NCBI GenBank assembly: GCA_031414595.1
Contig: JANNVX010000008.1
Span: 1 to 50,132, forward strand
From: Deinococcales bacterium
Lineage (GTDB): Bacteria > Deinococcota > Deinococci > Deinococcales > JAAFIG01
Length of the DNA stretch: 50,132 bases
Reading direction: 5' to 3'
In this document: positions 1 to 50,132 of the stretch, piece by piece
How positions within the stretch are numbered: the first letter of the stretch is position 1
Layout of the letters: each line of letters starts with the position of its first letter
Made by a program: the position numbers and the translations under genes
Notes under the pieces: model-generated
Databases searched by the model: none
Told to the model about the DNA's origin: nothing
What the model saw: only the letters and a program-made list of their open reading frames with translations

Positions 1-105
1 GTTTATGCCACTAAACGAAAAGTCGCAGATGACTTCAAGGATTCGATGCGTATTGTGTTTGATAAGGTCATGCCGCAATGGAATTATGTGGCTAAACCGA
101 CTTGA
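1..105 (+). CDS. C-terminal fragment of an ISAzo13-family (Rhodopirellula-type DDE) transposase, truncated by the window edge
   Basis: Frame 1 reads VYATKRKVADDFKDSMRIVFDKVMPQWNYVAKPT*. This resembles the Y-x-T-x-x-K-V...WNY C-terminus typical of ISAzo13 transposases. Confidence 0.75.
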   Translation, partial: VYATKRKVADDFKDSMRIVFDKVMPQWNYVAKPT

Positions 106-142
106 GGTGTAAATCGGGAAGTTATTTACGGACAAATCCTAA
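1..142 (+). mobile_element. Right end of a probable ISAzo13-family insertion sequence
   Basis: The transposase stop is followed by a short tail (..gggaagttatttacggacaaatcctaa). The exact terminal inverted repeat cannot be confirmed because the left end lies outside the window. Confidence 0.55.
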
Positions 143-200
143 CTGTGCCAAACAGCAAAACCCCAATGCCCAAACCGTAGTCGCCCATATCGCGTTCCAA

Positions 201-423
201 CCCTCACCCAACTCGCTTAGGCTCGTTACCCTCTCCCGCCAAGAAGCGCGGGAGAGGGTTGTTCGGTTTGTTTTGTTGGTAAAATTGAAGGCAAAAAATC
301 AAAAAATTAGTTCAAACAGGTTTTTTGAGGCAGACAGGAGTCAAAGTCCCGAATACCAAACCCTCCCCCAGCGAAGCGTTTTTTGGGGGAGGGTGGCGAG
401 CCTAGGCGAGACGGGAGAGGGGG
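201..423. repeat. Inverted pair of CCCTC(T/C)CC-type REP-like palindromic elements (201-259 and 360-423)
   Basis: Copy 1 stem is accctctcccgc(228-239)/gcgggagagggt(248-259). Copy 2 stem is accctccccca(360-370)/tgggggagggt(384-394). Both share ctcgc(t/c)taggctcg in opposite orientations. Confidence 0.75.
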
Positions 424-513
424 TGACTGACCGTGATTTTTTTCGTACTGAAAAGGTTTTGTCCTTAAACTGATGCGAATGGGCAAGCCCAATTTACACC
501 CTTAAAGGTTAAG

Positions 514-1344
514 TCACATTTTAAGGCAAAATTGCATAGCCCCAATCTGAGTTTGGAAATCTAAGCTCATGCGTTTAGCGTGTCTTTCAGGAAACCCTTC
601 ACCAATAAGCGCAGCAAAGACCAAATTAGCGTTTTCATCAGTAGCCTCTATACCCTCTTGAGCAGCTTCAAACACAAATTCTAACCAACGCTTTTCGTCT
701 AACGAGTGCAAATTGCCACTACTTTTGTTCATGCTGTGATACTTGAACTTCCTATACGTTGACTCACTTACACGATCATGTAAATGCACTCGAGTTGGCT
801 GCTGTTCAATTCGCACACTCTTTGGCAAATAATCACGTACTGTATTAACAAAATCAGTCTCGAGAAGATTTTCTTCAGTAGGTGTCATTGAAGGACTACC
901 AATAACTGGGACAATTCTTACAGCCTCTGCAACATCTTCATAAAATGAAATAGCCAAAAGCGGTTTTTCTAAAGATTGATGTTCAAAATAGATACCATTG
1001 AAGGGGATAGGCTCTTTAGTCCCGTATCGCTTCCAATGACCGAGATTTGAAGGTAAAGCATCAAAAACCACTCGAGCTTGTCCAATTGCCACAATAAATT
1101 TGGTATTCAAATAGCTGGGAACATAGCCCTCAGGTAGAACTTGACCTAAATCAAAATATTCATCTGAATTGCTTGCTGACAACCTAACCATAGCTGCTTG
1201 CATGGTGGTGTAGTTCCGATACCCCAAACTTTCAGCTAGAAGTTCAATAGCTGCATTGTGATTCATTTTTTGACCACGTTTCTCGAAGGCATTGCGTAAC
1301 AGCTTTGCTTGTTTCTTGAATTGCAATAGTTTTTCCTCAGTCAT
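514..1344 (-). CDS. Hypothetical protein with an N-terminal 'glyoxalase superfamily protein' (PF20066-like) helical module and an unrelated C-terminal domain
   Basis: The N-terminus KKQAKLLRNAF...MNHNAAIELLAESLGYRNYTTM matches the KxQAKxLR...HxxALExxAxxxGyxxWntl pattern. There is an AAGGAG SD 7 nt upstream. Confidence 0.7.
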   Translation of the reverse strand: MTEEKLLQFKKQAKLLRNAFEKRGQKMNHNAAIELLAESLGYRNYTTMQAAMVRLSASNSDEYFDLGQVLPEGYVPSYLNTKFIVAIGQARVVFDALPSNLGHWKRYGTKEPIPFNGIYFEHQSLEKPLLAISFYEDVAEAVRIVPVIGSPSMTPTEENLLETDFVNTVRDYLPKSVRIEQQPTRVHLHDRVSESTYRKFKYHSMNKSSGNLHSLDEKRWLEFVFEAAQEGIEATDENANLVFAALIGEGFPERHAKRMSLDFQTQIGAMQFCLKM

Positions 1345-1490
1345 AAAAGACTCCTTTCAAATTAGCATTGTGATTTTGAGGTTCCGCGTTGCTCGTTCAA
1401 TGCCATAATGAAAAAAGGCTTTAACCGATAAATTGTGAAATCGCTATTTGCCATACCCATATGGGCGCGGAAGACAGGTGGCGATCACCT
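1345..1490 (-). ncRNA. Putative structured cis-regulatory 5' leader RNA (RBS-sequestering hairpin plus pseudoknot)
   Basis: Pairings read by eye on the minus strand: AGGUG/CACCU (1490-1476); AAAGCCUUUUUUCA(1422-1409)/UGAAAGGAGUCUUU(1359-1346); GGCAUUG(1404-1398)/CAAUGCU(1370-1364); loop CGCGGAA(1388-1382) complementary to UUCCGCG(1472-1466). Confidence 0.55.
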
Positions 1491-1497
1491 AAGCGGT

Positions 1498-1526
1498 ACG
1501 TTAGCACAGCAACGTCAATTTTCCAA
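1498..1526 (-). promoter_or_regulatory. Sigma-70-type promoter for the 514-1344 gene
   Basis: The minus strand reads TTGGAA-N17-TAACGT with an extended TG. The predicted TSS (~1490) coincides with the first hairpin of the leader. Confidence 0.5.
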
Positions 1527-1632
1527 ATGAGTTGCTGTTTGAACCATCTTTTCTGCTCGAGTACACAGCCTTTACTCAAGGCTTTATGACAAGGCTTCCA
1601 AATATGCTGCATAAACGCTTAAAATACAGAAC

Positions 1633-2595
1633 ATGGATCGCCCCTTAATGGTCTTCTCCGGTCAATCGAACCCCGTGCTTGCCAATGAAATCTGCGAGCA
1701 TATCGGCATTCCATTGGGGCGTTCCATGACAAGACGCTTCAGCAACGAAAATATCGAGGTGCAATTTAAGGAATCCTTACGTGAAGCCGATGTTTTTATT
1801 GTCCAGTCCTTGTGTGGCAATGGCGAATACAATGTTTCGGATTCGATTATCGAACTGCTGTTAATGGTTTCTGCTGCCAAAAGCGCCAGTGCCAACCGCG
1901 TCACCGCCGTGATTCCTTATTTTTCCTATGCCCGTTCCGACAAAAAAGACCACCCTCGTATCCCCATCGCGGCTCGAGTCATGGCGGACATGTTTCAGGT
2001 GGCGGGAGCAGACCGCGCCCTGATGATGACCCTGCACAGCCCGCAAGTCCACGGTTTTTTTAGTATTCCCGTAGACCACTTAAGTGCCGAAGTGGTGATT
2101 GGCAACCATTTTATGACCACCATTGCTTCTTTAGAAGATGCCGTGGTGCTTGCCCCAGACGCAGGTGATATTAAACGCGCCTCGAGTTTAGCCCAGCGCC
2201 TTGGTTGTGGTATTGCTTTTATAGATAAACACCGTGTTTCGGATACCAGAGTCGAAGCCCGGGGTTTAATCGGCGAAGTCAAAAATAAAATTGTGCTGAT
2301 TGTGGATGATGAAATTTCCACGGCGGGCAGCATTGTCGAAGCCGTTACTGTGATTAAAGAAGCCGGCGCTCGAGAAGTCCATGTGGCAGCCTCGCACGGT
2401 GTTTATGTTGGACCGGCGGTAGAACGCATCCGTGACCTTGATATTGTCGAATGTGTATCAACCAACACCTGTTATGTCTCGCCAGAAAAACTTGCCATGA
2501 CCCCTAAATTAAAGGTTCTATCGGTTGGCTCGGTCTTTGCCGAAGCAATCCAACGGATTCACACGGGCGAGAGCGTCAGTACGATGTTTATTTAG
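1633..2595 (+). CDS. prs: Ribose-phosphate pyrophosphokinase
   Basis: Motifs [27 protein letters not shown] and the PRPP loop [11 protein letters not shown]. Confidence 0.97.
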
Positions 2596-2634
2596 CTTTT
2601 AGCGACTAGCTGCTAGTTATTAGCTGGTCGCTAG
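2593..2634. repeat. 7-nt periodic TAGCNNN array forming a hairpin after prs (terminator-like)
   Basis: tagcttt tagcgac tagctgc tagttat tagctgg tcgctag; stem tagcgactagct/agctggtcgcta. Confidence 0.55.
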
Positions 2635-2692
2635 AGTCTCCAAAAGGTCTAAAATTTCTAAAAATTTTCGTCAAATGCGTGAATGGAAAAAC

Positions 2693-2771
2693 AAGGCGAA
2701 CACGGGGGTTCGCCCCTACCCCACGCATTTTTTGTACCATAATTGTAGGGACAGACCCCTGTGTCTGTCCT
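2693..2771. repeat. Inverted pair of GTAG-family REP elements
   Basis: aaggcgaacacgggggttcgcccctac (2693-2719) and gtagggacagacccctgtgtctgtcct (2745-2771). The second copy is identical to 16410-16436. Confidence 0.85.
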
Positions 2772-2806
2772 GTAACTAACAATAAAATGGCTTTCTTTCG
2801 GAAGCT

Positions 2807-3454
2807 CTAGCTGGTCGCTGTGTTTGTGTCTTCAAGTAAGTTCAGTAAATCATCCCAAGTGGTCTCGAGGGTCTTGGCTAAAGAAGTGAGGGCAGCTTGC
2901 AGTTGCCAGTTTTTTCTGTCTCCCACCAGATTACTAATACTGCGAAGCTCCAAACACGGCACACCAAAACGCAGGGCGGCTTGGGCAACCCCAGCCCCTT
3001 CCATCGCTTCGGCTCGAGCCGAAAATTGCCTAACAATCCCTTTGGCTCGAGTTGCACTGGTGGTGACGGTTTCTAAGGTGGCAATCACTCCAAATTCCAG
3101 CTTAGCAATTTCAGCATAGGCTAAGGCTCTATTCCAAACAGGTAAAACCTGAAAAATATCTGGGGCAATTGGAAAACCGAGTGCCTCGACTCGAGAACCT
3201 TGCTGTACCCCAAGCCCAGCGTAAACCAAGGCACTCGAGACCACACAATCGGTTAATGCCAAACCAGAATTTGGGTATGCGCCAGCAATACCAACCGATA
3301 AAACCAAATCGGCTCGTCGCTCGAGCAGTGCCGCTTGGGTACTCAGGGCTGCATTGACTGCCCCGATTCCAGAAACAACAATTCTCGAGTCACGCAACAC
3401 GGGTAAGCGCTGCGCCTCGAGCGGCGTGGCAACAACAATCAAAACATTTGGCAT
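2807..3454 (-). CDS. mqnB: Futalosine hydrolase (menaquinone futalosine pathway)
   Basis: PNP/MTAN fold motifs: LIVVATPLEA, SGIGAVNAA, GIAGAY, EAMEGAGVA, ELRSISNLVGDR. Start set at the ATG 6 nt after TAACCT. Confidence 0.85.
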   Translation of the reverse strand: MPNVLIVVATPLEAQRLPVLRDSRIVVSGIGAVNAALSTQAALLERRADLVLSVGIAGAYPNSGLALTDCVVSSALVYAGLGVQQGSRVEALGFPIAPDIFQVLPVWNRALAYAEIAKLEFGVIATLETVTTSATRAKGIVRQFSARAEAMEGAGVAQAALRFGVPCLELRSISNLVGDRKNWQLQAALTSLAKTLETTWDDLLNLLEDTNTATS

Positions 3455-3501
3455 ACACACAGGTTATCTGATTTTGGGCATAATCTTTTACCTTTCGCCT
3501 T

Positions 3502-6500
3502 TTACTTTTCACCCTGTCTTTGAATCACTCGAGCCTGCATGGTCAAACCAAGTTCTAATGCCAAGGCATGAGCTTGACGCAATAATTTCTTTGGATGACG
3601 CTCAAAAACGGCTTTGGCTCGTAAATGGAGGATTTGGACTCGAGGGTTATCGGGGTGCAACCTTAAAAACTGCTCGAGTTCGCTCTGGGCAAGTGGCAGC
3701 TGACCACCATCCAGCAATGCCCGCAGTTCGTCTTCGCGAGGCACAATTAACCCCTATCGGTTGTGGTGGATTGGCTCTGGCTTTGACGGCTCGCATGGCA
3801 CTATGAAAAGCGGGTTGTCCTAACTGGGTTTGGGCGCTGCAACGCAGGTTGTCCAAGCTACTTTGCATCAGGCTTGTGGTTGGAATACTCGAGACAAGCG
3901 CCAAGGCTTGCTCGGCAGCTTCAAGGCTTTTCAGGCAGTCTTTAGGGCGCATGGCAGCCAAATGTATTCGTGCCACTGTGCTGTACGAACTGCACAAGGC
4001 AAAATGATTGACAAGGCTTTGGTAACACTTGACACTTTTTTGGGCTTGCTCGAGTGCCAAACTTAAATCATCGCGCTCGAGCAGCAATTGGGCATGGACA
4101 CGGGTAGCAAAGCCAAGTGCGTTATCCCATTGGCTGTTCTCGAGCAGTTGCAACGCCAAGCCAATGTGCTTTTCGCAGGTGCTTAAGTCGCCCAAAAGCA
4201 AAGCACAGTAGGCTGCCATGGTCAGGGCATACGGGCGACCGTGGCGCATTTGTTTTGAATCAATGGCAGCATCGGCAGCTTCAAGCGCATGACCAAAGGC
4301 ATCTGCCCAACGGCTTAAATTCTGCTCGAACATATAGACCGCTTCTAAAGCACGAAATTTTAAGCTGAGGTCATGGCGACCTAGGCTCAGACTTTGCTTG
4401 GCGTACTCGAGGGCAAGCTGGGTTTGTCCAGCGCTATTTTCTGCCCATGAGCGCAAATCAAAAATCAGGTACTTGACATGATCATCCTGCCCAGCCAATT
4501 CAGATGCTTGGTCAAAAATGGTTCTGGCTTTGGGGATGTCTTGCTGGGTCTGGGCAATCCAATCGGCTTGGGTGGCTAGGGCAATGGCTTCGAGTTGCCG
4601 TATACCGCGTGTCCGTGCAATAGCCAGCAGTTGCTGCAAAGCCCGAGGCAAATTAGGCGCGTTATAGACATCGGCGCGGTAAATCGGGGTCAGTTTTAAG
4701 TAAAGCTGTTCAAGGTCGGCTAAACTCAGCCAAGTCGGTTGCTGCTCGAGTAAATCCAAGCAGCGCTCCAAATGCACAATCCCAGCCTGCATAAAACCCA
4801 ATTGGTAGACTTCTAAAGCTGCTAGTAAACGGTAATGGGCTTCGCGGCGCGGATTATTGGCTCGCTGTGCTAATTCTGCCAGCACACTACTCGGAAAGAC
4901 TTCGCCTATGTGGAGACGTTGCTCGAGATTTTCAAGCATGGTGCTGGACAAAGCAGACTGAACGCTGTTTGGGGTCTGGTCAAGGGTGGCATCACGCAAC
5001 AAGTCGTGAGCGAAATTGTTACCGCGCAGCACATCCAAATGTTCTAATCGCGCCCATGCCAACGCCAATTGCAACTGGTCGCTTTGTAGTACCTGAGTTG
5101 CCAATTGCAAGGTCGCTAAACTGCCTGCCACTGCAATAAATTGGGTCAGTTGCCACTCGAGCGGAGCAAGGGTTTTGAGGCGTGCTTGCAAAAGTGGCAG
5201 TAAGCCCCGTCCAAAATCACCTGTGGCACGGTATGCAAGAGCAGCCTCCTTAAAAAATAAGGCATTGCCACCAGTTAAATTCATAAATTCATCAGCTAAA
5301 CTCTGGCTAATTCCCAAGCGCTCGAGCCAAACCGCAATTTCAGAAATACTCAGTGGTTGGATAGTTTTTTGGCTTGCCCCTTGACGCTCGAGTTGTAACA
5401 GGGCAGCTTGGCTTTGGCTGTGGATTTCATTTGGACGGTACGCCAAAATGCTTGGCGCGAGTTGTTCATCAAGTCGTTGCTGCACCAATTGCCAGAACCA
5501 AGCGCTACTCATTTCATCCATAAAGTGAAGATCGTCGGCAACCAGCCCACTCGAGGCAGGAAAAAACAAATTTAGCGCCGTATACAAACGCATTTGGTCA
5601 AACGTATCGGCAGTGCTGTCTTGACCCAGTTCAGGTAAAAACCGTGCCAAAACCGCTTGCGCCCAAGTTGGTAACACGAAATTTTCACGCAGACGCTTTC
5701 GCACTGTCCGCAACACACTCGAGTATGGCAGGGCGGCATCGTTTGGGCGGCACTCGAGCCAAATTGCCTTGGGAAATTCAGCCCGCAATAAGACGGTTTT
5801 GCCCACTCCTGCTTCGCCAAGCAGCAAACCAAAACCATTCTTTAAGCGCAGGTTCTCGAGCCAAGTACGCTCCAAGAACCGACCAATTGGCGCATCCTCG
5901 AGCCGTTGCAAAGCAATCAAGGGTTCGTTCAGCACCCCAAGCGTCTTGGCACTGGGTGGCAAGCCCAATTCGCGTTGCAAGGTACTTTGACACAACAACA
6001 AGGTTGCTCGGGCTTCGGCTTCACGCCCTGCGCTTCGTTGCAAGCGCATCAATTGCTGGTAAGCGGCTTCGTTCAGGGCATCCAAACGCAAACGCTGCTG
6101 CGCCAATAACAAGGCTGGCTCGAGTTTGGCTTGCCGCAACAAACGCTCGGCGGTTTGTTCTAGTTGTTGTTGCAGTAAACCCGTAAAATACGCGCCTTGT
6201 TCGGCTGCCCAAGTGTCAAATTCAGGAGCGCCCTCCAACACAAAGCCCTCGAGCCATGCACCACGCATCTCGAGCAGGGTCTGTTCGGTCACTTGTTTGG
6301 TCAGCGCCAAGGCATCCACATAAAGTTCTTGCTGCCAAGCCACGGTCTGCCGAGTTGCCTCGAGTGGTCTTAAACCAGCCTTACTCAGCACTTTATTGAC
6401 TTGGGCGAGGGCGTTACGCAAAGCATCCTTGGGTTGCGGTGAATCCACCCACAGCCAATTGGCAAGTTTTTCACGGCTCTGGACACCACCAAGTGCCAAT

Positions 6501-6610
6501 AGAATCAGCAAAGCCAAGCCTTTACGGCTGGGAAAACGTAGTACCTGCTCGGCTAAAGTCAAACTCGGCACAGCAAAAACCCGTAACTCGAGTTGAACAT
6601 CAGCACTCAC
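3502..6610 (-). pseudogene. SARP/BTAD-family transcriptional regulator with AAA ATPase and TPR region, frameshifted near the C-terminus
   Basis: Has a wHTH (SRKGLALL..SREKLANWLW), BTAD (LRLDALNEAAYQQLMRL), Walker A GEAGVGKT and Walker B DDLHFMD. The helical TPR-like C-terminus continues in the 3502-3744 frame after the G4 run at 3751-3754. Confidence 0.75.
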
Positions 6611-6722
6611 GATTTGATTATACGACCTTTAGGATTTTCTAATTGGTCATTTGCTTCTATTGTGACCGAAAACACACCACCGAATCGTTCTCAATAACCC
6701 ACAAATGGCTTAGACTGGTTTT

Positions 6723-7439
6723 ATGATTCGTCGTCCCAATTTGAATAGTCAACAAACCCCGCCAATTACCTTGGTTTTACTGGTCGTGATGGCAGTGTTG
6801 TACTTATTATCGGCTTCGGTTTTCGATCAAAATGGCGGTACGACTTGGCAGCGCTTTTTTGATGGCTCGAGTGTCCCAGTGCTGGCGGAACTCGGGGCGA
6901 ACGCCAAGGTTTTAACCCTTGACCAAAACGAATTTTGGCGTTTATTGACTGCCACTTTACTGCATGGCAGTGTGGTGCATTTAGCGATGAATGGTTTTTC
7001 GCTTTGGAATTTAGGTACGCAACTCGAGTTGGGTATTGGTTGGCAAGAATTACTGTTTGCATTTGTGATTACGGGTTTATCGGGTTCGGGCATGGGGGCT
7101 TTTTTTGGTAATCCCTTGGCAATTAGTATCGGGGCGAGTGGTGCAATTTTTGGCTTGTTGGGTTTCTTGATTTCGGTGGGTACTCGGGATTTGCGTGGTT
7201 TGCAACGCCAAATTTCTAAGAATGGTAGCATGGTTGCAATAGCCCTTTTTTTGCCAATGCTGATTCCAAATGTAGACCATTGGGCGCATATTGGTGGTGT
7301 AGCCAGTGGTTTGGTACTTGGCTTTTTGTACCGCCACCCGCCACAATCCATTCGCCAATTATTGGGTTTCTCGAGTGCTGCCCTGCTTTTGGCTGGGACT
7401 GGAATGATTATTTTCCAAGCCCTCAAAATTGGTTTTTAG
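6723..7439 (+). CDS. Rhomboid-family intramembrane serine protease
   Basis: WRLLTATLLHGSVVHLAMN, catalytic GASG, HWAHIGG. Confidence 0.93.
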   Translation: MIRRPNLNSQQTPPITLVLLVVMAVLYLLSASVFDQNGGTTWQRFFDGSSVPVLAELGANAKVLTLDQNEFWRLLTATLLHGSVVHLAMNGFSLWNLGTQLELGIGWQELLFAFVITGLSGSGMGAFFGNPLAISIGASGAIFGLLGFLISVGTRDLRGLQRQISKNGSMVAIALFLPMLIPNVDHWAHIGGVASGLVLGFLYRHPPQSIRQLLGFSSAALLLAGTGMIIFQALKIGF

Positions 7440-7480
7440 GATCATGAAACATTGCTCTTTCTTTGTTTCTCCTTTTCCTT

Positions 7481-8674
7481 ATGCCTAGCTTCTACGGTTG
7501 GCGTATCGTTTGGGCTTTGGCGATTAGTACCACCGTGGCGTATGGCGTGTTGTATTACAGTTTTGCGGTCTTTGTACAACCAATGGAAACCGAACAAAAT
7601 TGGAATCGGGCGCAGACTTCGGCGGCTTTTAGTCTGGCAATGCTAATAGCGGGTTTGGTTGCACCACTTCTTGGGCGGGTGCTGGATAAACATGGCGCTC
7701 GAGTGGTGATGAGTCTTGGGGCGCTTGGCTCGAGTTTAATGCTTGTCTTGTGGTCGTTCACCTCGAGTTTGCCAGTGTTGTATGCCACTTGGTTTGGTTT
7801 GGGGTTGTGTGCCGCCGCAACCTTTTATGACCCAGCTTTTACCACCATTGCGGTTTGGTTTAAGCTGCATCGGGCAAGGGCAATGCTGAGCATTACACTG
7901 GTGGCGGGGCTTGCCAGTACGATTTTTGTGCCGCTTGATACGTGGTTACTGGGGGTGCTGGGCTGGCGTGGGGCAGTGCGGGTTTTGGCAATACTGATGT
8001 TTTTAACTGCGCCGCTTTTGTGGTGGGTGGTGCGTCGTCATCCGTCAGACCTTGGTTTAAGCGTCGACGGTTTACCCCAAACTCCAGACTTAGATAAACC
8101 CGTGTCGGTGGCAACCACAAATTTTCTGGGGTCTCGAGTCTTTTGGAGTGTGGCATTGGCTTTTGCTTTAGGACGCACGGCGGTTTCGGTGCTTGCGCCA
8201 CATCTCGTGCCGTTGCTGCGTGAACGTGGGTACTCGGGGGCATTTGCGGCATTGGTGGCGGGAAGTATTGGGGTCTTGCAGTTGGTTGGGCGGGTGTTTT
8301 TTACTTCTCTGACTTCTAAAGCGGCGCTGATTAGCTTGTCCAGTGCGGCTTTTGCACTGCATGGGCTTGGGATTTTATTTTTAACCAGTGCTTTAGATAT
8401 CGGTATTTGGGGTTTTGTTATTTTTTATGGCACAACCAACGGTGCAATTACTTTAACTCGAGCCGCGCTTCTTGGTGAATTATTTGCCCCAACTATTTAT
8501 GGCAGGGTCAATGGCATGGTCAGTTTAATGACTGCCCTTTCTGGGGCGTTTATGCCTTTTGTGGCGGGTTTGCTGCACAGCCAAAACGGGGATTATCAAT
8601 TGGTCTTGTGGTTGCTGGTGGCGGCGATGGCTGCCTCGAGCCTACTGGTTTTAGGCGCTCGAGGGCGTTCATAA
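7481..8674 (+). CDS. MFS transporter
   Basis: About 12 hydrophobic helices and MFS motif A (GRVLDKHGAR). Start set at the ATG of MPSFYGW. Confidence 0.9.
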   Translation: MPSFYGWRIVWALAISTTVAYGVLYYSFAVFVQPMETEQNWNRAQTSAAFSLAMLIAGLVAPLLGRVLDKHGARVVMSLGALGSSLMLVLWSFTSSLPVLYATWFGLGLCAAATFYDPAFTTIAVWFKLHRARAMLSITLVAGLASTIFVPLDTWLLGVLGWRGAVRVLAILMFLTAPLLWWVVRRHPSDLGLSVDGLPQTPDLDKPVSVATTNFLGSRVFWSVALAFALGRTAVSVLAPHLVPLLRERGYSGAFAALVAGSIGVLQLVGRVFFTSLTSKAALISLSSAAFALHGLGILFLTSALDIGIWGFVIFYGTTNGAITLTRAALLGELFAPTIYGRVNGMVSLMTALSGAFMPFVAGLLHSQNGDYQLVLWLLVAAMAASSLLVLGARGRS

Positions 8675-8692
8675 AAACTTGACACAATCTTA

Positions 8693-9697
8693 GTGAAATC
8701 TTCACAAATAAGCGAAAGACTAAGGTCTGAGATGCTGCTGAAATCCTTACCTTCTGCACTAAAACATATTTTTGCGGCTCGAGCCGTACAGCATGTTCAG
8801 CATTTTGAAAATGTTTTAGGAACAACCTTAGAATTACAAATTAAAGCACCAAATATATTGGTTGCCCAACGCGCCGAAAAAGTTCTGCTCGAGGAAGTAT
8901 GGCGTTTAGAAAAGATTTTTAGTCGCTTTGTAGCCACTTCAGAACTGAATCGCTTGGTGGCAACCCAGCACCAAGCCTTTTTACTTTCCCATGAACTCGA
9001 GTCGGTTTTACAAGCCGCGCTTTTTTGGCAGGAACGTTCTAAAGGGGCATTTCATCTTGGGGCAGACGCACTTGGGCAAGTTTGGAAATCGGCAGAAACA
9101 ACGGGGCTTATCCCAAGTCAAGCCGAACTTGCATCTGTGCTTTTAGGATTACAAGCACCAATCCTAAAAGTCGGCGCTCGACACGCCACAAAATCTTCGC
9201 ACTTGCCAATCAACTTAAACGCCATTGCCAAAGGATTTATTGCCGAAACCACAGCCCAAAAAGCCTTTATGGTCAAAGATGTGACCCAAGTTTTGGTCAA
9301 TCTTGGCGGGGATTTACGGCATTACGGCACAGAGCCGATTGTGGTTAGCATCGCCAATCCGTTTACCAATGCCGATAATGCCTTGCCGCTCGAGAAAATT
9401 ACACTTCGTAATCAAGGGCTTGCCACCAGTGGCGGTTCGCACCGAGGTTATACGGTGGCTGGCACTCGAGTTTCGCACCTGCTTGACCCGCGTACTGGTT
9501 TGCCTGTGCAGCAAATGATATCAGCTTCGGTGATTGCCCCCGATGCGATGACTGCCGATGTGCTTGCCACGATTTTCAGTGTTTTAACGCCATCAGAAAG
9601 TCTAGAAATGGCAAATTCACTACCGAGCATTGGTTGTTGTTTGGTCAGTCAAAACCAGATTATTCGCAATCAGTTCTGGCAAACCTGTCAGGTGTAA
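8693..9697 (+). CDS. apbE: FAD:protein FMN transferase (ApbE family)
   Basis: LNAIAKGF, VNLGGDL, ATSGGSHR, SHLLDPRTG, ADVLAT. Start codon uncertain. Confidence 0.9.
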   Translation: MKSSQISERLRSEMLLKSLPSALKHIFAARAVQHVQHFENVLGTTLELQIKAPNILVAQRAEKVLLEEVWRLEKIFSRFVATSELNRLVATQHQAFLLSHELESVLQAALFWQERSKGAFHLGADALGQVWKSAETTGLIPSQAELASVLLGLQAPILKVGARHATKSSHLPINLNAIAKGFIAETTAQKAFMVKDVTQVLVNLGGDLRHYGTEPIVVSIANPFTNADNALPLEKITLRNQGLATSGGSHRGYTVAGTRVSHLLDPRTGLPVQQMISASVIAPDAMTADVLATIFSVLTPSESLEMANSLPSIGCCLVSQNQIIRNQFWQTCQV

Positions 9698-9741
9698 CCA
9701 AGTTGTTACCGCTTTTTGATTTTATTACTTATAGGAGAACC

Positions 9742-10293
9742 ATGAAAAAAACCTATCCTTATTCGCGCCGCAGTTTTCTCGGTCATGCCATCAGCACCAC
9801 CGCCGCTTTTTTTGTCGCGCCGCTTGTTAAAGCCAAAAGTCTTGTCTGGGACAGCAAAATGGAAGCCGTTGTGACTGTGGAAATCAATCAGCCAAATGGT
9901 GGGCGTTATAACCGTCCGTACATCGCGGTTTGGCTCGAGAATGCGGCTGGTAAATCGGTGCGTACTTTGGCGGTTTGGGTGCAAGCTGGCAAAGGCGAGC
10001 GTTGGCATCAGGATTTAAGACGCTGGTTTCAGAGCAACGCTGATTTAATCAGCACCACCTCGAGTCCGACCCGAATGCCCGGCACATACAAACTGGTCTG
10101 GGATGGAAAATCCGATAAAGGCATACTGCTCGAGCAGGGCGATTATTTTGTCTGTATCGAAGCGGCAAGAGAACACGGCACATACCAGTTAATCCGAGAA
10201 AAAATAAGTTTTACCAGTGCTGGATTTAGCAAAGTGCTGACGGGTAACGAAGAAATCAAAGGAGCAAAAGTTGAATTCCGTGCAAAGAGCTGA
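9742..10293 (+). CDS. DUF2271-domain exported protein with a Tat signal (probable flavinylation substrate)
   Basis: SD AGGAG; twin-arginine SRRSFLG; RPYIAVWLE, DLRRW, WDGKSDKG and EAAREHG are typical of DUF2271. Confidence 0.85.
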   Translation: MKKTYPYSRRSFLGHAISTTAAFFVAPLVKAKSLVWDSKMEAVVTVEINQPNGGRYNRPYIAVWLENAAGKSVRTLAVWVQAGKGERWHQDLRRWFQSNADLISTTSSPTRMPGTYKLVWDGKSDKGILLEQGDYFVCIEAAREHGTYQLIREKISFTSAGFSKVLTGNEEIKGAKVEFRAKS

Positions 10294-10939
10294 ACTGGCT
10301 CGAGACGTAGCAGACCCTGCGACTCGAGGTATATCAGAGGCTGTGGCTCGAGTCCGTCCGTGGCGTTTGCGTTTCCAAGGTTGGATGCGTTGGCTACACA
10401 TTTACACTTTGATGCTGAGTTTAATTGTGGTCTTGTTTTTTTCGGTCACGGGCATCACCTTAAATCACCCGGATTGGTTGTTCGGCACAAAAGAAGTCCG
10501 CCAAGAATACACTGGTAGACTGCCAAAAAATGCCTACTCGAGCAGCACCATCAATTGGTTAGAAGTGGTCGAACACTTACGGGTAGCACACGATGTCAAA
10601 GGCAAAGCCACCGATATGCGAAGCGCCAATCTCGAGGCTTCATTGCGTTTTGCCGCGCCGGGCTACACTGCTGATGGTTTTATAGACCTAAAAAGTGGGG
10701 CGTACACCCTGAATACTTCACACCAAGGCTTTGTGGCAGCCATGAACGATTTCCACCGAGGGCGCAATTCTGGCGCGGTTTGGGCAGTGCTGATAGATGT
10801 GGCTGGATGGTTCTTGGTGCTTATTTCGGCGACGGGCTTGGCATTACTGTTTTACCTCAAAAAAATAAGAATCCAAGCTGTGCTGACCTTGGTCGTGGGT
10901 GGAATAGTCATGATTTTACTGATGCAGTTTTTGACTTAA
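10271..10939 (+). CDS. PepSY-associated TM-helix protein
   Basis: RWLHIY..LFFSVTGITLNHPDW and MNDFHRGRNSG; the ApbE/DUF2271 context fits. Confidence 0.85.
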   Translation: MNSVQRAELARDVADPATRGISEAVARVRPWRLRFQGWMRWLHIYTLMLSLIVVLFFSVTGITLNHPDWLFGTKEVRQEYTGRLPKNAYSSSTINWLEVVEHLRVAHDVKGKATDMRSANLEASLRFAAPGYTADGFIDLKSGAYTLNTSHQGFVAAMNDFHRGRNSGAVWAVLIDVAGWFLVLISATGLALLFYLKKIRIQAVLTLVVGGIVMILLMQFLT

Positions 10940-11385
10940 GGGGCTTTGAACTGGGCAAACCCACCAGAAGCCGTAAAAGCTGCTTCTAGGTCTTTTAAGT
11001 TGCGGGTTGGGGTATTGATTTTATTGCCCGGTAATGTGCCAGCATAAATCTCGAGGGCATCAAAATAACCATCACCATCGCTGTCTAATTTTTTGACCAG
11101 CACCTTAAAAAGAGCGTCTTTGATGCGGGTATCCGAAGATGCCATTTGATTGGTTTCTTTGCGAAAAGTTTCGCGTAAATTTAAGCCAAATGGATTCCAC
11201 GGTGAAGCTCCGGTGCTGTTGATATGACAAAAAGTACAGGCCACGGCTCGAGTGCCATCTTCGCGGTCTGGCTCGAGCTTAAATTGGGCAATCGCAGCCA
11301 AACGGTATTGATTCTTAGCAATGCCTCCACTGGCAAGTCCAAGTGCCAAGAGACTGACGGCAGTGACAAAAAAAATCGGCTTCAT
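10936..11385 (-). CDS. Secreted mono-heme cytochrome c-like protein
   Basis: Signal peptide MKPIFFV..., CTFCH heme motif, WNPFG, and a DSDGDG Ca-binding-like motif. Confidence 0.65.
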   Translation of the reverse strand: MKPIFFVTAVSLLALGLASGGIAKNQYRLAAIAQFKLEPDREDGTRAVACTFCHINSTGASPWNPFGLNLRETFRKETNQMASSDTRIKDALFKVLVKKLDSDGDGYFDALEIYAGTLPGNKINTPTRNLKDLEAAFTASGGFAQFKAP

Positions 11386-11447
11386 AATTTTATCATAACG
11401 TATTCTGATGAAGTTAAACACCGAAATTGATTAAGAAACACCGCCTA

Positions 11448-11506
11448 TCTTGACCATAGACACGCACCTGTCTTGAACCCATACGCGCACCTGACGGGCG
11501 GGTTCG
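11448..11506. repeat. Nested GCACCTG hairpin micro-elements
   Basis: tcttgaccatagacacgcacctg followed by tcttgaacccatacgcgcacctgacgggcgggttcg; related to 33761-33836. Confidence 0.6.
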
Positions 11507-11536
11507 CTTACAAGCATAATCGCTCTTTAATACCCA

Positions 11537-13588
11537 CTAGCCGATTTTTGTGGAAACACCAGCTTTTAGAACACTGACTTCAAGGTTTCCCCATGCTTCA
11601 GGGACAGCGTTGCACAACAATGCAGCACTTAAAAACGCATATGGTGCGGCGGCATCCCATGCTTGCGGATGACAGGCGGCAGGATACGGCACGGGCGGAC
11701 TCGAGGGTAGCCCTAGGGTTTCTTCACGCTTAAAACCAGCAAACAGTTCCGATAAACGAGCATCCCCAGATAAAGCCGCCGCGTCAAGTTGAGCGGCAAC
11801 CAATTTCTTAACTTCTTGGCTATAACCATACTGTGCCAGTCCAAGGGCGGTCAGGGCATTATCGTGACTCCAAACACTGCCATTGTGGTACGAGACTGGG
11901 TTATAACGCGGCATTCCTTCGCCGAGGGTGCGAATCCCCCAACCACTCCACAGCGCACTCGAGAACAAAGTTTTAACCAAGTGTGGCGCAAGTTCTGGCG
12001 GTACTATCCCAGCCCAGAGCGCATGTCCGGGATTCGAGACCAGCACTCGAGCAGGGCGTTTTTGGGCATCGAGCGCATGGGCATAGGTTTCTAAGTCTGG
12101 CAACCAAAACGCCGCATCAAACTTGGTTTTCAGCATTTCGGCTCGAGTTTCAAAGGTTTGGGCAAGCGTAGAATCCCCTAAAGCCGCATAAATTTTACTG
12201 GCACTGACATAAGCGCGGTAGGCATAGGCTTGGACTTCGATGACCGCCACATTTTCACGCAAATCCACACCATTTTCATCGAAGGTGCTATCGCCAGAAT
12301 CTTTCCAGACTTGATTGGTAATCCCGCCTTGATGCGGATTGTATTCAATAAAACCATCTTGGTCTGGGTCGGCATCCTCAGAACTCATCCAGTCGAGGGC
12401 AGCTTTTAGATTCGGCTCGAGAGAGCGAATGGTTTCTAAATCTGAGGTGTGAACACGGTACTCCTCGAGCAAACAAACCCAAAGCGGTGTGGCATCTACC
12501 GTCCCGAAGTAACGTTGGAAAGGAATACGCCCAGTCCGAGCGGCTTCGCCATCGCGTTCTTCATGCAGGATTTTACCGGGCGCTTCAAGGTTTTTGGAAT
12601 TCAGGACTTTACCTTGCTTGGCTGCCAAATACTGCAATGTTCCCTTAGCAAGACTCGGATACCACGGCACGGCAAACAAACTGACAATGATTGGGTCGCG
12701 CCCAAATGGAGTCACAAACCACGGAATCCCTGCGGCTGGCAAACTGCCGTGTTCGGTATCAAAAATGAGCGCCCGTAAATCCTCGGCAGACCTGTCAAAC
12801 ACCCGTTGAATCAGGGGATTACCCAGATGCACCGTACTTTGAGAACGCCAAGCGCGGTACTCAGCATCAAGGTTTTCTCGAGACTTGGCTACTCGAGGCG
12901 CACCGTTTTGAATTGGTGTGACCCGCAAAGTCAAATCTAAGCCAGCGTCTGGAATATCCCAGTGCAATGCCTGTGCGGTGTTGTTTGGCGCTGGCATGTC
13001 GGCAGCACCATCCCCGTGTGAATTGGTATCAAAGGTAATTGGATAATCGGTATCTACACCAAGTTCTACCGTCTCGAGCCGACCCATTGGCGCAATCTCG
13101 ATTTGCACCGCTCGAGCCACACCGTCTTGCCCAGCGTACTCGTACAACAAACCGTTTTCGAGGGCGGTGACTTTGACATCCTTAGCAATTCGCGGCAGAC
13201 CACGCACTTCAAACATATCCGAAAAATCTGAATTCAAGCGCAACTCCAAATGCGAAATGTTCGGCAGCATCCGTCCCCAGTATTCGTGTGACTCGAGCTT
13301 ATCAAACGCCCTGACCCGCACGGTTTCTTCGTAAGTTGCCCCAGATAACCAGCCCTTACGCCGAAACTCGAGACGCTGCGTAGAGCCAAGCCCATGCTCA
13401 GTCGCATGTTGCGAAAAGCGAAAAGGCTCTGGCGTATGCGTAGAAAGCACCGTTGGGGACTGCCCACCAATCCGCCACTCGAGATGCGACAAAAAACGCG
13501 TATCACGGTCATACAATCCAGTTTCACCGCCAGAGATTTGACCAAAAGCATCGGCGACGAGGTACATGGTGTTTTCTTTTAAGCGCAT
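11537..13588 (-). CDS. Amylo-alpha-1,6-glucosidase / glycogen-debranching-like glycoside hydrolase
   Basis: GLYDRDTRFLS N-domain; AAGIPWFVTPFGRD, PGKILHE, DATPLW, NQVWKDS, YHNGSVWSHD, ELFAGF, PQAWDAA. Confidence 0.88.
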   Translation of the reverse strand: MRLKENTMYLVADAFGQISGGETGLYDRDTRFLSHLEWRIGGQSPTVLSTHTPEPFRFSQHATEHGLGSTQRLEFRRKGWLSGATYEETVRVRAFDKLESHEYWGRMLPNISHLELRLNSDFSDMFEVRGLPRIAKDVKVTALENGLLYEYAGQDGVARAVQIEIAPMGRLETVELGVDTDYPITFDTNSHGDGAADMPAPNNTAQALHWDIPDAGLDLTLRVTPIQNGAPRVAKSRENLDAEYRAWRSQSTVHLGNPLIQRVFDRSAEDLRALIFDTEHGSLPAAGIPWFVTPFGRDPIIVSLFAVPWYPSLAKGTLQYLAAKQGKVLNSKNLEAPGKILHEERDGEAARTGRIPFQRYFGTVDATPLWVCLLEEYRVHTSDLETIRSLEPNLKAALDWMSSEDADPDQDGFIEYNPHQGGITNQVWKDSGDSTFDENGVDLRENVAVIEVQAYAYRAYVSASKIYAALGDSTLAQTFETRAEMLKTKFDAAFWLPDLETYAHALDAQKRPARVLVSNPGHALWAGIVPPELAPHLVKTLFSSALWSGWGIRTLGEGMPRYNPVSYHNGSVWSHDNALTALGLAQYGYSQEVKKLVAAQLDAAALSGDARLSELFAGFKREETLGLPSSPPVPYPAACHPQAWDAAAPYAFLSAALLCNAVPEAWGNLEVSVLKAGVSTKIG

Positions 13589-13597
13589 AAGGGATTG

Positions 13598-13727
13598 TAG
13601 CTCCTAGCTTGTAGCTTGTAGCTTCTAGCTTTTAGAGGCTAATGGGGTATTGAAACTCAAGAATACGAAAACACGACAACCACCAACGGACTCGAGCTAG
13701 AAGCTAACCATTAGCAGCTAGTAGCTT
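13598..13727. repeat. Two inverted arrays of TAGCTTN heptamers (13598-13632 and 13693-13727)
   Basis: tagctcc tagcttg tagcttg tagcttc tagcttt ... cgagcta gaagcta accatta gcagcta gtagctt. Confidence 0.7.
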
Positions 13728-13729
13728 TT

Positions 13730-15184
13730 TTACTCTTTACCACCAGAGGTTGCGGCACTTGCCACGAAGTAACGCTGGAAGACACTAAAGAGGATAATGA
13801 CTGGAATTGCGGAAACAATTGCCCCTGCTAGAATCAAGCCGTAATCGCCGGCGGGTCCGTAAATTCGGTTAAAGCTGTTTAAGCCTATCGGCAGCGTAAA
13901 ATTATCTTGTGGACTGGTCAGCACAATCAATGCCCAGAAATACTGATTCCATGTGCCTTGGGCGGTCAGAATGGTCAGTGCGCCAAGCGCAGGGGCAGCC
14001 AAGGGCAGGATGACTAGCCAGAAGGTTTGGAATGGGGTTGCGCCGTCTATCTTGGCGGCTTCCTCGAGTTCTTTGGGGAGGGTTTCAAAGAATTGTTTCA
14101 TAAAAAAGACTTGTCCAGCCCCAATAAATGGCAGTACCAACCAAACGCCCACAAAACTATTGAGTAAGCCAAGGTCGCGCAGCACAAGGTAATTGCTGAT
14201 GAATAAGACTTGATTGGGTACGGTCATGACAAAAAGCATCAGTAAAAACAAGAGGTGCTTACCTTGAAACTCGAGACGAGCCATCGCGTACCCAGACATG
14301 CTTGCAAAAACAAGGGTGGAAATCGTGACCACAAAAACCAATAAAAAAGTATTCAGAATCCAGCGCAAGAAAAGCGGTTGCCCTGTGGTTTGACTGCGTG
14401 CCTCCTCAAAAATTCTAAAGTAATTGCGAAAGGCATAATTGGCAAAACCGGGGGCAGCATTGATAAAGGACTGAATTTTCGGGTAACTGTAGGGGAATTC
14501 GGTAGTTGCGGCTTGGACATTCTCGAGCCGTGAAGGGCTTAGGGTGCTGCTTTCAAATAAGTAGCCGCGTGGTGACTCGAGGGTCATCGGAGTACGTTCG
14601 ATTTTAGGGGCGGGTTTGGCGGGGTCATCCACATTTTTAGCATCGGCTGGATAAACCACTTTCCATTCGTAAGTTACACGCTGAGCGGCTTTGCCATCTT
14701 TTAATTTAGCGGCTTCGGTTCTTAAAAGTTTCAAATCGCTAATTTGGGCGTAATCGGCAGCGTAGACAAAGCCACCCAATGCCAATGCACCTGCACCGGG
14801 GCGTAAACGTGGCACGATGACCGATAAGTTTTCTGGGCTTGCACCAGAGGCTAGAATGCTTTCTGGGACAAGATAACTAGCGCTGTAAGAGACGCTGCGT
14901 CCGGGGGTTAAACCACCCGTCCACGGGTTGCCACTGCCCGAAGCCCCCAAGCCCCAAGCCGTGACCCAATTGCGTGGCGAGACTTCTTCAAAGGCAATAC
15001 GTGGTGGGTACTCGAGCGGGTCAGCTTTAAGGCTCGAGAGTGCTGCCATGAGAAGCGGTGCCATAAATGCAATTGCAAAAAACAAAAGTAAGGCGTAAAG
15101 CAGCGCTGCATAACTCCAACGCCGACGGGCAAGCCAAGCGGCGGGAACTTCTACACCATTGACTCGAGTGGTTAAAGCGGTCAT
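13730..15184 (-). CDS. Carbohydrate ABC transporter permease (MalG-like) with a large extracytoplasmic insertion
   Basis: EAA loop ELEEAAKIDGA; GYAMARLEFQG; about 200 aa of soluble insert after TM1. Confidence 0.9.
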   Translation of the reverse strand: MTALTTRVNGVEVPAAWLARRRWSYAALLYALLLFFAIAFMAPLLMAALSSLKADPLEYPPRIAFEEVSPRNWVTAWGLGASGSGNPWTGGLTPGRSVSYSASYLVPESILASGASPENLSVIVPRLRPGAGALALGGFVYAADYAQISDLKLLRTEAAKLKDGKAAQRVTYEWKVVYPADAKNVDDPAKPAPKIERTPMTLESPRGYLFESSTLSPSRLENVQAATTEFPYSYPKIQSFINAAPGFANYAFRNYFRIFEEARSQTTGQPLFLRWILNTFLLVFVVTISTLVFASMSGYAMARLEFQGKHLLFLLMLFVMTVPNQVLFISNYLVLRDLGLLNSFVGVWLVLPFIGAGQVFFMKQFFETLPKELEEAAKIDGATPFQTFWLVILPLAAPALGALTILTAQGTWNQYFWALIVLTSPQDNFTLPIGLNSFNRIYGPAGDYGLILAGAIVSAIPVIILFSVFQRYFVASAATSGGKE

Positions 15185-16281
15185 TTTCCAGCCCCCTCGT
15201 CGGATACAAAGAATTTACGTTGAATTTGCACAACCGCTAAGGTCAAACCAGCCAAAATAAGCGCGGCAGCACTTGCCATACCAACTTGGGCTTCTGCGCC
15301 ACCACGAAAGACATTGTTATAGACATAGTACGCCAGTGTAATTGTTCCCTCGAGCGGGGCAGTACCATCTAACATGGCGGCTTGGTCAAACATTTGCAGC
15401 GTGCCAATTAAAGAAATCGTGACCACATAAAACGTTACGGGGCGAAGCATCGGAATGGTGATGTAAAGCATTTGTTCGATTGGATTTGCACCGTCAATAC
15501 TAGCAGCTTCGTAAACACTATGCGAGATGCCTTGTAAACCCGCTAAGAAGGTCAGCATTAGGGTGGGAATGGTGGTGAAGGTATTCATTACAATAATAGC
15601 TAGTAATGGATACGGCACAATACCTAACCATTTATCTCTCGAGGATAACCAGACCAAAGGTTCGGCTTCGGCGTTACCAATTTTTACAATTCCAGATGCC
15701 GACAGGATATTCACGCCAATTAAAGCCACAATGATCGAAACCACCAGTAAGGCTGGGTCTACCCAAGTGGCAGGCATTTTTTTAGACCGTTCAAACAGCA
15801 CTTGGGCGACCTGAAAGACAATCACCAGCAGCAAAAACACCAGCATAAAACCAGCGTAATTGCCAATCGTTGCGCCTAAATAAGCCAGTAAACCCGTTGG
15901 GCGAAATAACCAAATAAAGATAAGTGTGGTCACGGCACTCGAGGCGATGCTTGGAAAATAATAGGCAGTACGAAAAAAACCAAGTCCAGAGAGTTTTTGA
16001 TTTAAGACCACAGCCAAGAGCAACGCACCAATGGTTTGTACGATTGTCACCACAATCGAAAAAGTAAAAGTGTTGGTTAGTGCATTGATAAAAAGTGGGT
16101 CTTGAGGCAAGTCAATAAAGTTTTTCAAACCCACAAAATCATTTTTTTCAAACAAATTATAATTGGTAAAACTAAAACCAACAGTACGCGCAAAAGCAAA
16201 GGCAAAAAAGACGGCGAGTGCCACTAAAAAAGGAAACAAGAACCAAAAAGCAGTTAGGTTTTCTCGAGTTTTTGGGTTCAT
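15181..16281 (-). CDS. Carbohydrate ABC transporter permease (MalF-like)
   Basis: FVGLKNF, YEAASIDGA, ITIPMLRP; SD GGAGG upstream of ATG 16281. Confidence 0.92.
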   Translation of the reverse strand: MNPKTRENLTAFWFLFPFLVALAVFFAFAFARTVGFSFTNYNLFEKNDFVGLKNFIDLPQDPLFINALTNTFTFSIVVTIVQTIGALLLAVVLNQKLSGLGFFRTAYYFPSIASSAVTTLIFIWLFRPTGLLAYLGATIGNYAGFMLVFLLLVIVFQVAQVLFERSKKMPATWVDPALLVVSIIVALIGVNILSASGIVKIGNAEAEPLVWLSSRDKWLGIVPYPLLAIIVMNTFTTIPTLMLTFLAGLQGISHSVYEAASIDGANPIEQMLYITIPMLRPVTFYVVTISLIGTLQMFDQAAMLDGTAPLEGTITLAYYVYNNVFRGGAEAQVGMASAAALILAGLTLAVVQIQRKFFVSDEGAGK

Positions 16282-16360
16282 AAAAACCTCCTTAGAAATT
16301 GTCCTAAAACAACTTCCCGATTTCAAGTTATACAAAATCCGAAAATACCCGATTGGTCAC

Positions 16361-16436
16361 AGGGCGGACACGGGGGTCTGCCCCTACCTGACGTATTTTT
16401 ATAGATTTTGTAGGGACAGACCCCTGTGTCTGTCCT
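16361..16436. repeat. Inverted pair of GTAG-family REP elements
   Basis: agggcggacacgggggtctgcccctac (16361-16387) and gtagggacagacccctgtgtctgtcct (16410-16436). Confidence 0.85.
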
Positions 16437-16471
16437 GCTAGGAAACAATGTTCTTGACAAATTCTTTGCAC

Positions 16472-16577
16472 GTCCAGCCTCGTACTCCCGTTTGAGGCTG
16501 GACACACAGATTTAAGTTTGGGCTAAATACCTAAGAAGGTAAGTGAGGACAAGCCCAACAGATACGTTGTCTTACTA
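16472..16577 (-). other. Intercistronic stem-loops downstream of the SBP gene
   Basis: gtccagcctc/gaggctggac (16472-16503) and agtgaggacaa/ttgtccttact (~16542-16577). This is the usual position for mRNA-stabilising or attenuating hairpins in ABC operons. Confidence 0.5.
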
Positions 16578-17816
16578 CTTACCCATGACGCGGTTAATCG
16601 CAGCTTGGGCATCACGTACAGCTTGGTCGGCAGTCTTTTGACCATCCATGGTTGCATTTAAGGCTTCGTCAATACCACGGAACCAATCGCCACCGAATTT
16701 ATCAGGGGCAAACGGAACAGCATTGCCTTCGGATGCGCCCTTGAAGACATTCTTAAAGGCAATGTTTTCTACACCAGTGCCACTCAGGTATGGATCGTCT
16801 TGTAAGGAAATACGGCTTGGCAGCGCCAAACCACTGCGGAGAATAAATTGTTGGGCTTCGACACTGGTTAAAGCGTTGAGGACTTTAATGGCGGCGGCTT
16901 TGTTTTTTGTACCGTTATTAACGCTCCATGCCACGGTGTAAATCAGGTTGCCGCGTTTGCCGGTAACTGGGTCTTTTGGAATTCGGGTTGTGCCGTACTT
17001 GAGGTTTGGTGCGTTGTCACGTAAGAAGCCCAATGCCCAACCGCCTTCAAAGGCTGTTGCCACTTTGCCGCCCTTGATGCAGTCGCCACCCCAACCAGCA
17101 TTGACTTGACCGGGTTTAGCAGCTACACCGGATTTAATCAGGTCGGTGTAGAACTTAAAGGCACGCTTGAAGTTACCATCCAAAATGGTGCGACCAGAAA
17201 TAATTGGTTTCCAACCGGTGCTGGCAGCAAATGCTCCAAAACGGCTGTATTCAGATGGGAAGCAAGTGCCGTAATACCCTTTACCCAAGGCTTTTTGTAC
17301 GGCGGTGACTTTGGTGCTAAAGTCGTTCCAATTATCGTTATCGTCTGGGTAAGCAACTTTGGCTTGGTCAAACAAATCTTTGTTGTAGTACGTGACCAAC
17401 GTGTTGAAATCCTTGGCAATACCATACTGCTTGCCACCGCTCGAGAAGACGCTGTTCAGGCTTGGGATAAAGTCCTTGAGGTTGACTAAGCCGTTCAGGG
17501 GCATAATTTTACCGCTCGAGATTAAACCTTTCGCTGCAAAATCTTCTAAGTAAAACAAATCTGGGGCAGTTCCAGCCGAGAGTTGATTGACAATGGTTTT
17601 ACCAAATTCGGCAGTTGGCACGTACTTGACGGTCACGCCATCGGCTGCCACTTTAGGAGCAACAAACTTGGTGATTAAATCAGCAACAATGGCGGTGTCG
17701 GTTGCACCATCGTACCCACCAATCGTAATCACATTGGCTTGCCCTTGTACCAAACTGCCCGCTAACACTGCGGCTGTGCCGAGTGCTAACCCTGTTACCA
17801 TTACACGTTTTTTCAT
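16575..17816 (-). CDS. Carbohydrate ABC transporter substrate-binding protein
   Basis: Signal peptide MKKRVMV..., AGTAPDLFY, YYNKDLFDQA; SD GGAGG. Confidence 0.92.
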   Translation of the reverse strand: MKKRVMVTGLALGTAAVLAGSLVQGQANVITIGGYDGATDTAIVADLITKFVAPKVAADGVTVKYVPTAEFGKTIVNQLSAGTAPDLFYLEDFAAKGLISSGKIMPLNGLVNLKDFIPSLNSVFSSGGKQYGIAKDFNTLVTYYNKDLFDQAKVAYPDDNDNWNDFSTKVTAVQKALGKGYYGTCFPSEYSRFGAFAASTGWKPIISGRTILDGNFKRAFKFYTDLIKSGVAAKPGQVNAGWGGDCIKGGKVATAFEGGWALGFLRDNAPNLKYGTTRIPKDPVTGKRGNLIYTVAWSVNNGTKNKAAAIKVLNALTSVEAQQFILRSGLALPSRISLQDDPYLSGTGVENIAFKNVFKGASEGNAVPFAPDKFGGDWFRGIDEALNATMDGQKTADQAVRDAQAAINRVMGK

Positions 17817-17904
17817 AACTCCTCCATACCTAAACAAGAAAGACGAAAACCGAAAATCACCGATTGAGAAGAGATCAAACTAATTTTTGACCTTAGAATT
17901 GAGT

Positions 17905-18897
17905 TCATTTCAAGACACTAGAATTGAGTTCATCTAAAAAAGCTGCTGTGGATTGTCGCACCATTAAATTTGTTGCTACCAAGGCACTCGAGGCGGGTTT
18001 ACCACTCATCCGCTCGAGCAGAAGCTCGGCAGCCCGTGTACCAACTTCAAAAATAGGTTGACGCACGGTGGTTAAACCAGCTTTGGCTGCCACGGGTAAG
18101 TCATCAAAACCGGTTACAGAAACATCCCACGGAACACGCCGCCCAGAATCTTGCAGCGCCGCCACAGCGCCCATTGCCATTTCATCCGAAGCAGCAGCTA
18201 TCGCACTAAAATCTAATCCCGCCTCGAGCGCCCGCCTGACTGCTCGGTAGCCACCAAGCTCGGTGAAATCACCGTCCCAAATTAGGTTTTTGATAATCTC
18301 GAGTTGGGCGCTCTGCATTCCCGCTCTAAAACCCTCGAGCCGTTGGACACTGGCTTGACCGGTGTGTGCGCCACTTAAATGGGCGATTTTTGAATGCCCA
18401 AGGTTAATTAAATGCCTAACCGCCGCCAGTAAACCACCATGATTGTCCACATCCACCCAAGATTGACGTTCTAAACTGCGTCCAACCATTGCAAAGGGCG
18501 TTTTAGCACGCTCGAGTTGCATCGGGCGTGGGTCGTCCAAATGCACCCCAAGCAGGATAACCCCGTCTAAGTCTGTCGCCAGTTGGTTCTCGCGCTGGAT
18601 TTGGGTGCTGTAGCCTTCGCTCGATAAGCGTTCCTCGAGGGCATCGCGCAGGATTCCGTAGTAAGTGCTGCCACGGCGTTCGTCTTCATCGAGTGCTAAA
18701 CCGATTACATGACGACCGCGCCGCGCCAACTGACGCGCCCCGGGGTCTGGGACATAGCCAAGGCGTTCGACCACCCCAAGAACTAAGGTTCTGGTCTCGG
18801 GATTAACCCCATCTCTTCCGTTCAGAACACGAGAAATTGTTCCTTTGGAGACACCTGCGTTGCGGGCAACTTCTTGGATTGTCACTTTAGACATCAT
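17905..18897 (-). CDS. LacI-family transcriptional regulator
   Basis: TIQEVARNAGVSKGTISRVLN HTH; VTGFDD, LTTVRQP. Confidence 0.95.
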   Translation of the reverse strand: MMSKVTIQEVARNAGVSKGTISRVLNGRDGVNPETRTLVLGVVERLGYVPDPGARQLARRGRHVIGLALDEDERRGSTYYGILRDALEERLSSEGYSTQIQRENQLATDLDGVILLGVHLDDPRPMQLERAKTPFAMVGRSLERQSWVDVDNHGGLLAAVRHLINLGHSKIAHLSGAHTGQASVQRLEGFRAGMQSAQLEIIKNLIWDGDFTELGGYRAVRRALEAGLDFSAIAAASDEMAMGAVAALQDSGRRVPWDVSVTGFDDLPVAAKAGLTTVRQPIFEVGTRAAELLLERMSGKPASSALVATNLMVRQSTAAFLDELNSSVLK

Positions 18898-18921
18898 TGA
18901 AATCCTTTATATTTTGGCTCT

Positions 18922-18935
18922 TGTAACCGGTTTTA
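18922..18935. promoter_or_regulatory. Probable LacI-family operator
   Basis: TGTAACCGGTTTTA, a CG-centred near-palindrome ~25 nt upstream of the lacI-like gene that heads the operon. Confidence 0.65.
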
Positions 18936-18978
18936 TAACAATAGTCTCAAAAGGCTACCAATGTCAAGTGGTGAGCAG

Positions 18979-19011
18979 AAATACTGACAGATTAAAAATC
19001 TGTCAGTATTT
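18979..19011 (-). terminator. Perfect 15-bp inverted repeat downstream of the ArsR gene
   Basis: aaatactgacagatt-aaa-aatctgtcagtattt. Confidence 0.6.
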
Positions 19012-19023
19012 TCAAACCGTATC

Positions 19024-19383
19024 TTAATTCTCCAGTGCGTGTTCTATCGCATTCTCTAGTAATTGCAGCACATGATGATCGCTTAAACAGTAATAGACCA
19101 TACGTCCGCGTTTTTGGCTGCTGACCAAATTGGCATTTTTTAGGTCGCGTAACTGATGACTGACCGCACTTTCGCTCACACCTGTCAATGCGGCAAGGTC
19201 GCAGACACAAAGCTCACCTGTACTTAATCCGACTAAAATCCGTAGGCGAGTTAAGTCCGCTCCAGCATTAAGAATTTCCACGGCTTTTTGCAGCACTTCT
19301 AAACTCGGCATGGCGGTAGCGGCTCGAGTCACAGCTTCAGGGTTGATTTGACGAATTTCGCAATCCTCGAGAACAGCCGACAT
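19024..19383 (-). CDS. ArsR/SmtB-family metal-sensing repressor
   Basis: TRLRIL, ELCVCDLA, SESAVSHQLR, and an alpha5-like DHHV...EH. Confidence 0.93.
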   Translation of the reverse strand: MSAVLEDCEIRQINPEAVTRAATAMPSLEVLQKAVEILNAGADLTRLRILVGLSTGELCVCDLAALTGVSESAVSHQLRDLKNANLVSSQKRGRMVYYCLSDHHVLQLLENAIEHALEN

Positions 19384-19495
19384 GGGTTTAGTTTACATCG
19401 GCTGATTGTTATTAAAAACACCTTCTCGAGACTCATCTCCAATTCTATAGCTGGCGCTCGAGACGCAAAGTCAAGGTGTTTTACCAATCCCGTCA

Positions 19496-19533
19496 TTTCG
19501 CTCTTTACATATTCCCCTCCAAAGCGGTATGCT
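19496..19533 (+). promoter_or_regulatory. uvrA promoter with an overlapping RDRM-like (DdrO-type) 17-bp site
   Basis: TTTCGC-TCTTT-ACATAT (19496-19512) overlaps -35 TTTACA (19504-19509); -10 TATGCT is at 19528-19533. Confidence 0.5.
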
Positions 19534-19646
19534 TGCGCGTTCAAACTCGAGCGCCATAAAACCAGTTTTTTTGCCAATTTTCTATTCACGTTAATCCCCT
19601 TTTTTCTCGAGTGACCTTCTTTTTTGTTTTACTCTCGAGGAAATCT

Positions 19647-22637
19647 ATGAATGATAAAATTGTTGTCAGAGGCGCACGCGAACATAATCTTAAAAATGTC
19701 ACGGCAGTGATTCCTCGAGACCAATTTGTGGTGATTACGGGTGTTTCGGGTTCTGGTAAGTCAACTTTAGCGTTTGATACGATTTATGCCGAAGGGCAAC
19801 GCCGTTATGTCGAAAGCCTAAGTGCCTATGCTCGGCAGTTCTTGGGACTGATGGAAAAACCCGATGTAGATAGCATCGAAGGGCTTAGCCCCGCAATTAG
19901 CATTGACCAAAAAACCACCAGCCACAATCCGCGCAGCACCGTCGGGACAGTCACCGAGATTCATGATTATTTGCGGCTTTTGTACGCTAGGGCTGGCACA
20001 CCGTACAGCACACTAACTGGCAAAGTCGTTTCTAAGCAGAGTCCGTCTGAAATCACTGAGCGGGTTTTATCCATGCCAGACGGTACAAAAGCCATGATTC
20101 TTGCGCCGCTTATCCGTGGGCGCAAAGGTGAGTACCGCAAAATTTTTACCGACTTAAAACGCGAAGGCTTTGCTCGAGTGAGAGTAGACGGGATTATCTA
20201 TGAACTCGACGAAGCCGAAAAGCTAAAACTCGAGAAGTTTGAGAGACACGATATTGACTTGGTGGTGGATCGTTTGGTACTGCGCGAATCTGACCGTGCC
20301 AGAATTGCCGAAAGCATCGAACTGGCGCTGCGTAAAGGCGAAGGGCTGGTGCGGATTTTCTTGCCTGATTTAGGGCGCGATGATTTATTCTCCGAGAAAT
20401 TTGCTTGTCCAGAAGGTGGCAGTGTTCTCGAGGACATGGAGCCACGTTACTTTAGTTTTAATAACCCATATGGCGCATGTCCGACCTGTACAGGTCTGGG
20501 AATTAAGCACGAATTTGATGCTGACCGCATTATTGGCGATGACCGCCTGAGCATTGCCGAAGGTTGTATTACCCCGTGGAAAGGGCGCGAAGGCGATACG
20601 ATTTATTACTGGGAGCGCTTAAAAGCCTTGTCCGAACATTTGGCATTTGATTTGAAAGTCCCATGGAAAGACCTACCACTCGAGATTCAAAAAGCAGTCT
20701 TGTACGGCGTAAAAGGCTCATTTGAAGTGGTTTATAAACGCGCCAACAAAGAAAATTTTAAGTTCAAAGCCGAGTACGAAGGCGTGATTCCCAATCTCGA
20801 GCGCCGTTTCAAAGACACCGATTCGGAATACATGCGTGAAAAATTATCGGAAATGATGATTGAACGCCCCTGTCCGGCTTGTGCTGGCTCGAGGTACAAA
20901 CCCGAAGTGCTGGCGGTGCGAATCGCGGGTATGAGCATTGCCGAAGCTGGACGGCTTGGAGTGCTTGAAGCCAAGCGTTTCTTTGAAGCCCTGCAAAACG
21001 GCGCAGCCCTCGAGGTGTCCAAGGATTTACGAACCCGCCATGCGATTATTCTCGAGACGCTGAGCGAAGCCCTACCCGAAGAAGTGACTGAACTAAGCGG
21101 CTTCAATGCCCAAATTGCTGCGCCGATTCTGCGTGAAGTTCTCTCGAGATTAGCCTTTTTAGAAAACGTCGGACTCGAGTACCTGAGTCTGCAACGCAGT
21201 GCCAATAGTTTAAGTGGCGGCGAAGCCCAACGCATCCGCCTTGCCACCCAAGTTGGCAGTGGGTTAACTGGGGTGCTGTATGTGCTGGACGAACCGAGTA
21301 TTGGACTGCATCCCAAAGACAACGAGCGTTTACTGGGTACCTTAAAACGCTTGCGTGACCTTGGTAACACACTTTTGGTCGTCGAACATGACGAAGACAC
21401 CATCCGTGAAGCCGATTGGGTACTGGATTTAGGACCCGGCGCGGGCGTACACGGCGGCTTTATCGTTGCCGAAGGCACACCCCAAGACATCGCCTCGAGC
21501 CAGCCGAGTTTAACCGGGCAGTACCTACGCGGTGAGCGCTTTGTCGCCATCCCCGAAGTGCGGCGCAAAGGCAATGGTAAAAATTTACGGGTGATTGGCG
21601 CAAAAGAACACAACCTGAAAAATGTCAATCTCGAGATTCCACTTGGCACAATGACCTGTATTACTGGACCAAGCGGAAGCGGCAAAAGCACCCTGATTAC
21701 CGATATTCTCCATGCAGTGCTGGCGCGAGAACTCAACCGCGCCAAAACCAACCCCGGCAGTTACAGCCGCATAGACGGACTCGAGCATCTCGATAAAGTC
21801 ATCGAAATAGACCAAAGCCCCATCGGACGCACCCCGCGCAGTAATCCAGCCACTTACACGGGGGTTTTTACCGACATCCGCGACCTTTTTACCCGCACTG
21901 CCGAAGCCCGAAAACGCGGTTATGGACCCGGACGTTTTAGTTTTAATGTCAAAGGTGGACGCTGCGAAGCCTGCGGCGGTGACGGCGTGGTCAAAATCGA
22001 AATGAATTTCCTGCCCGATATTTACGTGCCGTGCGAAGTCTGCAAAAGTGCGCGGTACAACAAAGAAACCTTAGAAGTGAAATTCAAAGGCAAAAATATT
22101 TCCGATGTGCTGAACTTGACCATCGAAGAAGGTCTCGAGTTTTTTGAGAATATCCCAACCATCAACCGCAAATTGCAGTTATTGGTGGATGTTGGTTTAA
22201 CCTATGTCAAACTTGGGCAACCCAGCACCACGTTATCGGGCGGCGAAGCCCAACGGATTAAACTGGCTTCGGAACTGGCAAAACGCGCCACCGGCAAAAC
22301 CATTTATATTTTGGATGAACCGACCACTGGTCTGCACTTTGAAGATGTTCGTAAGCTGCTCGAGGTACTGCACCGTCTGGTCGAGGCGGGCAACACGCTG
22401 GTGGTGATTGAACATAATTTGGATGTGATTAAAACTGCCGATTGGGTGGTCGATTTGGGACCTGAAGGCGGTGATAGAGGTGGGGAAATTGTGGTGGTTG
22501 GCACGCCTGAAACCATTGCCCAGCACCCAATCAGCCATACTGCACGCTATGTCAAAGCCATCCTCGAGAGTGGGATAAAAGTTGCGCCATTGCCTAAGCT
22601 AAAAAGCAAGAAGAAAATGGCTGTGGCGGCAGATTAA
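19647..22637 (+). CDS. uvrA: Excinuclease ABC subunit A
   Basis: [13 protein letters not shown], two Walker A motifs ([16 protein letters not shown]), LSGGEAQRI twice, Zn fingers. Confidence 0.98.
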
Positions 22638-22652
22638 CTTAAATGTAATTAT

Positions 22653-22775
22653 ACGAAATTAACTTAATCACTCTTATTTGACCAAAAAGCGGTCAAATTG
22701 TCGTTCAAACGTTAATTTCGTTTCGTTGTTACTCCTTTTAGTCGGTTAATCAGTCAAAATACGCGACTGATTAAC
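22653..22775. terminator. Multi-hairpin AT-rich element between the convergent uvrA and antitoxin genes
   Basis: acgaaattaac/gttaatttcgt encloses atttgacc/ggtcaaat; then gttaatcagtc/gactgattaac. Confidence 0.45.
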
Positions 22776-22786
22776 ACAATTTGGGA

Positions 22787-23101
22787 TTATATAATCCCAA
22801 ATCGTTTTTCCTCTTCGTATAATCTCTCGAGAACAAATTCTTTGAGTAAAGTCTGGTATGGCACTTTTTTAAGATTCGCCACATGCCGTAAACGCTGCTC
22901 GAGTTCATTGGCGACATTAACCGTAATGTTGCGGCTGCTGCGTTCGGCTCGAGCCACTTTGAGTTTAGCTTGTAAATCTGACTCGAGTGATTCTGCAAGT
23001 AGACTAGGGGTAATGGTATGTGAATCCCAAAAGGCTCGGGCTTGTTGTTCGGTCATGTTCTTTGGAATGTCATTTTGGGTTTTAACGGTTTGTTTTTTCA
23101 T
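22787..23101 (-). CDS. BrnA/CopG-like antitoxin
   Basis: IPKNMTEQQARAFWDSH N-terminus and RHH-like C-terminus (ITVNV...LRHVANLKKVPYQTLLKEFVLERL); overlaps the toxin gene. Confidence 0.8.
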   Translation of the reverse strand: MKKQTVKTQNDIPKNMTEQQARAFWDSHTITPSLLAESLESDLQAKLKVARAERSSRNITVNVANELEQRLRHVANLKKVPYQTLLKEFVLERLYEEEKRFGII

Positions 23102-23357
23102 AGTAAATGCGCTCCTTTTTTTCTGCCACTCGAGCCGTGATGACTCGGACTTTTTCACCACGCTCTTCGAGTATCACAACTAAAATCAAGTTTTTGTTGA
23201 ACCTGCCTAAAACACCAAATCGTCGTTCTGAGTTTGGTCCTCGGTGGGCTGGGAAATCCAGAGCAAATTCATCTAAGACTGCATCTTCTGCTTCTTCTGG
23301 TTCAATACCATGAAGTGCTATATGGTCTCGATTTGCGTCATCCCAATCGAACTGCAT
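23082..23357 (-). CDS. BrnT-family (DUF497) ribonuclease toxin
   Basis: MQFDWDDANRDHIALHGIEPEEAE...ERRFGVLG...RVITAR...ERIYY. Confidence 0.88.
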   Translation of the reverse strand: MQFDWDDANRDHIALHGIEPEEAEDAVLDEFALDFPAHRGPNSERRFGVLGRFNKNLILVVILEERGEKVRVITARVAEKKERIYYEKTNR

Positions 23358-23461
23358 ACTTTAATCTAGTACATATTTGAATACATATCAAGATGAACTG
23401 ACCAATGCTGCTTTTGAAATAGACTCGAGCAGTGGCACAATCCATGAACTCGAGTTTTGAA

Positions 23462-24517
23462 TTACTTTAATTCCAGTGCTGCCGCAATAAAGGCCGTGTT
23501 CTCCTCTGGTGTCCCAACGCTAACGCGAATACAGCCTTCTAAACCAAGATAACTGTCTTGCTTGCGTACCAGAATGCCCCGCTCGAGCAGTTGGGCATGG
23601 GTGCGTTTGGCATCTTGGGTACGAATTAAATGGTAATTGGCGGCTGATGGATAGATTTTCCAAGTCGGGTGATGAATCAGCGCCTCATAGACTCGAGAAC
23701 GCTCAAAGATGGTTTCCTGAACTCGAGCCTCGGCGTACTGCGAATTCTCGAGTGCCGTTTCTATGGCACTTTGAATAAGTACGGAGACATTAAACGGGCT
23801 AAGGATTTTTTGGACATGACCAGCCAGTTCGGGTTGTGCCAGTAAGTAGCCAAGTCGCACCCCGCCTAAGCCCCACGCTTTAGAAAAAGTGCGTAAGATA
23901 CAAACATTTGGGTTTGTCCCCAGTAATGCCATATGGTTGCGCCGACTGTATTCAAAGTAGGCTTCGTCAAGCACAATAATCCATTCTGGGGAAGCGCTTT
24001 GTATCAACTGCTGTATTTGTTCTAGGCTTGGCATTGCACCCGTTGGGGCGTGTGGTACAGCCAAGAACATCACTCCGGGGGTGGCTTGCTCGAGGGTGGC
24101 AAGAAGCTTATCCATTGGCAAATTAAAATCAGCTTCAAGCCGAGGCTCGAGCATCTGAGTCTCGAGTAACTGCCCAGACAAACTATACAAACTAAAGGCT
24201 GGTGCGACACTCAAGACCCGTTGCCCTAATCCAGCCGCTTGTGCCAGCCCATGAATCAGCACATTGCTACCGGGTGTGACCACCACACCCGCTTCCTGCC
24301 AGCCAACTCGAGCCGCGATTTTTTGACGCAAGGTATTGGCGTGGATGTCTGGATAACGATTCCAGTGGCTGTACAGCATTTTTTCTAAAGCAATTTGTTT
24401 TAATTCAAGCGGGAAATCATAACCTGATTCGTTTTGATCGAGTTTTATTGGCGCTTGGATTGCCACAAAAGGATAATTGGGCGAGTCTCGTAAGGCTTTG
24501 CGGATTCCAGTTAGCAC
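23462..24517 (-). CDS. hisC: Histidinol-phosphate aminotransferase
   Basis: KLDQNE, NRYPD, DEAYFEY, LRTFSKAWGLGGVRLGY, IRVSVGTPEEN. Start set at the GTG 6 nt after TAGACT. Confidence 0.9.
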   Translation of the reverse strand: MLTGIRKALRDSPNYPFVAIQAPIKLDQNESGYDFPLELKQIALEKMLYSHWNRYPDIHANTLRQKIAARVGWQEAGVVVTPGSNVLIHGLAQAAGLGQRVLSVAPAFSLYSLSGQLLETQMLEPRLEADFNLPMDKLLATLEQATPGVMFLAVPHAPTGAMPSLEQIQQLIQSASPEWIIVLDEAYFEYSRRNHMALLGTNPNVCILRTFSKAWGLGGVRLGYLLAQPELAGHVQKILSPFNVSVLIQSAIETALENSQYAEARVQETIFERSRVYEALIHHPTWKIYPSAANYHLIRTQDAKRTHAQLLERGILVRKQDSYLGLEGCIRVSVGTPEENTAFIAAALELK

Positions 24518-24740
24518 AAGCACAGTCTAACAAAATACTTCAAGAACCGAAATCTCGAGGTCTAGGCTGGTGGATTATTCAACTATTTTGCCGTAAAAAA
24601 GCCGTTCTAAACGTTATTTTCAAGAATATTCAAAAATGAGTCCTTTGAGAAAGCAAAGCCATTTTGGGTATTCTCGAGAAAGCTGGACAGCCCCAATGCC
24701 TTCTTTCCTCACTGTTGATTCTTTAAGGTAGGCTGTACCT

Positions 24741-25109
24741 ATGGCTATTCAAACCTTAGTGATTGATAATCAAACCTTTGATGCGGCGCTCGAGTTATTT
24801 GCTGTGGTTGGCGACCAGTTAAAACCCAAATCGGAGTTGTCTCGAGCCGCTAAAGATGATGAACTCCTTGACCGCTATGGGTTTACGGCATTTGTCGAGG
24901 CGCTGCGAAGCGAGACCTTTTTTGAAGACCCACTCGAAACGGTACTTGACCTCGAGTTGAACCAACCATTTGACTCCGAAGAGGCAGCGTGGGAAGCAAT
25001 TAAAGATTTTTATTCGGAACGGGCTTGTACGCTTCTACAAGTTGGAGATACCGAGGAATTTATTGTTGGCGACGAATTGCTGTATTCACTGGGTTTGGTC
25101 TCGCCATAA
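24741..25109 (+). CDS. Acidic hypothetical protein
   Basis: Clean 122-aa ORF with a TAGGCT box 6 nt upstream of the ATG. Confidence 0.7.
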   Translation: MAIQTLVIDNQTFDAALELFAVVGDQLKPKSELSRAAKDDELLDRYGFTAFVEALRSETFFEDPLETVLDLELNQPFDSEEAAWEAIKDFYSERACTLLQVGDTEEFIVGDELLYSLGLVSP

Positions 25110-25121
25110 ATGACCGCCTTT

Positions 25122-26159
25122 TTATTTTGGCAAATTCTTTTGTAAATACCTCAGCCAATTACCACCCATCACTCCAGCCTTGTGTTCAGGTGGCACAACC
25201 GCCCCGATTTTCTCGAGGTCAGAAATCGTATCAAAACCATTGGGGGCTTCTTCTGCCCCAAAACCACCATCGGAATCTGAACCTATGCCCATGCGCTGCC
25301 AACCAACAAGACTTGCCATATAGGTTAGATGGGCTTTGACTTGGTTGTCAAAGGTCACTTCTACACTGCGGTTTTCTCGTGTCCAACGTGGGTCAAGGAA
25401 AGCATTGAGCATCACCACGCCGACCCGTCCGTCTCGAGCCTTAAGTTCCAGCAGCATGGAATCGGTTAAATGCCGATTACTGGTAGCACGCAACGCAAAA
25501 GCATTGCTGTGCGAAGCGATTAAACGCGTAATGCCCACATCCAAGCTCTGCCAAAAGGCTTCCCAGCTTTGGTGTGAAGCATCTAAAATCATGTTTTTAC
25601 TTTCGATGGCAGCCACCAATTCACGTCCAATTTCAGATAACCCACCGGGCATTTCTGTACCACCTGCGTAGCGTGTGCGTCCCCAACTTGTGCCAATCAT
25701 TCGCACCCCACGCCCATACCAATACTCGAGTTCAGACGGGTTACGAATTGGGTCTGCGCCTTCCATTAAAATAACCAGACCCGTGATTTTATCGGTTGTC
25801 CATAACTCGAGGTGATGGCTTAAATCGACTTGGCTTTTGATCATTCGCACCTGACCACGTTTAGCCCAACCTTCATAGACCTCGAGTTGGGCGATTGCCT
25901 GTGCATGGGCTTGGTCGGGTGTGCTGTATCCTCTTGGGTCAAGGATTCCTGGTTTTGTCCATTGCACGGCAGGTGAAGCAAAGAGCGTCGCAAAAGCCAC
26001 TGCCACACCCGCTTGACGCATGGCTGGTAGGGTTGTGGTACATAACCCGTGTTCGTTATTCGGCTCGAGAACCCGAATTTCATGTGGGGTTTTATGCTCT
26101 AAGTCACGTCCATAAAACACTGCGCCAAAGGCTAAATCCAAATGTCCATCTATAATCAT
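25122..26159 (-). CDS. Membrane dipeptidase (peptidase M19 family)
   Basis: DGHLDL, LMEGAD, LDASH, IASHSN, GIGSDSDGG. Confidence 0.92.
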   Translation of the reverse strand: MIIDGHLDLAFGAVFYGRDLEHKTPHEIRVLEPNNEHGLCTTTLPAMRQAGVAVAFATLFASPAVQWTKPGILDPRGYSTPDQAHAQAIAQLEVYEGWAKRGQVRMIKSQVDLSHHLELWTTDKITGLVILMEGADPIRNPSELEYWYGRGVRMIGTSWGRTRYAGGTEMPGGLSEIGRELVAAIESKNMILDASHQSWEAFWQSLDVGITRLIASHSNAFALRATSNRHLTDSMLLELKARDGRVGVVMLNAFLDPRWTRENRSVEVTFDNQVKAHLTYMASLVGWQRMGIGSDSDGGFGAEEAPNGFDTISDLEKIGAVVPPEHKAGVMGGNWLRYLQKNLPK

Positions 26160-26228
26160 GGGGCAGTATACTCGCAGGTCATCTGACGAATAAAGTAGCC
26201 CCTGAAGGTTCAGACTGAGAAATTTGGA

Positions 26229-26465
26229 TTATTCAAGTTCAGTGATGTTAAAACGCCGAAAATGCTTTTTGCGCCAAGCACTTGAACCTTGATAAATCAT
26301 TTCAACTAAAGATTCATCGATTTTTACTTCTGCCAGTAATTCAATAATTTGGTCATACCGACGTTCTGTAATTGTCCCCTCGAGTATAGATTCAATAAAT
26401 TCTACACTCAAATTTTCGAGTTCTTGAGGAGACATTTTCGTTTTGTCAGTAATTAAAATCATCAT
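26229..26465 (-). CDS. Small hypothetical protein, translationally coupled to the upstream HExxH gene
   Basis: ATGA overlap with the 26462-27040 ORF; 78 aa. Confidence 0.6.
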   Translation of the reverse strand: MMILITDKTKMSPQELENLSVEFIESILEGTITERRYDQIIELLAEVKIDESLVEMIYQGSSAWRKKHFRRFNITELE

Positions 26466-27040
26466 TGCCTCAAATCCACATCAAGCACCGTCAACGCCCT
26501 GTGGATCATATCATATCCAAGTCGGTCAAATAAAATAAGTTCAGTAGGGTACAAAACCCATGCTGCAAAAGTTTCTGCGAAATACTCAAGGGGTCTGTTT
26601 GGCATTTTGGCGTATTGACTGACTGCATTGGTACGAACTGCCCTTAATGTCGAACCGAACTGCCATGAATCTACAAAACGCAACTCGGCGTGAACATGAT
26701 GACCCAATTCGTGTAACAAAGTGAACTGAATACATTGCAACAAACTATTGGCTGTATCGCTAACTTTATCGGTTTTACCCCACTCGAGAATCTGCCCAAA
26801 ACTGTTCGTATCTCTTTGTGTTGAAATTCTGGTTGTACGCTCGCTATAACTGTACAAACCATTGATTTCTATTCCTCCATCAGACAAATTTGACTCTACA
26901 CTTATGGTTTGAAACGGATGCCTTTCTAACCATGCTTGAATCGCTATTCTTTCAAAAATCTCGAGAACTATTTTTGTATCACCATCGTTCAGTACAGATT
27001 GAAGGTTAGTTGCATAAGGTGATTTCACGTTGCTTACCAC
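26462..27040 (-). CDS. Zincin-like HExxH metallopeptidase-domain protein
   Basis: TLLHELGHHVH followed by VSQYA...EYFAETFA, which supplies a third-ligand Glu as in gluzincin/lethal-factor-like domains. Confidence 0.7.
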   Translation of the reverse strand: MVSNVKSPYATNLQSVLNDGDTKIVLEIFERIAIQAWLERHPFQTISVESNLSDGGIEINGLYSYSERTTRISTQRDTNSFGQILEWGKTDKVSDTANSLLQCIQFTLLHELGHHVHAELRFVDSWQFGSTLRAVRTNAVSQYAKMPNRPLEYFAETFAAWVLYPTELILFDRLGYDMIHRALTVLDVDLRQ

Positions 27041-27074
27041 TTTATCATGTCACAGCGTAGATACTCGAGAAAAT

Positions 27075-27407
27075 TCAAATTTCGTTGCTTTCTTCCATTT
27101 CAGCCGCTTTGTCCTGCACCCAACGGCGGTACAGTTCGGCTTTGTATTCGGCTGCTTTTGAGCGGTTCATAAAGACCGCAATTGCCCCGTACAACGACAC
27201 CAAAAGGGCTAGTAATTGCAGAACAGGATTAAACTGCAAAGCAAAAAAAAGAATCAACCCAAGCGGAATTGCCCAACCCGAAAACGGTAATAAACTCGGT
27301 TGGGTCTGACCACTCCACGTCTCGAGTTCAGATAAAGTCATGAATTCTATGGCTTCTTTACCTTCGGCAAAGGTTGCCCATTTTCCAGCTTCGGCGGTCT
27401 GACTCAT
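27075..27407 (-). CDS. Small two-TM membrane protein
   Basis: Two hydrophobic helices; TACAAT 6 nt before ATG 27407. Confidence 0.65.
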   Translation of the reverse strand: MSQTAEAGKWATFAEGKEAIEFMTLSELETWSGQTQPSLLPFSGWAIPLGLILFFALQFNPVLQLLALLVSLYGAIAVFMNRSKAAEYKAELYRRWVQDKAAEMEESNEI

Positions 27408-27485
27408 GAGAGCATTGTACGAGAAGAGCAGAAAAAGAAATGGGATGAAAGAGGAAATTTCTCTTTCATCCCACAATTCCCGAGC

Positions 27486-28994
27486 TTATTTGGTTTTGAA
27501 GACGCGGACAGCGTTGGCGTTCGGTGTTGGTTGCCCATTCCACCAGTTATAGACATTTTTACGGGTTGCAGCGATATACGGAGCGCTAAATGCCCAGATA
27601 CCGGGGACTTGATCGGCAAGCATAATTTGCATCGCGGCGTATAAACGATAACGCTCGGCATCGGTGCTGGCAACAAGGGCTTTGTCGTTGAGGGCTTTGT
27701 ACGGGGCATTATTCCAATTGAAGTAATAACCGTCTCGAGCATAACGGTCTAAGTCAAAGGATTCGGCATGACCAATAATCGTCATGTCGTAATCTTTGTT
27801 CAAAAAGACTTTTTGAATCCAAGTGTTAAATGGGACAAGTTCGATTTCGGCAGTTACACCAACATTGGCAAGTTGCTGGGCATAAATTTCGGCGGTACGG
27901 CGCTCGATGGGAAATTCGTTGGCAACCGTAAATTTGACCTTCAGATTGGTCTGACCAGCTTGGGCTAACCATCTTTTGGCTTGTTCTGGGTTGTACGGAT
28001 TGCGGTTATTGAGGTCAATGTAATACTGCTGACCGGGTGAGTTAAAGCTGCCAATCAATGCCCCATACCCAAAGAAACCACCTTGGACAATGGCTTTTTT
28101 ATCCATGGCGGCAGTAAACGCCCGACGCACCCGAATATCATCAAAAGGTTTGCGTTTATTGTTCATCGAAACTGTAATTTCACCACTCGAGCTACCAACC
28201 AGCACATTAAAGTCTTTTTTCAGGCTTTCGACTTGTTCGGCTGGAACATTATAACCAATCACATCAATGTCGCCCGAGCGCAAACCGGCAATTTTGGCGT
28301 TTTGGTCATCGCCTAAAAAGCGAAAGGTCACATTGTCTAAGTACGGCAAGTTTGCCACATGGTAGGTATGACGATCCAAGCGCACATTGACCCCACGATT
28401 CCACGCCCCGAGCTTAAACGGTCCTGTGCCAATCGGGTTGGTTTTGAGTTTTTCGCGCCCAGCCGCATTTGCAAATAATTCGCTTGGTTCAATCGTACTC
28501 TCGGCTCGAGCCAAATTGTACAAAAATTCGTTGTTGGCTTTGCTCATCGTAAAGACAACCGTTAATGGGTCTGGGGTAGAAATACTCGAGATGTCTCGGT
28601 AATACGTTGGGCTGGTATGACCAGAATCTTTTTCTCTGGCAACATCAAATTTAACTTTAACATCGGCGGAAGTAAAATCTGAGCCGTCGTGGAATTTAAC
28701 ATTGCGTTTGAGCTTAAAAGTATAGGTCAAACGGTCTGGGCTGACACTTGGCATATTGGCGGCAAGTTGTGGCGTAATCCGACCATTTTCGGCAAGCCCA
28801 ACCAAGCCCTCGAGAACATTTTGGTGCATCATGCGGACAATTTCTGCGCCAGCACCTTGGCTTGGGTCTAGGAAAGCGGGTTCGACGTTCATGGCGACAA
28901 CCAAATTACCTCCGCGTACAGGAGCGGGTTGAGCGGCTTGTGCCATAAGAAGCGCGGCGGCGGGCAGGGCGGCGAGCATTGCAAATTTCTTCAT
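27486..28994 (-). CDS. ABC transporter substrate-binding protein, family 5 (peptide/nickel)
   Basis: Signal peptide; YTFKLKRNVKFHDGSDFTSADV, PIGTGPF, PFDDIRVRRA. Confidence 0.93.
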   Translation of the reverse strand: MKKFAMLAALPAAALLMAQAAQPAPVRGGNLVVAMNVEPAFLDPSQGAGAEIVRMMHQNVLEGLVGLAENGRITPQLAANMPSVSPDRLTYTFKLKRNVKFHDGSDFTSADVKVKFDVAREKDSGHTSPTYYRDISSISTPDPLTVVFTMSKANNEFLYNLARAESTIEPSELFANAAGREKLKTNPIGTGPFKLGAWNRGVNVRLDRHTYHVANLPYLDNVTFRFLGDDQNAKIAGLRSGDIDVIGYNVPAEQVESLKKDFNVLVGSSSGEITVSMNNKRKPFDDIRVRRAFTAAMDKKAIVQGGFFGYGALIGSFNSPGQQYYIDLNNRNPYNPEQAKRWLAQAGQTNLKVKFTVANEFPIERRTAEIYAQQLANVGVTAEIELVPFNTWIQKVFLNKDYDMTIIGHAESFDLDRYARDGYYFNWNNAPYKALNDKALVASTDAERYRLYAAMQIMLADQVPGIWAFSAPYIAATRKNVYNWWNGQPTPNANAVRVFKTK

Positions 28995-29203
28995 ACATCC
29001 TCCGAATAGAACTTGGTTTAAGTAACTTAGAAAGCCTTTCATGTCTTGAAATTCATTGCTGTACCAAAGAATACGAACAAGCGTTTGTTTGTAGCTGGTT
29101 CAAAAATTCTACGACCAGAATTATCGCATAAAAACCATGGCTTGAACATTGTGTGTAAAAACATTCCCCTTGTGCCAATAGCCCAAAGTGCTTAAACTCC
29201 TTT

Positions 29204-30139
29204 ATGGTCTCGAGACGCGAACAACTGCTGGAAATGGTGGTCGAGCAATTTATTTTGCAAAAACGTCCTGTGCCGAGCCTAGACCTTGCCAATCCGTTGG
29301 GGGTCAGTAGCGCCACCATTCGCAACGAACTGGCTGCCCTCGAGGAAATGGGTTTACTGCGCCAACCGCACACCAGTGCTGGGCGCGTCCCAACCCGCGA
29401 AGGCTGGCGAATGTACGCCAATAAATTTATTCCACCGAAACCACTACCCGAAGCCAGTTTAGAACACTTAGAAATGGCAATTGGCAGTGTCGTCGGCGAA
29501 CAACGTTTCAAAATGGCAATGATGCTTGCCTCGAGTCTAAGCGGGTACGCGGCTGTCATGACTTTAGCCCCTAAAGAAGCCCGCATCGAAACGATTTCTT
29601 TATCTACCCTCGAGGGCGGACGGGTCTTAGCGGTGCTGCTGCTCCAAGGCGGGATGGCAAGGGAACTTGTCTTGGATGCTGGATTTCGCCCCGAACGCGA
29701 TGTGCTAGAACGCTTGGAGGCTGCCCTGCGCGAACCCCCGCTCGAGACCCATGAAATCCCCGCTAAACTGCACCGTTTAGAGCAGCAAGCCAGCCCTGCG
29801 GTTGCCAGTCTTGCCAAAAGCCTGCGCGAACGCTGGGGCGAAATTGCGGCTGCCAGTGTTTCCTATTCAAGCGGTGCAACGCCAGTCCTAAGCGAACCAG
29901 AAAGCAATGACGTGGTTTTTTTACGCGGCGTGCTTGACTTGCTCGAGCGCCCTAACAGCCCTGCCAATTTATCGCCCGGCTTGGTGCTAAGTGTAGACGA
30001 CCCTGATGGCATCTCGAGTATCACCGTGGCATTTAAGTCTAACCTCGGGCGGGCATCGGTCAGTATTTTAGGACCGACCAGAATGCGCTACTCCAAAGCC
30101 ATCAGTGTTGCCCAAGCCGTGGCAAATGCCTTGGGGTAA
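29204..30139 (+). CDS. hrcA: Heat-inducible transcription repressor HrcA
   Basis: SSATIRNELAALEEMGLLRQPHTSAGRVPT and GPTRMRY. Confidence 0.93.
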   Translation: MVSRREQLLEMVVEQFILQKRPVPSLDLANPLGVSSATIRNELAALEEMGLLRQPHTSAGRVPTREGWRMYANKFIPPKPLPEASLEHLEMAIGSVVGEQRFKMAMMLASSLSGYAAVMTLAPKEARIETISLSTLEGGRVLAVLLLQGGMARELVLDAGFRPERDVLERLEAALREPPLETHEIPAKLHRLEQQASPAVASLAKSLRERWGEIAAASVSYSSGATPVLSEPESNDVVFLRGVLDLLERPNSPANLSPGLVLSVDDPDGISSITVAFKSNLGRASVSILGPTRMRYSKAISVAQAVANALG

Positions 30140-30282
30140 GCAAAAAATCACCTGAACGGCTTGCCCTGCACAATAGGAATTCAACTTCGAGGATAAATCC
30201 GCTCGGACTTTTAAGTAAAAACTCCAACGTTTGCCATGTAAGCGTTGTGAGTCTGGCAGCCTTCACACGGTATAATTGGGGC

Positions 30283-32805
30283 GTGTCGCTTAAAGGAACA
30301 GGTTCAGGAGCATTACCGCCACTACTCGAGCAGTACATCAAACTGCGTGACCAGTACGCCGAGTACGTGCTGCTTTTTCAGGTCGGAGATTTTTTTGAAG
30401 CCTTTGGCGAGGATGCCGAACGGCTTTCTAAACTCCTGAATATTACGCTAACCCACAAAGCCAGCAAAGATTTTTCTACGCCAATGGCGGGTATTCCAGT
30501 TCGGGCTGCCGAAGCCCACATCGAACGCCTGCTAAAACTCGGGCAGCGAATTGCTGTAGCCGAACAAGTCGAAGACCCCAGCACTGCCAAGGGCTTGGTA
30601 GACCGCGCCGTGACGCAACTGATTACGCCCGGTACGGTGGCACTCGAGGATATTCTGCGTGGCGAAGAGAATTTTCTGGCTAGTGTTGCTTCTGGCGATG
30701 GGTATGCACTGGCGCTTTTAGATGTATCCACGGGCGAATTTAGGTGCTGCCAAGTCTCGAGCAGGGGCGCACTGTACGATGAATTGGCACGGTATCGCCC
30801 TGCTGAAGTGCTGCTGTCCCCAGAATTAGAACAAAACACCGCCTTTATGCTCGAGTTTAATACCCGTTTTCCAGTCATGCGCTCGAGTGCTAGTTTTGAA
30901 CTTGCCGATGCCGAACGCGCTTTAACCGCCCAATTTGGCACGCCCCCCAGTATGCTCGAGACAACCGCCCTGCGCCGAGTCTGTGGTGCGGTCTTGGAAT
31001 ATGCCAGTCGGGTTCTCGAGCATCCCAATTTGCCTTCGGTGCGGCGGGTGCAGCGCTATGACCCCGGAGCGCAAATGCGGCTCGATGAGGCGGCACTGCG
31101 GTCACTCGAGATTTTTACACCACTTTCACCGACTGCCCCTGAAAGTGCCACGCTGTTTGGTGCATTAAACGACACCCGCACTGCCCCCGGACGGCGGCGC
31201 TTAAAGGCGTGGCTGCGAGCGCCGTTACTCGATGCCCACCTGATTACTGAACGACTCGAGGCGGTAGCCACCCTGCACCGTGAATCTGAGAGCCGCAAAG
31301 CCATCCGTGCTGCCCTGTACCGCGCCCATGACCTCGAGCGGCTGGCGACCCGAGTGGCAATGCAACGCGCCAATGCCCGAGACTTAAATGCACTCTTGCG
31401 AACCTTAGAACTCATCCCAGAACTCCAAGCCCTGCTCGAGCCACTCGAAGCAAGGCTTTTACGCGACCTGCAAACCCGATTAGACCCGATTAACCACGCT
31501 GCCGAACTGGTACGAGCCTCCTTAATCGAAACCCCGCCCTTAAAATTAACCGAAGGTGGATTTATCCGCGATGGTTTTGATGCCGAACTCGACGAATACC
31601 GCACCCGAGGACTTGAAGGACGAACGTGGATTGCCCAACTCGAGGCTTCGGAGCGCATTCGCACTGGAATAAACGGCTTAAAAGTGGGTTACAACAATGT
31701 TTTTGGTTACTTCCTCGAGATAACCAACCCGCATAAGCACCTTGTCCCAGATGATTACCGAGCGGTCGCCACACTCAAAGACCGAATGCGTTTTACCCGC
31801 CCAGACTTACGGGAAAAAGAACGTGAGGTACTGCATTTTGAAGAACGCGCCCAAGCTCGGGAGTACACGGTTTTTTTGGAGCTTCGCAGCCAGTTAGCAG
31901 CCCAGACCGAACGCTTACAACTCCTTTCTAGCGCCATTGCCGATTTAGATGTGATTGCTAATTTGGCAGAAATTGCCGCCAACCGCAATTATGTGCAACC
32001 CAGTATCCTCGAGAACGGCGACATTCGGATTTTAGAAGCGCGTCATGCAGTGGTCGAAACCACCTTAGAAAATTTTGTTCCCAACGATGTGTTGCTGACT
32101 GGCTCGAGCCGAATTCATTTGATTACCGGACCAAACATGAGTGGTAAAAGCACTTTTTTACGCCAAACGGCATTGATTGCGCTGCTTGTTCAAGTCGGTT
32201 CTTTTGTTCCCGCCAAAAGCGCTCAGGTTCGTATTTTTGACCGTATCTTTACCCGTATTGGCGCATCTGACGACCTCGCGGGTGGCGCAAGTACCTTTAT
32301 GGTCGAAATGCGGGAACTGGCACAAATTCTACATGGGGTATCAGAGAATAGCCTGGTGATACTGGATGAAATCGGACGTGGGACTGGCACATATGACGGA
32401 CTGGCGATTGCCCAAGCCGCCATCGAATTCTTAAGTCAAACCAATGCCGCCGTGTTGTTTGCCACGCATTACTTTGAACTGACCAAGCTCGAGCATAGCC
32501 TTGCTGGGGTGGTCAACATGCACGTGGCTGCCGAAGAAGAGGCCCAAAACGGACTGCGCTTTTACCATCAAGTCATGACTGGGGCTGCCAGCAAAAGCTA
32601 CGGGGTGCATGTGGCACAACTGGCAGGGCTGCCACCAAGCGTGACCACTCGAGCCGGGGCAATTCTACGGGCGCTCGAGACCAACTCGGCAGACGCAGCC
32701 CAAAGTATTTCAGGGCAGATTCTTGAACTGGACATTGCAAGGCTTACGCCGCTAGAAGCCCTTGGGTTGCTCGAGAAATTACAAGGGCAGTTACGCGGGC
32801 GTTAG
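30283..32805 (+). CDS. mutS: DNA mismatch repair protein MutS
   Basis: FQVGDFFEAFGEDA, GPNMSGKST, STFMVEM, DEIGRGT, SYGVHVA. GTG start 6 nt after TATAAT. Confidence 0.97.
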   Translation: MSLKGTGSGALPPLLEQYIKLRDQYAEYVLLFQVGDFFEAFGEDAERLSKLLNITLTHKASKDFSTPMAGIPVRAAEAHIERLLKLGQRIAVAEQVEDPSTAKGLVDRAVTQLITPGTVALEDILRGEENFLASVASGDGYALALLDVSTGEFRCCQVSSRGALYDELARYRPAEVLLSPELEQNTAFMLEFNTRFPVMRSSASFELADAERALTAQFGTPPSMLETTALRRVCGAVLEYASRVLEHPNLPSVRRVQRYDPGAQMRLDEAALRSLEIFTPLSPTAPESATLFGALNDTRTAPGRRRLKAWLRAPLLDAHLITERLEAVATLHRESESRKAIRAALYRAHDLERLATRVAMQRANARDLNALLRTLELIPELQALLEPLEARLLRDLQTRLDPINHAAELVRASLIETPPLKLTEGGFIRDGFDAELDEYRTRGLEGRTWIAQLEASERIRTGINGLKVGYNNVFGYFLEITNPHKHLVPDDYRAVATLKDRMRFTRPDLREKEREVLHFEERAQAREYTVFLELRSQLAAQTERLQLLSSAIADLDVIANLAEIAANRNYVQPSILENGDIRILEARHAVVETTLENFVPNDVLLTGSSRIHLITGPNMSGKSTFLRQTALIALLVQVGSFVPAKSAQVRIFDRIFTRIGASDDLAGGASTFMVEMRELAQILHGVSENSLVILDEIGRGTGTYDGLAIAQAAIEFLSQTNAAVLFATHYFELTKLEHSLAGVVNMHVAAEEEAQNGLRFYHQVMTGAASKSYGVHVAQLAGLPPSVTTRAGAILRALETNSADAAQSISGQILELDIARLTPLEALGLLEKLQGQLRGR

Positions 32806-32853
32806 CCGATGTACAGCCTGAAATAAATTGGCTTGAATTGGTGCTTGTTTTGA

Positions 32854-32897
32854 TAGCAAATTTGGTTCTTTTTGCCGTGGACGAACAAATTTGCTTA
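32854..32897. terminator. Inverted repeat between the convergent mutS and esterase genes
   Basis: agcaaatttggttc ... gaacaaatttgct. Confidence 0.45.
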
Positions 32898-32955
32898 AGA
32901 CTTTTTGATCTGTGGAAACCGTGACGCGAAAATCATAAAATCTCCTCGAGAAAGT

Positions 32956-33687
32956 TTATAGAATTTTCTCTAAGAAATACGGCATCATCTCGCGCCAAGA
33001 AGTCCAGTCATGTGGTACGTCGTAGCCCCAGTAATCAAACCAAGCGGGGACGTTTTTCGAGGCTAGTAATTGCTGCATGGCTTGGGTGTCGGCTATCGAT
33101 TCGACTTCCCAATTGCCTTGCCCGACAGCAAAAATAATTTTGGCTCGGCGGTAATGCTCTAAATGCCACGGGTCAGATAAATTTGGTAAATACTGTAAAG
33201 GGCTGTTATAGAAAGTGTTGTCGTCGCCGTACTCACCAATAAAGCTCTGCATACTGTACAACCCAGATAAGGCAATTAAACCATCAAACACATCTGGGCG
33301 TTTTAAGAAAAAATTGGTGGCGTGTAATGCCCCCATACTACAACCTGTTGTCCATAACGTGCTTAAACCGGTATGTTTTTGCACCCAAGGCAGAACTTCG
33401 TTAATCACATATTTTTCGTAATCGCCGTGCCGTCTAGCCCGTTCGGCTGGGGGTGCGCCTTTATTGGTCCATGTTTGCCAGTCTACGCTATCTATACAAA
33501 TAAATTTAACCCGTCCGCCGTTAATAAATTCTTTGCAGGCTTCAATCATCTTAAAGCCCTCATAATCATGAAAACGCCCATCCTGAGCAGGAAAAACCAG
33601 AATCGGTTGCCCATAATGTCCGTAGACCTTAAAGTGCATGTCATGCCCAAGGTGATTAGAAAACCATTGATGATGTTCGATGTGCAT
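32956..33687 (-). CDS. Putative esterase (alpha/beta hydrolase)
   Basis: Nucleophile elbow GCSMG; YGHYGQP; HDW. Confidence 0.85.
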   Translation of the reverse strand: MHIEHHQWFSNHLGHDMHFKVYGHYGQPILVFPAQDGRFHDYEGFKMIEACKEFINGGRVKFICIDSVDWQTWTNKGAPPAERARRHGDYEKYVINEVLPWVQKHTGLSTLWTTGCSMGALHATNFFLKRPDVFDGLIALSGLYSMQSFIGEYGDDNTFYNSPLQYLPNLSDPWHLEHYRRAKIIFAVGQGNWEVESIADTQAMQQLLASKNVPAWFDYWGYDVPHDWTSWREMMPYFLEKIL

Positions 33688-33746
33688 AATAGCTCCTAAG
33701 TAGTGAAGTGAATTTAAGTTAATGTATCAATACAAAAAATTTGCGT

Positions 33747-33850
33747 GTAGGGGCGAATCCTTCTTGACCATAAACGTGCTTCTTGCTCGTGAAATAGCAC
33801 CTGTCGGGCTACTCGCGCACCTGTCGGGCATGGTCGCCTGTGTTCGCCCT
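33747..33850. repeat. GTAG-family REP interrupted by nested GCACCTG micro-elements
   Basis: gtaggggcgaatc ...[~77-nt insert]... cctgtgttcgccct. The insert has a gaccat/atggtc stem and two copies of gcacctgtcgggc. Confidence 0.7.
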
Positions 33851-33886
33851 GCCAAGAATTGATTCAAAGTAATTTGGCTGAGGTAC

Positions 33887-35044
33887 TTAATGCTTCTTAA
33901 TAATCTCTTCGGCGGCTGCCAGTAATGGCTCGAGGTCTGGGCAACGCAAAATATAGCCGTAATTGCCAATCGCACGACTAAAAATACTCATGATTGGTTC
34001 GTGATGACAAACCATCTCTTGGTACTGCTCGAGAACCGCCGTGTGGTCTAAAACATAATGCAAGTGGTCTTTGCGTCCAATGTAAACCGTGTGATACGGG
34101 CGGTCGGCTTTGGCATTAAATTCGCCTTTGACCAGCAGATTTGCCCATTCTTGGTAAACATCCATATCGTTGGCATAATTGAACATGTCCACCGTTAAAC
34201 CACCCGGTGGGCGGATATTGGCTTCTAAGGCAGTAATTTTGCCGTCTATCTCAAAGAACTCGAGGTGGAAAAACCGTTCGCGGACATCAAAGGCTTTTAA
34301 GGATGCTGTGCCAGCCTGCATCAGTGGCTCGGGAATAACCCGTTCGGAATGGTAGTAAATGTCGCCGTCTTCGTTGACCGTTTCCATCACACCTCTCGAG
34401 TAGCGATGACTAGCAAGAAAAAGAATCTTGCCGTCTTTGTCGGTCAGTCCATCAAAGGTGACAATATCGCCTTTAACAAATTCCTCAAGAATATACTCGA
34501 CGGGCAGTTTATCACGCAGATAAAAATCGAGTTCAAAATCATCGGTAATTTTATAGGTTTTGGCTGCCCCGACCCCAATATCTGGTTTAGCGACAATCGG
34601 ATAACCAACTTCTTTAACAAAGGCTTTGGTTTCCTCGACAGTAATACACACCTGCCCCCTTGCCACAGCCACACCCGCTTCACGAAAACGCTGTTTCATA
34701 TGCGATTTGCGTTTGATGTTATCAATCCAATCCAATTGAATCCCCGAGATATTAAAATCGGTTCGCAGCGCCGCTTCGGTCTCGAGCCAATGTTCGTTTA
34801 AGCTATCCAAACGCCCAATTTTGCCCCATCTGAAAGTCAGATGCCCCATACCGCGCACCAAAGCATCGTAATTTTCCATGTCCGAGACACGGTAATACTC
34901 ATGGAACTTGCCACGCAAATCCGAATGCAAATTATCAAACGGTTCATCGCCCAAACCAAGTACGGTTGCACCAGCTTCACGTAAGCCCCGAACAAAATGC
35001 CTGAAATTTGGTGGAAAATGCGGGGATAAGAAAATCACATTCAC
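33887..35044 (-). CDS. ATP-grasp domain protein (putative carboxylate-amine ligase)
   Basis: VGYPIVAKPDIGVGA, EEFV, FFHLEFF, LEANIRPPG; GGAGG SD before GTG 35044. Confidence 0.85.
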   Translation of the reverse strand: MNVIFLSPHFPPNFRHFVRGLREAGATVLGLGDEPFDNLHSDLRGKFHEYYRVSDMENYDALVRGMGHLTFRWGKIGRLDSLNEHWLETEAALRTDFNISGIQLDWIDNIKRKSHMKQRFREAGVAVARGQVCITVEETKAFVKEVGYPIVAKPDIGVGAAKTYKITDDFELDFYLRDKLPVEYILEEFVKGDIVTFDGLTDKDGKILFLASHRYSRGVMETVNEDGDIYYHSERVIPEPLMQAGTASLKAFDVRERFFHLEFFEIDGKITALEANIRPPGGLTVDMFNYANDMDVYQEWANLLVKGEFNAKADRPYHTVYIGRKDHLHYVLDHTAVLEQYQEMVCHHEPIMSIFSRAIGNYGYILRCPDLEPLLAAAEEIIKKH

Positions 35045-35160
35045 GAGCAACCTCCAAAAAATAAAAAGAGTAGCGTTAATCCCAAAAATCCCCGATGTGT
35101 AGCTTCTGGTCAATTCTAACCAAAAGACACAGCAATACACAATCAGCTTAGAATACCCCT

Positions 35161-35868
35161 GTGAACTCGAGCATCTGGCGTGGTCTGCACTTAGCCCATA
35201 CATTCTTAACTACCTTGCCATTCCCGCACGTCGGAGAAGTCAAAGAAGGCGAATTTAGAAACGCCAGTGGTTATTACCCCGCCGTTGGTTGGACACTTGG
35301 GGTACTGCTGTGTCTGTCCATGCTGCTTTTCTCGAGTCTGCCCAGTGCAGTTTCGGCGGCGCTGCTTGTGGCGATCTGGTTTGGTTTAACTGGAATGCTG
35401 CACTTTGATGGTCTGGTAGACTGTGGTGATGCACTCCTCGCAGCTAAACCCCCAGCCCAACGGCTCGAGATACTTTCCGATGTTCATATGGGGGCATTTG
35501 GCTTAGCCGTAGGCGCTGTCCATATCCTCCTCAAATGGAGCGCCCTACAAAGTCTCGAGGCTTGGTTGCCATTGTTGCTGTCCCCAGTCCTTGCCAGAGC
35601 CGCGCTGCTGATTCCGATGAACATATTCCCCAGCGCTCGAGCCGAAAGCCTTGGCGCAAGGTCTCGGGAAGGCAATTGGAAAGTCGGTTTTTTGATTGCT
35701 CTTCCAGCCGTGCTGCTGTCCCCTAAACTGGCAATTGTTGCGGTACTAGCAGCTTTGGCGGTTGCGTGGTTTGCCTCGAGCCGCCTAAATGGTGGGATTA
35801 GCGGCGATGTTTACGGCGCAATTGTAGAAGTTACCGAGGTTGCGATTATCGTGGCAGCCCTGACTTGA
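35161..35868 (+). CDS. cobS: Adenosylcobinamide-GDP ribazoletransferase
   Basis: TGMLHFDGLVDCGDA, LEILSDVHMGAFG, GGISGDVYGA. Confidence 0.92.
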   Translation: MNSSIWRGLHLAHTFLTTLPFPHVGEVKEGEFRNASGYYPAVGWTLGVLLCLSMLLFSSLPSAVSAALLVAIWFGLTGMLHFDGLVDCGDALLAAKPPAQRLEILSDVHMGAFGLAVGAVHILLKWSALQSLEAWLPLLLSPVLARAALLIPMNIFPSARAESLGARSREGNWKVGFLIALPAVLLSPKLAIVAVLAALAVAWFASSRLNGGISGDVYGAIVEVTEVAIIVAALT

Positions 35869-35909
35869 GTCACATTTTATTCTGACATTTTGGGTGTATC
35901 CTAACGAAC

Positions 35910-37427
35910 ATGTTTAAGCCCAATTGGTTAATTGCCACTGCCGTTCTTTTAAGTGGCGCACTGGCTGCCCGTACCCTAAGCCCTCAGAACACCTTGGTCA
36001 GTGAAACCCGTACCAAAGGACATCATGCGGCGGCTCGAGTTGATTTACAAAGCACATTACCGCCGCTTTTATCCTATGTGCCGACCTATTACAAAGATGT
36101 CCAAGCCATCCTTGATAAAAACTGCCTTGGTTGCCACATCGAAGGTGGTATCGCCCCGTTTAGTCTCGAGAAACCCGCCGATGCCGTGCGTTACGCTCGA
36201 GCTTCACAATTTGCAGTCCAGAAAAAAATCATGCCGCCTTGGCAGCCAAGTAACGACAGCCCTAAATTTGTTGGAGAAACTAAACTTAACGATAACGAGA
36301 TTGCAATTATTGCAAACTGGGCTTGGGCTGGAGCGCCAATGGGCAAAACAAGCGATGCCAAACCACGGGTGCTACCAACAAATCGAATTCAAAATGCTGA
36401 TTTAACCATGGACATCGGCAAGCCTTTTACTCCAAATCCAGCCTATTCCGATGAGTACCGTTGCTTTATCGTAGACCCAAAACAAGATTCTGAGCGTTTC
36501 ATTACAGGTTACGACATCGTACCGGGCAACAAGAAAATGGTGCATCATGTGATTATTTTTACGGTTGAACCACAGATGGTCTCTGAAATCCGTAAACTCG
36601 AGAATACCGCCGATGGACGCGGGGGCTACGAATGCTTTGGCGGACCCGGTGTGCCAATCCGCATTGGTGGCGGTACTGGCGGTATGGGCTTTAGCATCAT
36701 GGGTAACTGGGTTCCTGGTTCGACAGGTGGTGTGACCTACCCAAGCGGTACTGGAGTCAGCTTGAAGCCCGGCACGGTCTTGGTACTGCAAGTTCATTAC
36801 AACAATACCACCGACCAAGGCTCAGACCGCACAGTCGCCAAACTGAACTTTGCACCAAAAGATAGCAAAGTCACAGCCTTACGCACCAGTTTATTTTTAT
36901 CACCCGTTGAAATTGCTTGCCCAACTGGAATCTCGAGTGACCCAAGCAACGCCTGCTCGAGAGACGCAGCCTACAAAGCCGTAGAACAGTACCAAGAACC
37001 CACGCTGACCAATGCGCTTAAAGGCGGATTATTACTGACCTACTGCCAAAAACAACCCAAACACGAAAATGGCATCAGCACGACCCAATGCGACTTTGCA
37101 GTCAGTGCTGATCGTAACATCATCCAAATCCAAGGTCATATGCACTTACTCGGTAAAGCCATTAAGCTCGAGTTAAACCCAAGCAAAAACGCCAAGGTAC
37201 TGCTTGATATTCCACGCTGGGATTTTCACTGGCAACGCGGGTACACGCTCGAGACTCCGATTGAAATTAGCAAAGGTGATGTGGTTCGCCTGACCTGCAC
37301 TTGGGACAACAACAAAGAAAACCAACCGTACATTGGTGGCAAACAACTCGAGCCACGGTATACGGTTTGGGGGGAAGGAACAACCGATGAGATGTGTTTG
37401 GCTGGGTTTACAGCCGCGCCGCGTTAG
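35910..37427 (+). CDS. Exported copper type II (PHM/DBH-like) monooxygenase with an N-terminal cytochrome c-like domain
   Basis: Signal peptide; CLGCH..GIAPF..MPPW; Cu ligands VHHVI, QVHY, HMHLLG, DEMC. Confidence 0.8.
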   Translation: MFKPNWLIATAVLLSGALAARTLSPQNTLVSETRTKGHHAAARVDLQSTLPPLLSYVPTYYKDVQAILDKNCLGCHIEGGIAPFSLEKPADAVRYARASQFAVQKKIMPPWQPSNDSPKFVGETKLNDNEIAIIANWAWAGAPMGKTSDAKPRVLPTNRIQNADLTMDIGKPFTPNPAYSDEYRCFIVDPKQDSERFITGYDIVPGNKKMVHHVIIFTVEPQMVSEIRKLENTADGRGGYECFGGPGVPIRIGGGTGGMGFSIMGNWVPGSTGGVTYPSGTGVSLKPGTVLVLQVHYNNTTDQGSDRTVAKLNFAPKDSKVTALRTSLFLSPVEIACPTGISSDPSNACSRDAAYKAVEQYQEPTLTNALKGGLLLTYCQKQPKHENGISTTQCDFAVSADRNIIQIQGHMHLLGKAIKLELNPSKNAKVLLDIPRWDFHWQRGYTLETPIEISKGDVVRLTCTWDNNKENQPYIGGKQLEPRYTVWGEGTTDEMCLAGFTAAPR

Positions 37428-37430
37428 TGA

Positions 37431-38543
37431 TCAGGGTTTTAAGGCAGCAATATTTCGTGGTGTAAAAAAGAAACTGATAGGTCGGACTGTAGTTCCTGAG
37501 TTTGTTCCAAAACGTCTGTTATCTTGTCCAGTTCGCGCACGCATTTGCAAACGAACTTGGGTCACGCCCCGAGCGTCTAACGTATCAGCAGACATTCTAA
37601 CTACAAATCCAGGTCCACTATCAGCATAACTCTCGTCAATGTTATCCATTAAAATTTCGGGCGAGATAGCGTTGACTGTGGTATTTTGAGTGTTGATCCA
37701 AGTCACTGTAGCATTAATTCTGGTTTGAAATGCAGTCGCCTCAGTGGTCAAAGGACGACCTGCGGTATTGCACGCTATAGTACAGGTCAGAACAGGTAAA
37801 TCTGGATTAGAACGAATAGGGTCAATAGTTGGAGGGTTAGAGCATGGAACACTACGTTTATCACAACCCACTCTATTCCACGGAACTCCACTAGCGTTAC
37901 CCGTTAAATTCATACGAAATTCCATAACTACCCAACGAGAAACATCTGCTTCTGAGACATCCAATAAGGCGTTTGAAGTAGCTGAGTTCCCAAGCAAACC
38001 GCCTCGAGTCACTTTAGGGCGAATGACTGGATAATAGGCAATAAACTTAAAGCATCCATCCCCAGGTTGAACCCGTGGCGTAGCAGCAGAGTTCTCAAAT
38101 AATACCCCACTCGTATCACTGGTCATACAAGAAACAGCAGGGTTAATTGGAGCAGTAATCATTGCTAAAATTGGGGGCTTAGTTGTAGTAGGTGGGTTGG
38201 TAACAACGAATGTTGTACTCTCATGGGGACCTGTTTTCTTATTGCCTGCCCCTAAATTAAAACTCGACCAGTTCACAGTAACTGTACCTCCCACAGTGTC
38301 AATAGTTGAACCTTGTGGTGGGAAGATATAGACGGAACGCTGAATTTCATCGCCTATGATAGAAGCCGCTGTTCGTAACTCTTGCTGCATTTGGCTAGAA
38401 GAATAAACCAATCTTGAAGCCTGTGTTGAACCAACTAAAAGTTGCACTATGAGAACACCTACAATTCCCAGAATTCCCAAAGAAACCATCAACTCAACAA
38501 GGGTAAATCCTTGTTGAAAACCTCGAGTTTTGATTTGATTCAT
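37431..38543 (-). CDS. Type IV minor pilin (PilW-like)
   Basis: Class III signal G|FTLVELMVSLGILGIV. Confidence 0.85.
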   Translation of the reverse strand: MNQIKTRGFQQGFTLVELMVSLGILGIVGVLIVQLLVGSTQASRLVYSSSQMQQELRTAASIIGDEIQRSVYIFPPQGSTIDTVGGTVTVNWSSFNLGAGNKKTGPHESTTFVVTNPPTTTKPPILAMITAPINPAVSCMTSDTSGVLFENSAATPRVQPGDGCFKFIAYYPVIRPKVTRGGLLGNSATSNALLDVSEADVSRWVVMEFRMNLTGNASGVPWNRVGCDKRSVPCSNPPTIDPIRSNPDLPVLTCTIACNTAGRPLTTEATAFQTRINATVTWINTQNTTVNAISPEILMDNIDESYADSGPGFVVRMSADTLDARGVTQVRLQMRARTGQDNRRFGTNSGTTVRPISFFFTPRNIAALKP

Positions 38544-38550
38544 AAAAACC

Positions 38551-39054
38551 TCATGGACGACCAATGACTGTTGTTAGGGTAATCGCTCTACCACCGTTGT
38601 TTGGTTGGATCACGATTGAAACATTTCGCAAAGTATCTCGGTAGCCTCGGAGTGCTGTTGCTGAAAAAGCAGTATTGGCATCTGTGTATAATGCACCTGT
38701 CCGAGCAGTTGCAGTAGGTGTGATTATCCATCCAGAAGGTAATGTTAAATCAGGAGTACCACCCGTGGTACTGGGCCAGACTGGATTGATGGTTGCGTTT
38801 GAAGGACTCGCTTCATAATTGCTTGGCTCGAGCCAAGATTCTCGCACCAATTCCAGATATGAACGCCCATAAGCTAGTGCTTGAGTTTCTACATTGCTGT
38901 CTCTAGTAACTCGAAGTGGAATGATCAAACCCAACGTAATTAGGGCGACAACACCAAGCAAGCCCACAGCGACCAGCACTTCCACTACAGTCAACCCCGA
39001 TTTGGAATCAAATGACTTAAATACAAGTTGTTGCGGCTTGTGCTTGTACTGCAC
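38551..39054 (-). CDS. Type IV minor pilin (PilV-like)
   Basis: G|LTVVEVLVAVGLLGVV. Start uncertain. Confidence 0.82.
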   Translation of the reverse strand: MQYKHKPQQLVFKSFDSKSGLTVVEVLVAVGLLGVVALITLGLIIPLRVTRDSNVETQALAYGRSYLELVRESWLEPSNYEASPSNATINPVWPSTTGGTPDLTLPSGWIITPTATARTGALYTDANTAFSATALRGYRDTLRNVSIVIQPNNGGRAITLTTVIGRP

Positions 39055-39520
39055 GAGTAATCACCTTCCCTGTCACGCCATTTAAACTGACTGCGGCTCG
39101 AAAATTATTAGGACCACGTATTTCAAAACATGACTCTGCTGCACCACCACCAAAACGTCCAAAGGGCGCTCTATACAATGGTGTGGTCAAATCTGCTCCA
39201 GTCATGGCAAATAAGGTTGCCCCATTTGGCATGACCCCGTTAATGGTTGGTATACCCGTAATAACATTTCCAGATGCATCTTGAGGTACTAAGGAATATG
39301 TATTATTATTTGCACTTATTGTTAGTAGATAACTAGCGTTAAAACGGGGAACTAACGTGCGAACCCGTTCAATATCACTGGAGAATCTAGTTTGGGCTTC
39401 TCGTACAAGCCGACGACCATTATCACCAAGCAATGGTAGTGCGAACGCTAGTGCAATTCCAAGGACTGCTATCACAACTAGCATCTCGACCATTGAAAAA
39501 CCATAGGGGTTTTGTTTCAT
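39017..39520 (-). CDS. Type IV minor pilin (FimT/GspH-like)
   Basis: G|FSMVEMLVVIAVLGIA. Confidence 0.85.
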   Translation of the reverse strand: MKQNPYGFSMVEMLVVIAVLGIALAFALPLLGDNGRRLVREAQTRFSSDIERVRTLVPRFNASYLLTISANNNTYSLVPQDASGNVITGIPTINGVMPNGATLFAMTGADLTTPLYRAPFGRFGGGAAESCFEIRGPNNFRAAVSLNGVTGKVITRAVQAQAATTCI

Positions 39521-42500
39521 CGTGCCACCTGTGTGAAAACGCCGCCCCGACTGATTGACATTTGTTTACCACCTAAACCCAACAAACCAGATAATCGTTC
39601 ATCCCAAAACACACCCATGGCAGGACCCGCCTGCCAATCAGTTGTAGCAGTTGCAGGTGTGAAGTCGATTGGAGTAGCGCGATTCACCGTAAATTGGGCA
39701 GCCCCTTTCTCAGCGTTACCTGTCAGCAAGAAACCCAATTCAAAGGATAGTAGCGAACCATGATGTAACCAACGAGCTTGAGTGTTTGAGAGCGGACCGC
39801 CCGCAGCACTTGTACGTTGATCCATGTAGAAACGTGCAACAGCAAATAATGAATTGGCTGAGTATAACAAGCCATCTGTTCGTAAAGGACCCACTGATTG
39901 CTGACCTGCGGTGTTTGGATCACGGTCAGCCGTCGTTTCCATTGTGTTTAGCCACATGAGTTTAAGTAATTTGGTTTGGCTTAAATCACCCAATGTATCA
40001 AAACCAACTCCCCCATTGGAGCGTAACACACCCGCCAGCCAGCCTGTTGTCATGCCGGCACCACCATCGAGACCTTGATTACCTGTTGGTTGCAATGTCC
40101 AAGCCGATGTGTCCGAAGCTGGACCATTCGCACTTGTGCCAGAACTCCAAGTTCTAAAGAATTTCCCGACACTTGGAGGACACCAATATCCCATATGAAG
40201 TGGCGCACGATTTGTTGTGTCGGCATTGATATTTGTCGGAATAATTGGAGCATTATTAGAAACACTTGCAGCAGCCGTACAACCCAATAAGACATTAGAA
40301 ACAGCAGAGCCAACTAATCCACCTGTGGTACTATCGCCTGTGCGAAGCACACCATTAGATGGAGATAACGTAGTTATTGCTCGAGTAGTCGAATCAATCT
40401 GCGTACCTTCATATTGTCCGAAACCACTTCGACTAACCAACAGTCCAAAAGGGGCGCTTTGGAAAACAGGACGTGAAGCAGGGCGACTTGACTGATTACC
40501 AAAAGCTGCAATCATAGGTGCAAAACCCATGCCAGCCCCGCTATTCACACGATTTGTCCCTGTTTGCCCGGGGATAGTCTGGTACAACCAACTTTGATTA
40601 AAGGCAATTGCCCCATTGTTTGAAGGAGCAGATGGTTGACGGTTTTGCCCAATCTGATCATTGATTAAATTCAGTTGACTGCGGTTTGCACGAAAATCAG
40701 GGTGGTCATAATCGCCAACAATAACACTGCCACCAGCTAAAACAGCTAATTTTGGTAAACCCTCGGAATTACGATAACTCGGATTAGTTGCACCATCGTT
40801 GGTTAAACATGCCCCATTAGAATCTGGGCATTGATACACCAAATCACCAACAATATAAACATTACCACGAACCAGTAAACGTCCCTGCCCAAGCACCTTT
40901 CCACGAATCACCAAATCGCCATTAACATGAATTGTACCCGTGATCGAAATATATGTGGTCGAATCCTGCATTCTACCAGCATCAACAATCAGATTGCCAT
41001 TAAAATAACCAGATTTGCCAGAGTTTGTACCACTAGCTAAGTCGGCTGCGGCTGAATTGCTGGTTTGTGGGAAAATTGTGGTTTGAGTCACGGGAACTTG
41101 AAACATGGCAATGTTTTGTAATGAAGTTGCCGAAGTAATCAAATTAATATTGCGAATCCCGACAGTGCCTGCTGGTTGGCTTACAGCATTAGCAGTTGTA
41201 ACGGCACTCCCATCAGTATTCCTGAGAATTACACAAGGGTCTTGGGTACAAAATGCGACAGACATTGTATTGGCTTGAGGACTATAAGCAACCCAAAAAT
41301 TATTTCTAGCCAAACCGTTGTTATTAATAGCAGATGGAGGTTGAATTGGGGCAAAATTAGGACCCGCATTTAGGACATTATCAGCAGTATTATTGGTTGG
41401 ACGGAAATCACGATTATTGGGACTCGCAAGGGCTTGTTGTACTAACCAGCCACGCCATTGAATAGCAAAACCATTGATTAGCTGCTGGATTGTTCCTGTA
41501 TATGCTGCATTAAAATTAGCGGCAAGTGTAGGGGCAACAAAAACAGGAGCGCTGGCAGGATTAAATATTGCGTTGGCGGCACCCTGTGTAGCACGAATAA
41601 CAGCGTTTAAATCAGTAATATCTGCTATCAAAGCTGCCAATGTCATTGGAGTATTCTGGACATTTACGACTGGTCGGAAACGTACTGCACCGAAAAGATC
41701 ACCAACTCGAGTCCCTGCAAAAGCAGTATTTGCACTAACGGGGTCAAAACTTGCAGGACCAAAAGCAGTAGACCCAGCACGACCAACACCATACACGACG
41801 GCATTACCAAAAGTTGCGAGTGTTCCACTTGGCGCACCACCAATGTAAGCACTCCATTCAGCATCATCCAACAGACCGTCTGTTGTTGTTGGGTTTTCCT
41901 TTACAATAGAAGGAAACTTTTCTGGTACTTCACCATCTGGCCAATTGCCATTCCAGGTCGAACCCGTGATCGTACTTGGTCTTGGATAATTATAGTAGAG
42001 CTTACCAAAGGGTGTTGCACTTGCAGTCCCAGCTGCATCTAAAGCTGCCGATTCTGCCAAATTGGTTGTGGGCGAATAACCTGAACCACTTGGTGTAGTT
42101 GAATTGTATTTATGGCTTGGAGTATTAGTCCCAATTGAAGCATTCGTTCCAGCTTTGGTTAAACCCGGTTCAGAAGCACTCGCCCAAGGAGCCAAATAAA
42201 CATCTGTACCAGTTGATGGCGCTGCTGTACCACGGCTATAGACTGTACCTGCAATCAAAGTGTCGTTATTATGCCCTAACCCATTGAAATTAATAGCATT
42301 AAGCGTACCTAATTTAACCCGCCGAAAACGTGAAGTTGTATCCGTACTCGGTGTGTAGACTCGTTTCATATTATCTACTTGCAAATGACAAAAGGAGCAG
42401 TTAATGTCGTTGGTCAACATCGCAAATTCATCACCCGGAAAAGGTGCACCGCCCACTCGTAAAGTACGCTGAATCCTTCGCAAAGACAATTCTGAACTAC

Positions 42501-43101
42501 CAGATAAGACTTTTGCAGTGGAAGTAACCACCAAGTTAATTTCACTATTGGTATTATCATCTCGACGTAAAACTGTCAATTCAACACTGGAATTACCATA
42601 AGTCCAATTCTGAACACCAGCTGCGGAAGGGTCTGAATCCAATGGAATTTGTACACCAGTATACAAGCTAGGCGCTACAGGACGACGACTCGCGACAGAA
42701 TCTGTGGCGTTTGGCAAAGTTGGGCTGGTTGCACCTGTATAAAAACAACCTTCATTGTTATTCTTATCTGCCTTCATTAGATCACGATAGGCTTGACTGG
42801 TATTTGATGAAGAACCACTCCAAATACCAGTCAGCCATTTTTTATAAGCACAATTATCAAAAGCAATGGCAGACCCACCCTCACCAGACAAGACCCAACG
42901 GCGGTATGGCTCATAAAAGAGATAGCTCATTGCTTCTTCGATGCCTGCTTCAGCCGCGGCCTGTGTTTGAACCGACAAAACTGTATCAGAACTGGAATTT
43001 CGATTTGTCAACGCCAACAAACTCGAAACTACAACTAAACTAGCAATAATCGTTAGAACTGCTAACACTAAAATGAGAGCAATACCCTGAGTCTTTTTCA
43101 T
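39517..43101 (-). CDS. Large PilX/ComZ-like pilus-tip competence protein
   Basis: G|IALILVLAVL lacks Glu5 (PilX/GspK type); QAAAEAGIE; FAMLTNDINCSFCH; beta-solenoid-like stretch (ITGTIHVNGDLVIRG..GNVYIVGDL). Confidence 0.78.
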   Translation of the reverse strand: MKKTQGIALILVLAVLTIIASLVVVSSLLALTNRNSSSDTVLSVQTQAAAEAGIEEAMSYLFYEPYRRWVLSGEGGSAIAFDNCAYKKWLTGIWSGSSSNTSQAYRDLMKADKNNNEGCFYTGATSPTLPNATDSVASRRPVAPSLYTGVQIPLDSDPSAAGVQNWTYGNSSVELTVLRRDDNTNSEINLVVTSTAKVLSGSSELSLRRIQRTLRVGGAPFPGDEFAMLTNDINCSFCHLQVDNMKRVYTPSTDTTSRFRRVKLGTLNAINFNGLGHNNDTLIAGTVYSRGTAAPSTGTDVYLAPWASASEPGLTKAGTNASIGTNTPSHKYNSTTPSGSGYSPTTNLAESAALDAAGTASATPFGKLYYNYPRPSTITGSTWNGNWPDGEVPEKFPSIVKENPTTTDGLLDDAEWSAYIGGAPSGTLATFGNAVVYGVGRAGSTAFGPASFDPVSANTAFAGTRVGDLFGAVRFRPVVNVQNTPMTLAALIADITDLNAVIRATQGAANAIFNPASAPVFVAPTLAANFNAAYTGTIQQLINGFAIQWRGWLVQQALASPNNRDFRPTNNTADNVLNAGPNFAPIQPPSAINNNGLARNNFWVAYSPQANTMSVAFCTQDPCVILRNTDGSAVTTANAVSQPAGTVGIRNINLITSATSLQNIAMFQVPVTQTTIFPQTSNSAAADLASGTNSGKSGYFNGNLIVDAGRMQDSTTYISITGTIHVNGDLVIRGKVLGQGRLLVRGNVYIVGDLVYQCPDSNGACLTNDGATNPSYRNSEGLPKLAVLAGGSVIVGDYDHPDFRANRSQLNLINDQIGQNRQPSAPSNNGAIAFNQSWLYQTIPGQTGTNRVNSGAGMGFAPMIAAFGNQSSRPASRPVFQSAPFGLLVSRSGFGQYEGTQIDSTTRAITTLSPSNGVLRTGDSTTGGLVGSAVSNVLLGCTAAASVSNNAPIIPTNINADTTNRAPLHMGYWCPPSVGKFFRTWSSGTSANGPASDTSAWTLQPTGNQGLDGGAGMTTGWLAGVLRSNGGVGFDTLGDLSQTKLLKLMWLNTMETTADRDPNTAGQQSVGPLRTDGLLYSANSLFAVARFYMDQRTSAAGGPLSNTQARWLHHGSLLSFELGFLLTGNAEKGAAQFTVNRATPIDFTPATATTDWQAGPAMGVFWDERLSGLLGLGGKQMSISRGGVFTQVAR

Positions 43102-43203
43102 ACATCACCTCGAGAACACATCAAATAATTTAACATGACGCTAGTATCAAGCTAATCGCACCACCCTGCAACCCCAAGCTAGGGGAAGTTGTAAAATACC
43201 CGC

Positions 43204-43458
43204 ATGACCCGCATTGAACTTTGCCTTGATTTTATTACCCCAGACACTCGAGAAGCCCTGCTCGAGGTGCTGTACGAAGAACTGCGTATTTCGCCTGGAG
43301 AAATCACGGCTGATGGAAATTTTGAATTAGACCTCATAAACCACGACCCTGAAACAACAAACCCCGATGACGCGCCCTATGTGCGAATCAACGGTTTGTT
43401 GTTTCTAAAAGTTTCACAGCAACGAATGCGGGAACTGATTAACGGACGTAAGCGTTAA
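43204..43458 (+). CDS. NuoE C-terminal-like thioredoxin-fold protein lacking most Fe-S cysteines
   Basis: IELC...[16 protein letters not shown]...APYVRING matches the NuoE/2Fe-2S thioredoxin-like pattern, but only one Cys is present. Confidence 0.6.
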
Positions 43459-45434
43459 GTCTCGAGTAATTGCTTGAAAATAGCTTGCACAACTTGTGGC
43501 TGCCCCCCGCCTGGGCTTTTCATGGCTTCGCCCACAAAGAAACCAAGTAAACCATGTCGTCCGTTCTTATAGGCGCTAACTTTATCTGGATTTGCCTCGA
43601 GAATGGCTTGTAGACTTGGCTCGAGTGAAGCGCGTAATTCTGCGCCAACCTCGAGTTCTGGCATGACTTCAGTTTCTGCTTTAGCTTCTTTGGGTTTTTT
43701 ACTTTCGCCTTTTGCCTTTTGCCCTTCGCTTTTTGTAGCTTCGCTCCAATTATCCTTTAGCCCAATAATTCGGTTGAACACCAGCGCCTCAGGTCTCGAG
43801 TCTACTGGGTCTTGCCAAAAATAGCCGTTGCGTTCAAACTGGTAACGAGCATCGGCGGGTTGCTCGAGAACAATCGCTTCGATTTTACCGTGTAGAAGCT
43901 CAAAGCTGTGCGGGTTGAGGTATGCCAGGAAATCGGTTTCGTCCTCGAGTTTTGCTTCTTGTTCAGGGTTTGGAACGGTGAAAAGACGGTCATACAACCT
44001 CGCTTCAAATGACACAGCCGTTTCGACACTGACCCAGTGAATCACACCAGATGCTTTGCCTTCGGGTAATACTGTACAGTGAATCTCGAGAATATCGCCA
44101 CCCGAAGATTTAACTACATTGGTACATTGTATAATTCCAGCCCCACGCAAACGCACTGTACCACCAAGGGTTAAGCGCTTAAAACCAGTCGTTGGGGTCT
44201 CGAGGAAATCTTCGGTTTCTATAAAAATCTCGCGGGACAAGCTGACGGCTCGAGTCGCATGTTCTGGGGCAACACGCCGACCATTAGGAAGCGGTACAAG
44301 ACCGTCTAAGCTGGCGTTAATCACATCTGGTGGGAAATACGGTAACTCAAGGGTTTGTATGATTTCTAGGTTCTCGAGAACTACTTTTAATGGACGCAAG
44401 ACCGCCATAACCCTTGGGCTGCGGGTGTTCAGGTCATCTCGCACCGCGTACTCGAGCGCACCAATATCCACGGTTCGGTTGGTACGCGACACACCTATGC
44501 CACTGGCAAAAGCACGAATCGCATCTGGGGTGATGCCACGCCGACGCTGGGCGGCGATGGTTGGCATTCTTGGGTCATCCCAACCAGCCACACTACCCGA
44601 TTCGATTAGTTTTCGGAGTTTGCGTTTTGAAACCACAGTGTACTCGAGCGAACGACGACCAAATTCATACTGATACGGACGGGACTTTAGGGCTGGATGC
44701 TGCACATTCTCGAGAATCCAGTCGTAAATGGCTCGGCTATCCACAAATTCTAAGCTGCATAAACTGTGAGTCACACCGTTAATTGCATCGTTCAAGGCTT
44801 GAGCGTAATCGTAGAGTGGGTAAATACACCAGTTTTTACCTTGGCGGTAATGTTCGGTGTGCATGATTCGGTAAAGCGGTGGGTCGCGGAGTTTCATGTT
44901 GGGATTTGCCAAATCTATTTTAGCTCGCAGAACGTGTTTACCGTTTAGGAATTCACCACGGCGCATTCTCGAGAATAAATCAAGGTTTTCTGCAATGCTG
45001 CGCCCACGAAATGGGCTTGGTGTGCCAGCTTTATCTACTGTGCCACGTAGTTTTGCCATTTCATCCGATGAAACACTTTCAACATAGGCTAAGCCTTTTT
45101 CGATCAGTTGCACAGCACATTCAAACATCACTTCAAAATCATCCGAGGCAAATTTAACTTCGGTTTTCCAGCCCATCCACTCGAGGTCTTGGGTAATGGC
45201 TTTTACATACTCGAGTTTTTCGGTTTCGGGATTGGTGTCGTCCATGCGAAGCACCCATATCCCGTTGTAATCGGCAGCCAGACTGTAATTAAGGTTACAA
45301 GCAAAGGTATGCCCAAGATGGGCGTAGCCGTTGGGTTCGGGCGGAAAGCGCGTGACAACTTTTTTCACACGCCCAGACTCGAGGTCGGCTTCTATGGTTT
45401 CAGTAATAAAATTCGGAGCAACAAGACGAGACAT
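43455..45434 (-). CDS. glnS: Glutamine--tRNA ligase with a short C-terminal YqeY/GatB-like tail
   Basis: [40 protein letters not shown]-terminal [18 protein letters not shown]. Confidence 0.95.
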
Positions 45435-45474
45435 ACCCCTGAGTCTACCGTACAAAAAGCAGTAGAATCTTTTT

Positions 45475-46620
45475 ATGTCCCTTAATTTTTCGCTTAGTTC
45501 TGAACAGATGCAACTCCAAGCCCTCGCACGGGAATTTACAGCTAAGGAAATCATTCCAATCGCTGCCGAGTATGACCGCACCGAAACCTATCCCGAGCAG
45601 ATTCTCGAGAAGGCATTTGAAGTCGGACTTAGTAACATTATTGTTCCAGAACATGCGGGTGGACTTGGGCTTGGGATGCTCGAGGAAATTATCATCGGTG
45701 AAGAAATGGGTTATGGCTGCATGGGTATTTACACGATTCTAATGGCTTCTGAACTTGGTATTACCCCAATTCTGGTCGGCGGAACGCCAGAACAACAAAA
45801 GCGGTTTCTCGAGCCTCTAACCCAAAAAGCTGGTTTGGCAAGTTTTGCCCTGTCCGAAGCGAATAACGGCTCAGATGCTGGGGCAATGCGTACCAAAGCG
45901 GTTCTCGAGGGCGACGAGTGGGTTTTGAACGGCACGAAAATGTGGATTAGCAACGGTGGAATTGCCGAGTTTGCGGTGGTGTTTGCCTCGGTGGATTACG
46001 CCTTAAAAGCCAAAGGAACAGTGGCGATTGTTGTACCAAAAGGTACGGCTGGTTTTAGCCACAATAAAATTCACCATAAAATGGGGCAACGTGCCACCTA
46101 CACTGCCGAACTTGTATTTGATAACGTGCGTGTACCAAAAGATAATATACTAGGTGGCATTGGCGACGGCTTTAAGATCGCCATGAAAACCCTTGATAAA
46201 ACCCGTATTCCTGTGGCGGCTGGCAGTGTTGGCATTGCGCGGCGGGCGCTCGAGGAGAGTGTCAAGTACGCTAAAACTCGGGAGGCTTTTGGTAAACCGA
46301 TTGGCGATTTTCAGATGATTCAAGCCAAACTTGCCAATATGTATATGGGACTCGAGACAGCGCGGCTGATTACTCAAAAAGCCGCGTGGTTGGTGGACGC
46401 TGGGCAGCCGCACAGCATGGAAGCTGCGCTGGCAAAAGCCTACGCTTCGGATATTGCTTTTGATGCTGCCAACGAAGCGATTCAGGTGCATGGTGGTTTT
46501 GGGTATGTCGGTGAATACCCTGTAGAGAAATTACTGCGTGATGTGAAACTCAATCAGATTTACGAAGGCACAAATGAAATCCAACGGGTGATTATGGCTC
46601 GGGGGTTACTGCGCGATTAA
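45475..46620 (+). CDS. Acyl-CoA dehydrogenase
   Basis: [42 protein letters not shown]. Confidence 0.96.
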
Positions 46621-46639
46621 GATGTTGTAAGATGAACAA

Positions 46640-46816
46640 GTGGGTAAAGCCAAGGCACGTAAAAAAATTGCTGGATTAGAAAAGCAGGTGAAAGCGCATG
46701 AACTCAAACTTAAAAATGAGCCTCAAGCCCGCAGTGCCAAACACTGGGAGGCAGAAATTGCCAACTGGCAAAAAATTATCAAGCGCAGGCTCGAGCGTCT
46801 TAAAAAAACCAAATGA
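46640..46816 (+). CDS. Small basic protein (58 aa), absent from the ORF track; putative toxin
   Basis: GTG start 6 nt after TAAGAT. Translation: MGKAKARKKIAGLEKQVKAHELKLKNEPQARSAKHWEAEIANWQKIIKRRLERLKKTK*. Confidence 0.7.
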   Translation: MGKAKARKKIAGLEKQVKAHELKLKNEPQARSAKHWEAEIANWQKIIKRRLERLKKTK

Positions 46817-46817
46817 G

Positions 46818-47021
46818 TTGATTCTCAGCGCTCCTCATGAAATTTGGGATGAGCTTTTTGAAGAAGTTGAGAACCTCAAAACACTGTTGCAAAATCGCCG
46901 TTTGGCAATCAAAAAAAGTGTACAAGATGATTTAGATGTACTTTTGTTTTCGTCTTTGGTTCATCTTCATGTTCATAGTGGCGCAATGATAGATGTTGAT
47001 GACGAGATACAAGAAGAATGA
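46818..47021 (+). CDS. Small acidic protein (~67 aa); putative antitoxin partner
   Basis: In-frame TTG 1 nt after the upstream stop: MILSAPHEIWDELFEEVENLK...SSLVHLHVHSG...DDEIQEE. The stop overlaps the next gene's ATG. Confidence 0.55.
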   Translation: MILSAPHEIWDELFEEVENLKTLLQNRRLAIKKSVQDDLDVLLFSSLVHLHVHSGAMIDVDDEIQEE

Positions 47022-48094
47022 TTGAATCTCTTTATCTAAGCATTCAGGTTTCATTGGCATTGTTCAGTATAGTTAATTCACGATTTTGGCTCGAGTTAAA
47101 ACAAAAACCAGTCTCGAGTGGGAAAATTTCTATTCTTATTCCAGCCCGTAACGAAGCGCGAAATCTCGAGAAGTTACTGCCTAGTTTACTCGCTCAGGAC
47201 GCGGCTAATCTCGAGATTATTGTCTTAAATGACCGTTCTGAGGATGACACCAGCGCAGTTCTTGAGCAATTCCCACAAGTACAGGTTCTCGAGGGTTCGC
47301 CACTACCCGCAGATTGGCTTGGCAAGAACTGGGCATGTCATCAATTAAACATGGCTGCCACAGGTAAGATTCTAATTTTTACCGATGCTGACACGACTTG
47401 GCAACCTTTTACGGCAAATGCAATTGCTATTCATCTCGAGACGCAAAAAGCCGATGCGCTTTGTGCTTGGGCTGCCCAAGAAGTGACCGACCCGATTTCA
47501 AAACTGATTCAGCCTTTGCAGCAATGGAGTTTACTGGCGTTCTTACCGCTATTTTTTGTACCCTTACGAATGTTTAGTGTGGCAGTTGCTGCCAATGGGC
47601 AGTGCCTTGCTTTTACTCGAGATTCGTATACCCGTATTGGTGGGCATCAAGCCGTTAAAAAAAGTGTGATTGAAGATATGGCATTGGCTCGAGCCGTCAA
47701 GCACAAACACGGCAAGTTCTTACTTTTTAATGGTGCAAAGGCAATTTCTACCAAGATGTACGCCTCGAGCGAGGAGGCTTTTGAGGGGTACGCCAAGAAT
47801 GTCTATCCAGCCTTTGGTGCAACAAAAATCGCATTTTTTGCGGCTACAGCTTTTAATTTGGGTTTGTACTTGCTACCGTGGTTATTGCTGCCTTTTTGGG
47901 ATTGGGCATGGTTGGCTATTTTGTGTTCAATGCTGCCTCGAGTAATTTCAGACATTCGCAATCGGTATGACCCACTTTACACAATTCTGCATCCGATTGG
48001 CATTGTTATTTGGGCTTTGATTGGCTTTGAAAGTTTACGCCGCTACCATGCTGGACGAATCACTTGGAAAGGGCGCGAGTACGACTTGCGTTAG
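47018..48094 (+). CDS. Family 2 glycosyltransferase, possibly a carotenoid glycosyltransferase (CruC/CrtQ-like)
   Basis: ISILIPARNEA, LNDRSED, WLGKNWACHQL, FTDAD, ANGQ, IEDMALAR; C-terminal TMs; ITWKGR. Confidence 0.85.
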   Translation: MIESLYLSIQVSLALFSIVNSRFWLELKQKPVSSGKISILIPARNEARNLEKLLPSLLAQDAANLEIIVLNDRSEDDTSAVLEQFPQVQVLEGSPLPADWLGKNWACHQLNMAATGKILIFTDADTTWQPFTANAIAIHLETQKADALCAWAAQEVTDPISKLIQPLQQWSLLAFLPLFFVPLRMFSVAVAANGQCLAFTRDSYTRIGGHQAVKKSVIEDMALARAVKHKHGKFLLFNGAKAISTKMYASSEEAFEGYAKNVYPAFGATKIAFFAATAFNLGLYLLPWLLLPFWDWAWLAILCSMLPRVISDIRNRYDPLYTILHPIGIVIWALIGFESLRRYHAGRITWKGREYDLR

Positions 48095-48138
48095 TGGTTA
48101 TGAAACAGAAATTATTCAAGAAATACGTCTGGCAAACC

Positions 48139-48173
48139 AAAGTTAGAAGCTAAAAACCAGCAGCTAGAAGCTA
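48139..48173. repeat. TAGC-family heptamer array
   Basis: aaagtta gaagcta aaaacca gcagcta gaagcta, same family as 13693-13727. Confidence 0.5.
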
Positions 48174-48176
48174 TTT

Positions 48177-49526
48177 TTAGAGCGCTGGCGGTACAGCCGT
48201 AAAAATTGCGACCATCAGTAAAGTCATCACACCTGTTAAAGCTGCAATGGTTAATCTTGGCAACCAAACCACCCGCACCGTCTCGAGTTTTTCCATGCTC
48301 GAAACACTGCTGCCAAGTAACGCACCGACATAAGTAAAGCCGCACCAAGCCAAGCCACCCGCCAACAGATGCCCAAGAATTGTGTCCATGTTGACTCGAG
48401 GGTAAATCAGAATTTGCGACATGCCAAACAGTAGTACAGTCAGTGCTACACCACTGCTGATTAGTCCATATGTCCAAGTCCAAGTAGCATTTTTGCGCCA
48501 GTAAGCAATCAAGTCTAGGGCAATCAAAACGGACAGCGCCAACAGATGTGATCGTAAACTCATACCCAAATCAAAGCCACCAATTAGGCTTAGGGCAATG
48601 GCGCGTTGCAGCAGCAGAAACACACCCACCAAAGTGGCTGCCCCAATACGTTTGGTGGCGTTCTGCACAAATGCGCCCATAAAACCCGCTACGCCAAGCA
48701 AAGCCGCCACATACAACCATTCTGGGCGCTCCCAGAAAACTGTAATTTTAGAAAGCCGATTTTCAAAGCGTTCTTTGGTGATGTTGTCCCATTCGGTTGT
48801 GCCAAATTGCAACATAAACATCAGTGCCGCGCCACATAGCCAAATCGTCAGCCATTCGTTTAAGCTGATGCCACCTATGCCCCGCCAATTGGAATTTTTG
48901 CCGCTCGACAGCGAAAGGGCAATGCCGCAGAGCATTAAGGCAATAAAACCAAGCAGTAAAGTGATGTGCGGTAAGCTCCAAGCCGTGATGTCTACACCAT
49001 AAATTCTGTGCCACAGCAAATCCGAAGGGGCGCTAAAAAGTAGAAATAAACTGACACAAGCAAGGAGTGCCAGTAATGGCTCAGACCTGGCTCGAGAACG
49101 CAGCCCACCTTGTCCGCTCAGCACCAAATACACCATCCCAGCACTGGCAAGCAAACTACAAATGGCAAAACTCGAGTACATTAAAATATGTGGCATCCAC
49201 AAAAAATCGTTGCCCACACCAAAACGCCGATGCCAAGACTCATCCCAAGCCGTAGAAAAGGTCATCAGGGTGGCACTGGTCAGGACGGCAATTGCTCCCA
49301 ATTGACGCAGCACAGGATTGGGTTTGACCACGACTGCATGTTGAATCGGCGAAAAAAGTAACCAATACAAAAATCCAGCAAAACCAACAATCATACCAAT
49401 CAGTATCGCCACACCCAAAACAAAGGTCGGACCCGGAGTGGCTGTTCCACCCCAATAGACCATACCGACCAAAACCAAAATTAAACCCAGTGGAACACCA
49501 ATGCGTTGCGCTCGAGACCAGACCAT
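48177..49526 (-). CDS. Multi-pass membrane protein of unknown function
   Basis: About 12 TM segments with a repeated (W/S)DxxWH...PH motif (WDESWHRRFG..PH; SDLLWHRIYG..PH). Confidence 0.75.
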   Translation of the reverse strand: MVWSRAQRIGVPLGLILVLVGMVYWGGTATPGPTFVLGVAILIGMIVGFAGFLYWLLFSPIQHAVVVKPNPVLRQLGAIAVLTSATLMTFSTAWDESWHRRFGVGNDFLWMPHILMYSSFAICSLLASAGMVYLVLSGQGGLRSRARSEPLLALLACVSLFLLFSAPSDLLWHRIYGVDITAWSLPHITLLLGFIALMLCGIALSLSSGKNSNWRGIGGISLNEWLTIWLCGAALMFMLQFGTTEWDNITKERFENRLSKITVFWERPEWLYVAALLGVAGFMGAFVQNATKRIGAATLVGVFLLLQRAIALSLIGGFDLGMSLRSHLLALSVLIALDLIAYWRKNATWTWTYGLISSGVALTVLLFGMSQILIYPRVNMDTILGHLLAGGLAWCGFTYVGALLGSSVSSMEKLETVRVVWLPRLTIAALTGVMTLLMVAIFTAVPPAL

Positions 49527-49552
49527 AACAACAGTCTAGCTGCGTTTTTGAC

Positions 49553-49897
49553 TTAAAGCAATCTGTCCCCACGTTGGCTCAGGGCAACAATAACCGCCCA
49601 ATCATCGGGTTGGTACGGGTCGTCAAGGGCTGCTTTATTACGCCGCAAAGCACCACAGGTCAAACAACGATGCAGGATTACCCAACCTTTTTTGCTGTGT
49701 TGTTCGACACCAATTGGCTCGAGAACCCCACCACAAAGGCTGGCACGATCACCCGGGAATTCATCTACATGGAGGCTGTACAAACACCTCGGGCAGTGAT
49801 TACGGACACTTCCATTCTCAAGTGGCTGGACAAGGCAAGCACAATTGACACAAGTAAAAGCACTATTTGTACCTTGGACTGTAAAACGCCGTGTCAT
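49553..49897 (-). CDS. RNHCP-domain protein
   Basis: FTCVNC..RNHCPRCLYSLHVD..PGDRA..HRCLTCG. Confidence 0.92.
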   Translation of the reverse strand: MTRRFTVQGTNSAFTCVNCACLVQPLENGSVRNHCPRCLYSLHVDEFPGDRASLCGGVLEPIGVEQHSKKGWVILHRCLTCGALRRNKAALDDPYQPDDWAVIVALSQRGDRLL

Positions 49898-50044
49898 TCA
49901 AGTACCATAAAATAAAAAACGCGCCCTTCTAGGCGCTGATGGAAAAGATAGTAGCATGGTATTCGTTACTTGTCAAATTTATGCACTCGAGGAGATAGGG
50001 CTAAAAGTGTGTTGACCCTCGAGTCCTGCCCAACGGAATCACTA

Positions 50045-50132
50045 ATGCTTCAACCCAATCCTCAGATTTTCGACCAGTCAACCGTTCCCAAGGCGATTTT
50101 CCTCGTACCAAATGATGATTCCAACGCCAAAA
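50045..50132 (+). CDS. Possible 5' end of a CDS running off the window
   Basis: Open frame MLQPNPQIFDQSTVPKAIFLVPNDDSNAK to the edge; no recognisable motif. Confidence 0.3.
   Translation, partial: MLQPNPQIFDQSTVPKAIFLVPNDDSNAK

Follow-up and report, generated by a model that had tools for sequence, protein, structure and literature searches.

CTCGAG, a hyper-abundant palindrome in a Deinococcales lineage, as a candidate Chi signal of AddAB

To our knowledge, HIP1 (GCGATCGC), the highly iterated palindrome of cyanobacteria, has gone unexplained for thirty years. The DNA uptake sequences of Neisseria and Haemophilus, 9-10 bp long and read as double-stranded DNA, are also dense and evenly spaced, and are thought to have spread by molecular drive, bending protein sequence. 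HIP1 and the alternate cyanobacterial HIPs are described as hyper-abundant palindromes, at 300-2,700 copies per Mb, that occur in all reading frames and between genes, are conserved past codon needs and span their clades (PMC4390886, PMC5861425). Chi, the signal of AddAB and RecBCD, differs between species and is recognised on the 3' strand (PMC4614115); in E. coli and S. aureus it is skewed and accounted for by codon usage (bioRxiv 2021.07.08.451572). The part of a paper on T. thermophilus AddAB that we consulted invokes Chi and names no sequence (PMC11143384), and a literature search outside subscription journals, REBASE and bioRxiv supplements found no publication that describes CTCGAG in Deinococcota as Chi or as an iterated word.

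The stretch of DNA analysed here, called the window throughout (50,132 nt, GC 0.479), holds 256 exact matches to CTCGAG, with no strand assigned, between 789 and 50023 (first start 789, last start 50018). This amounts to 5.1/kb with a mean spacing of ~193 bp, against ~11 copies expected from base composition by hand calculation. A first-pass annotation had counted 23 copies in 3500-6610 where chance would give fewer than one, and an exact recount returns the same 23, within 3528..6592 (starts 3528, 3639, 3673, 3888, 4049, 4076, 4139, 4406, 4745, 4922, 5156, 5321, 5387, 5550, 5718, 5753, 5855, 5897, 6119, 6248, 6269, 6359 and 6587), with ~0.7 expected. With genes called as the longest non-overlapping ORFs, the three frames of the window genes carry 139, 51 and 44 copies, while 200 synonymous shuffles gave means of 10.4, 3.8 and 2.1 and maxima of 19, 8 and 10. 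The other 22 copies lie between the genes, within 1556..50023 (starts 1556, 3528, 3639, 10059, 10129, 13691, 19425, 19457, 19546, 19606, 23424, 23449, 24554, 24673, 26379, 27064, 32945, 43109, 43247, 43261, 49986 and 50018). The sparsest stretch, 38827..43114, has four copies only (38827, 40380, 41706 and 43109) and spans genes whose N-termini, as read from the ORFs, are pilin-like; genome-wide, the longest gaps are mostly over low-GC genes.

The window's own assembly (G000) contains 23,235 copies in 4.49 Mb, one per 193 bp or 5,176/Mb, with densities of 2.3-8.6/kb on all 120 contigs. Observed over expected counts are 23.9, 43.6, 18.1 and 3.8 under Markov orders 0, 1, 2 and 3, and the flanks show no dominant 8-mer extension. 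A search for a 16S rRNA gene found none in G000. Across 2,788 coding sequences the frames hold 10,097, 3,114 and 3,473 copies against ~1,070, 312 and 217 in three within-gene shuffles, an excess of 9-16x over synonymous codons in every frame, and intergenic DNA, at 5.26/kb, is as dense as the genes. The earlier claim that the word fills all frames and intergenic DNA beyond codon or amino-acid bias is thus confirmed; since the enrichment neither disappears on shuffling nor sits in a single frame, in the window or in the genome, the observation stands. All 19 family genomes, which are separate assemblies, have the word at the same density, which bears out the proposal of a HIP-like palindrome across the lineage. 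In a control at the UvrA locus (80 loci listed), median observed over expected for CTCGAG was 1.4 and the maximum 7.4, where GAGCTC was just as high. The Leu-Glu frame does account for 60% of the coding copies, and codon usage does explain E. coli Chi, yet we regard both a bias in codons or amino acids and an artefact of assembly as already refuted by the shuffle counts: the excess is present frame by frame and outside genes, the dipeptide Leu-Glu is doubled (2.23) while Glu-Leu is not (0.98), and 19 separate assemblies show equal density. CTCGAG is, in other words, frequent enough to alter the proteins of this genome.

How the word is kept can be seen by comparing G000 with G001 over 342 kb at 90.9% identity. 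Synonymous differences leading away from CTCGAG number 120/2722, 47/1060 and 114/2732 at motif positions 1-3 (0.04), against a background of 0.12-0.15, so that loss is 3-4x slower than background. Gain is faster, even by way of amino-acid change: near-matches have become CTCGAG by T>C in 76/115 cases at position 3 (controls 0.08-0.13) and 56/159 at position 1 (controls 0.06-0.09), and non-synonymous gains are 17/120 and 17/111 against 0.015. These rates presume equilibrium (215 vs 223 lineage-only sites), without outgroup polarisation. Among 708 hexamers CTCGAG is the most conserved at orthologous positions (0.885 vs a mean of 0.644). Such conservation, with the even spread of the word, is what would be expected if purifying selection kept CTCGAG for a double-strand DNA-binding protein that organises the chromosome, as Xu et al. 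argued for HIP1 (PMC5861425). We find this quite improbable, as individual sites turn over (438/2,150 are not shared between the two genomes), the 119 related genomes of family f3 manage without a dense word, and the repulsion between sites described below for a relative is strand-specific.

Sites also keep their distance from each other. When the next site is less than 16 bp away, 0.22-0.30 of Leu-Glu positions carry CTCGAG, a fraction that reaches 0.75-0.79 at 181-600 bp, and in the other frames the occupancy of protein-compatible positions likewise rises with distance from the next site. Where a conserved neighbour lies no more than 60 bp away, 393/526 sites are shared, compared to 502/592 isolated ones (p=3.5e-5), and the gain and retention biases both fade within ~60-100 bp of another site.

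The first-pass annotation had named a CTCGAG or TCGA methyltransferase as the possible driver, and Elhai's proposal for HIP1 would have such an enzyme, with methyl-directed or very-short-patch repair, ratchet near-matches into the word. The strongest gains are indeed T>C at both C positions, as repair of T:G would yield; MutS and MutL are encoded; and an m6A methylation of CTCGAG, with no nuclease listed, is reported in M. ruber, M. chliarophilus and Marinithermus (Table S3 of PMC4752239). The enzyme itself did not turn up. The XhoI-family nuclease (PF04555), PaeR7I-like and TaqI-like methyltransferases were each found in 0/19 family genomes, which are 57-94% complete; the PaeR7I-like type is patchy (17/364 overall), and the TaqI-like type occurs mostly where CTCGAG is unenriched, including 32/32 genomes of one unenriched genus. 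The PF01555, PF00145 and PF07669 matches listed, from 11 genomes (6 for PF07669) and with most of the 36 PF00145 matches included, yielded no family-wide ortholog. Several single candidates were set aside as well: beta-type XhoI-linked enzymes gave nothing but short matches in G000, an m5C orphan at C22 is common to genus g1 only, and an alpha-type enzyme at C72 has a close counterpart in just one of the 5 tested, G011. D12-class enzymes are found in 18/19 family genomes, and a recurring group (55-71% identity in G001, G009, G011 and G013, four other similar-scoring matches being left out) is closest to the GGCC-specific M.CbeI; this group was not found in G000, where matches to it reach no more than 26-29%. 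The turnover data also sit poorly with the ratchet, as every path of loss is slowed, and there is also a preference for transversions to C (12/32 vs 0.05-0.06). Elhai's model, as presented in PMC4390886, needs a GC step and at least 75% GC, while CTCGAG has 67% GC and no such step; a crude sequence pattern, which is not an HMM test, detected no Vsr. No CTCGAG motif is listed for M. silvanus, though in 50 kb of its plasmid the copies number 63 vs 15. We therefore hold a methyltransferase ratchet to be unlikely, even though an enzyme acting on one strand could produce the polarity to which we now turn.

One relative, G154, has AddAB and avoids CTCGAG. It holds 22,865 copies of CCAGAG/CTCTGG (4.5/kb, 5x codon shuffles on both strands), with CCCGAG/CTCGGG at 2.5-4.5x over codon shuffles, so that its word is CTC(T/G)GG (CTCKGG), a non-palindromic cousin of CTCGAG; in a ranking of 80 by CCAGAG/CTCTGG, its two congeners come second and third. 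In 140 kb, pairs of this word 6-60 bp apart number 117 in the same orientation against 180 expected, and 187 in opposite orientation against 179. With the proteins held fixed, the same-orientation pairs are 101 vs 140+-13 (0/400 simulations as low) and the opposite ones 161 vs 136+-11. This evidence comes from one genome, with two control hexamers. Over seven 20-kb pieces there is no strand skew (358 vs 342) and no trend. The word repels same-strand copies only, and therefore points to a directional reader; this polarity fits any one-strand reader. The idea that CTCGGG (2.1x) and CCCGAG (1.35x) act as half-sites in G000 was unsupported, as they are not repelled by CTCGAG (1.0-1.4).

A one-strand reader need not be AddAB. 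Another recombination or transformation factor (for uptake, ssDNA processing or nicking) could read the word on one strand and spread it by biased uptake or integration, with AddAB merely tending to be lost alongside, and this would predict the same gain and loss bias, spacing and polarity. For an uptake-type factor one may cite that HIP1 increases cyanobacterial transformation (bioRxiv 2024.09.10.611283) and tracks uptake genes (PMC13756078), and that other palindromes are extremely avoided in G000, which suggests heavy DNA traffic. Deinococcus and Thermus are transformable (PMC11143384), however, and the genera that appear to be these show no enrichment; Meiothermus phage MMP17 has 87 CTCGAG vs 8 GAGCTC; and an uptake signal on double-stranded DNA, blind to orientation, is at odds with the polarity in G154. 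With no candidate gene to name, we consider such a factor possible, though rather unlikely. Of the two roles that the first-pass annotation had offered, the recombination signal is favoured by the evidence, while DNA uptake stays a rival.

The reading that CTCGAG is a Chi signal of AddAB draws on the distribution of the enzyme in a survey of 364 genomes, in which the AddA search scored two candidates per genome. Wherever neither AddA nor AddB was detected, CTCGAG was never dense. In genus g23, both subunits accompany 8.6 and 7.0 copies/kb in G156 and G157, whereas G158, with neither, has 0.3/kb. G042, with both, has 3.6/kb; G362, with neither, has 0.29/kb; all 111 genomes of g7 stay at or below 0.36/kb and have no strong AddA match. 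Against the reading, G271, without both, still has 1.66/kb, with a CTCGAG:GAGCTC ratio of 2.2. Among representatives (a single genome for each genus, but two for g23), a ratio of at least 4 is seen in 21/51 with AddAB and 0/8 without, a count that treats kin as independent and uses no tree. The CTCGAG and GAGCTC densities of AddAB-bearing genera are uncorrelated (rho -0.15). Also against the reading, 30/51 AddAB-bearing representatives fall below 4, and the apparently Thermus-like genus g9 has AddA in 30/32 genomes, with CTCGAG at 0.84 of shuffle in 100 kb and the CCAGAG variant absent. G000 has an AddA-like gene whose score misses the NCBIfam cut-offs; its assembly yielded no AddB, which was matched in 18/18 other family genomes, two of them as fragments. 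A profile of nine relatives' AddB has as its best match residues 5-374 of B. subtilis AddB, the Chi-scanning domain (E 9.7e-11), and ADDB_N was detected in 7/9. Q42 is invariant and W73 and F210 stay aromatic, while the base-reading residues D41, T44, F68 and R70 are not kept. No residue in the alignment of relatives' AddB tracks motif type; a single-sequence search of PDB missed AddB, and a single-sequence fold prediction (pLDDT 36) was of no use.

Taken as Chi, the word could spread as follows. AddAB would trim a broken or incoming DNA end back to the next readable site, and at CTCGAG it would quit degrading and pass the end to recombination. A copy bearing the site would keep it and recombine there, whereas a copy lacking it would be trimmed beyond that position and refilled with the partner's sequence. 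In gene conversion, alleles with a site would therefore prevail even if the gene gained nothing. The bias would fade within ~60-100 bp because a same-strand neighbour would share the job, and CTCGAG would out-enrich the one-way word of G154 because, as a palindrome, it would be readable from either side. We infer that AddAB is the likely reader and conversion the likely drive, and put the probability that CTCGAG is a Chi signal of AddAB spread by biased gene conversion at roughly 0.5. More speculatively, CTCGAG may be the ancestral palindromic Chi of Deinococcota AddAB, with conversion at two-ended breaks as a selfish drive that rewrites proteomes, decays with the loss of addAB and is replaced by CTC(T/G)GG where AddB specificity shifts; the same drive may underlie HIP1.

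A named word and a named enzyme would offer unexplained repeated words a testable cause, with contrasts at hand in the loss of addAB within genus g23 and in the natural specificity switch of G154; cultured relatives such as Meiothermus also carry CTCGAG. If the reading is true, a signal for DNA repair can spread itself through a genome, altering protein sequences, and these bacteria, whose AddAB breaks down DNA that enters the cell, should transform better when CTCGAG is added to DNA ends.

It is worth setting the word once more against its closest counterparts. CTCGAG shares with HIP1 all the traits listed at the outset, and differs in being a 6-mer of higher density, in an apparently Deinococcota host, with no GC step and with one relative that swaps it for a polar, non-palindromic word; a cognate methyltransferase, present in nearly every HIP genome according to Elhai (PMC4390886), was not found family-wide. 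The orphan CTCGAG methyltransferases M.Mru1279II, M.Mch9957IV and M.Mhy14884I, all three apparently in the phylum of the window, and the Nocardia CTCGAG clusters near dnaA involve the same sequence; PMC4752239 reports them as methylation target and local cluster rather than as a word spread over the genome, and the enzymes are patchy and were not found in the G000 family. Compared to uptake sequences, CTCGAG is shorter (6 bp), is also found in a phage and has a polar variant. Compared to known Chi sites, it is palindromic, and therefore cannot be skewed, lies far over codon expectation and reshapes proteins, and it is a candidate Chi from sequence alone, in relatives whose AddB differs from the B. 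subtilis enzyme in its base-reading residues. Like the Chi of AddAB and RecBCD (AGCGG in B. subtilis; PDB 3U44/4CEI; PMC4614115, bioRxiv 2021.07.08.451572), it is short, associated with AddAB and variable between lineages, the G154 word acts as though a single strand were read, and the AddB of the relatives retains the domain that scans for Chi.

The over-abundance of the palindrome CTCGAG is real. The 23 copies that the first-pass annotation counted in 3500-6610 are confirmed exactly; the whole window holds 256, and its genome, G000 (4.49 Mb, 120 contigs, 94% complete), holds 23,235, or one per 193 bp, at 2.3-8.6/kb per contig and with no contig lacking the word. The observed/expected ratio is 18-44 at Markov orders 0-2 and 3.8 at order 3, and the repeat unit is the six bases, with no dominant 8-mer around them. 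Codon bias is insufficient, as had been argued by eye: across 2,788 coding sequences, three rounds of synonymous shuffling within genes left about 1,070, 312 and 217 copies in the three frames where the real sequence has 10,097, 3,114 and 3,473, and the density in short intergenic DNA is the same (5.26/kb). The window by itself, with 200 synonymous shuffles, gave the same outcome. CTCGAG also alters the proteins: Leu-Glu stands at 2.23 times expectation (Glu-Leu 0.98), and CTC GAG encodes 60% of these pairs.

Several other features of this genome are worth recording. Codon pairs joining TG to GA are scarce (TTG GAA 360, CTG GAA 197; Met-Glu 0.53). Of the flanked forms, CCTCGAGG is the least common here but dominates in G042 and in the presumed Thermus-like genus g9. 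Other palindromes are nearly erased from the 4.49 Mb (GGGCCC 0, TGCGCA 2, GGCGCC 3, CGATCG 3, GAGCTC 6, GGCC 152), and the proteins follow this loss, with Trp-Pro reduced to 0.10 and Gly-Pro to 0.33 of the expected level. A dispersed repeat of about 150 bp with an internal inverted repeat (window 16280-16460 and 2691-2772; 69 BLAST matches in the genome) often lies close to contig ends and is multi-copy in relatives too; a second, AT-rich one with inverted segments (window 22640-22800) has 11 matches, and many in genomes G003 and G006.

The forces acting on the sites can be read from an alignment with G001, a genome of the same family (f1), covering 342 kb at 90.9% identity from 508 kb of its 4.3 Mb. 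The two share 1,712 sites, while 215 are found in G000 only and 223 in G001 only; given these near-equal numbers equilibrium was assumed, and the gain and loss rates rest on that assumption, without outgroup polarisation. Synonymous transitions away from the word run at 0.04 at positions 1-3 (120/2722, 47/1060, 114/2732) against a background of 0.12-0.15. T>C neighbours are aligned to a site in 76 of 115 cases at position 3 and 56 of 159 at position 1, and transversion neighbours at position 3 in 12 of 32, all far over background. Amino-acid-changing T>C neighbours reach 17/120 and 17/111 against 0.015. At position 2 the gain is weaker: 28/146, where the background is 0.15 overall and 0.09-0.10 for matched codons.

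The force maintaining CTCGAG weakens close to another site. CTCGAG is the spelling of 22-30% of Leu-Glu positions lying <16 bp from another site; the share rises to 57% at 31-60 bp and to 75-79% at 181-600 bp. The remaining frames show the same trend, and crowded sites are present in both genomes less commonly (393/526) than isolated ones (502/592). The longest gaps lie mostly in low-GC genes, and density climbs with gene GC from 0.8 to 6.5/kb, which suggests that sites accumulate after a gene arrives; site density may date arrival. In one low-GC (0.39) methyltransferase gene of G000 (C4:28798-30789), 2 kb long, there are already 15 sites, while other low-GC islands have none over 2-5 kb.

In a survey of 364 genomes of the phylum, taken to be Deinococcota although G000 yielded no 16S, the word reaches 4.3-6.8/kb in all 19 genomes of family f1. 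In family f3 it stays at or below 0.36/kb throughout genus g7 (111/111), but elsewhere in the family G042 reaches 3.6, G156 8.6 and G157 7.0; G158, a congener of the latter two, has only 0.3. Three genera of family f5 (g13, g26, g27) show 1.4-3.5/kb, and a fourth, g9, 0.6-1.6, close to its own control. Against codon shuffles of sampled DNA the ratios are 5.2 (G013), 4.1 (G042), 1.16 (G158), 0.84 (g9) and 0.12 (G043). Named records fit this picture: CTCGAG occurs 63 times in 50 kb of A. silvanus plasmid pMESIL01, versus 15 copies of the control, and 87 times in 33 kb of Meiothermus phage MMP17 (MH939157), versus 8 of GAGCTC. The phage record also annotates a Vsr gene adjoining a D12 methyltransferase.

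The METHYLTRANSFERASE idea of the first-pass annotation, with a CTCGAG/TCGA methyltransferase as possible driver, was not supported. No CTCGAG enzyme common to all of family f1 was found: XhoI-family nucleases and PaeR7I-like methyltransferases were each found in 0/19 of its genomes (the latter in 17/364 of the phylum), and the TaqI-like enzyme occurs in 35/364, 32 of them in unenriched g9. That enzyme is unusually constant for its type (g9 32/32, g29 2/2). Among the roughly 20 methyltransferase-like genes of G000, many adjoining likely nucleases, none is recognisable as CTCGAG-specific; clustering of the retrieved PF01555, PF00145 and PF07669 matches gave no family-wide f1 ortholog, and the single-contig genome G013 has just three enzymes of these classes, all unrelated. 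D12-class enzymes are present in 18/19 f1 genomes, and their recurring group, not found in G000, G042 or G156, is nearest to M.CbeI (PDB 7M6B), which methylates GGCC (PMC8616854, PMC3425538). Table S3 of Blow et al. (PMC4752239) credits M. ruber, M. chliarophilus and Marinithermus with m6A-CTCGAG enzymes that lack a nuclease partner, and lists no CTCGAG enzyme for M. silvanus; such orphans would be a result of abundant sites rather than their cause. These negatives hold for incomplete assemblies and the enzyme classes searched, which leaves a gap, and a methylation ratchet behind the word is very unlikely. A variable restriction locus with the same flanking genes holds an m5C enzyme pair in G000 (C90:33093-35067) and an M.CbeI-like pair in G001 (L328:7079-9008); the two may share GGCC specificity.

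The spacing rule points to a mechanism that travels along DNA until it halts at the first site read. The most likely reading, at about even odds (0.5), is that CTCGAG is a Chi, the word at which the helicase-nuclease AddAB stops degrading a DNA end and hands over to recombination, and that it spreads by biased gene conversion. DNA ends would be trimmed back to the next site, so that a site-bearing copy would retain it and a site-less copy would be rewritten from its partner; neighbours on the same strand would share the role, and a palindrome would function from both sides.

G000 has an AddA-like helicase-nuclease. With two candidates scored per genome, AddA matches (E<=1e-30) occur in 239/364 genomes; the strong ones in f3 are confined to G042, G153-G155, G156 and G157. 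AddB was matched in 51 of 62 genomes tested (3 of the 51 weakly), including those same f3 genomes and 18/18 f1 genomes other than G000, in whose assembly it was not found and addA stops 256 bp from a contig end. There was no AddB match in G158, G041, G149-G152, G159, G043, G139 or G362; five more AddA-negative genomes gave AddB in G326, G354 and G356 and none in G271 and G221. With a single genome standing for each genus (g23 has two) and with G327 and the 57%-complete G363 excluded, CTCGAG:GAGCTC is at least 4 in 21/51 representatives with AddAB versus 0/8 without; these are raw counts over kin that are not independent. Deinococcus is described as lacking addAB, and T. thermophilus AddAB as destroying incoming DNA (PMC11143384). 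G338 has an AddA match with nine internal stops (C2:293505-296174), possibly a loss under way, and a modest 0.63 CTCGAG/kb. A profile from nine AddB proteins best matches B. subtilis AddB, spanning its Chi-scanning domain; Q42 is invariant, W73 and F210 remain aromatic, and D41, T44, F68 and R70 are changed. No residue varies with the motif.

There are objections to AddAB-Chi. Genus g9 has AddAB yet is unenriched, 30 of 51 AddAB-bearing genera are weak for CTCGAG, and half-sites show no repulsion in G000. Another recombination or uptake factor, which would leave AddAB out, is unlikely on balance. An instructive exception is G153-G155, where AddAB is present and CTCGAG avoided. G154 instead has CCAGAG/CTCTGG in 22,865 copies (4.5/kb), 5-fold over codon shuffles in every frame and on both strands, and CCCGAG/CTCGGG at 2.5-4.5-fold; for CCAGAG/CTCTGG its two congeners rank 2 and 3 of 80 genomes (1.5-1.6/kb). 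By its likeness to CTCGAG and its replacement of it, we infer that this word is probably derived from CTCGAG.

Because it is non-palindromic, its orientation can be tested. Within 140 kb, or 2.7% of the genome, there are 117 same-orientation pairs at a spacing of 6-60 bp where 180 are expected, and 187 opposite-orientation pairs where 179 are expected; with proteins held fixed, the figures are 101 versus 140+-13 (0/400 simulations this low) and 161 versus 136+-11. The redundancy is therefore strand-specific in G154. This pattern fits a reader that follows a single strand in one direction; a symmetric methyl mark, an uptake signal in dsDNA or a protein binding the nucleoid would not be expected to give it. 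A chromosome-organising binder is very unlikely as the source of CTCGAG. The polarity, observed in this one genome, would fit any one-strand reader, AddAB or another. No strand skew of the word was seen in G154, a further point against AddAB-Chi; the E. coli and S. aureus Chi are skewed, with counts explained by codon usage (bioRxiv 2021.07.08.451572). A hyper-abundant non-palindromic word with same-strand repulsion is a finding in its own right.

The literature searched, HIP papers included, yielded nothing that describes CTCGAG in this phylum as an iterated word or as a Chi. The word behaves like cyanobacterial HIP, but it lacks the GC step of that class, and the cognate methyltransferase typical of it was not found family-wide among the enzyme classes searched. 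Its membership in the Chi class is putative; a Chi-like role has already been proposed for HIP1 itself (bioRxiv 2024.09.10.611283).

Follow-up and report, generated by a model that had tools for sequence, protein, structure and literature searches.

Autogenous pseudoknot operators near the ribosome-binding site are known from the phage T4 gene 32 leader and the E. coli rpsO (S15) leader. The SAM-II, preQ1-II, fluoride and guanidine-III riboswitches likewise combine a pseudoknot with control of the Shine-Dalgarno (SD) sequence. Aca2 and Aca1 are reported to regulate acr-aca operons via structured motifs in the 5' UTRs of their own operons (PMC13551039).

Here we analyzed a stretch of 50,132 nucleotides from a Deinococcales bacterium (contig JANNVX010000008.1), in the following called the window, in which a gene of 276 aa on the minus strand is preceded by a candidate structured leader. 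Comparison of sequences supported this leader as a real, conserved and covarying pseudoknotted RNA predicted to sequester the ribosome-binding site. The predicted RNA family is previously uncatalogued and widespread, and its putative members were shown to precede an ORF or operon encoding a PF20066 module of ~50 aa, whatever the C-terminal domain.

The leader resembles those of T4 gene 32 and rpsO in being pseudoknotted beside the ribosome-binding site and, under the mechanism proposed here, would like them be controlled by the protein of its own mRNA. However, T4 gene 32 and rpsO are single genes with one fixed protein, whereas the present leader would act as operator for a domain shared among many unrelated proteins, and cmscan matched the leader to no Rfam leader family. 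Like the four riboswitches, it joins a predicted translational expression platform to a long-range pseudoknot maintained by covarying changes. In those riboswitches, however, it is the pseudoknot that sequesters the SD, and the regulated genes are functionally coherent. The present leader has its SD at the foot of a long hairpin of its own, and only a 50-aa module unites its regulon; a leader match to SAM-II, preQ1-II, fluoride or guanidine-III was not obtained by cmscan. The Aca systems concern genes of mobile elements in which a small helical regulator from the same transcript binds conserved hairpins of its own 5' UTR and represses translation, which is the mechanism proposed here (PMC13551039). 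The Aca regulators are separate HTH proteins with one or two simple hairpins and demonstrated binding (PMC13551039), whereas the putative regulator of the present leader would be an N-terminal module fused to cargo, and its target a predicted two-domain pseudoknot of ~140 nt. No relation between the module and the Aca proteins was detected by Foldseek or by PDB profile search.

Structure and conservation of the leader RNA

The initial annotation had described a promoter, stems, an SD and two complementary strands on the minus strand, and direct reading of the sequence found all of them in place (Table 1). Judged against the E. coli consensus the promoter is weak, and a strict sigma-70 scan did not list it.

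Table 1. Positions in the window of the leader elements, the gene and the surrounding segment
Feature	Position	Strand	Basis or remark
-35-like hexamer TTGGAA	1521..1526	-	read in sequence; 17 nt from the -10-like box
-10-like hexamer TAACGT (TANNNT)	1498..1503	-	read in sequence
Leader RNA motif	1342..1502	-	covariance-model match; predicted 5' UTR (~1490-1345) plus start codon
AGGUG/CACCU hairpin (P0)	1490-1476	-	first hairpin of the initial annotation
P1, 5' strand AUCGC	1481..1485	-	pairs with 1444-1440
Pa, 5' strand UGUC	1473..1476	-	partner GGCA 1452-1449; UGUC/GGCA stem of the initial annotation
PK, 5' strand UUCCGCG	1466..1472	-	7/7 pairs with 1388-1382
P2 hairpin CCCAUAUGGG	1456..1465	-	sequence read and fold
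Conserved GGYRAA motif (GGCAAA)	1447..1452	-	GGCA part (1452-1449) is the Pa 3' strand
P1, 3' strand GCGAU	1440..1444	-	immediately 3' of the GGCAAA motif
P3 long hairpin, base pairs SD	1346..1422	-	MFE fold
PK, 3' strand CGCGGAA	1382..1388	-	P3 apical loop, after conserved AAYGC
SD AAGGAG	1351..1356	-	6 nt before ATG; 5/5 core nt paired in fold
Start codon ATG	1344	-	read in sequence; leader motif ends there
N-terminal three-helix module, residues 1-57	1174..1344	-	PF20066 profile and AlphaFold2
C-terminal domain, residues ~72-276	517..1131	-	uncharacterized family
Strain-specific low-GC segment with promoter, leader and gene	485..1590	.	comparison with relatives

Taken alone, the window leader is not beyond chance. 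Its fold gave a z of -1.60, with 11 of 200 shuffles folding equally well, and by our rough estimate a single 7-nt complement in ~150 nt has a chance expectation of ~0.7. The structure is significant because the comparison with other leaders shows covariation, a leave-one-out model match and a constantly spaced TANNNT box.

One architecture was shared by the leaders before 39 genes or operons encoding the PF20066 N-terminal module, in the order -10 box, long-range P1, short Pa, hairpin P2, conserved GGYRAA and long P3. In a sequence-only MAFFT alignment of 22 leaders, 75.8% of the cells paired, compared with 33-43% when the partners were slid. The covariation score of this alignment was 0.345 against 0.06-0.13 for slid partners and was reached by none of 500 shuffles, although the shuffle controls overstate significance because kin sequences are not independent. 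RNAalifold on the sequence-only alignment predicted one helix, which was PK. Among the 39 model-aligned leaders 80.8% of the cells paired (31-43% slid), with a covariation score of 0.433 (0.05-0.11 slid).

The individual helices were paired in 79.6% (P1), 93.1% (Pa), 62.1% (P2) and 87.3% (PK) of the cells, P2 being missing from some members. Changes on both sides were found in 7/7 pairs of P1, 5/5 pairs of P2 and 6/7 pairs of PK. The PK helix had been left out of the covariance model. In 32 of 37 rows every one of its six core pairs was standard, and the fully paired versions comprised 14 distinct sequences. The UUCCGCG/CGCGGAA helix, for which a covariation check had been proposed, thus covaries across the family through double changes. 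G-U pairs were numerous in the family helices (for example 16 at one Pa pair) and fit with an RNA of the sense strand. The consensus line of the 39 leaders had the GG and AA of GGYRAA at least 90% conserved, and few unpaired positions (CC, AA and part of AAYGC) reached at least 90%.

P3 was analyzed sequence by sequence, outside the common column register, because its differing loop lengths prevent one register. Its apical loop consists of AAYGC and 6-7 nt that pair with the junction strand. According to the per-sequence folds, the PK 3' strand lay inside this loop in 36 of 38 leaders and was enclosed by a mean of 24 pairs (10.2 in shuffles), and at least 4/5 nt of the SD core were paired in 32 of 38 family members. 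The SD-sequestering leader with its UUCCGCG/CGCGGAA pseudoknot, as first described, is therefore supported by both the predicted fold and the family covariation. Of the 5' secondary structure proposed for the window, the UGUC/GGCA stem was retained and the first hairpin was not. The AGGUG/CACCU hairpin was paired in 63.9% of the cells with little covariation and is not a conserved element; the nucleotides of its loop provide the 5' strand of the long-range P1.

In 26 of the 39 leaders the conserved GG was preceded by a TANNNT box whose end lay 4-13 nt away; shifted windows had such a box in 0-2 of 39, and the expectation from shuffles was 3.7. With the window among the seeds, the covariance model (R1) gave its leader 59.1 bits. 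A second model (R2), whose 36 leaders all came from other genomes, matched positions 1501-1342 of the window with 45.4 bits (E 7.4e-9), and the next-best match within the window had 11.5 bits. A covariance-model search of the window genome gave one copy of the leader RNA. The best blastn match between the window leader and that of the only full-length genomic homologue (G130) was 24 nt long (E 0.79). This match, not significant by itself, is equally far from the ATG in both. A MAFFT realignment of trimmed leaders (A6) was poorer than the alignment used (A5) and was set aside, and five further matches (L065-L069, 25.7-26.5 bits) were judged false, as they had no PK and lay in coding or repeat DNA.

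Comparison with Rfam 15 by cmscan, which had been suggested at the outset, matched the leader to no catalogued family. Only unrelated weak matches elsewhere were obtained for window positions 1-3000 (E up to 10) and for 14 loci of genus g7 and three plasmid loci (E up to 1). No paper naming 'PF20066' or 'Glyoxalase_8' was found in a literature search, and neither 'glyoxalase' nor 'Deinococc' occurs in the main texts of PMC5737381, PMC8632094 and PMC11109978, whose supplementary motif lists might carry the motif under another name. Leader families of such complexity (four to five helices and a pseudoknot) that occur in at least two phyla, on plasmids and in phage-like DNA and are absent from Rfam are now rare.

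The PF20066 module and its tie to the leader

PF20066 (Glyoxalase_8) carries the NCBI annotation 'glyoxalase superfamily protein', and full-length members occur on plasmids. The resemblance of the window protein to this family, first noticed from the sequence, was borne out by a profile search (E 6.3e-11; 42.9 bits against a gathering cut-off of 23.7). The match spans residues 5-71, equivalent to profile positions 7-69 of 143; thus the N-terminal ~50-65 residues fit the first part of the profile. However, the glyoxalase-like remainder (profile positions ~70-143) had no match in the window protein, which bears an unrelated domain instead. AlphaFold2 placed the helices of the module at residues 3-22, 29-39 and 45-57/58, with a pLDDT of 90.8 for the module alone and 87.1 for the whole protein, and the first helix displayed a conserved basic stripe (alignment A8). 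With the module alone, Foldseek gave no match, and a PDB profile search had none with an E-value under 0.17.

The open frames bearing the module ranged from 71 to 639 aa, and none of 27 such proteins had a second Pfam family, in agreement with the proposal that the module is portable and fused to varied C-terminal parts. In three genes the module was preceded by an extension of ~35-100 aa.

The leader RNA was detected at 24 of the 29 PF20066-positive loci of the phylum, 22 of these 24 being seeds; it was not found at the other five (L027, L034, L035, L037 and L039). A search of 111 genomes of genus g7 gave eight further non-seed matches of at least 27 bits. Six of them precede an ORF beginning with module-like sequence and the other two are decayed. 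These six ORFs had escaped the PF20066 search at E 0.001. A sister genus carries the leader RNA.

All six proteobacterial plasmid loci chosen by tblastn with the module had the leader RNA. It ended at the ATG of the module gene in four and at the first gene of the operon in two; in two of the six it precedes a MATE efflux gene or its remnant, and the module gene comes second. Members of the family also precede canonical full-length PF20066 genes of the glyoxalase fold. Searches of whole plasmids gave seven matches, six before module genes or operons and one followed by an IS66 insertion. A phage-labelled contig had a leader match of 33.9 bits, again with the module. The window's own module gave no match to the plasmids by tblastn, and the leader RNA was not found before stand-alone homologues of the C-terminal domain. 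Plasmids, IS-rich islands and a phage-like contig carry the module genes, with several family copies per contig or plasmid beside transposases and an integrase.

The matches in genus g7, on plasmids and on the phage-labelled contig are in accordance with the earlier suggestion that RNA and module form a portable pair, as the two travel together across phyla. An RNA tied to a small module heading many unrelated proteins, rather than to a pathway, is an unusual genetic signature. Since the two are adjacent, their co-occurrence could reflect simple linkage within one mobile unit.

Possible modes of control

Positions 1490-1345 of the minus strand would form the 5' UTR of the 276-aa gene, with the RNA predicted to begin just after the -10 box. 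In the 5' domain, P1 would close Pa; the junction would contain the PK strand and P2, and the conserved GGYRAA comes next. In the 3' domain, the base of P3 would pair the SD with an upstream anti-SD, and its apical loop would pair with the junction strand to give the pseudoknot. P3 may keep translation off by default, and the 5' domain together with the pseudoknot may act as a sensor setting how firmly P3 locks.

It is a serious, if tentative, possibility that the encoded protein acts as effector through its own basic three-helix module and that promoter, leader and module constitute a portable negative-feedback unit on varied cargo. The ~50-aa PF20066 module might, we suggest with some reserve, serve as an RNA-binding tag for the pseudoknotted leader of its own mRNA, and thus as a self-contained governor grafted by mobile elements. 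Plasmids, phages and genomic islands of several phyla would attach this unit to unrelated cargo domains, whose expression would come as a burst and then limit itself; the RNA and the protein would form a co-module at the level of the domain rather than an operator at the level of the gene. A protein effector is favored over a small molecule because the module is the only shared protein feature, because its helix 1 has a conserved basic stripe and because conservation of 90% or more is rare among the unpaired nucleotides. A precedent also favors it, as Aca2 and Aca1 are reported to bind motifs in the 5' UTRs of their own operons (PMC13551039).

Binding of a small molecule or ion by the 5' domain and pseudoknot, which would open the SD hairpin of a new riboswitch class while the module proteins handle the compound, seems unlikely. 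The size and complexity of the RNA would suit an aptamer with an expression platform, and members stand before full-length PF20066 genes and, elsewhere, upstream of a MATE efflux gene that has a PF20066 gene behind it; this order, with the MATE gene first and the module gene second, would equally fit a riboswitch on a detoxification operon. However, a regulon whose proteins share only the 50-aa module, with unrelated C-terminal parts that have no Pfam family, would be unusual, unpaired positions with at least 90% conservation are few and no Rfam class is matched. We consider it somewhat doubtful that the leader is instead fixed or otherwise operated, as a portable expression module that sets mRNA stability and low translation with the protein module uninvolved in control and P3 opened by an RNase III cut, a helicase, temperature or a host factor. 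The start of P1 a few nt from the predicted 5' end, as in a 5'-terminal helix, the long P3 duplex with its mean of 24 enclosing pairs and the occurrence of the genes in plasmid, IS-rich island and phage-like DNA would all fit such a leader, but it leaves unexplained why RNA and module are tied across phyla, why the stand-alone C-domain genes are free of the RNA and why compensating changes preserve pseudoknot pairing with a distinct 5' domain.

Two other explanations appear far less probable. The constant region could be alike through recent recombination or cassette swapping, or could be a single-stranded DNA site for recombination or replication, with no function as RNA. This very improbable reading draws on the several copies per contig or plasmid beside transposases and integrase and on the variable C-terminal parts behind a constant 5' part. 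However, the leaders are highly diverged, as seen from the short match to the only full-length homologue (24 nt, E 0.79), and yet changes on both sides of a pair preserve their helices, a pattern that neither drift nor recombination produces. The G-U pairs, the pairing of the SD and the constant spacing of the -10 box indicate an RNA of the sense strand. It is also highly unlikely that a self-cleaving ribozyme or a separate small RNA, for example an RNA antitoxin, lies ahead of the gene. A compact pseudoknotted fold amid mobile elements would be in keeping with this, but no Rfam ribozyme or sRNA was matched, the leader RNA is not a tandem repeat, and the motif reaches the SD and ATG in every member with no intervening terminator.

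Should the module prove to be the effector, mobile elements would possess a modular device for feedback, which synthetic control could use as a ready-made part; should it be a small molecule, the leader would represent a new riboswitch class. Either way, it would offer a first functional handle on the N-terminal module of 'glyoxalase superfamily protein' and on many hypothetical genes of plasmids and islands.

The surrounding segment and the C-terminal domain

The segment carrying promoter, leader and gene was missing from the 60 relatives compared, and its GC content is 0.39-0.42 against ~0.50 nearby. Similarity to prs within the same genus begins at 1591, which bounds the inserted segment; on the other side, a repeat family with units of ~340 bp includes positions 145-484 and ends near 484. 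Window positions 1-142 have many 100% copies at contig ends. Among sequencing runs, a look-up listed no RNA run containing the DNA and four DNA runs containing it in full, which may stem from the source sample. The locus is therefore located beside an IS end and repeats, as had been proposed.

The window protein was present in none of the 60 relatives and a scan of the genome contigs gave none; a word-index search returned the protein itself as its sole match. NCBIfam and PADLOC gave no family. With the whole protein, Foldseek gave no match at E up to 0.001, and the best Z from VIA-align wide (6.3) was inside its stated noise. DUF1889 clusters (protein Atlas score 0.80) were rejected as relatives, being without Pfam support.

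The C-terminal domain is, as defined here, a putative second uncharacterized protein domain. Its family comprised 19 proteins (the query P0001 and 18 others) at E up to 0.001 among 1.84 billion representatives. Among 17 homologues checked, 16 were stand-alone C-terminal-domain proteins, and a second Pfam family was found in none. The residues W104, P146, N159, S204, N206, G210, H213, D216, W220, F223 and L246 were invariant. A metagenome scan with the window protein gave one distant homologue (L013), which is also stand-alone.

Conserved fold of the leader RNA

The initial annotation proposed a pseudoknotted leader RNA which sequesters the ribosome-binding site of the gene for a 276-aa protein. 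All of the sequence elements it listed were found in the window, and the long hairpin pairing with the Shine-Dalgarno (SD) sequence was recovered in the minimum-free-energy fold. The single-sequence fold of the window leader was no better than those of shuffles (z -1.6; 11 of 200 shuffles were as stable), and a lone 7-nt complement occurs at about the frequency given by chance.

Comparison of the leaders showed a conserved, covarying RNA fold that is tied to the N-terminal protein module and is predicted to reach into the SD. Twenty-two leaders were aligned on sequence alone with MAFFT. In this alignment 75.8% of the cells in the helices named by the analyst paired, compared with 33-43% with slid partners, and the covariation score was 0.345 (0.06-0.13 when slid), which was reached by none of 500 shuffles. 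Among 39 model-aligned leaders, 80.8% of cells paired versus 31-43% when slid. The pseudoknot (PK) of these leaders paired in 87.3% of cells with changes on both sides in six of its seven pairs, and 14 distinct PK sequences were fully paired.

The 5' end of the leader pairs with the segment directly 3' of the conserved GGYRAA, forming the long-range helix P1. In 26 of 39 leaders a TANNNT box lay 5' of the conserved GG, compared with 0-2 of 39 in shifted windows. The annotated UGUC/GGCA stem corresponds to family helix Pa, the junction contains the PK strand and hairpin P2, and the anti-SD is located in a variable linker. The apical loop of the long hairpin P3 carries AAYGC plus the PK partner in 36 of 38 leaders and is enclosed by a mean of 24 pairs (10.2 in shuffles). 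In predicted folds, at least four of five SD nucleotides were paired in 32 of 38 leaders. The structure originally proposed was largely right, and its long-range helix is exactly the one predicted by RNAalifold on the sequence-only alignment. Its first hairpin, weakly supported across the family, gives way to P1, whose 5' strand is the loop of that hairpin.

Distribution of the leader and the module

Across the phylum, PF20066 (Glyoxalase_8) matched 29 times, in 24 of 364 genomes. Among these 24 genomes, 22 belonged to the 111 genomes of the sister genus g7, which was taken to be Deinococcus-like because of its DdrB- and IrrE-like genes. All matches covered profile positions of about 6-57 and were N-terminal or nearly so in open frames of 71-639 aa, and a second Pfam family was detected in none of 27 PF20066-matching proteins. 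The regions 5' of these genes resembled each other at fixed positions.

The covariance model R1 (15 pairs, PK left out) detected one copy in the genome of the window and matches in 24 of 111 g7 genomes. Eight non-seed g7 matches scored at least 27 bits; two were decayed and six preceded ORFs with a module-like start, which the PF20066 search had missed at E 0.001. Five weaker R1 matches in g7 were judged apparently false. The RNA was also present at the non-seed PF20066 loci L020 and L026, 5' of a longer N-terminal extension. A second model built from 36 leaders excluding that of the window (R2, leave-one-out) matched window positions 1501-1342 with 45.4 bits (E 7.4e-9).

Using tblastn with the module, 20 plasmid records were identified that carry the annotation 'glyoxalase superfamily protein', and the six of them examined for the leader scored 23.5 to 47.9 bits. 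On the Pseudomonas, Variovorax, Methylobacterium and Microbulbifer plasmids the RNA ended at the ATG of the module gene, while on those of Agrobacterium and Pararhizobium it preceded a MATE gene or what remains of one, and the module gene came second. Whole-record searches revealed more copies, each 5' of a module gene except one followed by IS66. The leader RNA was also present on a phage-labelled contig and, as a weak match, at one IMG/VR locus. On the Pararhizobium plasmid (L099 1042-2438), the MATE gene of Agrobacterium is replaced by two overlapping frames (399 aa and 326 aa) that probably represent a pseudogene with a frameshift, and the leader before them is retained (39.5 bits).

Nothing like the leader RNA was found in Rfam 15 for the window or further loci. 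The terms 'PF20066' and 'Glyoxalase_8' were not found in the literature, and the main texts of three motif-discovery papers mention neither glyoxalase nor Deinococcus. The leader is a real, uncatalogued and widespread RNA family coupled to the protein module, and the suggested RNA-protein cassette holds as an association, the two occurring together.

The g7 contigs with cassettes were rich in hypothetical genes and also contained transposases, an HTH plus IrrE-like pair, a NACHT ATPase and a DdrB-like gene. Neighbours of g7 cassettes included the HTH plus IrrE-like peptidase pair and the NACHT/NB-ARC ATPase, and one cassette was followed directly by the DdrB-like gene (E 3e-59; L098 13434-14933; L096, L097). 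Several cassettes shared one contig (three on C28 of genome G020, two on C20 of G099). In genome G094 the module gene (L029 about 1608-1660) was interrupted by a frameshift some 50 nt 3' of the start codon, with the RNA motif before it intact.

Possible modes of regulation

P3 would keep translation off by default, and the 5' domain together with the pseudoknot may act as the sensor. No RNA run turned up among the sequencing runs matched to this DNA. The module itself is tentatively favoured as the putative effector acting on this sensor, because it is the sole shared protein feature, it is basic and few unpaired positions of the leader RNA are conserved. For a protein effector acting on 5' UTR motifs of its own operon, a precedent is documented in Aca2 and Aca1 (PMC13551039). 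A leader that is fixed or processed seems rather doubtful, and a riboswitch, which would fit the MATE and glyoxalase operons, is unlikely.

The window gene and its C-terminal domain

Features of the window around the 276-aa gene
Feature	Position	Strand	Remarks
Insertion sequence end	1-142		identical or near-identical copies at many contig ends of the same genome
Repeat, about 340 bp	145-484		dozens of copies, 70-84% identity, in genome and genus
Gene for 276-aa protein	1344-514	minus	AAGGAG 6 nt 5' of ATG
C-terminal domain	517-1131	minus	
30-codon upstream ORF	1454 (ATG) to 1362 (TAA)	minus	inside leader, ends just 5' of SD
prs	1633-2595		divergent from 276-aa gene
Repeat, about 70 bp	2630-2700		just 3' of prs, many copies genus-wide

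The 276-aa gene is foreign to its genome. Its GC content was 0.39-0.42 versus about 0.50 nearby, it was not found in 60 relatives, seven of them of the same genus, and similarity to the genus started only at 1591, about 42-45 nt 5' of prs. As annotated, the locus adjoins an insertion sequence end and a repeat, both on the side away from prs; the contig stops at position 1 because of the former, copies of which close many contigs. Inverted repeats rich in G+C occur within this repeat of about 340 bp, the terminator-like 228-259 among them. The only genus-conserved stretch before prs (1591-1635) contains TTCCAA, 18 nt and TAAAAT. The prs mRNA looks leaderless because TAAAAT ends 7 nt before the ATG, which fits the annotated prevalence of leaderless genes as far as prs alone is concerned.

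The PF20066 match of the protein was confined to residues 5-71, profile positions 7-69 of 143 (E 6.3e-11). In the AlphaFold2 model (pLDDT 87.1) the N-terminal module consists of three helices, residues 58-67 form a disordered linker, and the C-terminal domain is alpha/beta plus helical. Among 1.84 billion representatives, all scanned with HMMER, 19 proteins including the query P0001 had an E of 0.001 or lower, and P0002 had the same two-domain build. Of the 17 checked, 16 were stand-alone proteins of about 195-270 aa matching the C-terminal domain alone; these had no Pfam family and shared the invariant motif FSxxANKSTGxSHPxDxxRW. Together with P0003-P0019, the C-terminal domain defines an uncharacterised protein family. 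Searches by fold and by sequence revealed no relative that would suggest a role for the module or for the C-terminal domain, the latter having no clear fold match, and PADLOC and NCBIfam matched no family.

Within the phylum, a profile of the C-terminal-domain relatives matched in four of 364 genomes. A single full-length genomic homologue was identified, in genome G130 (L015 3-824 and 1498-2346), where it adjoins an IS21-type transposase. Its leader and that of the window had aligned blocks at equal distance from the ATG, with a blastn E of just 0.79. The leader RNA was not found at the stand-alone C-domain genes. The stand-alone homologue in genome G267 (L016) was flanked by IS3- and IS6-like transposases. 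No conservation of the upstream ORF was seen in G+C-rich relatives; the corresponding stretch of G130 is open and in frame with the gene.
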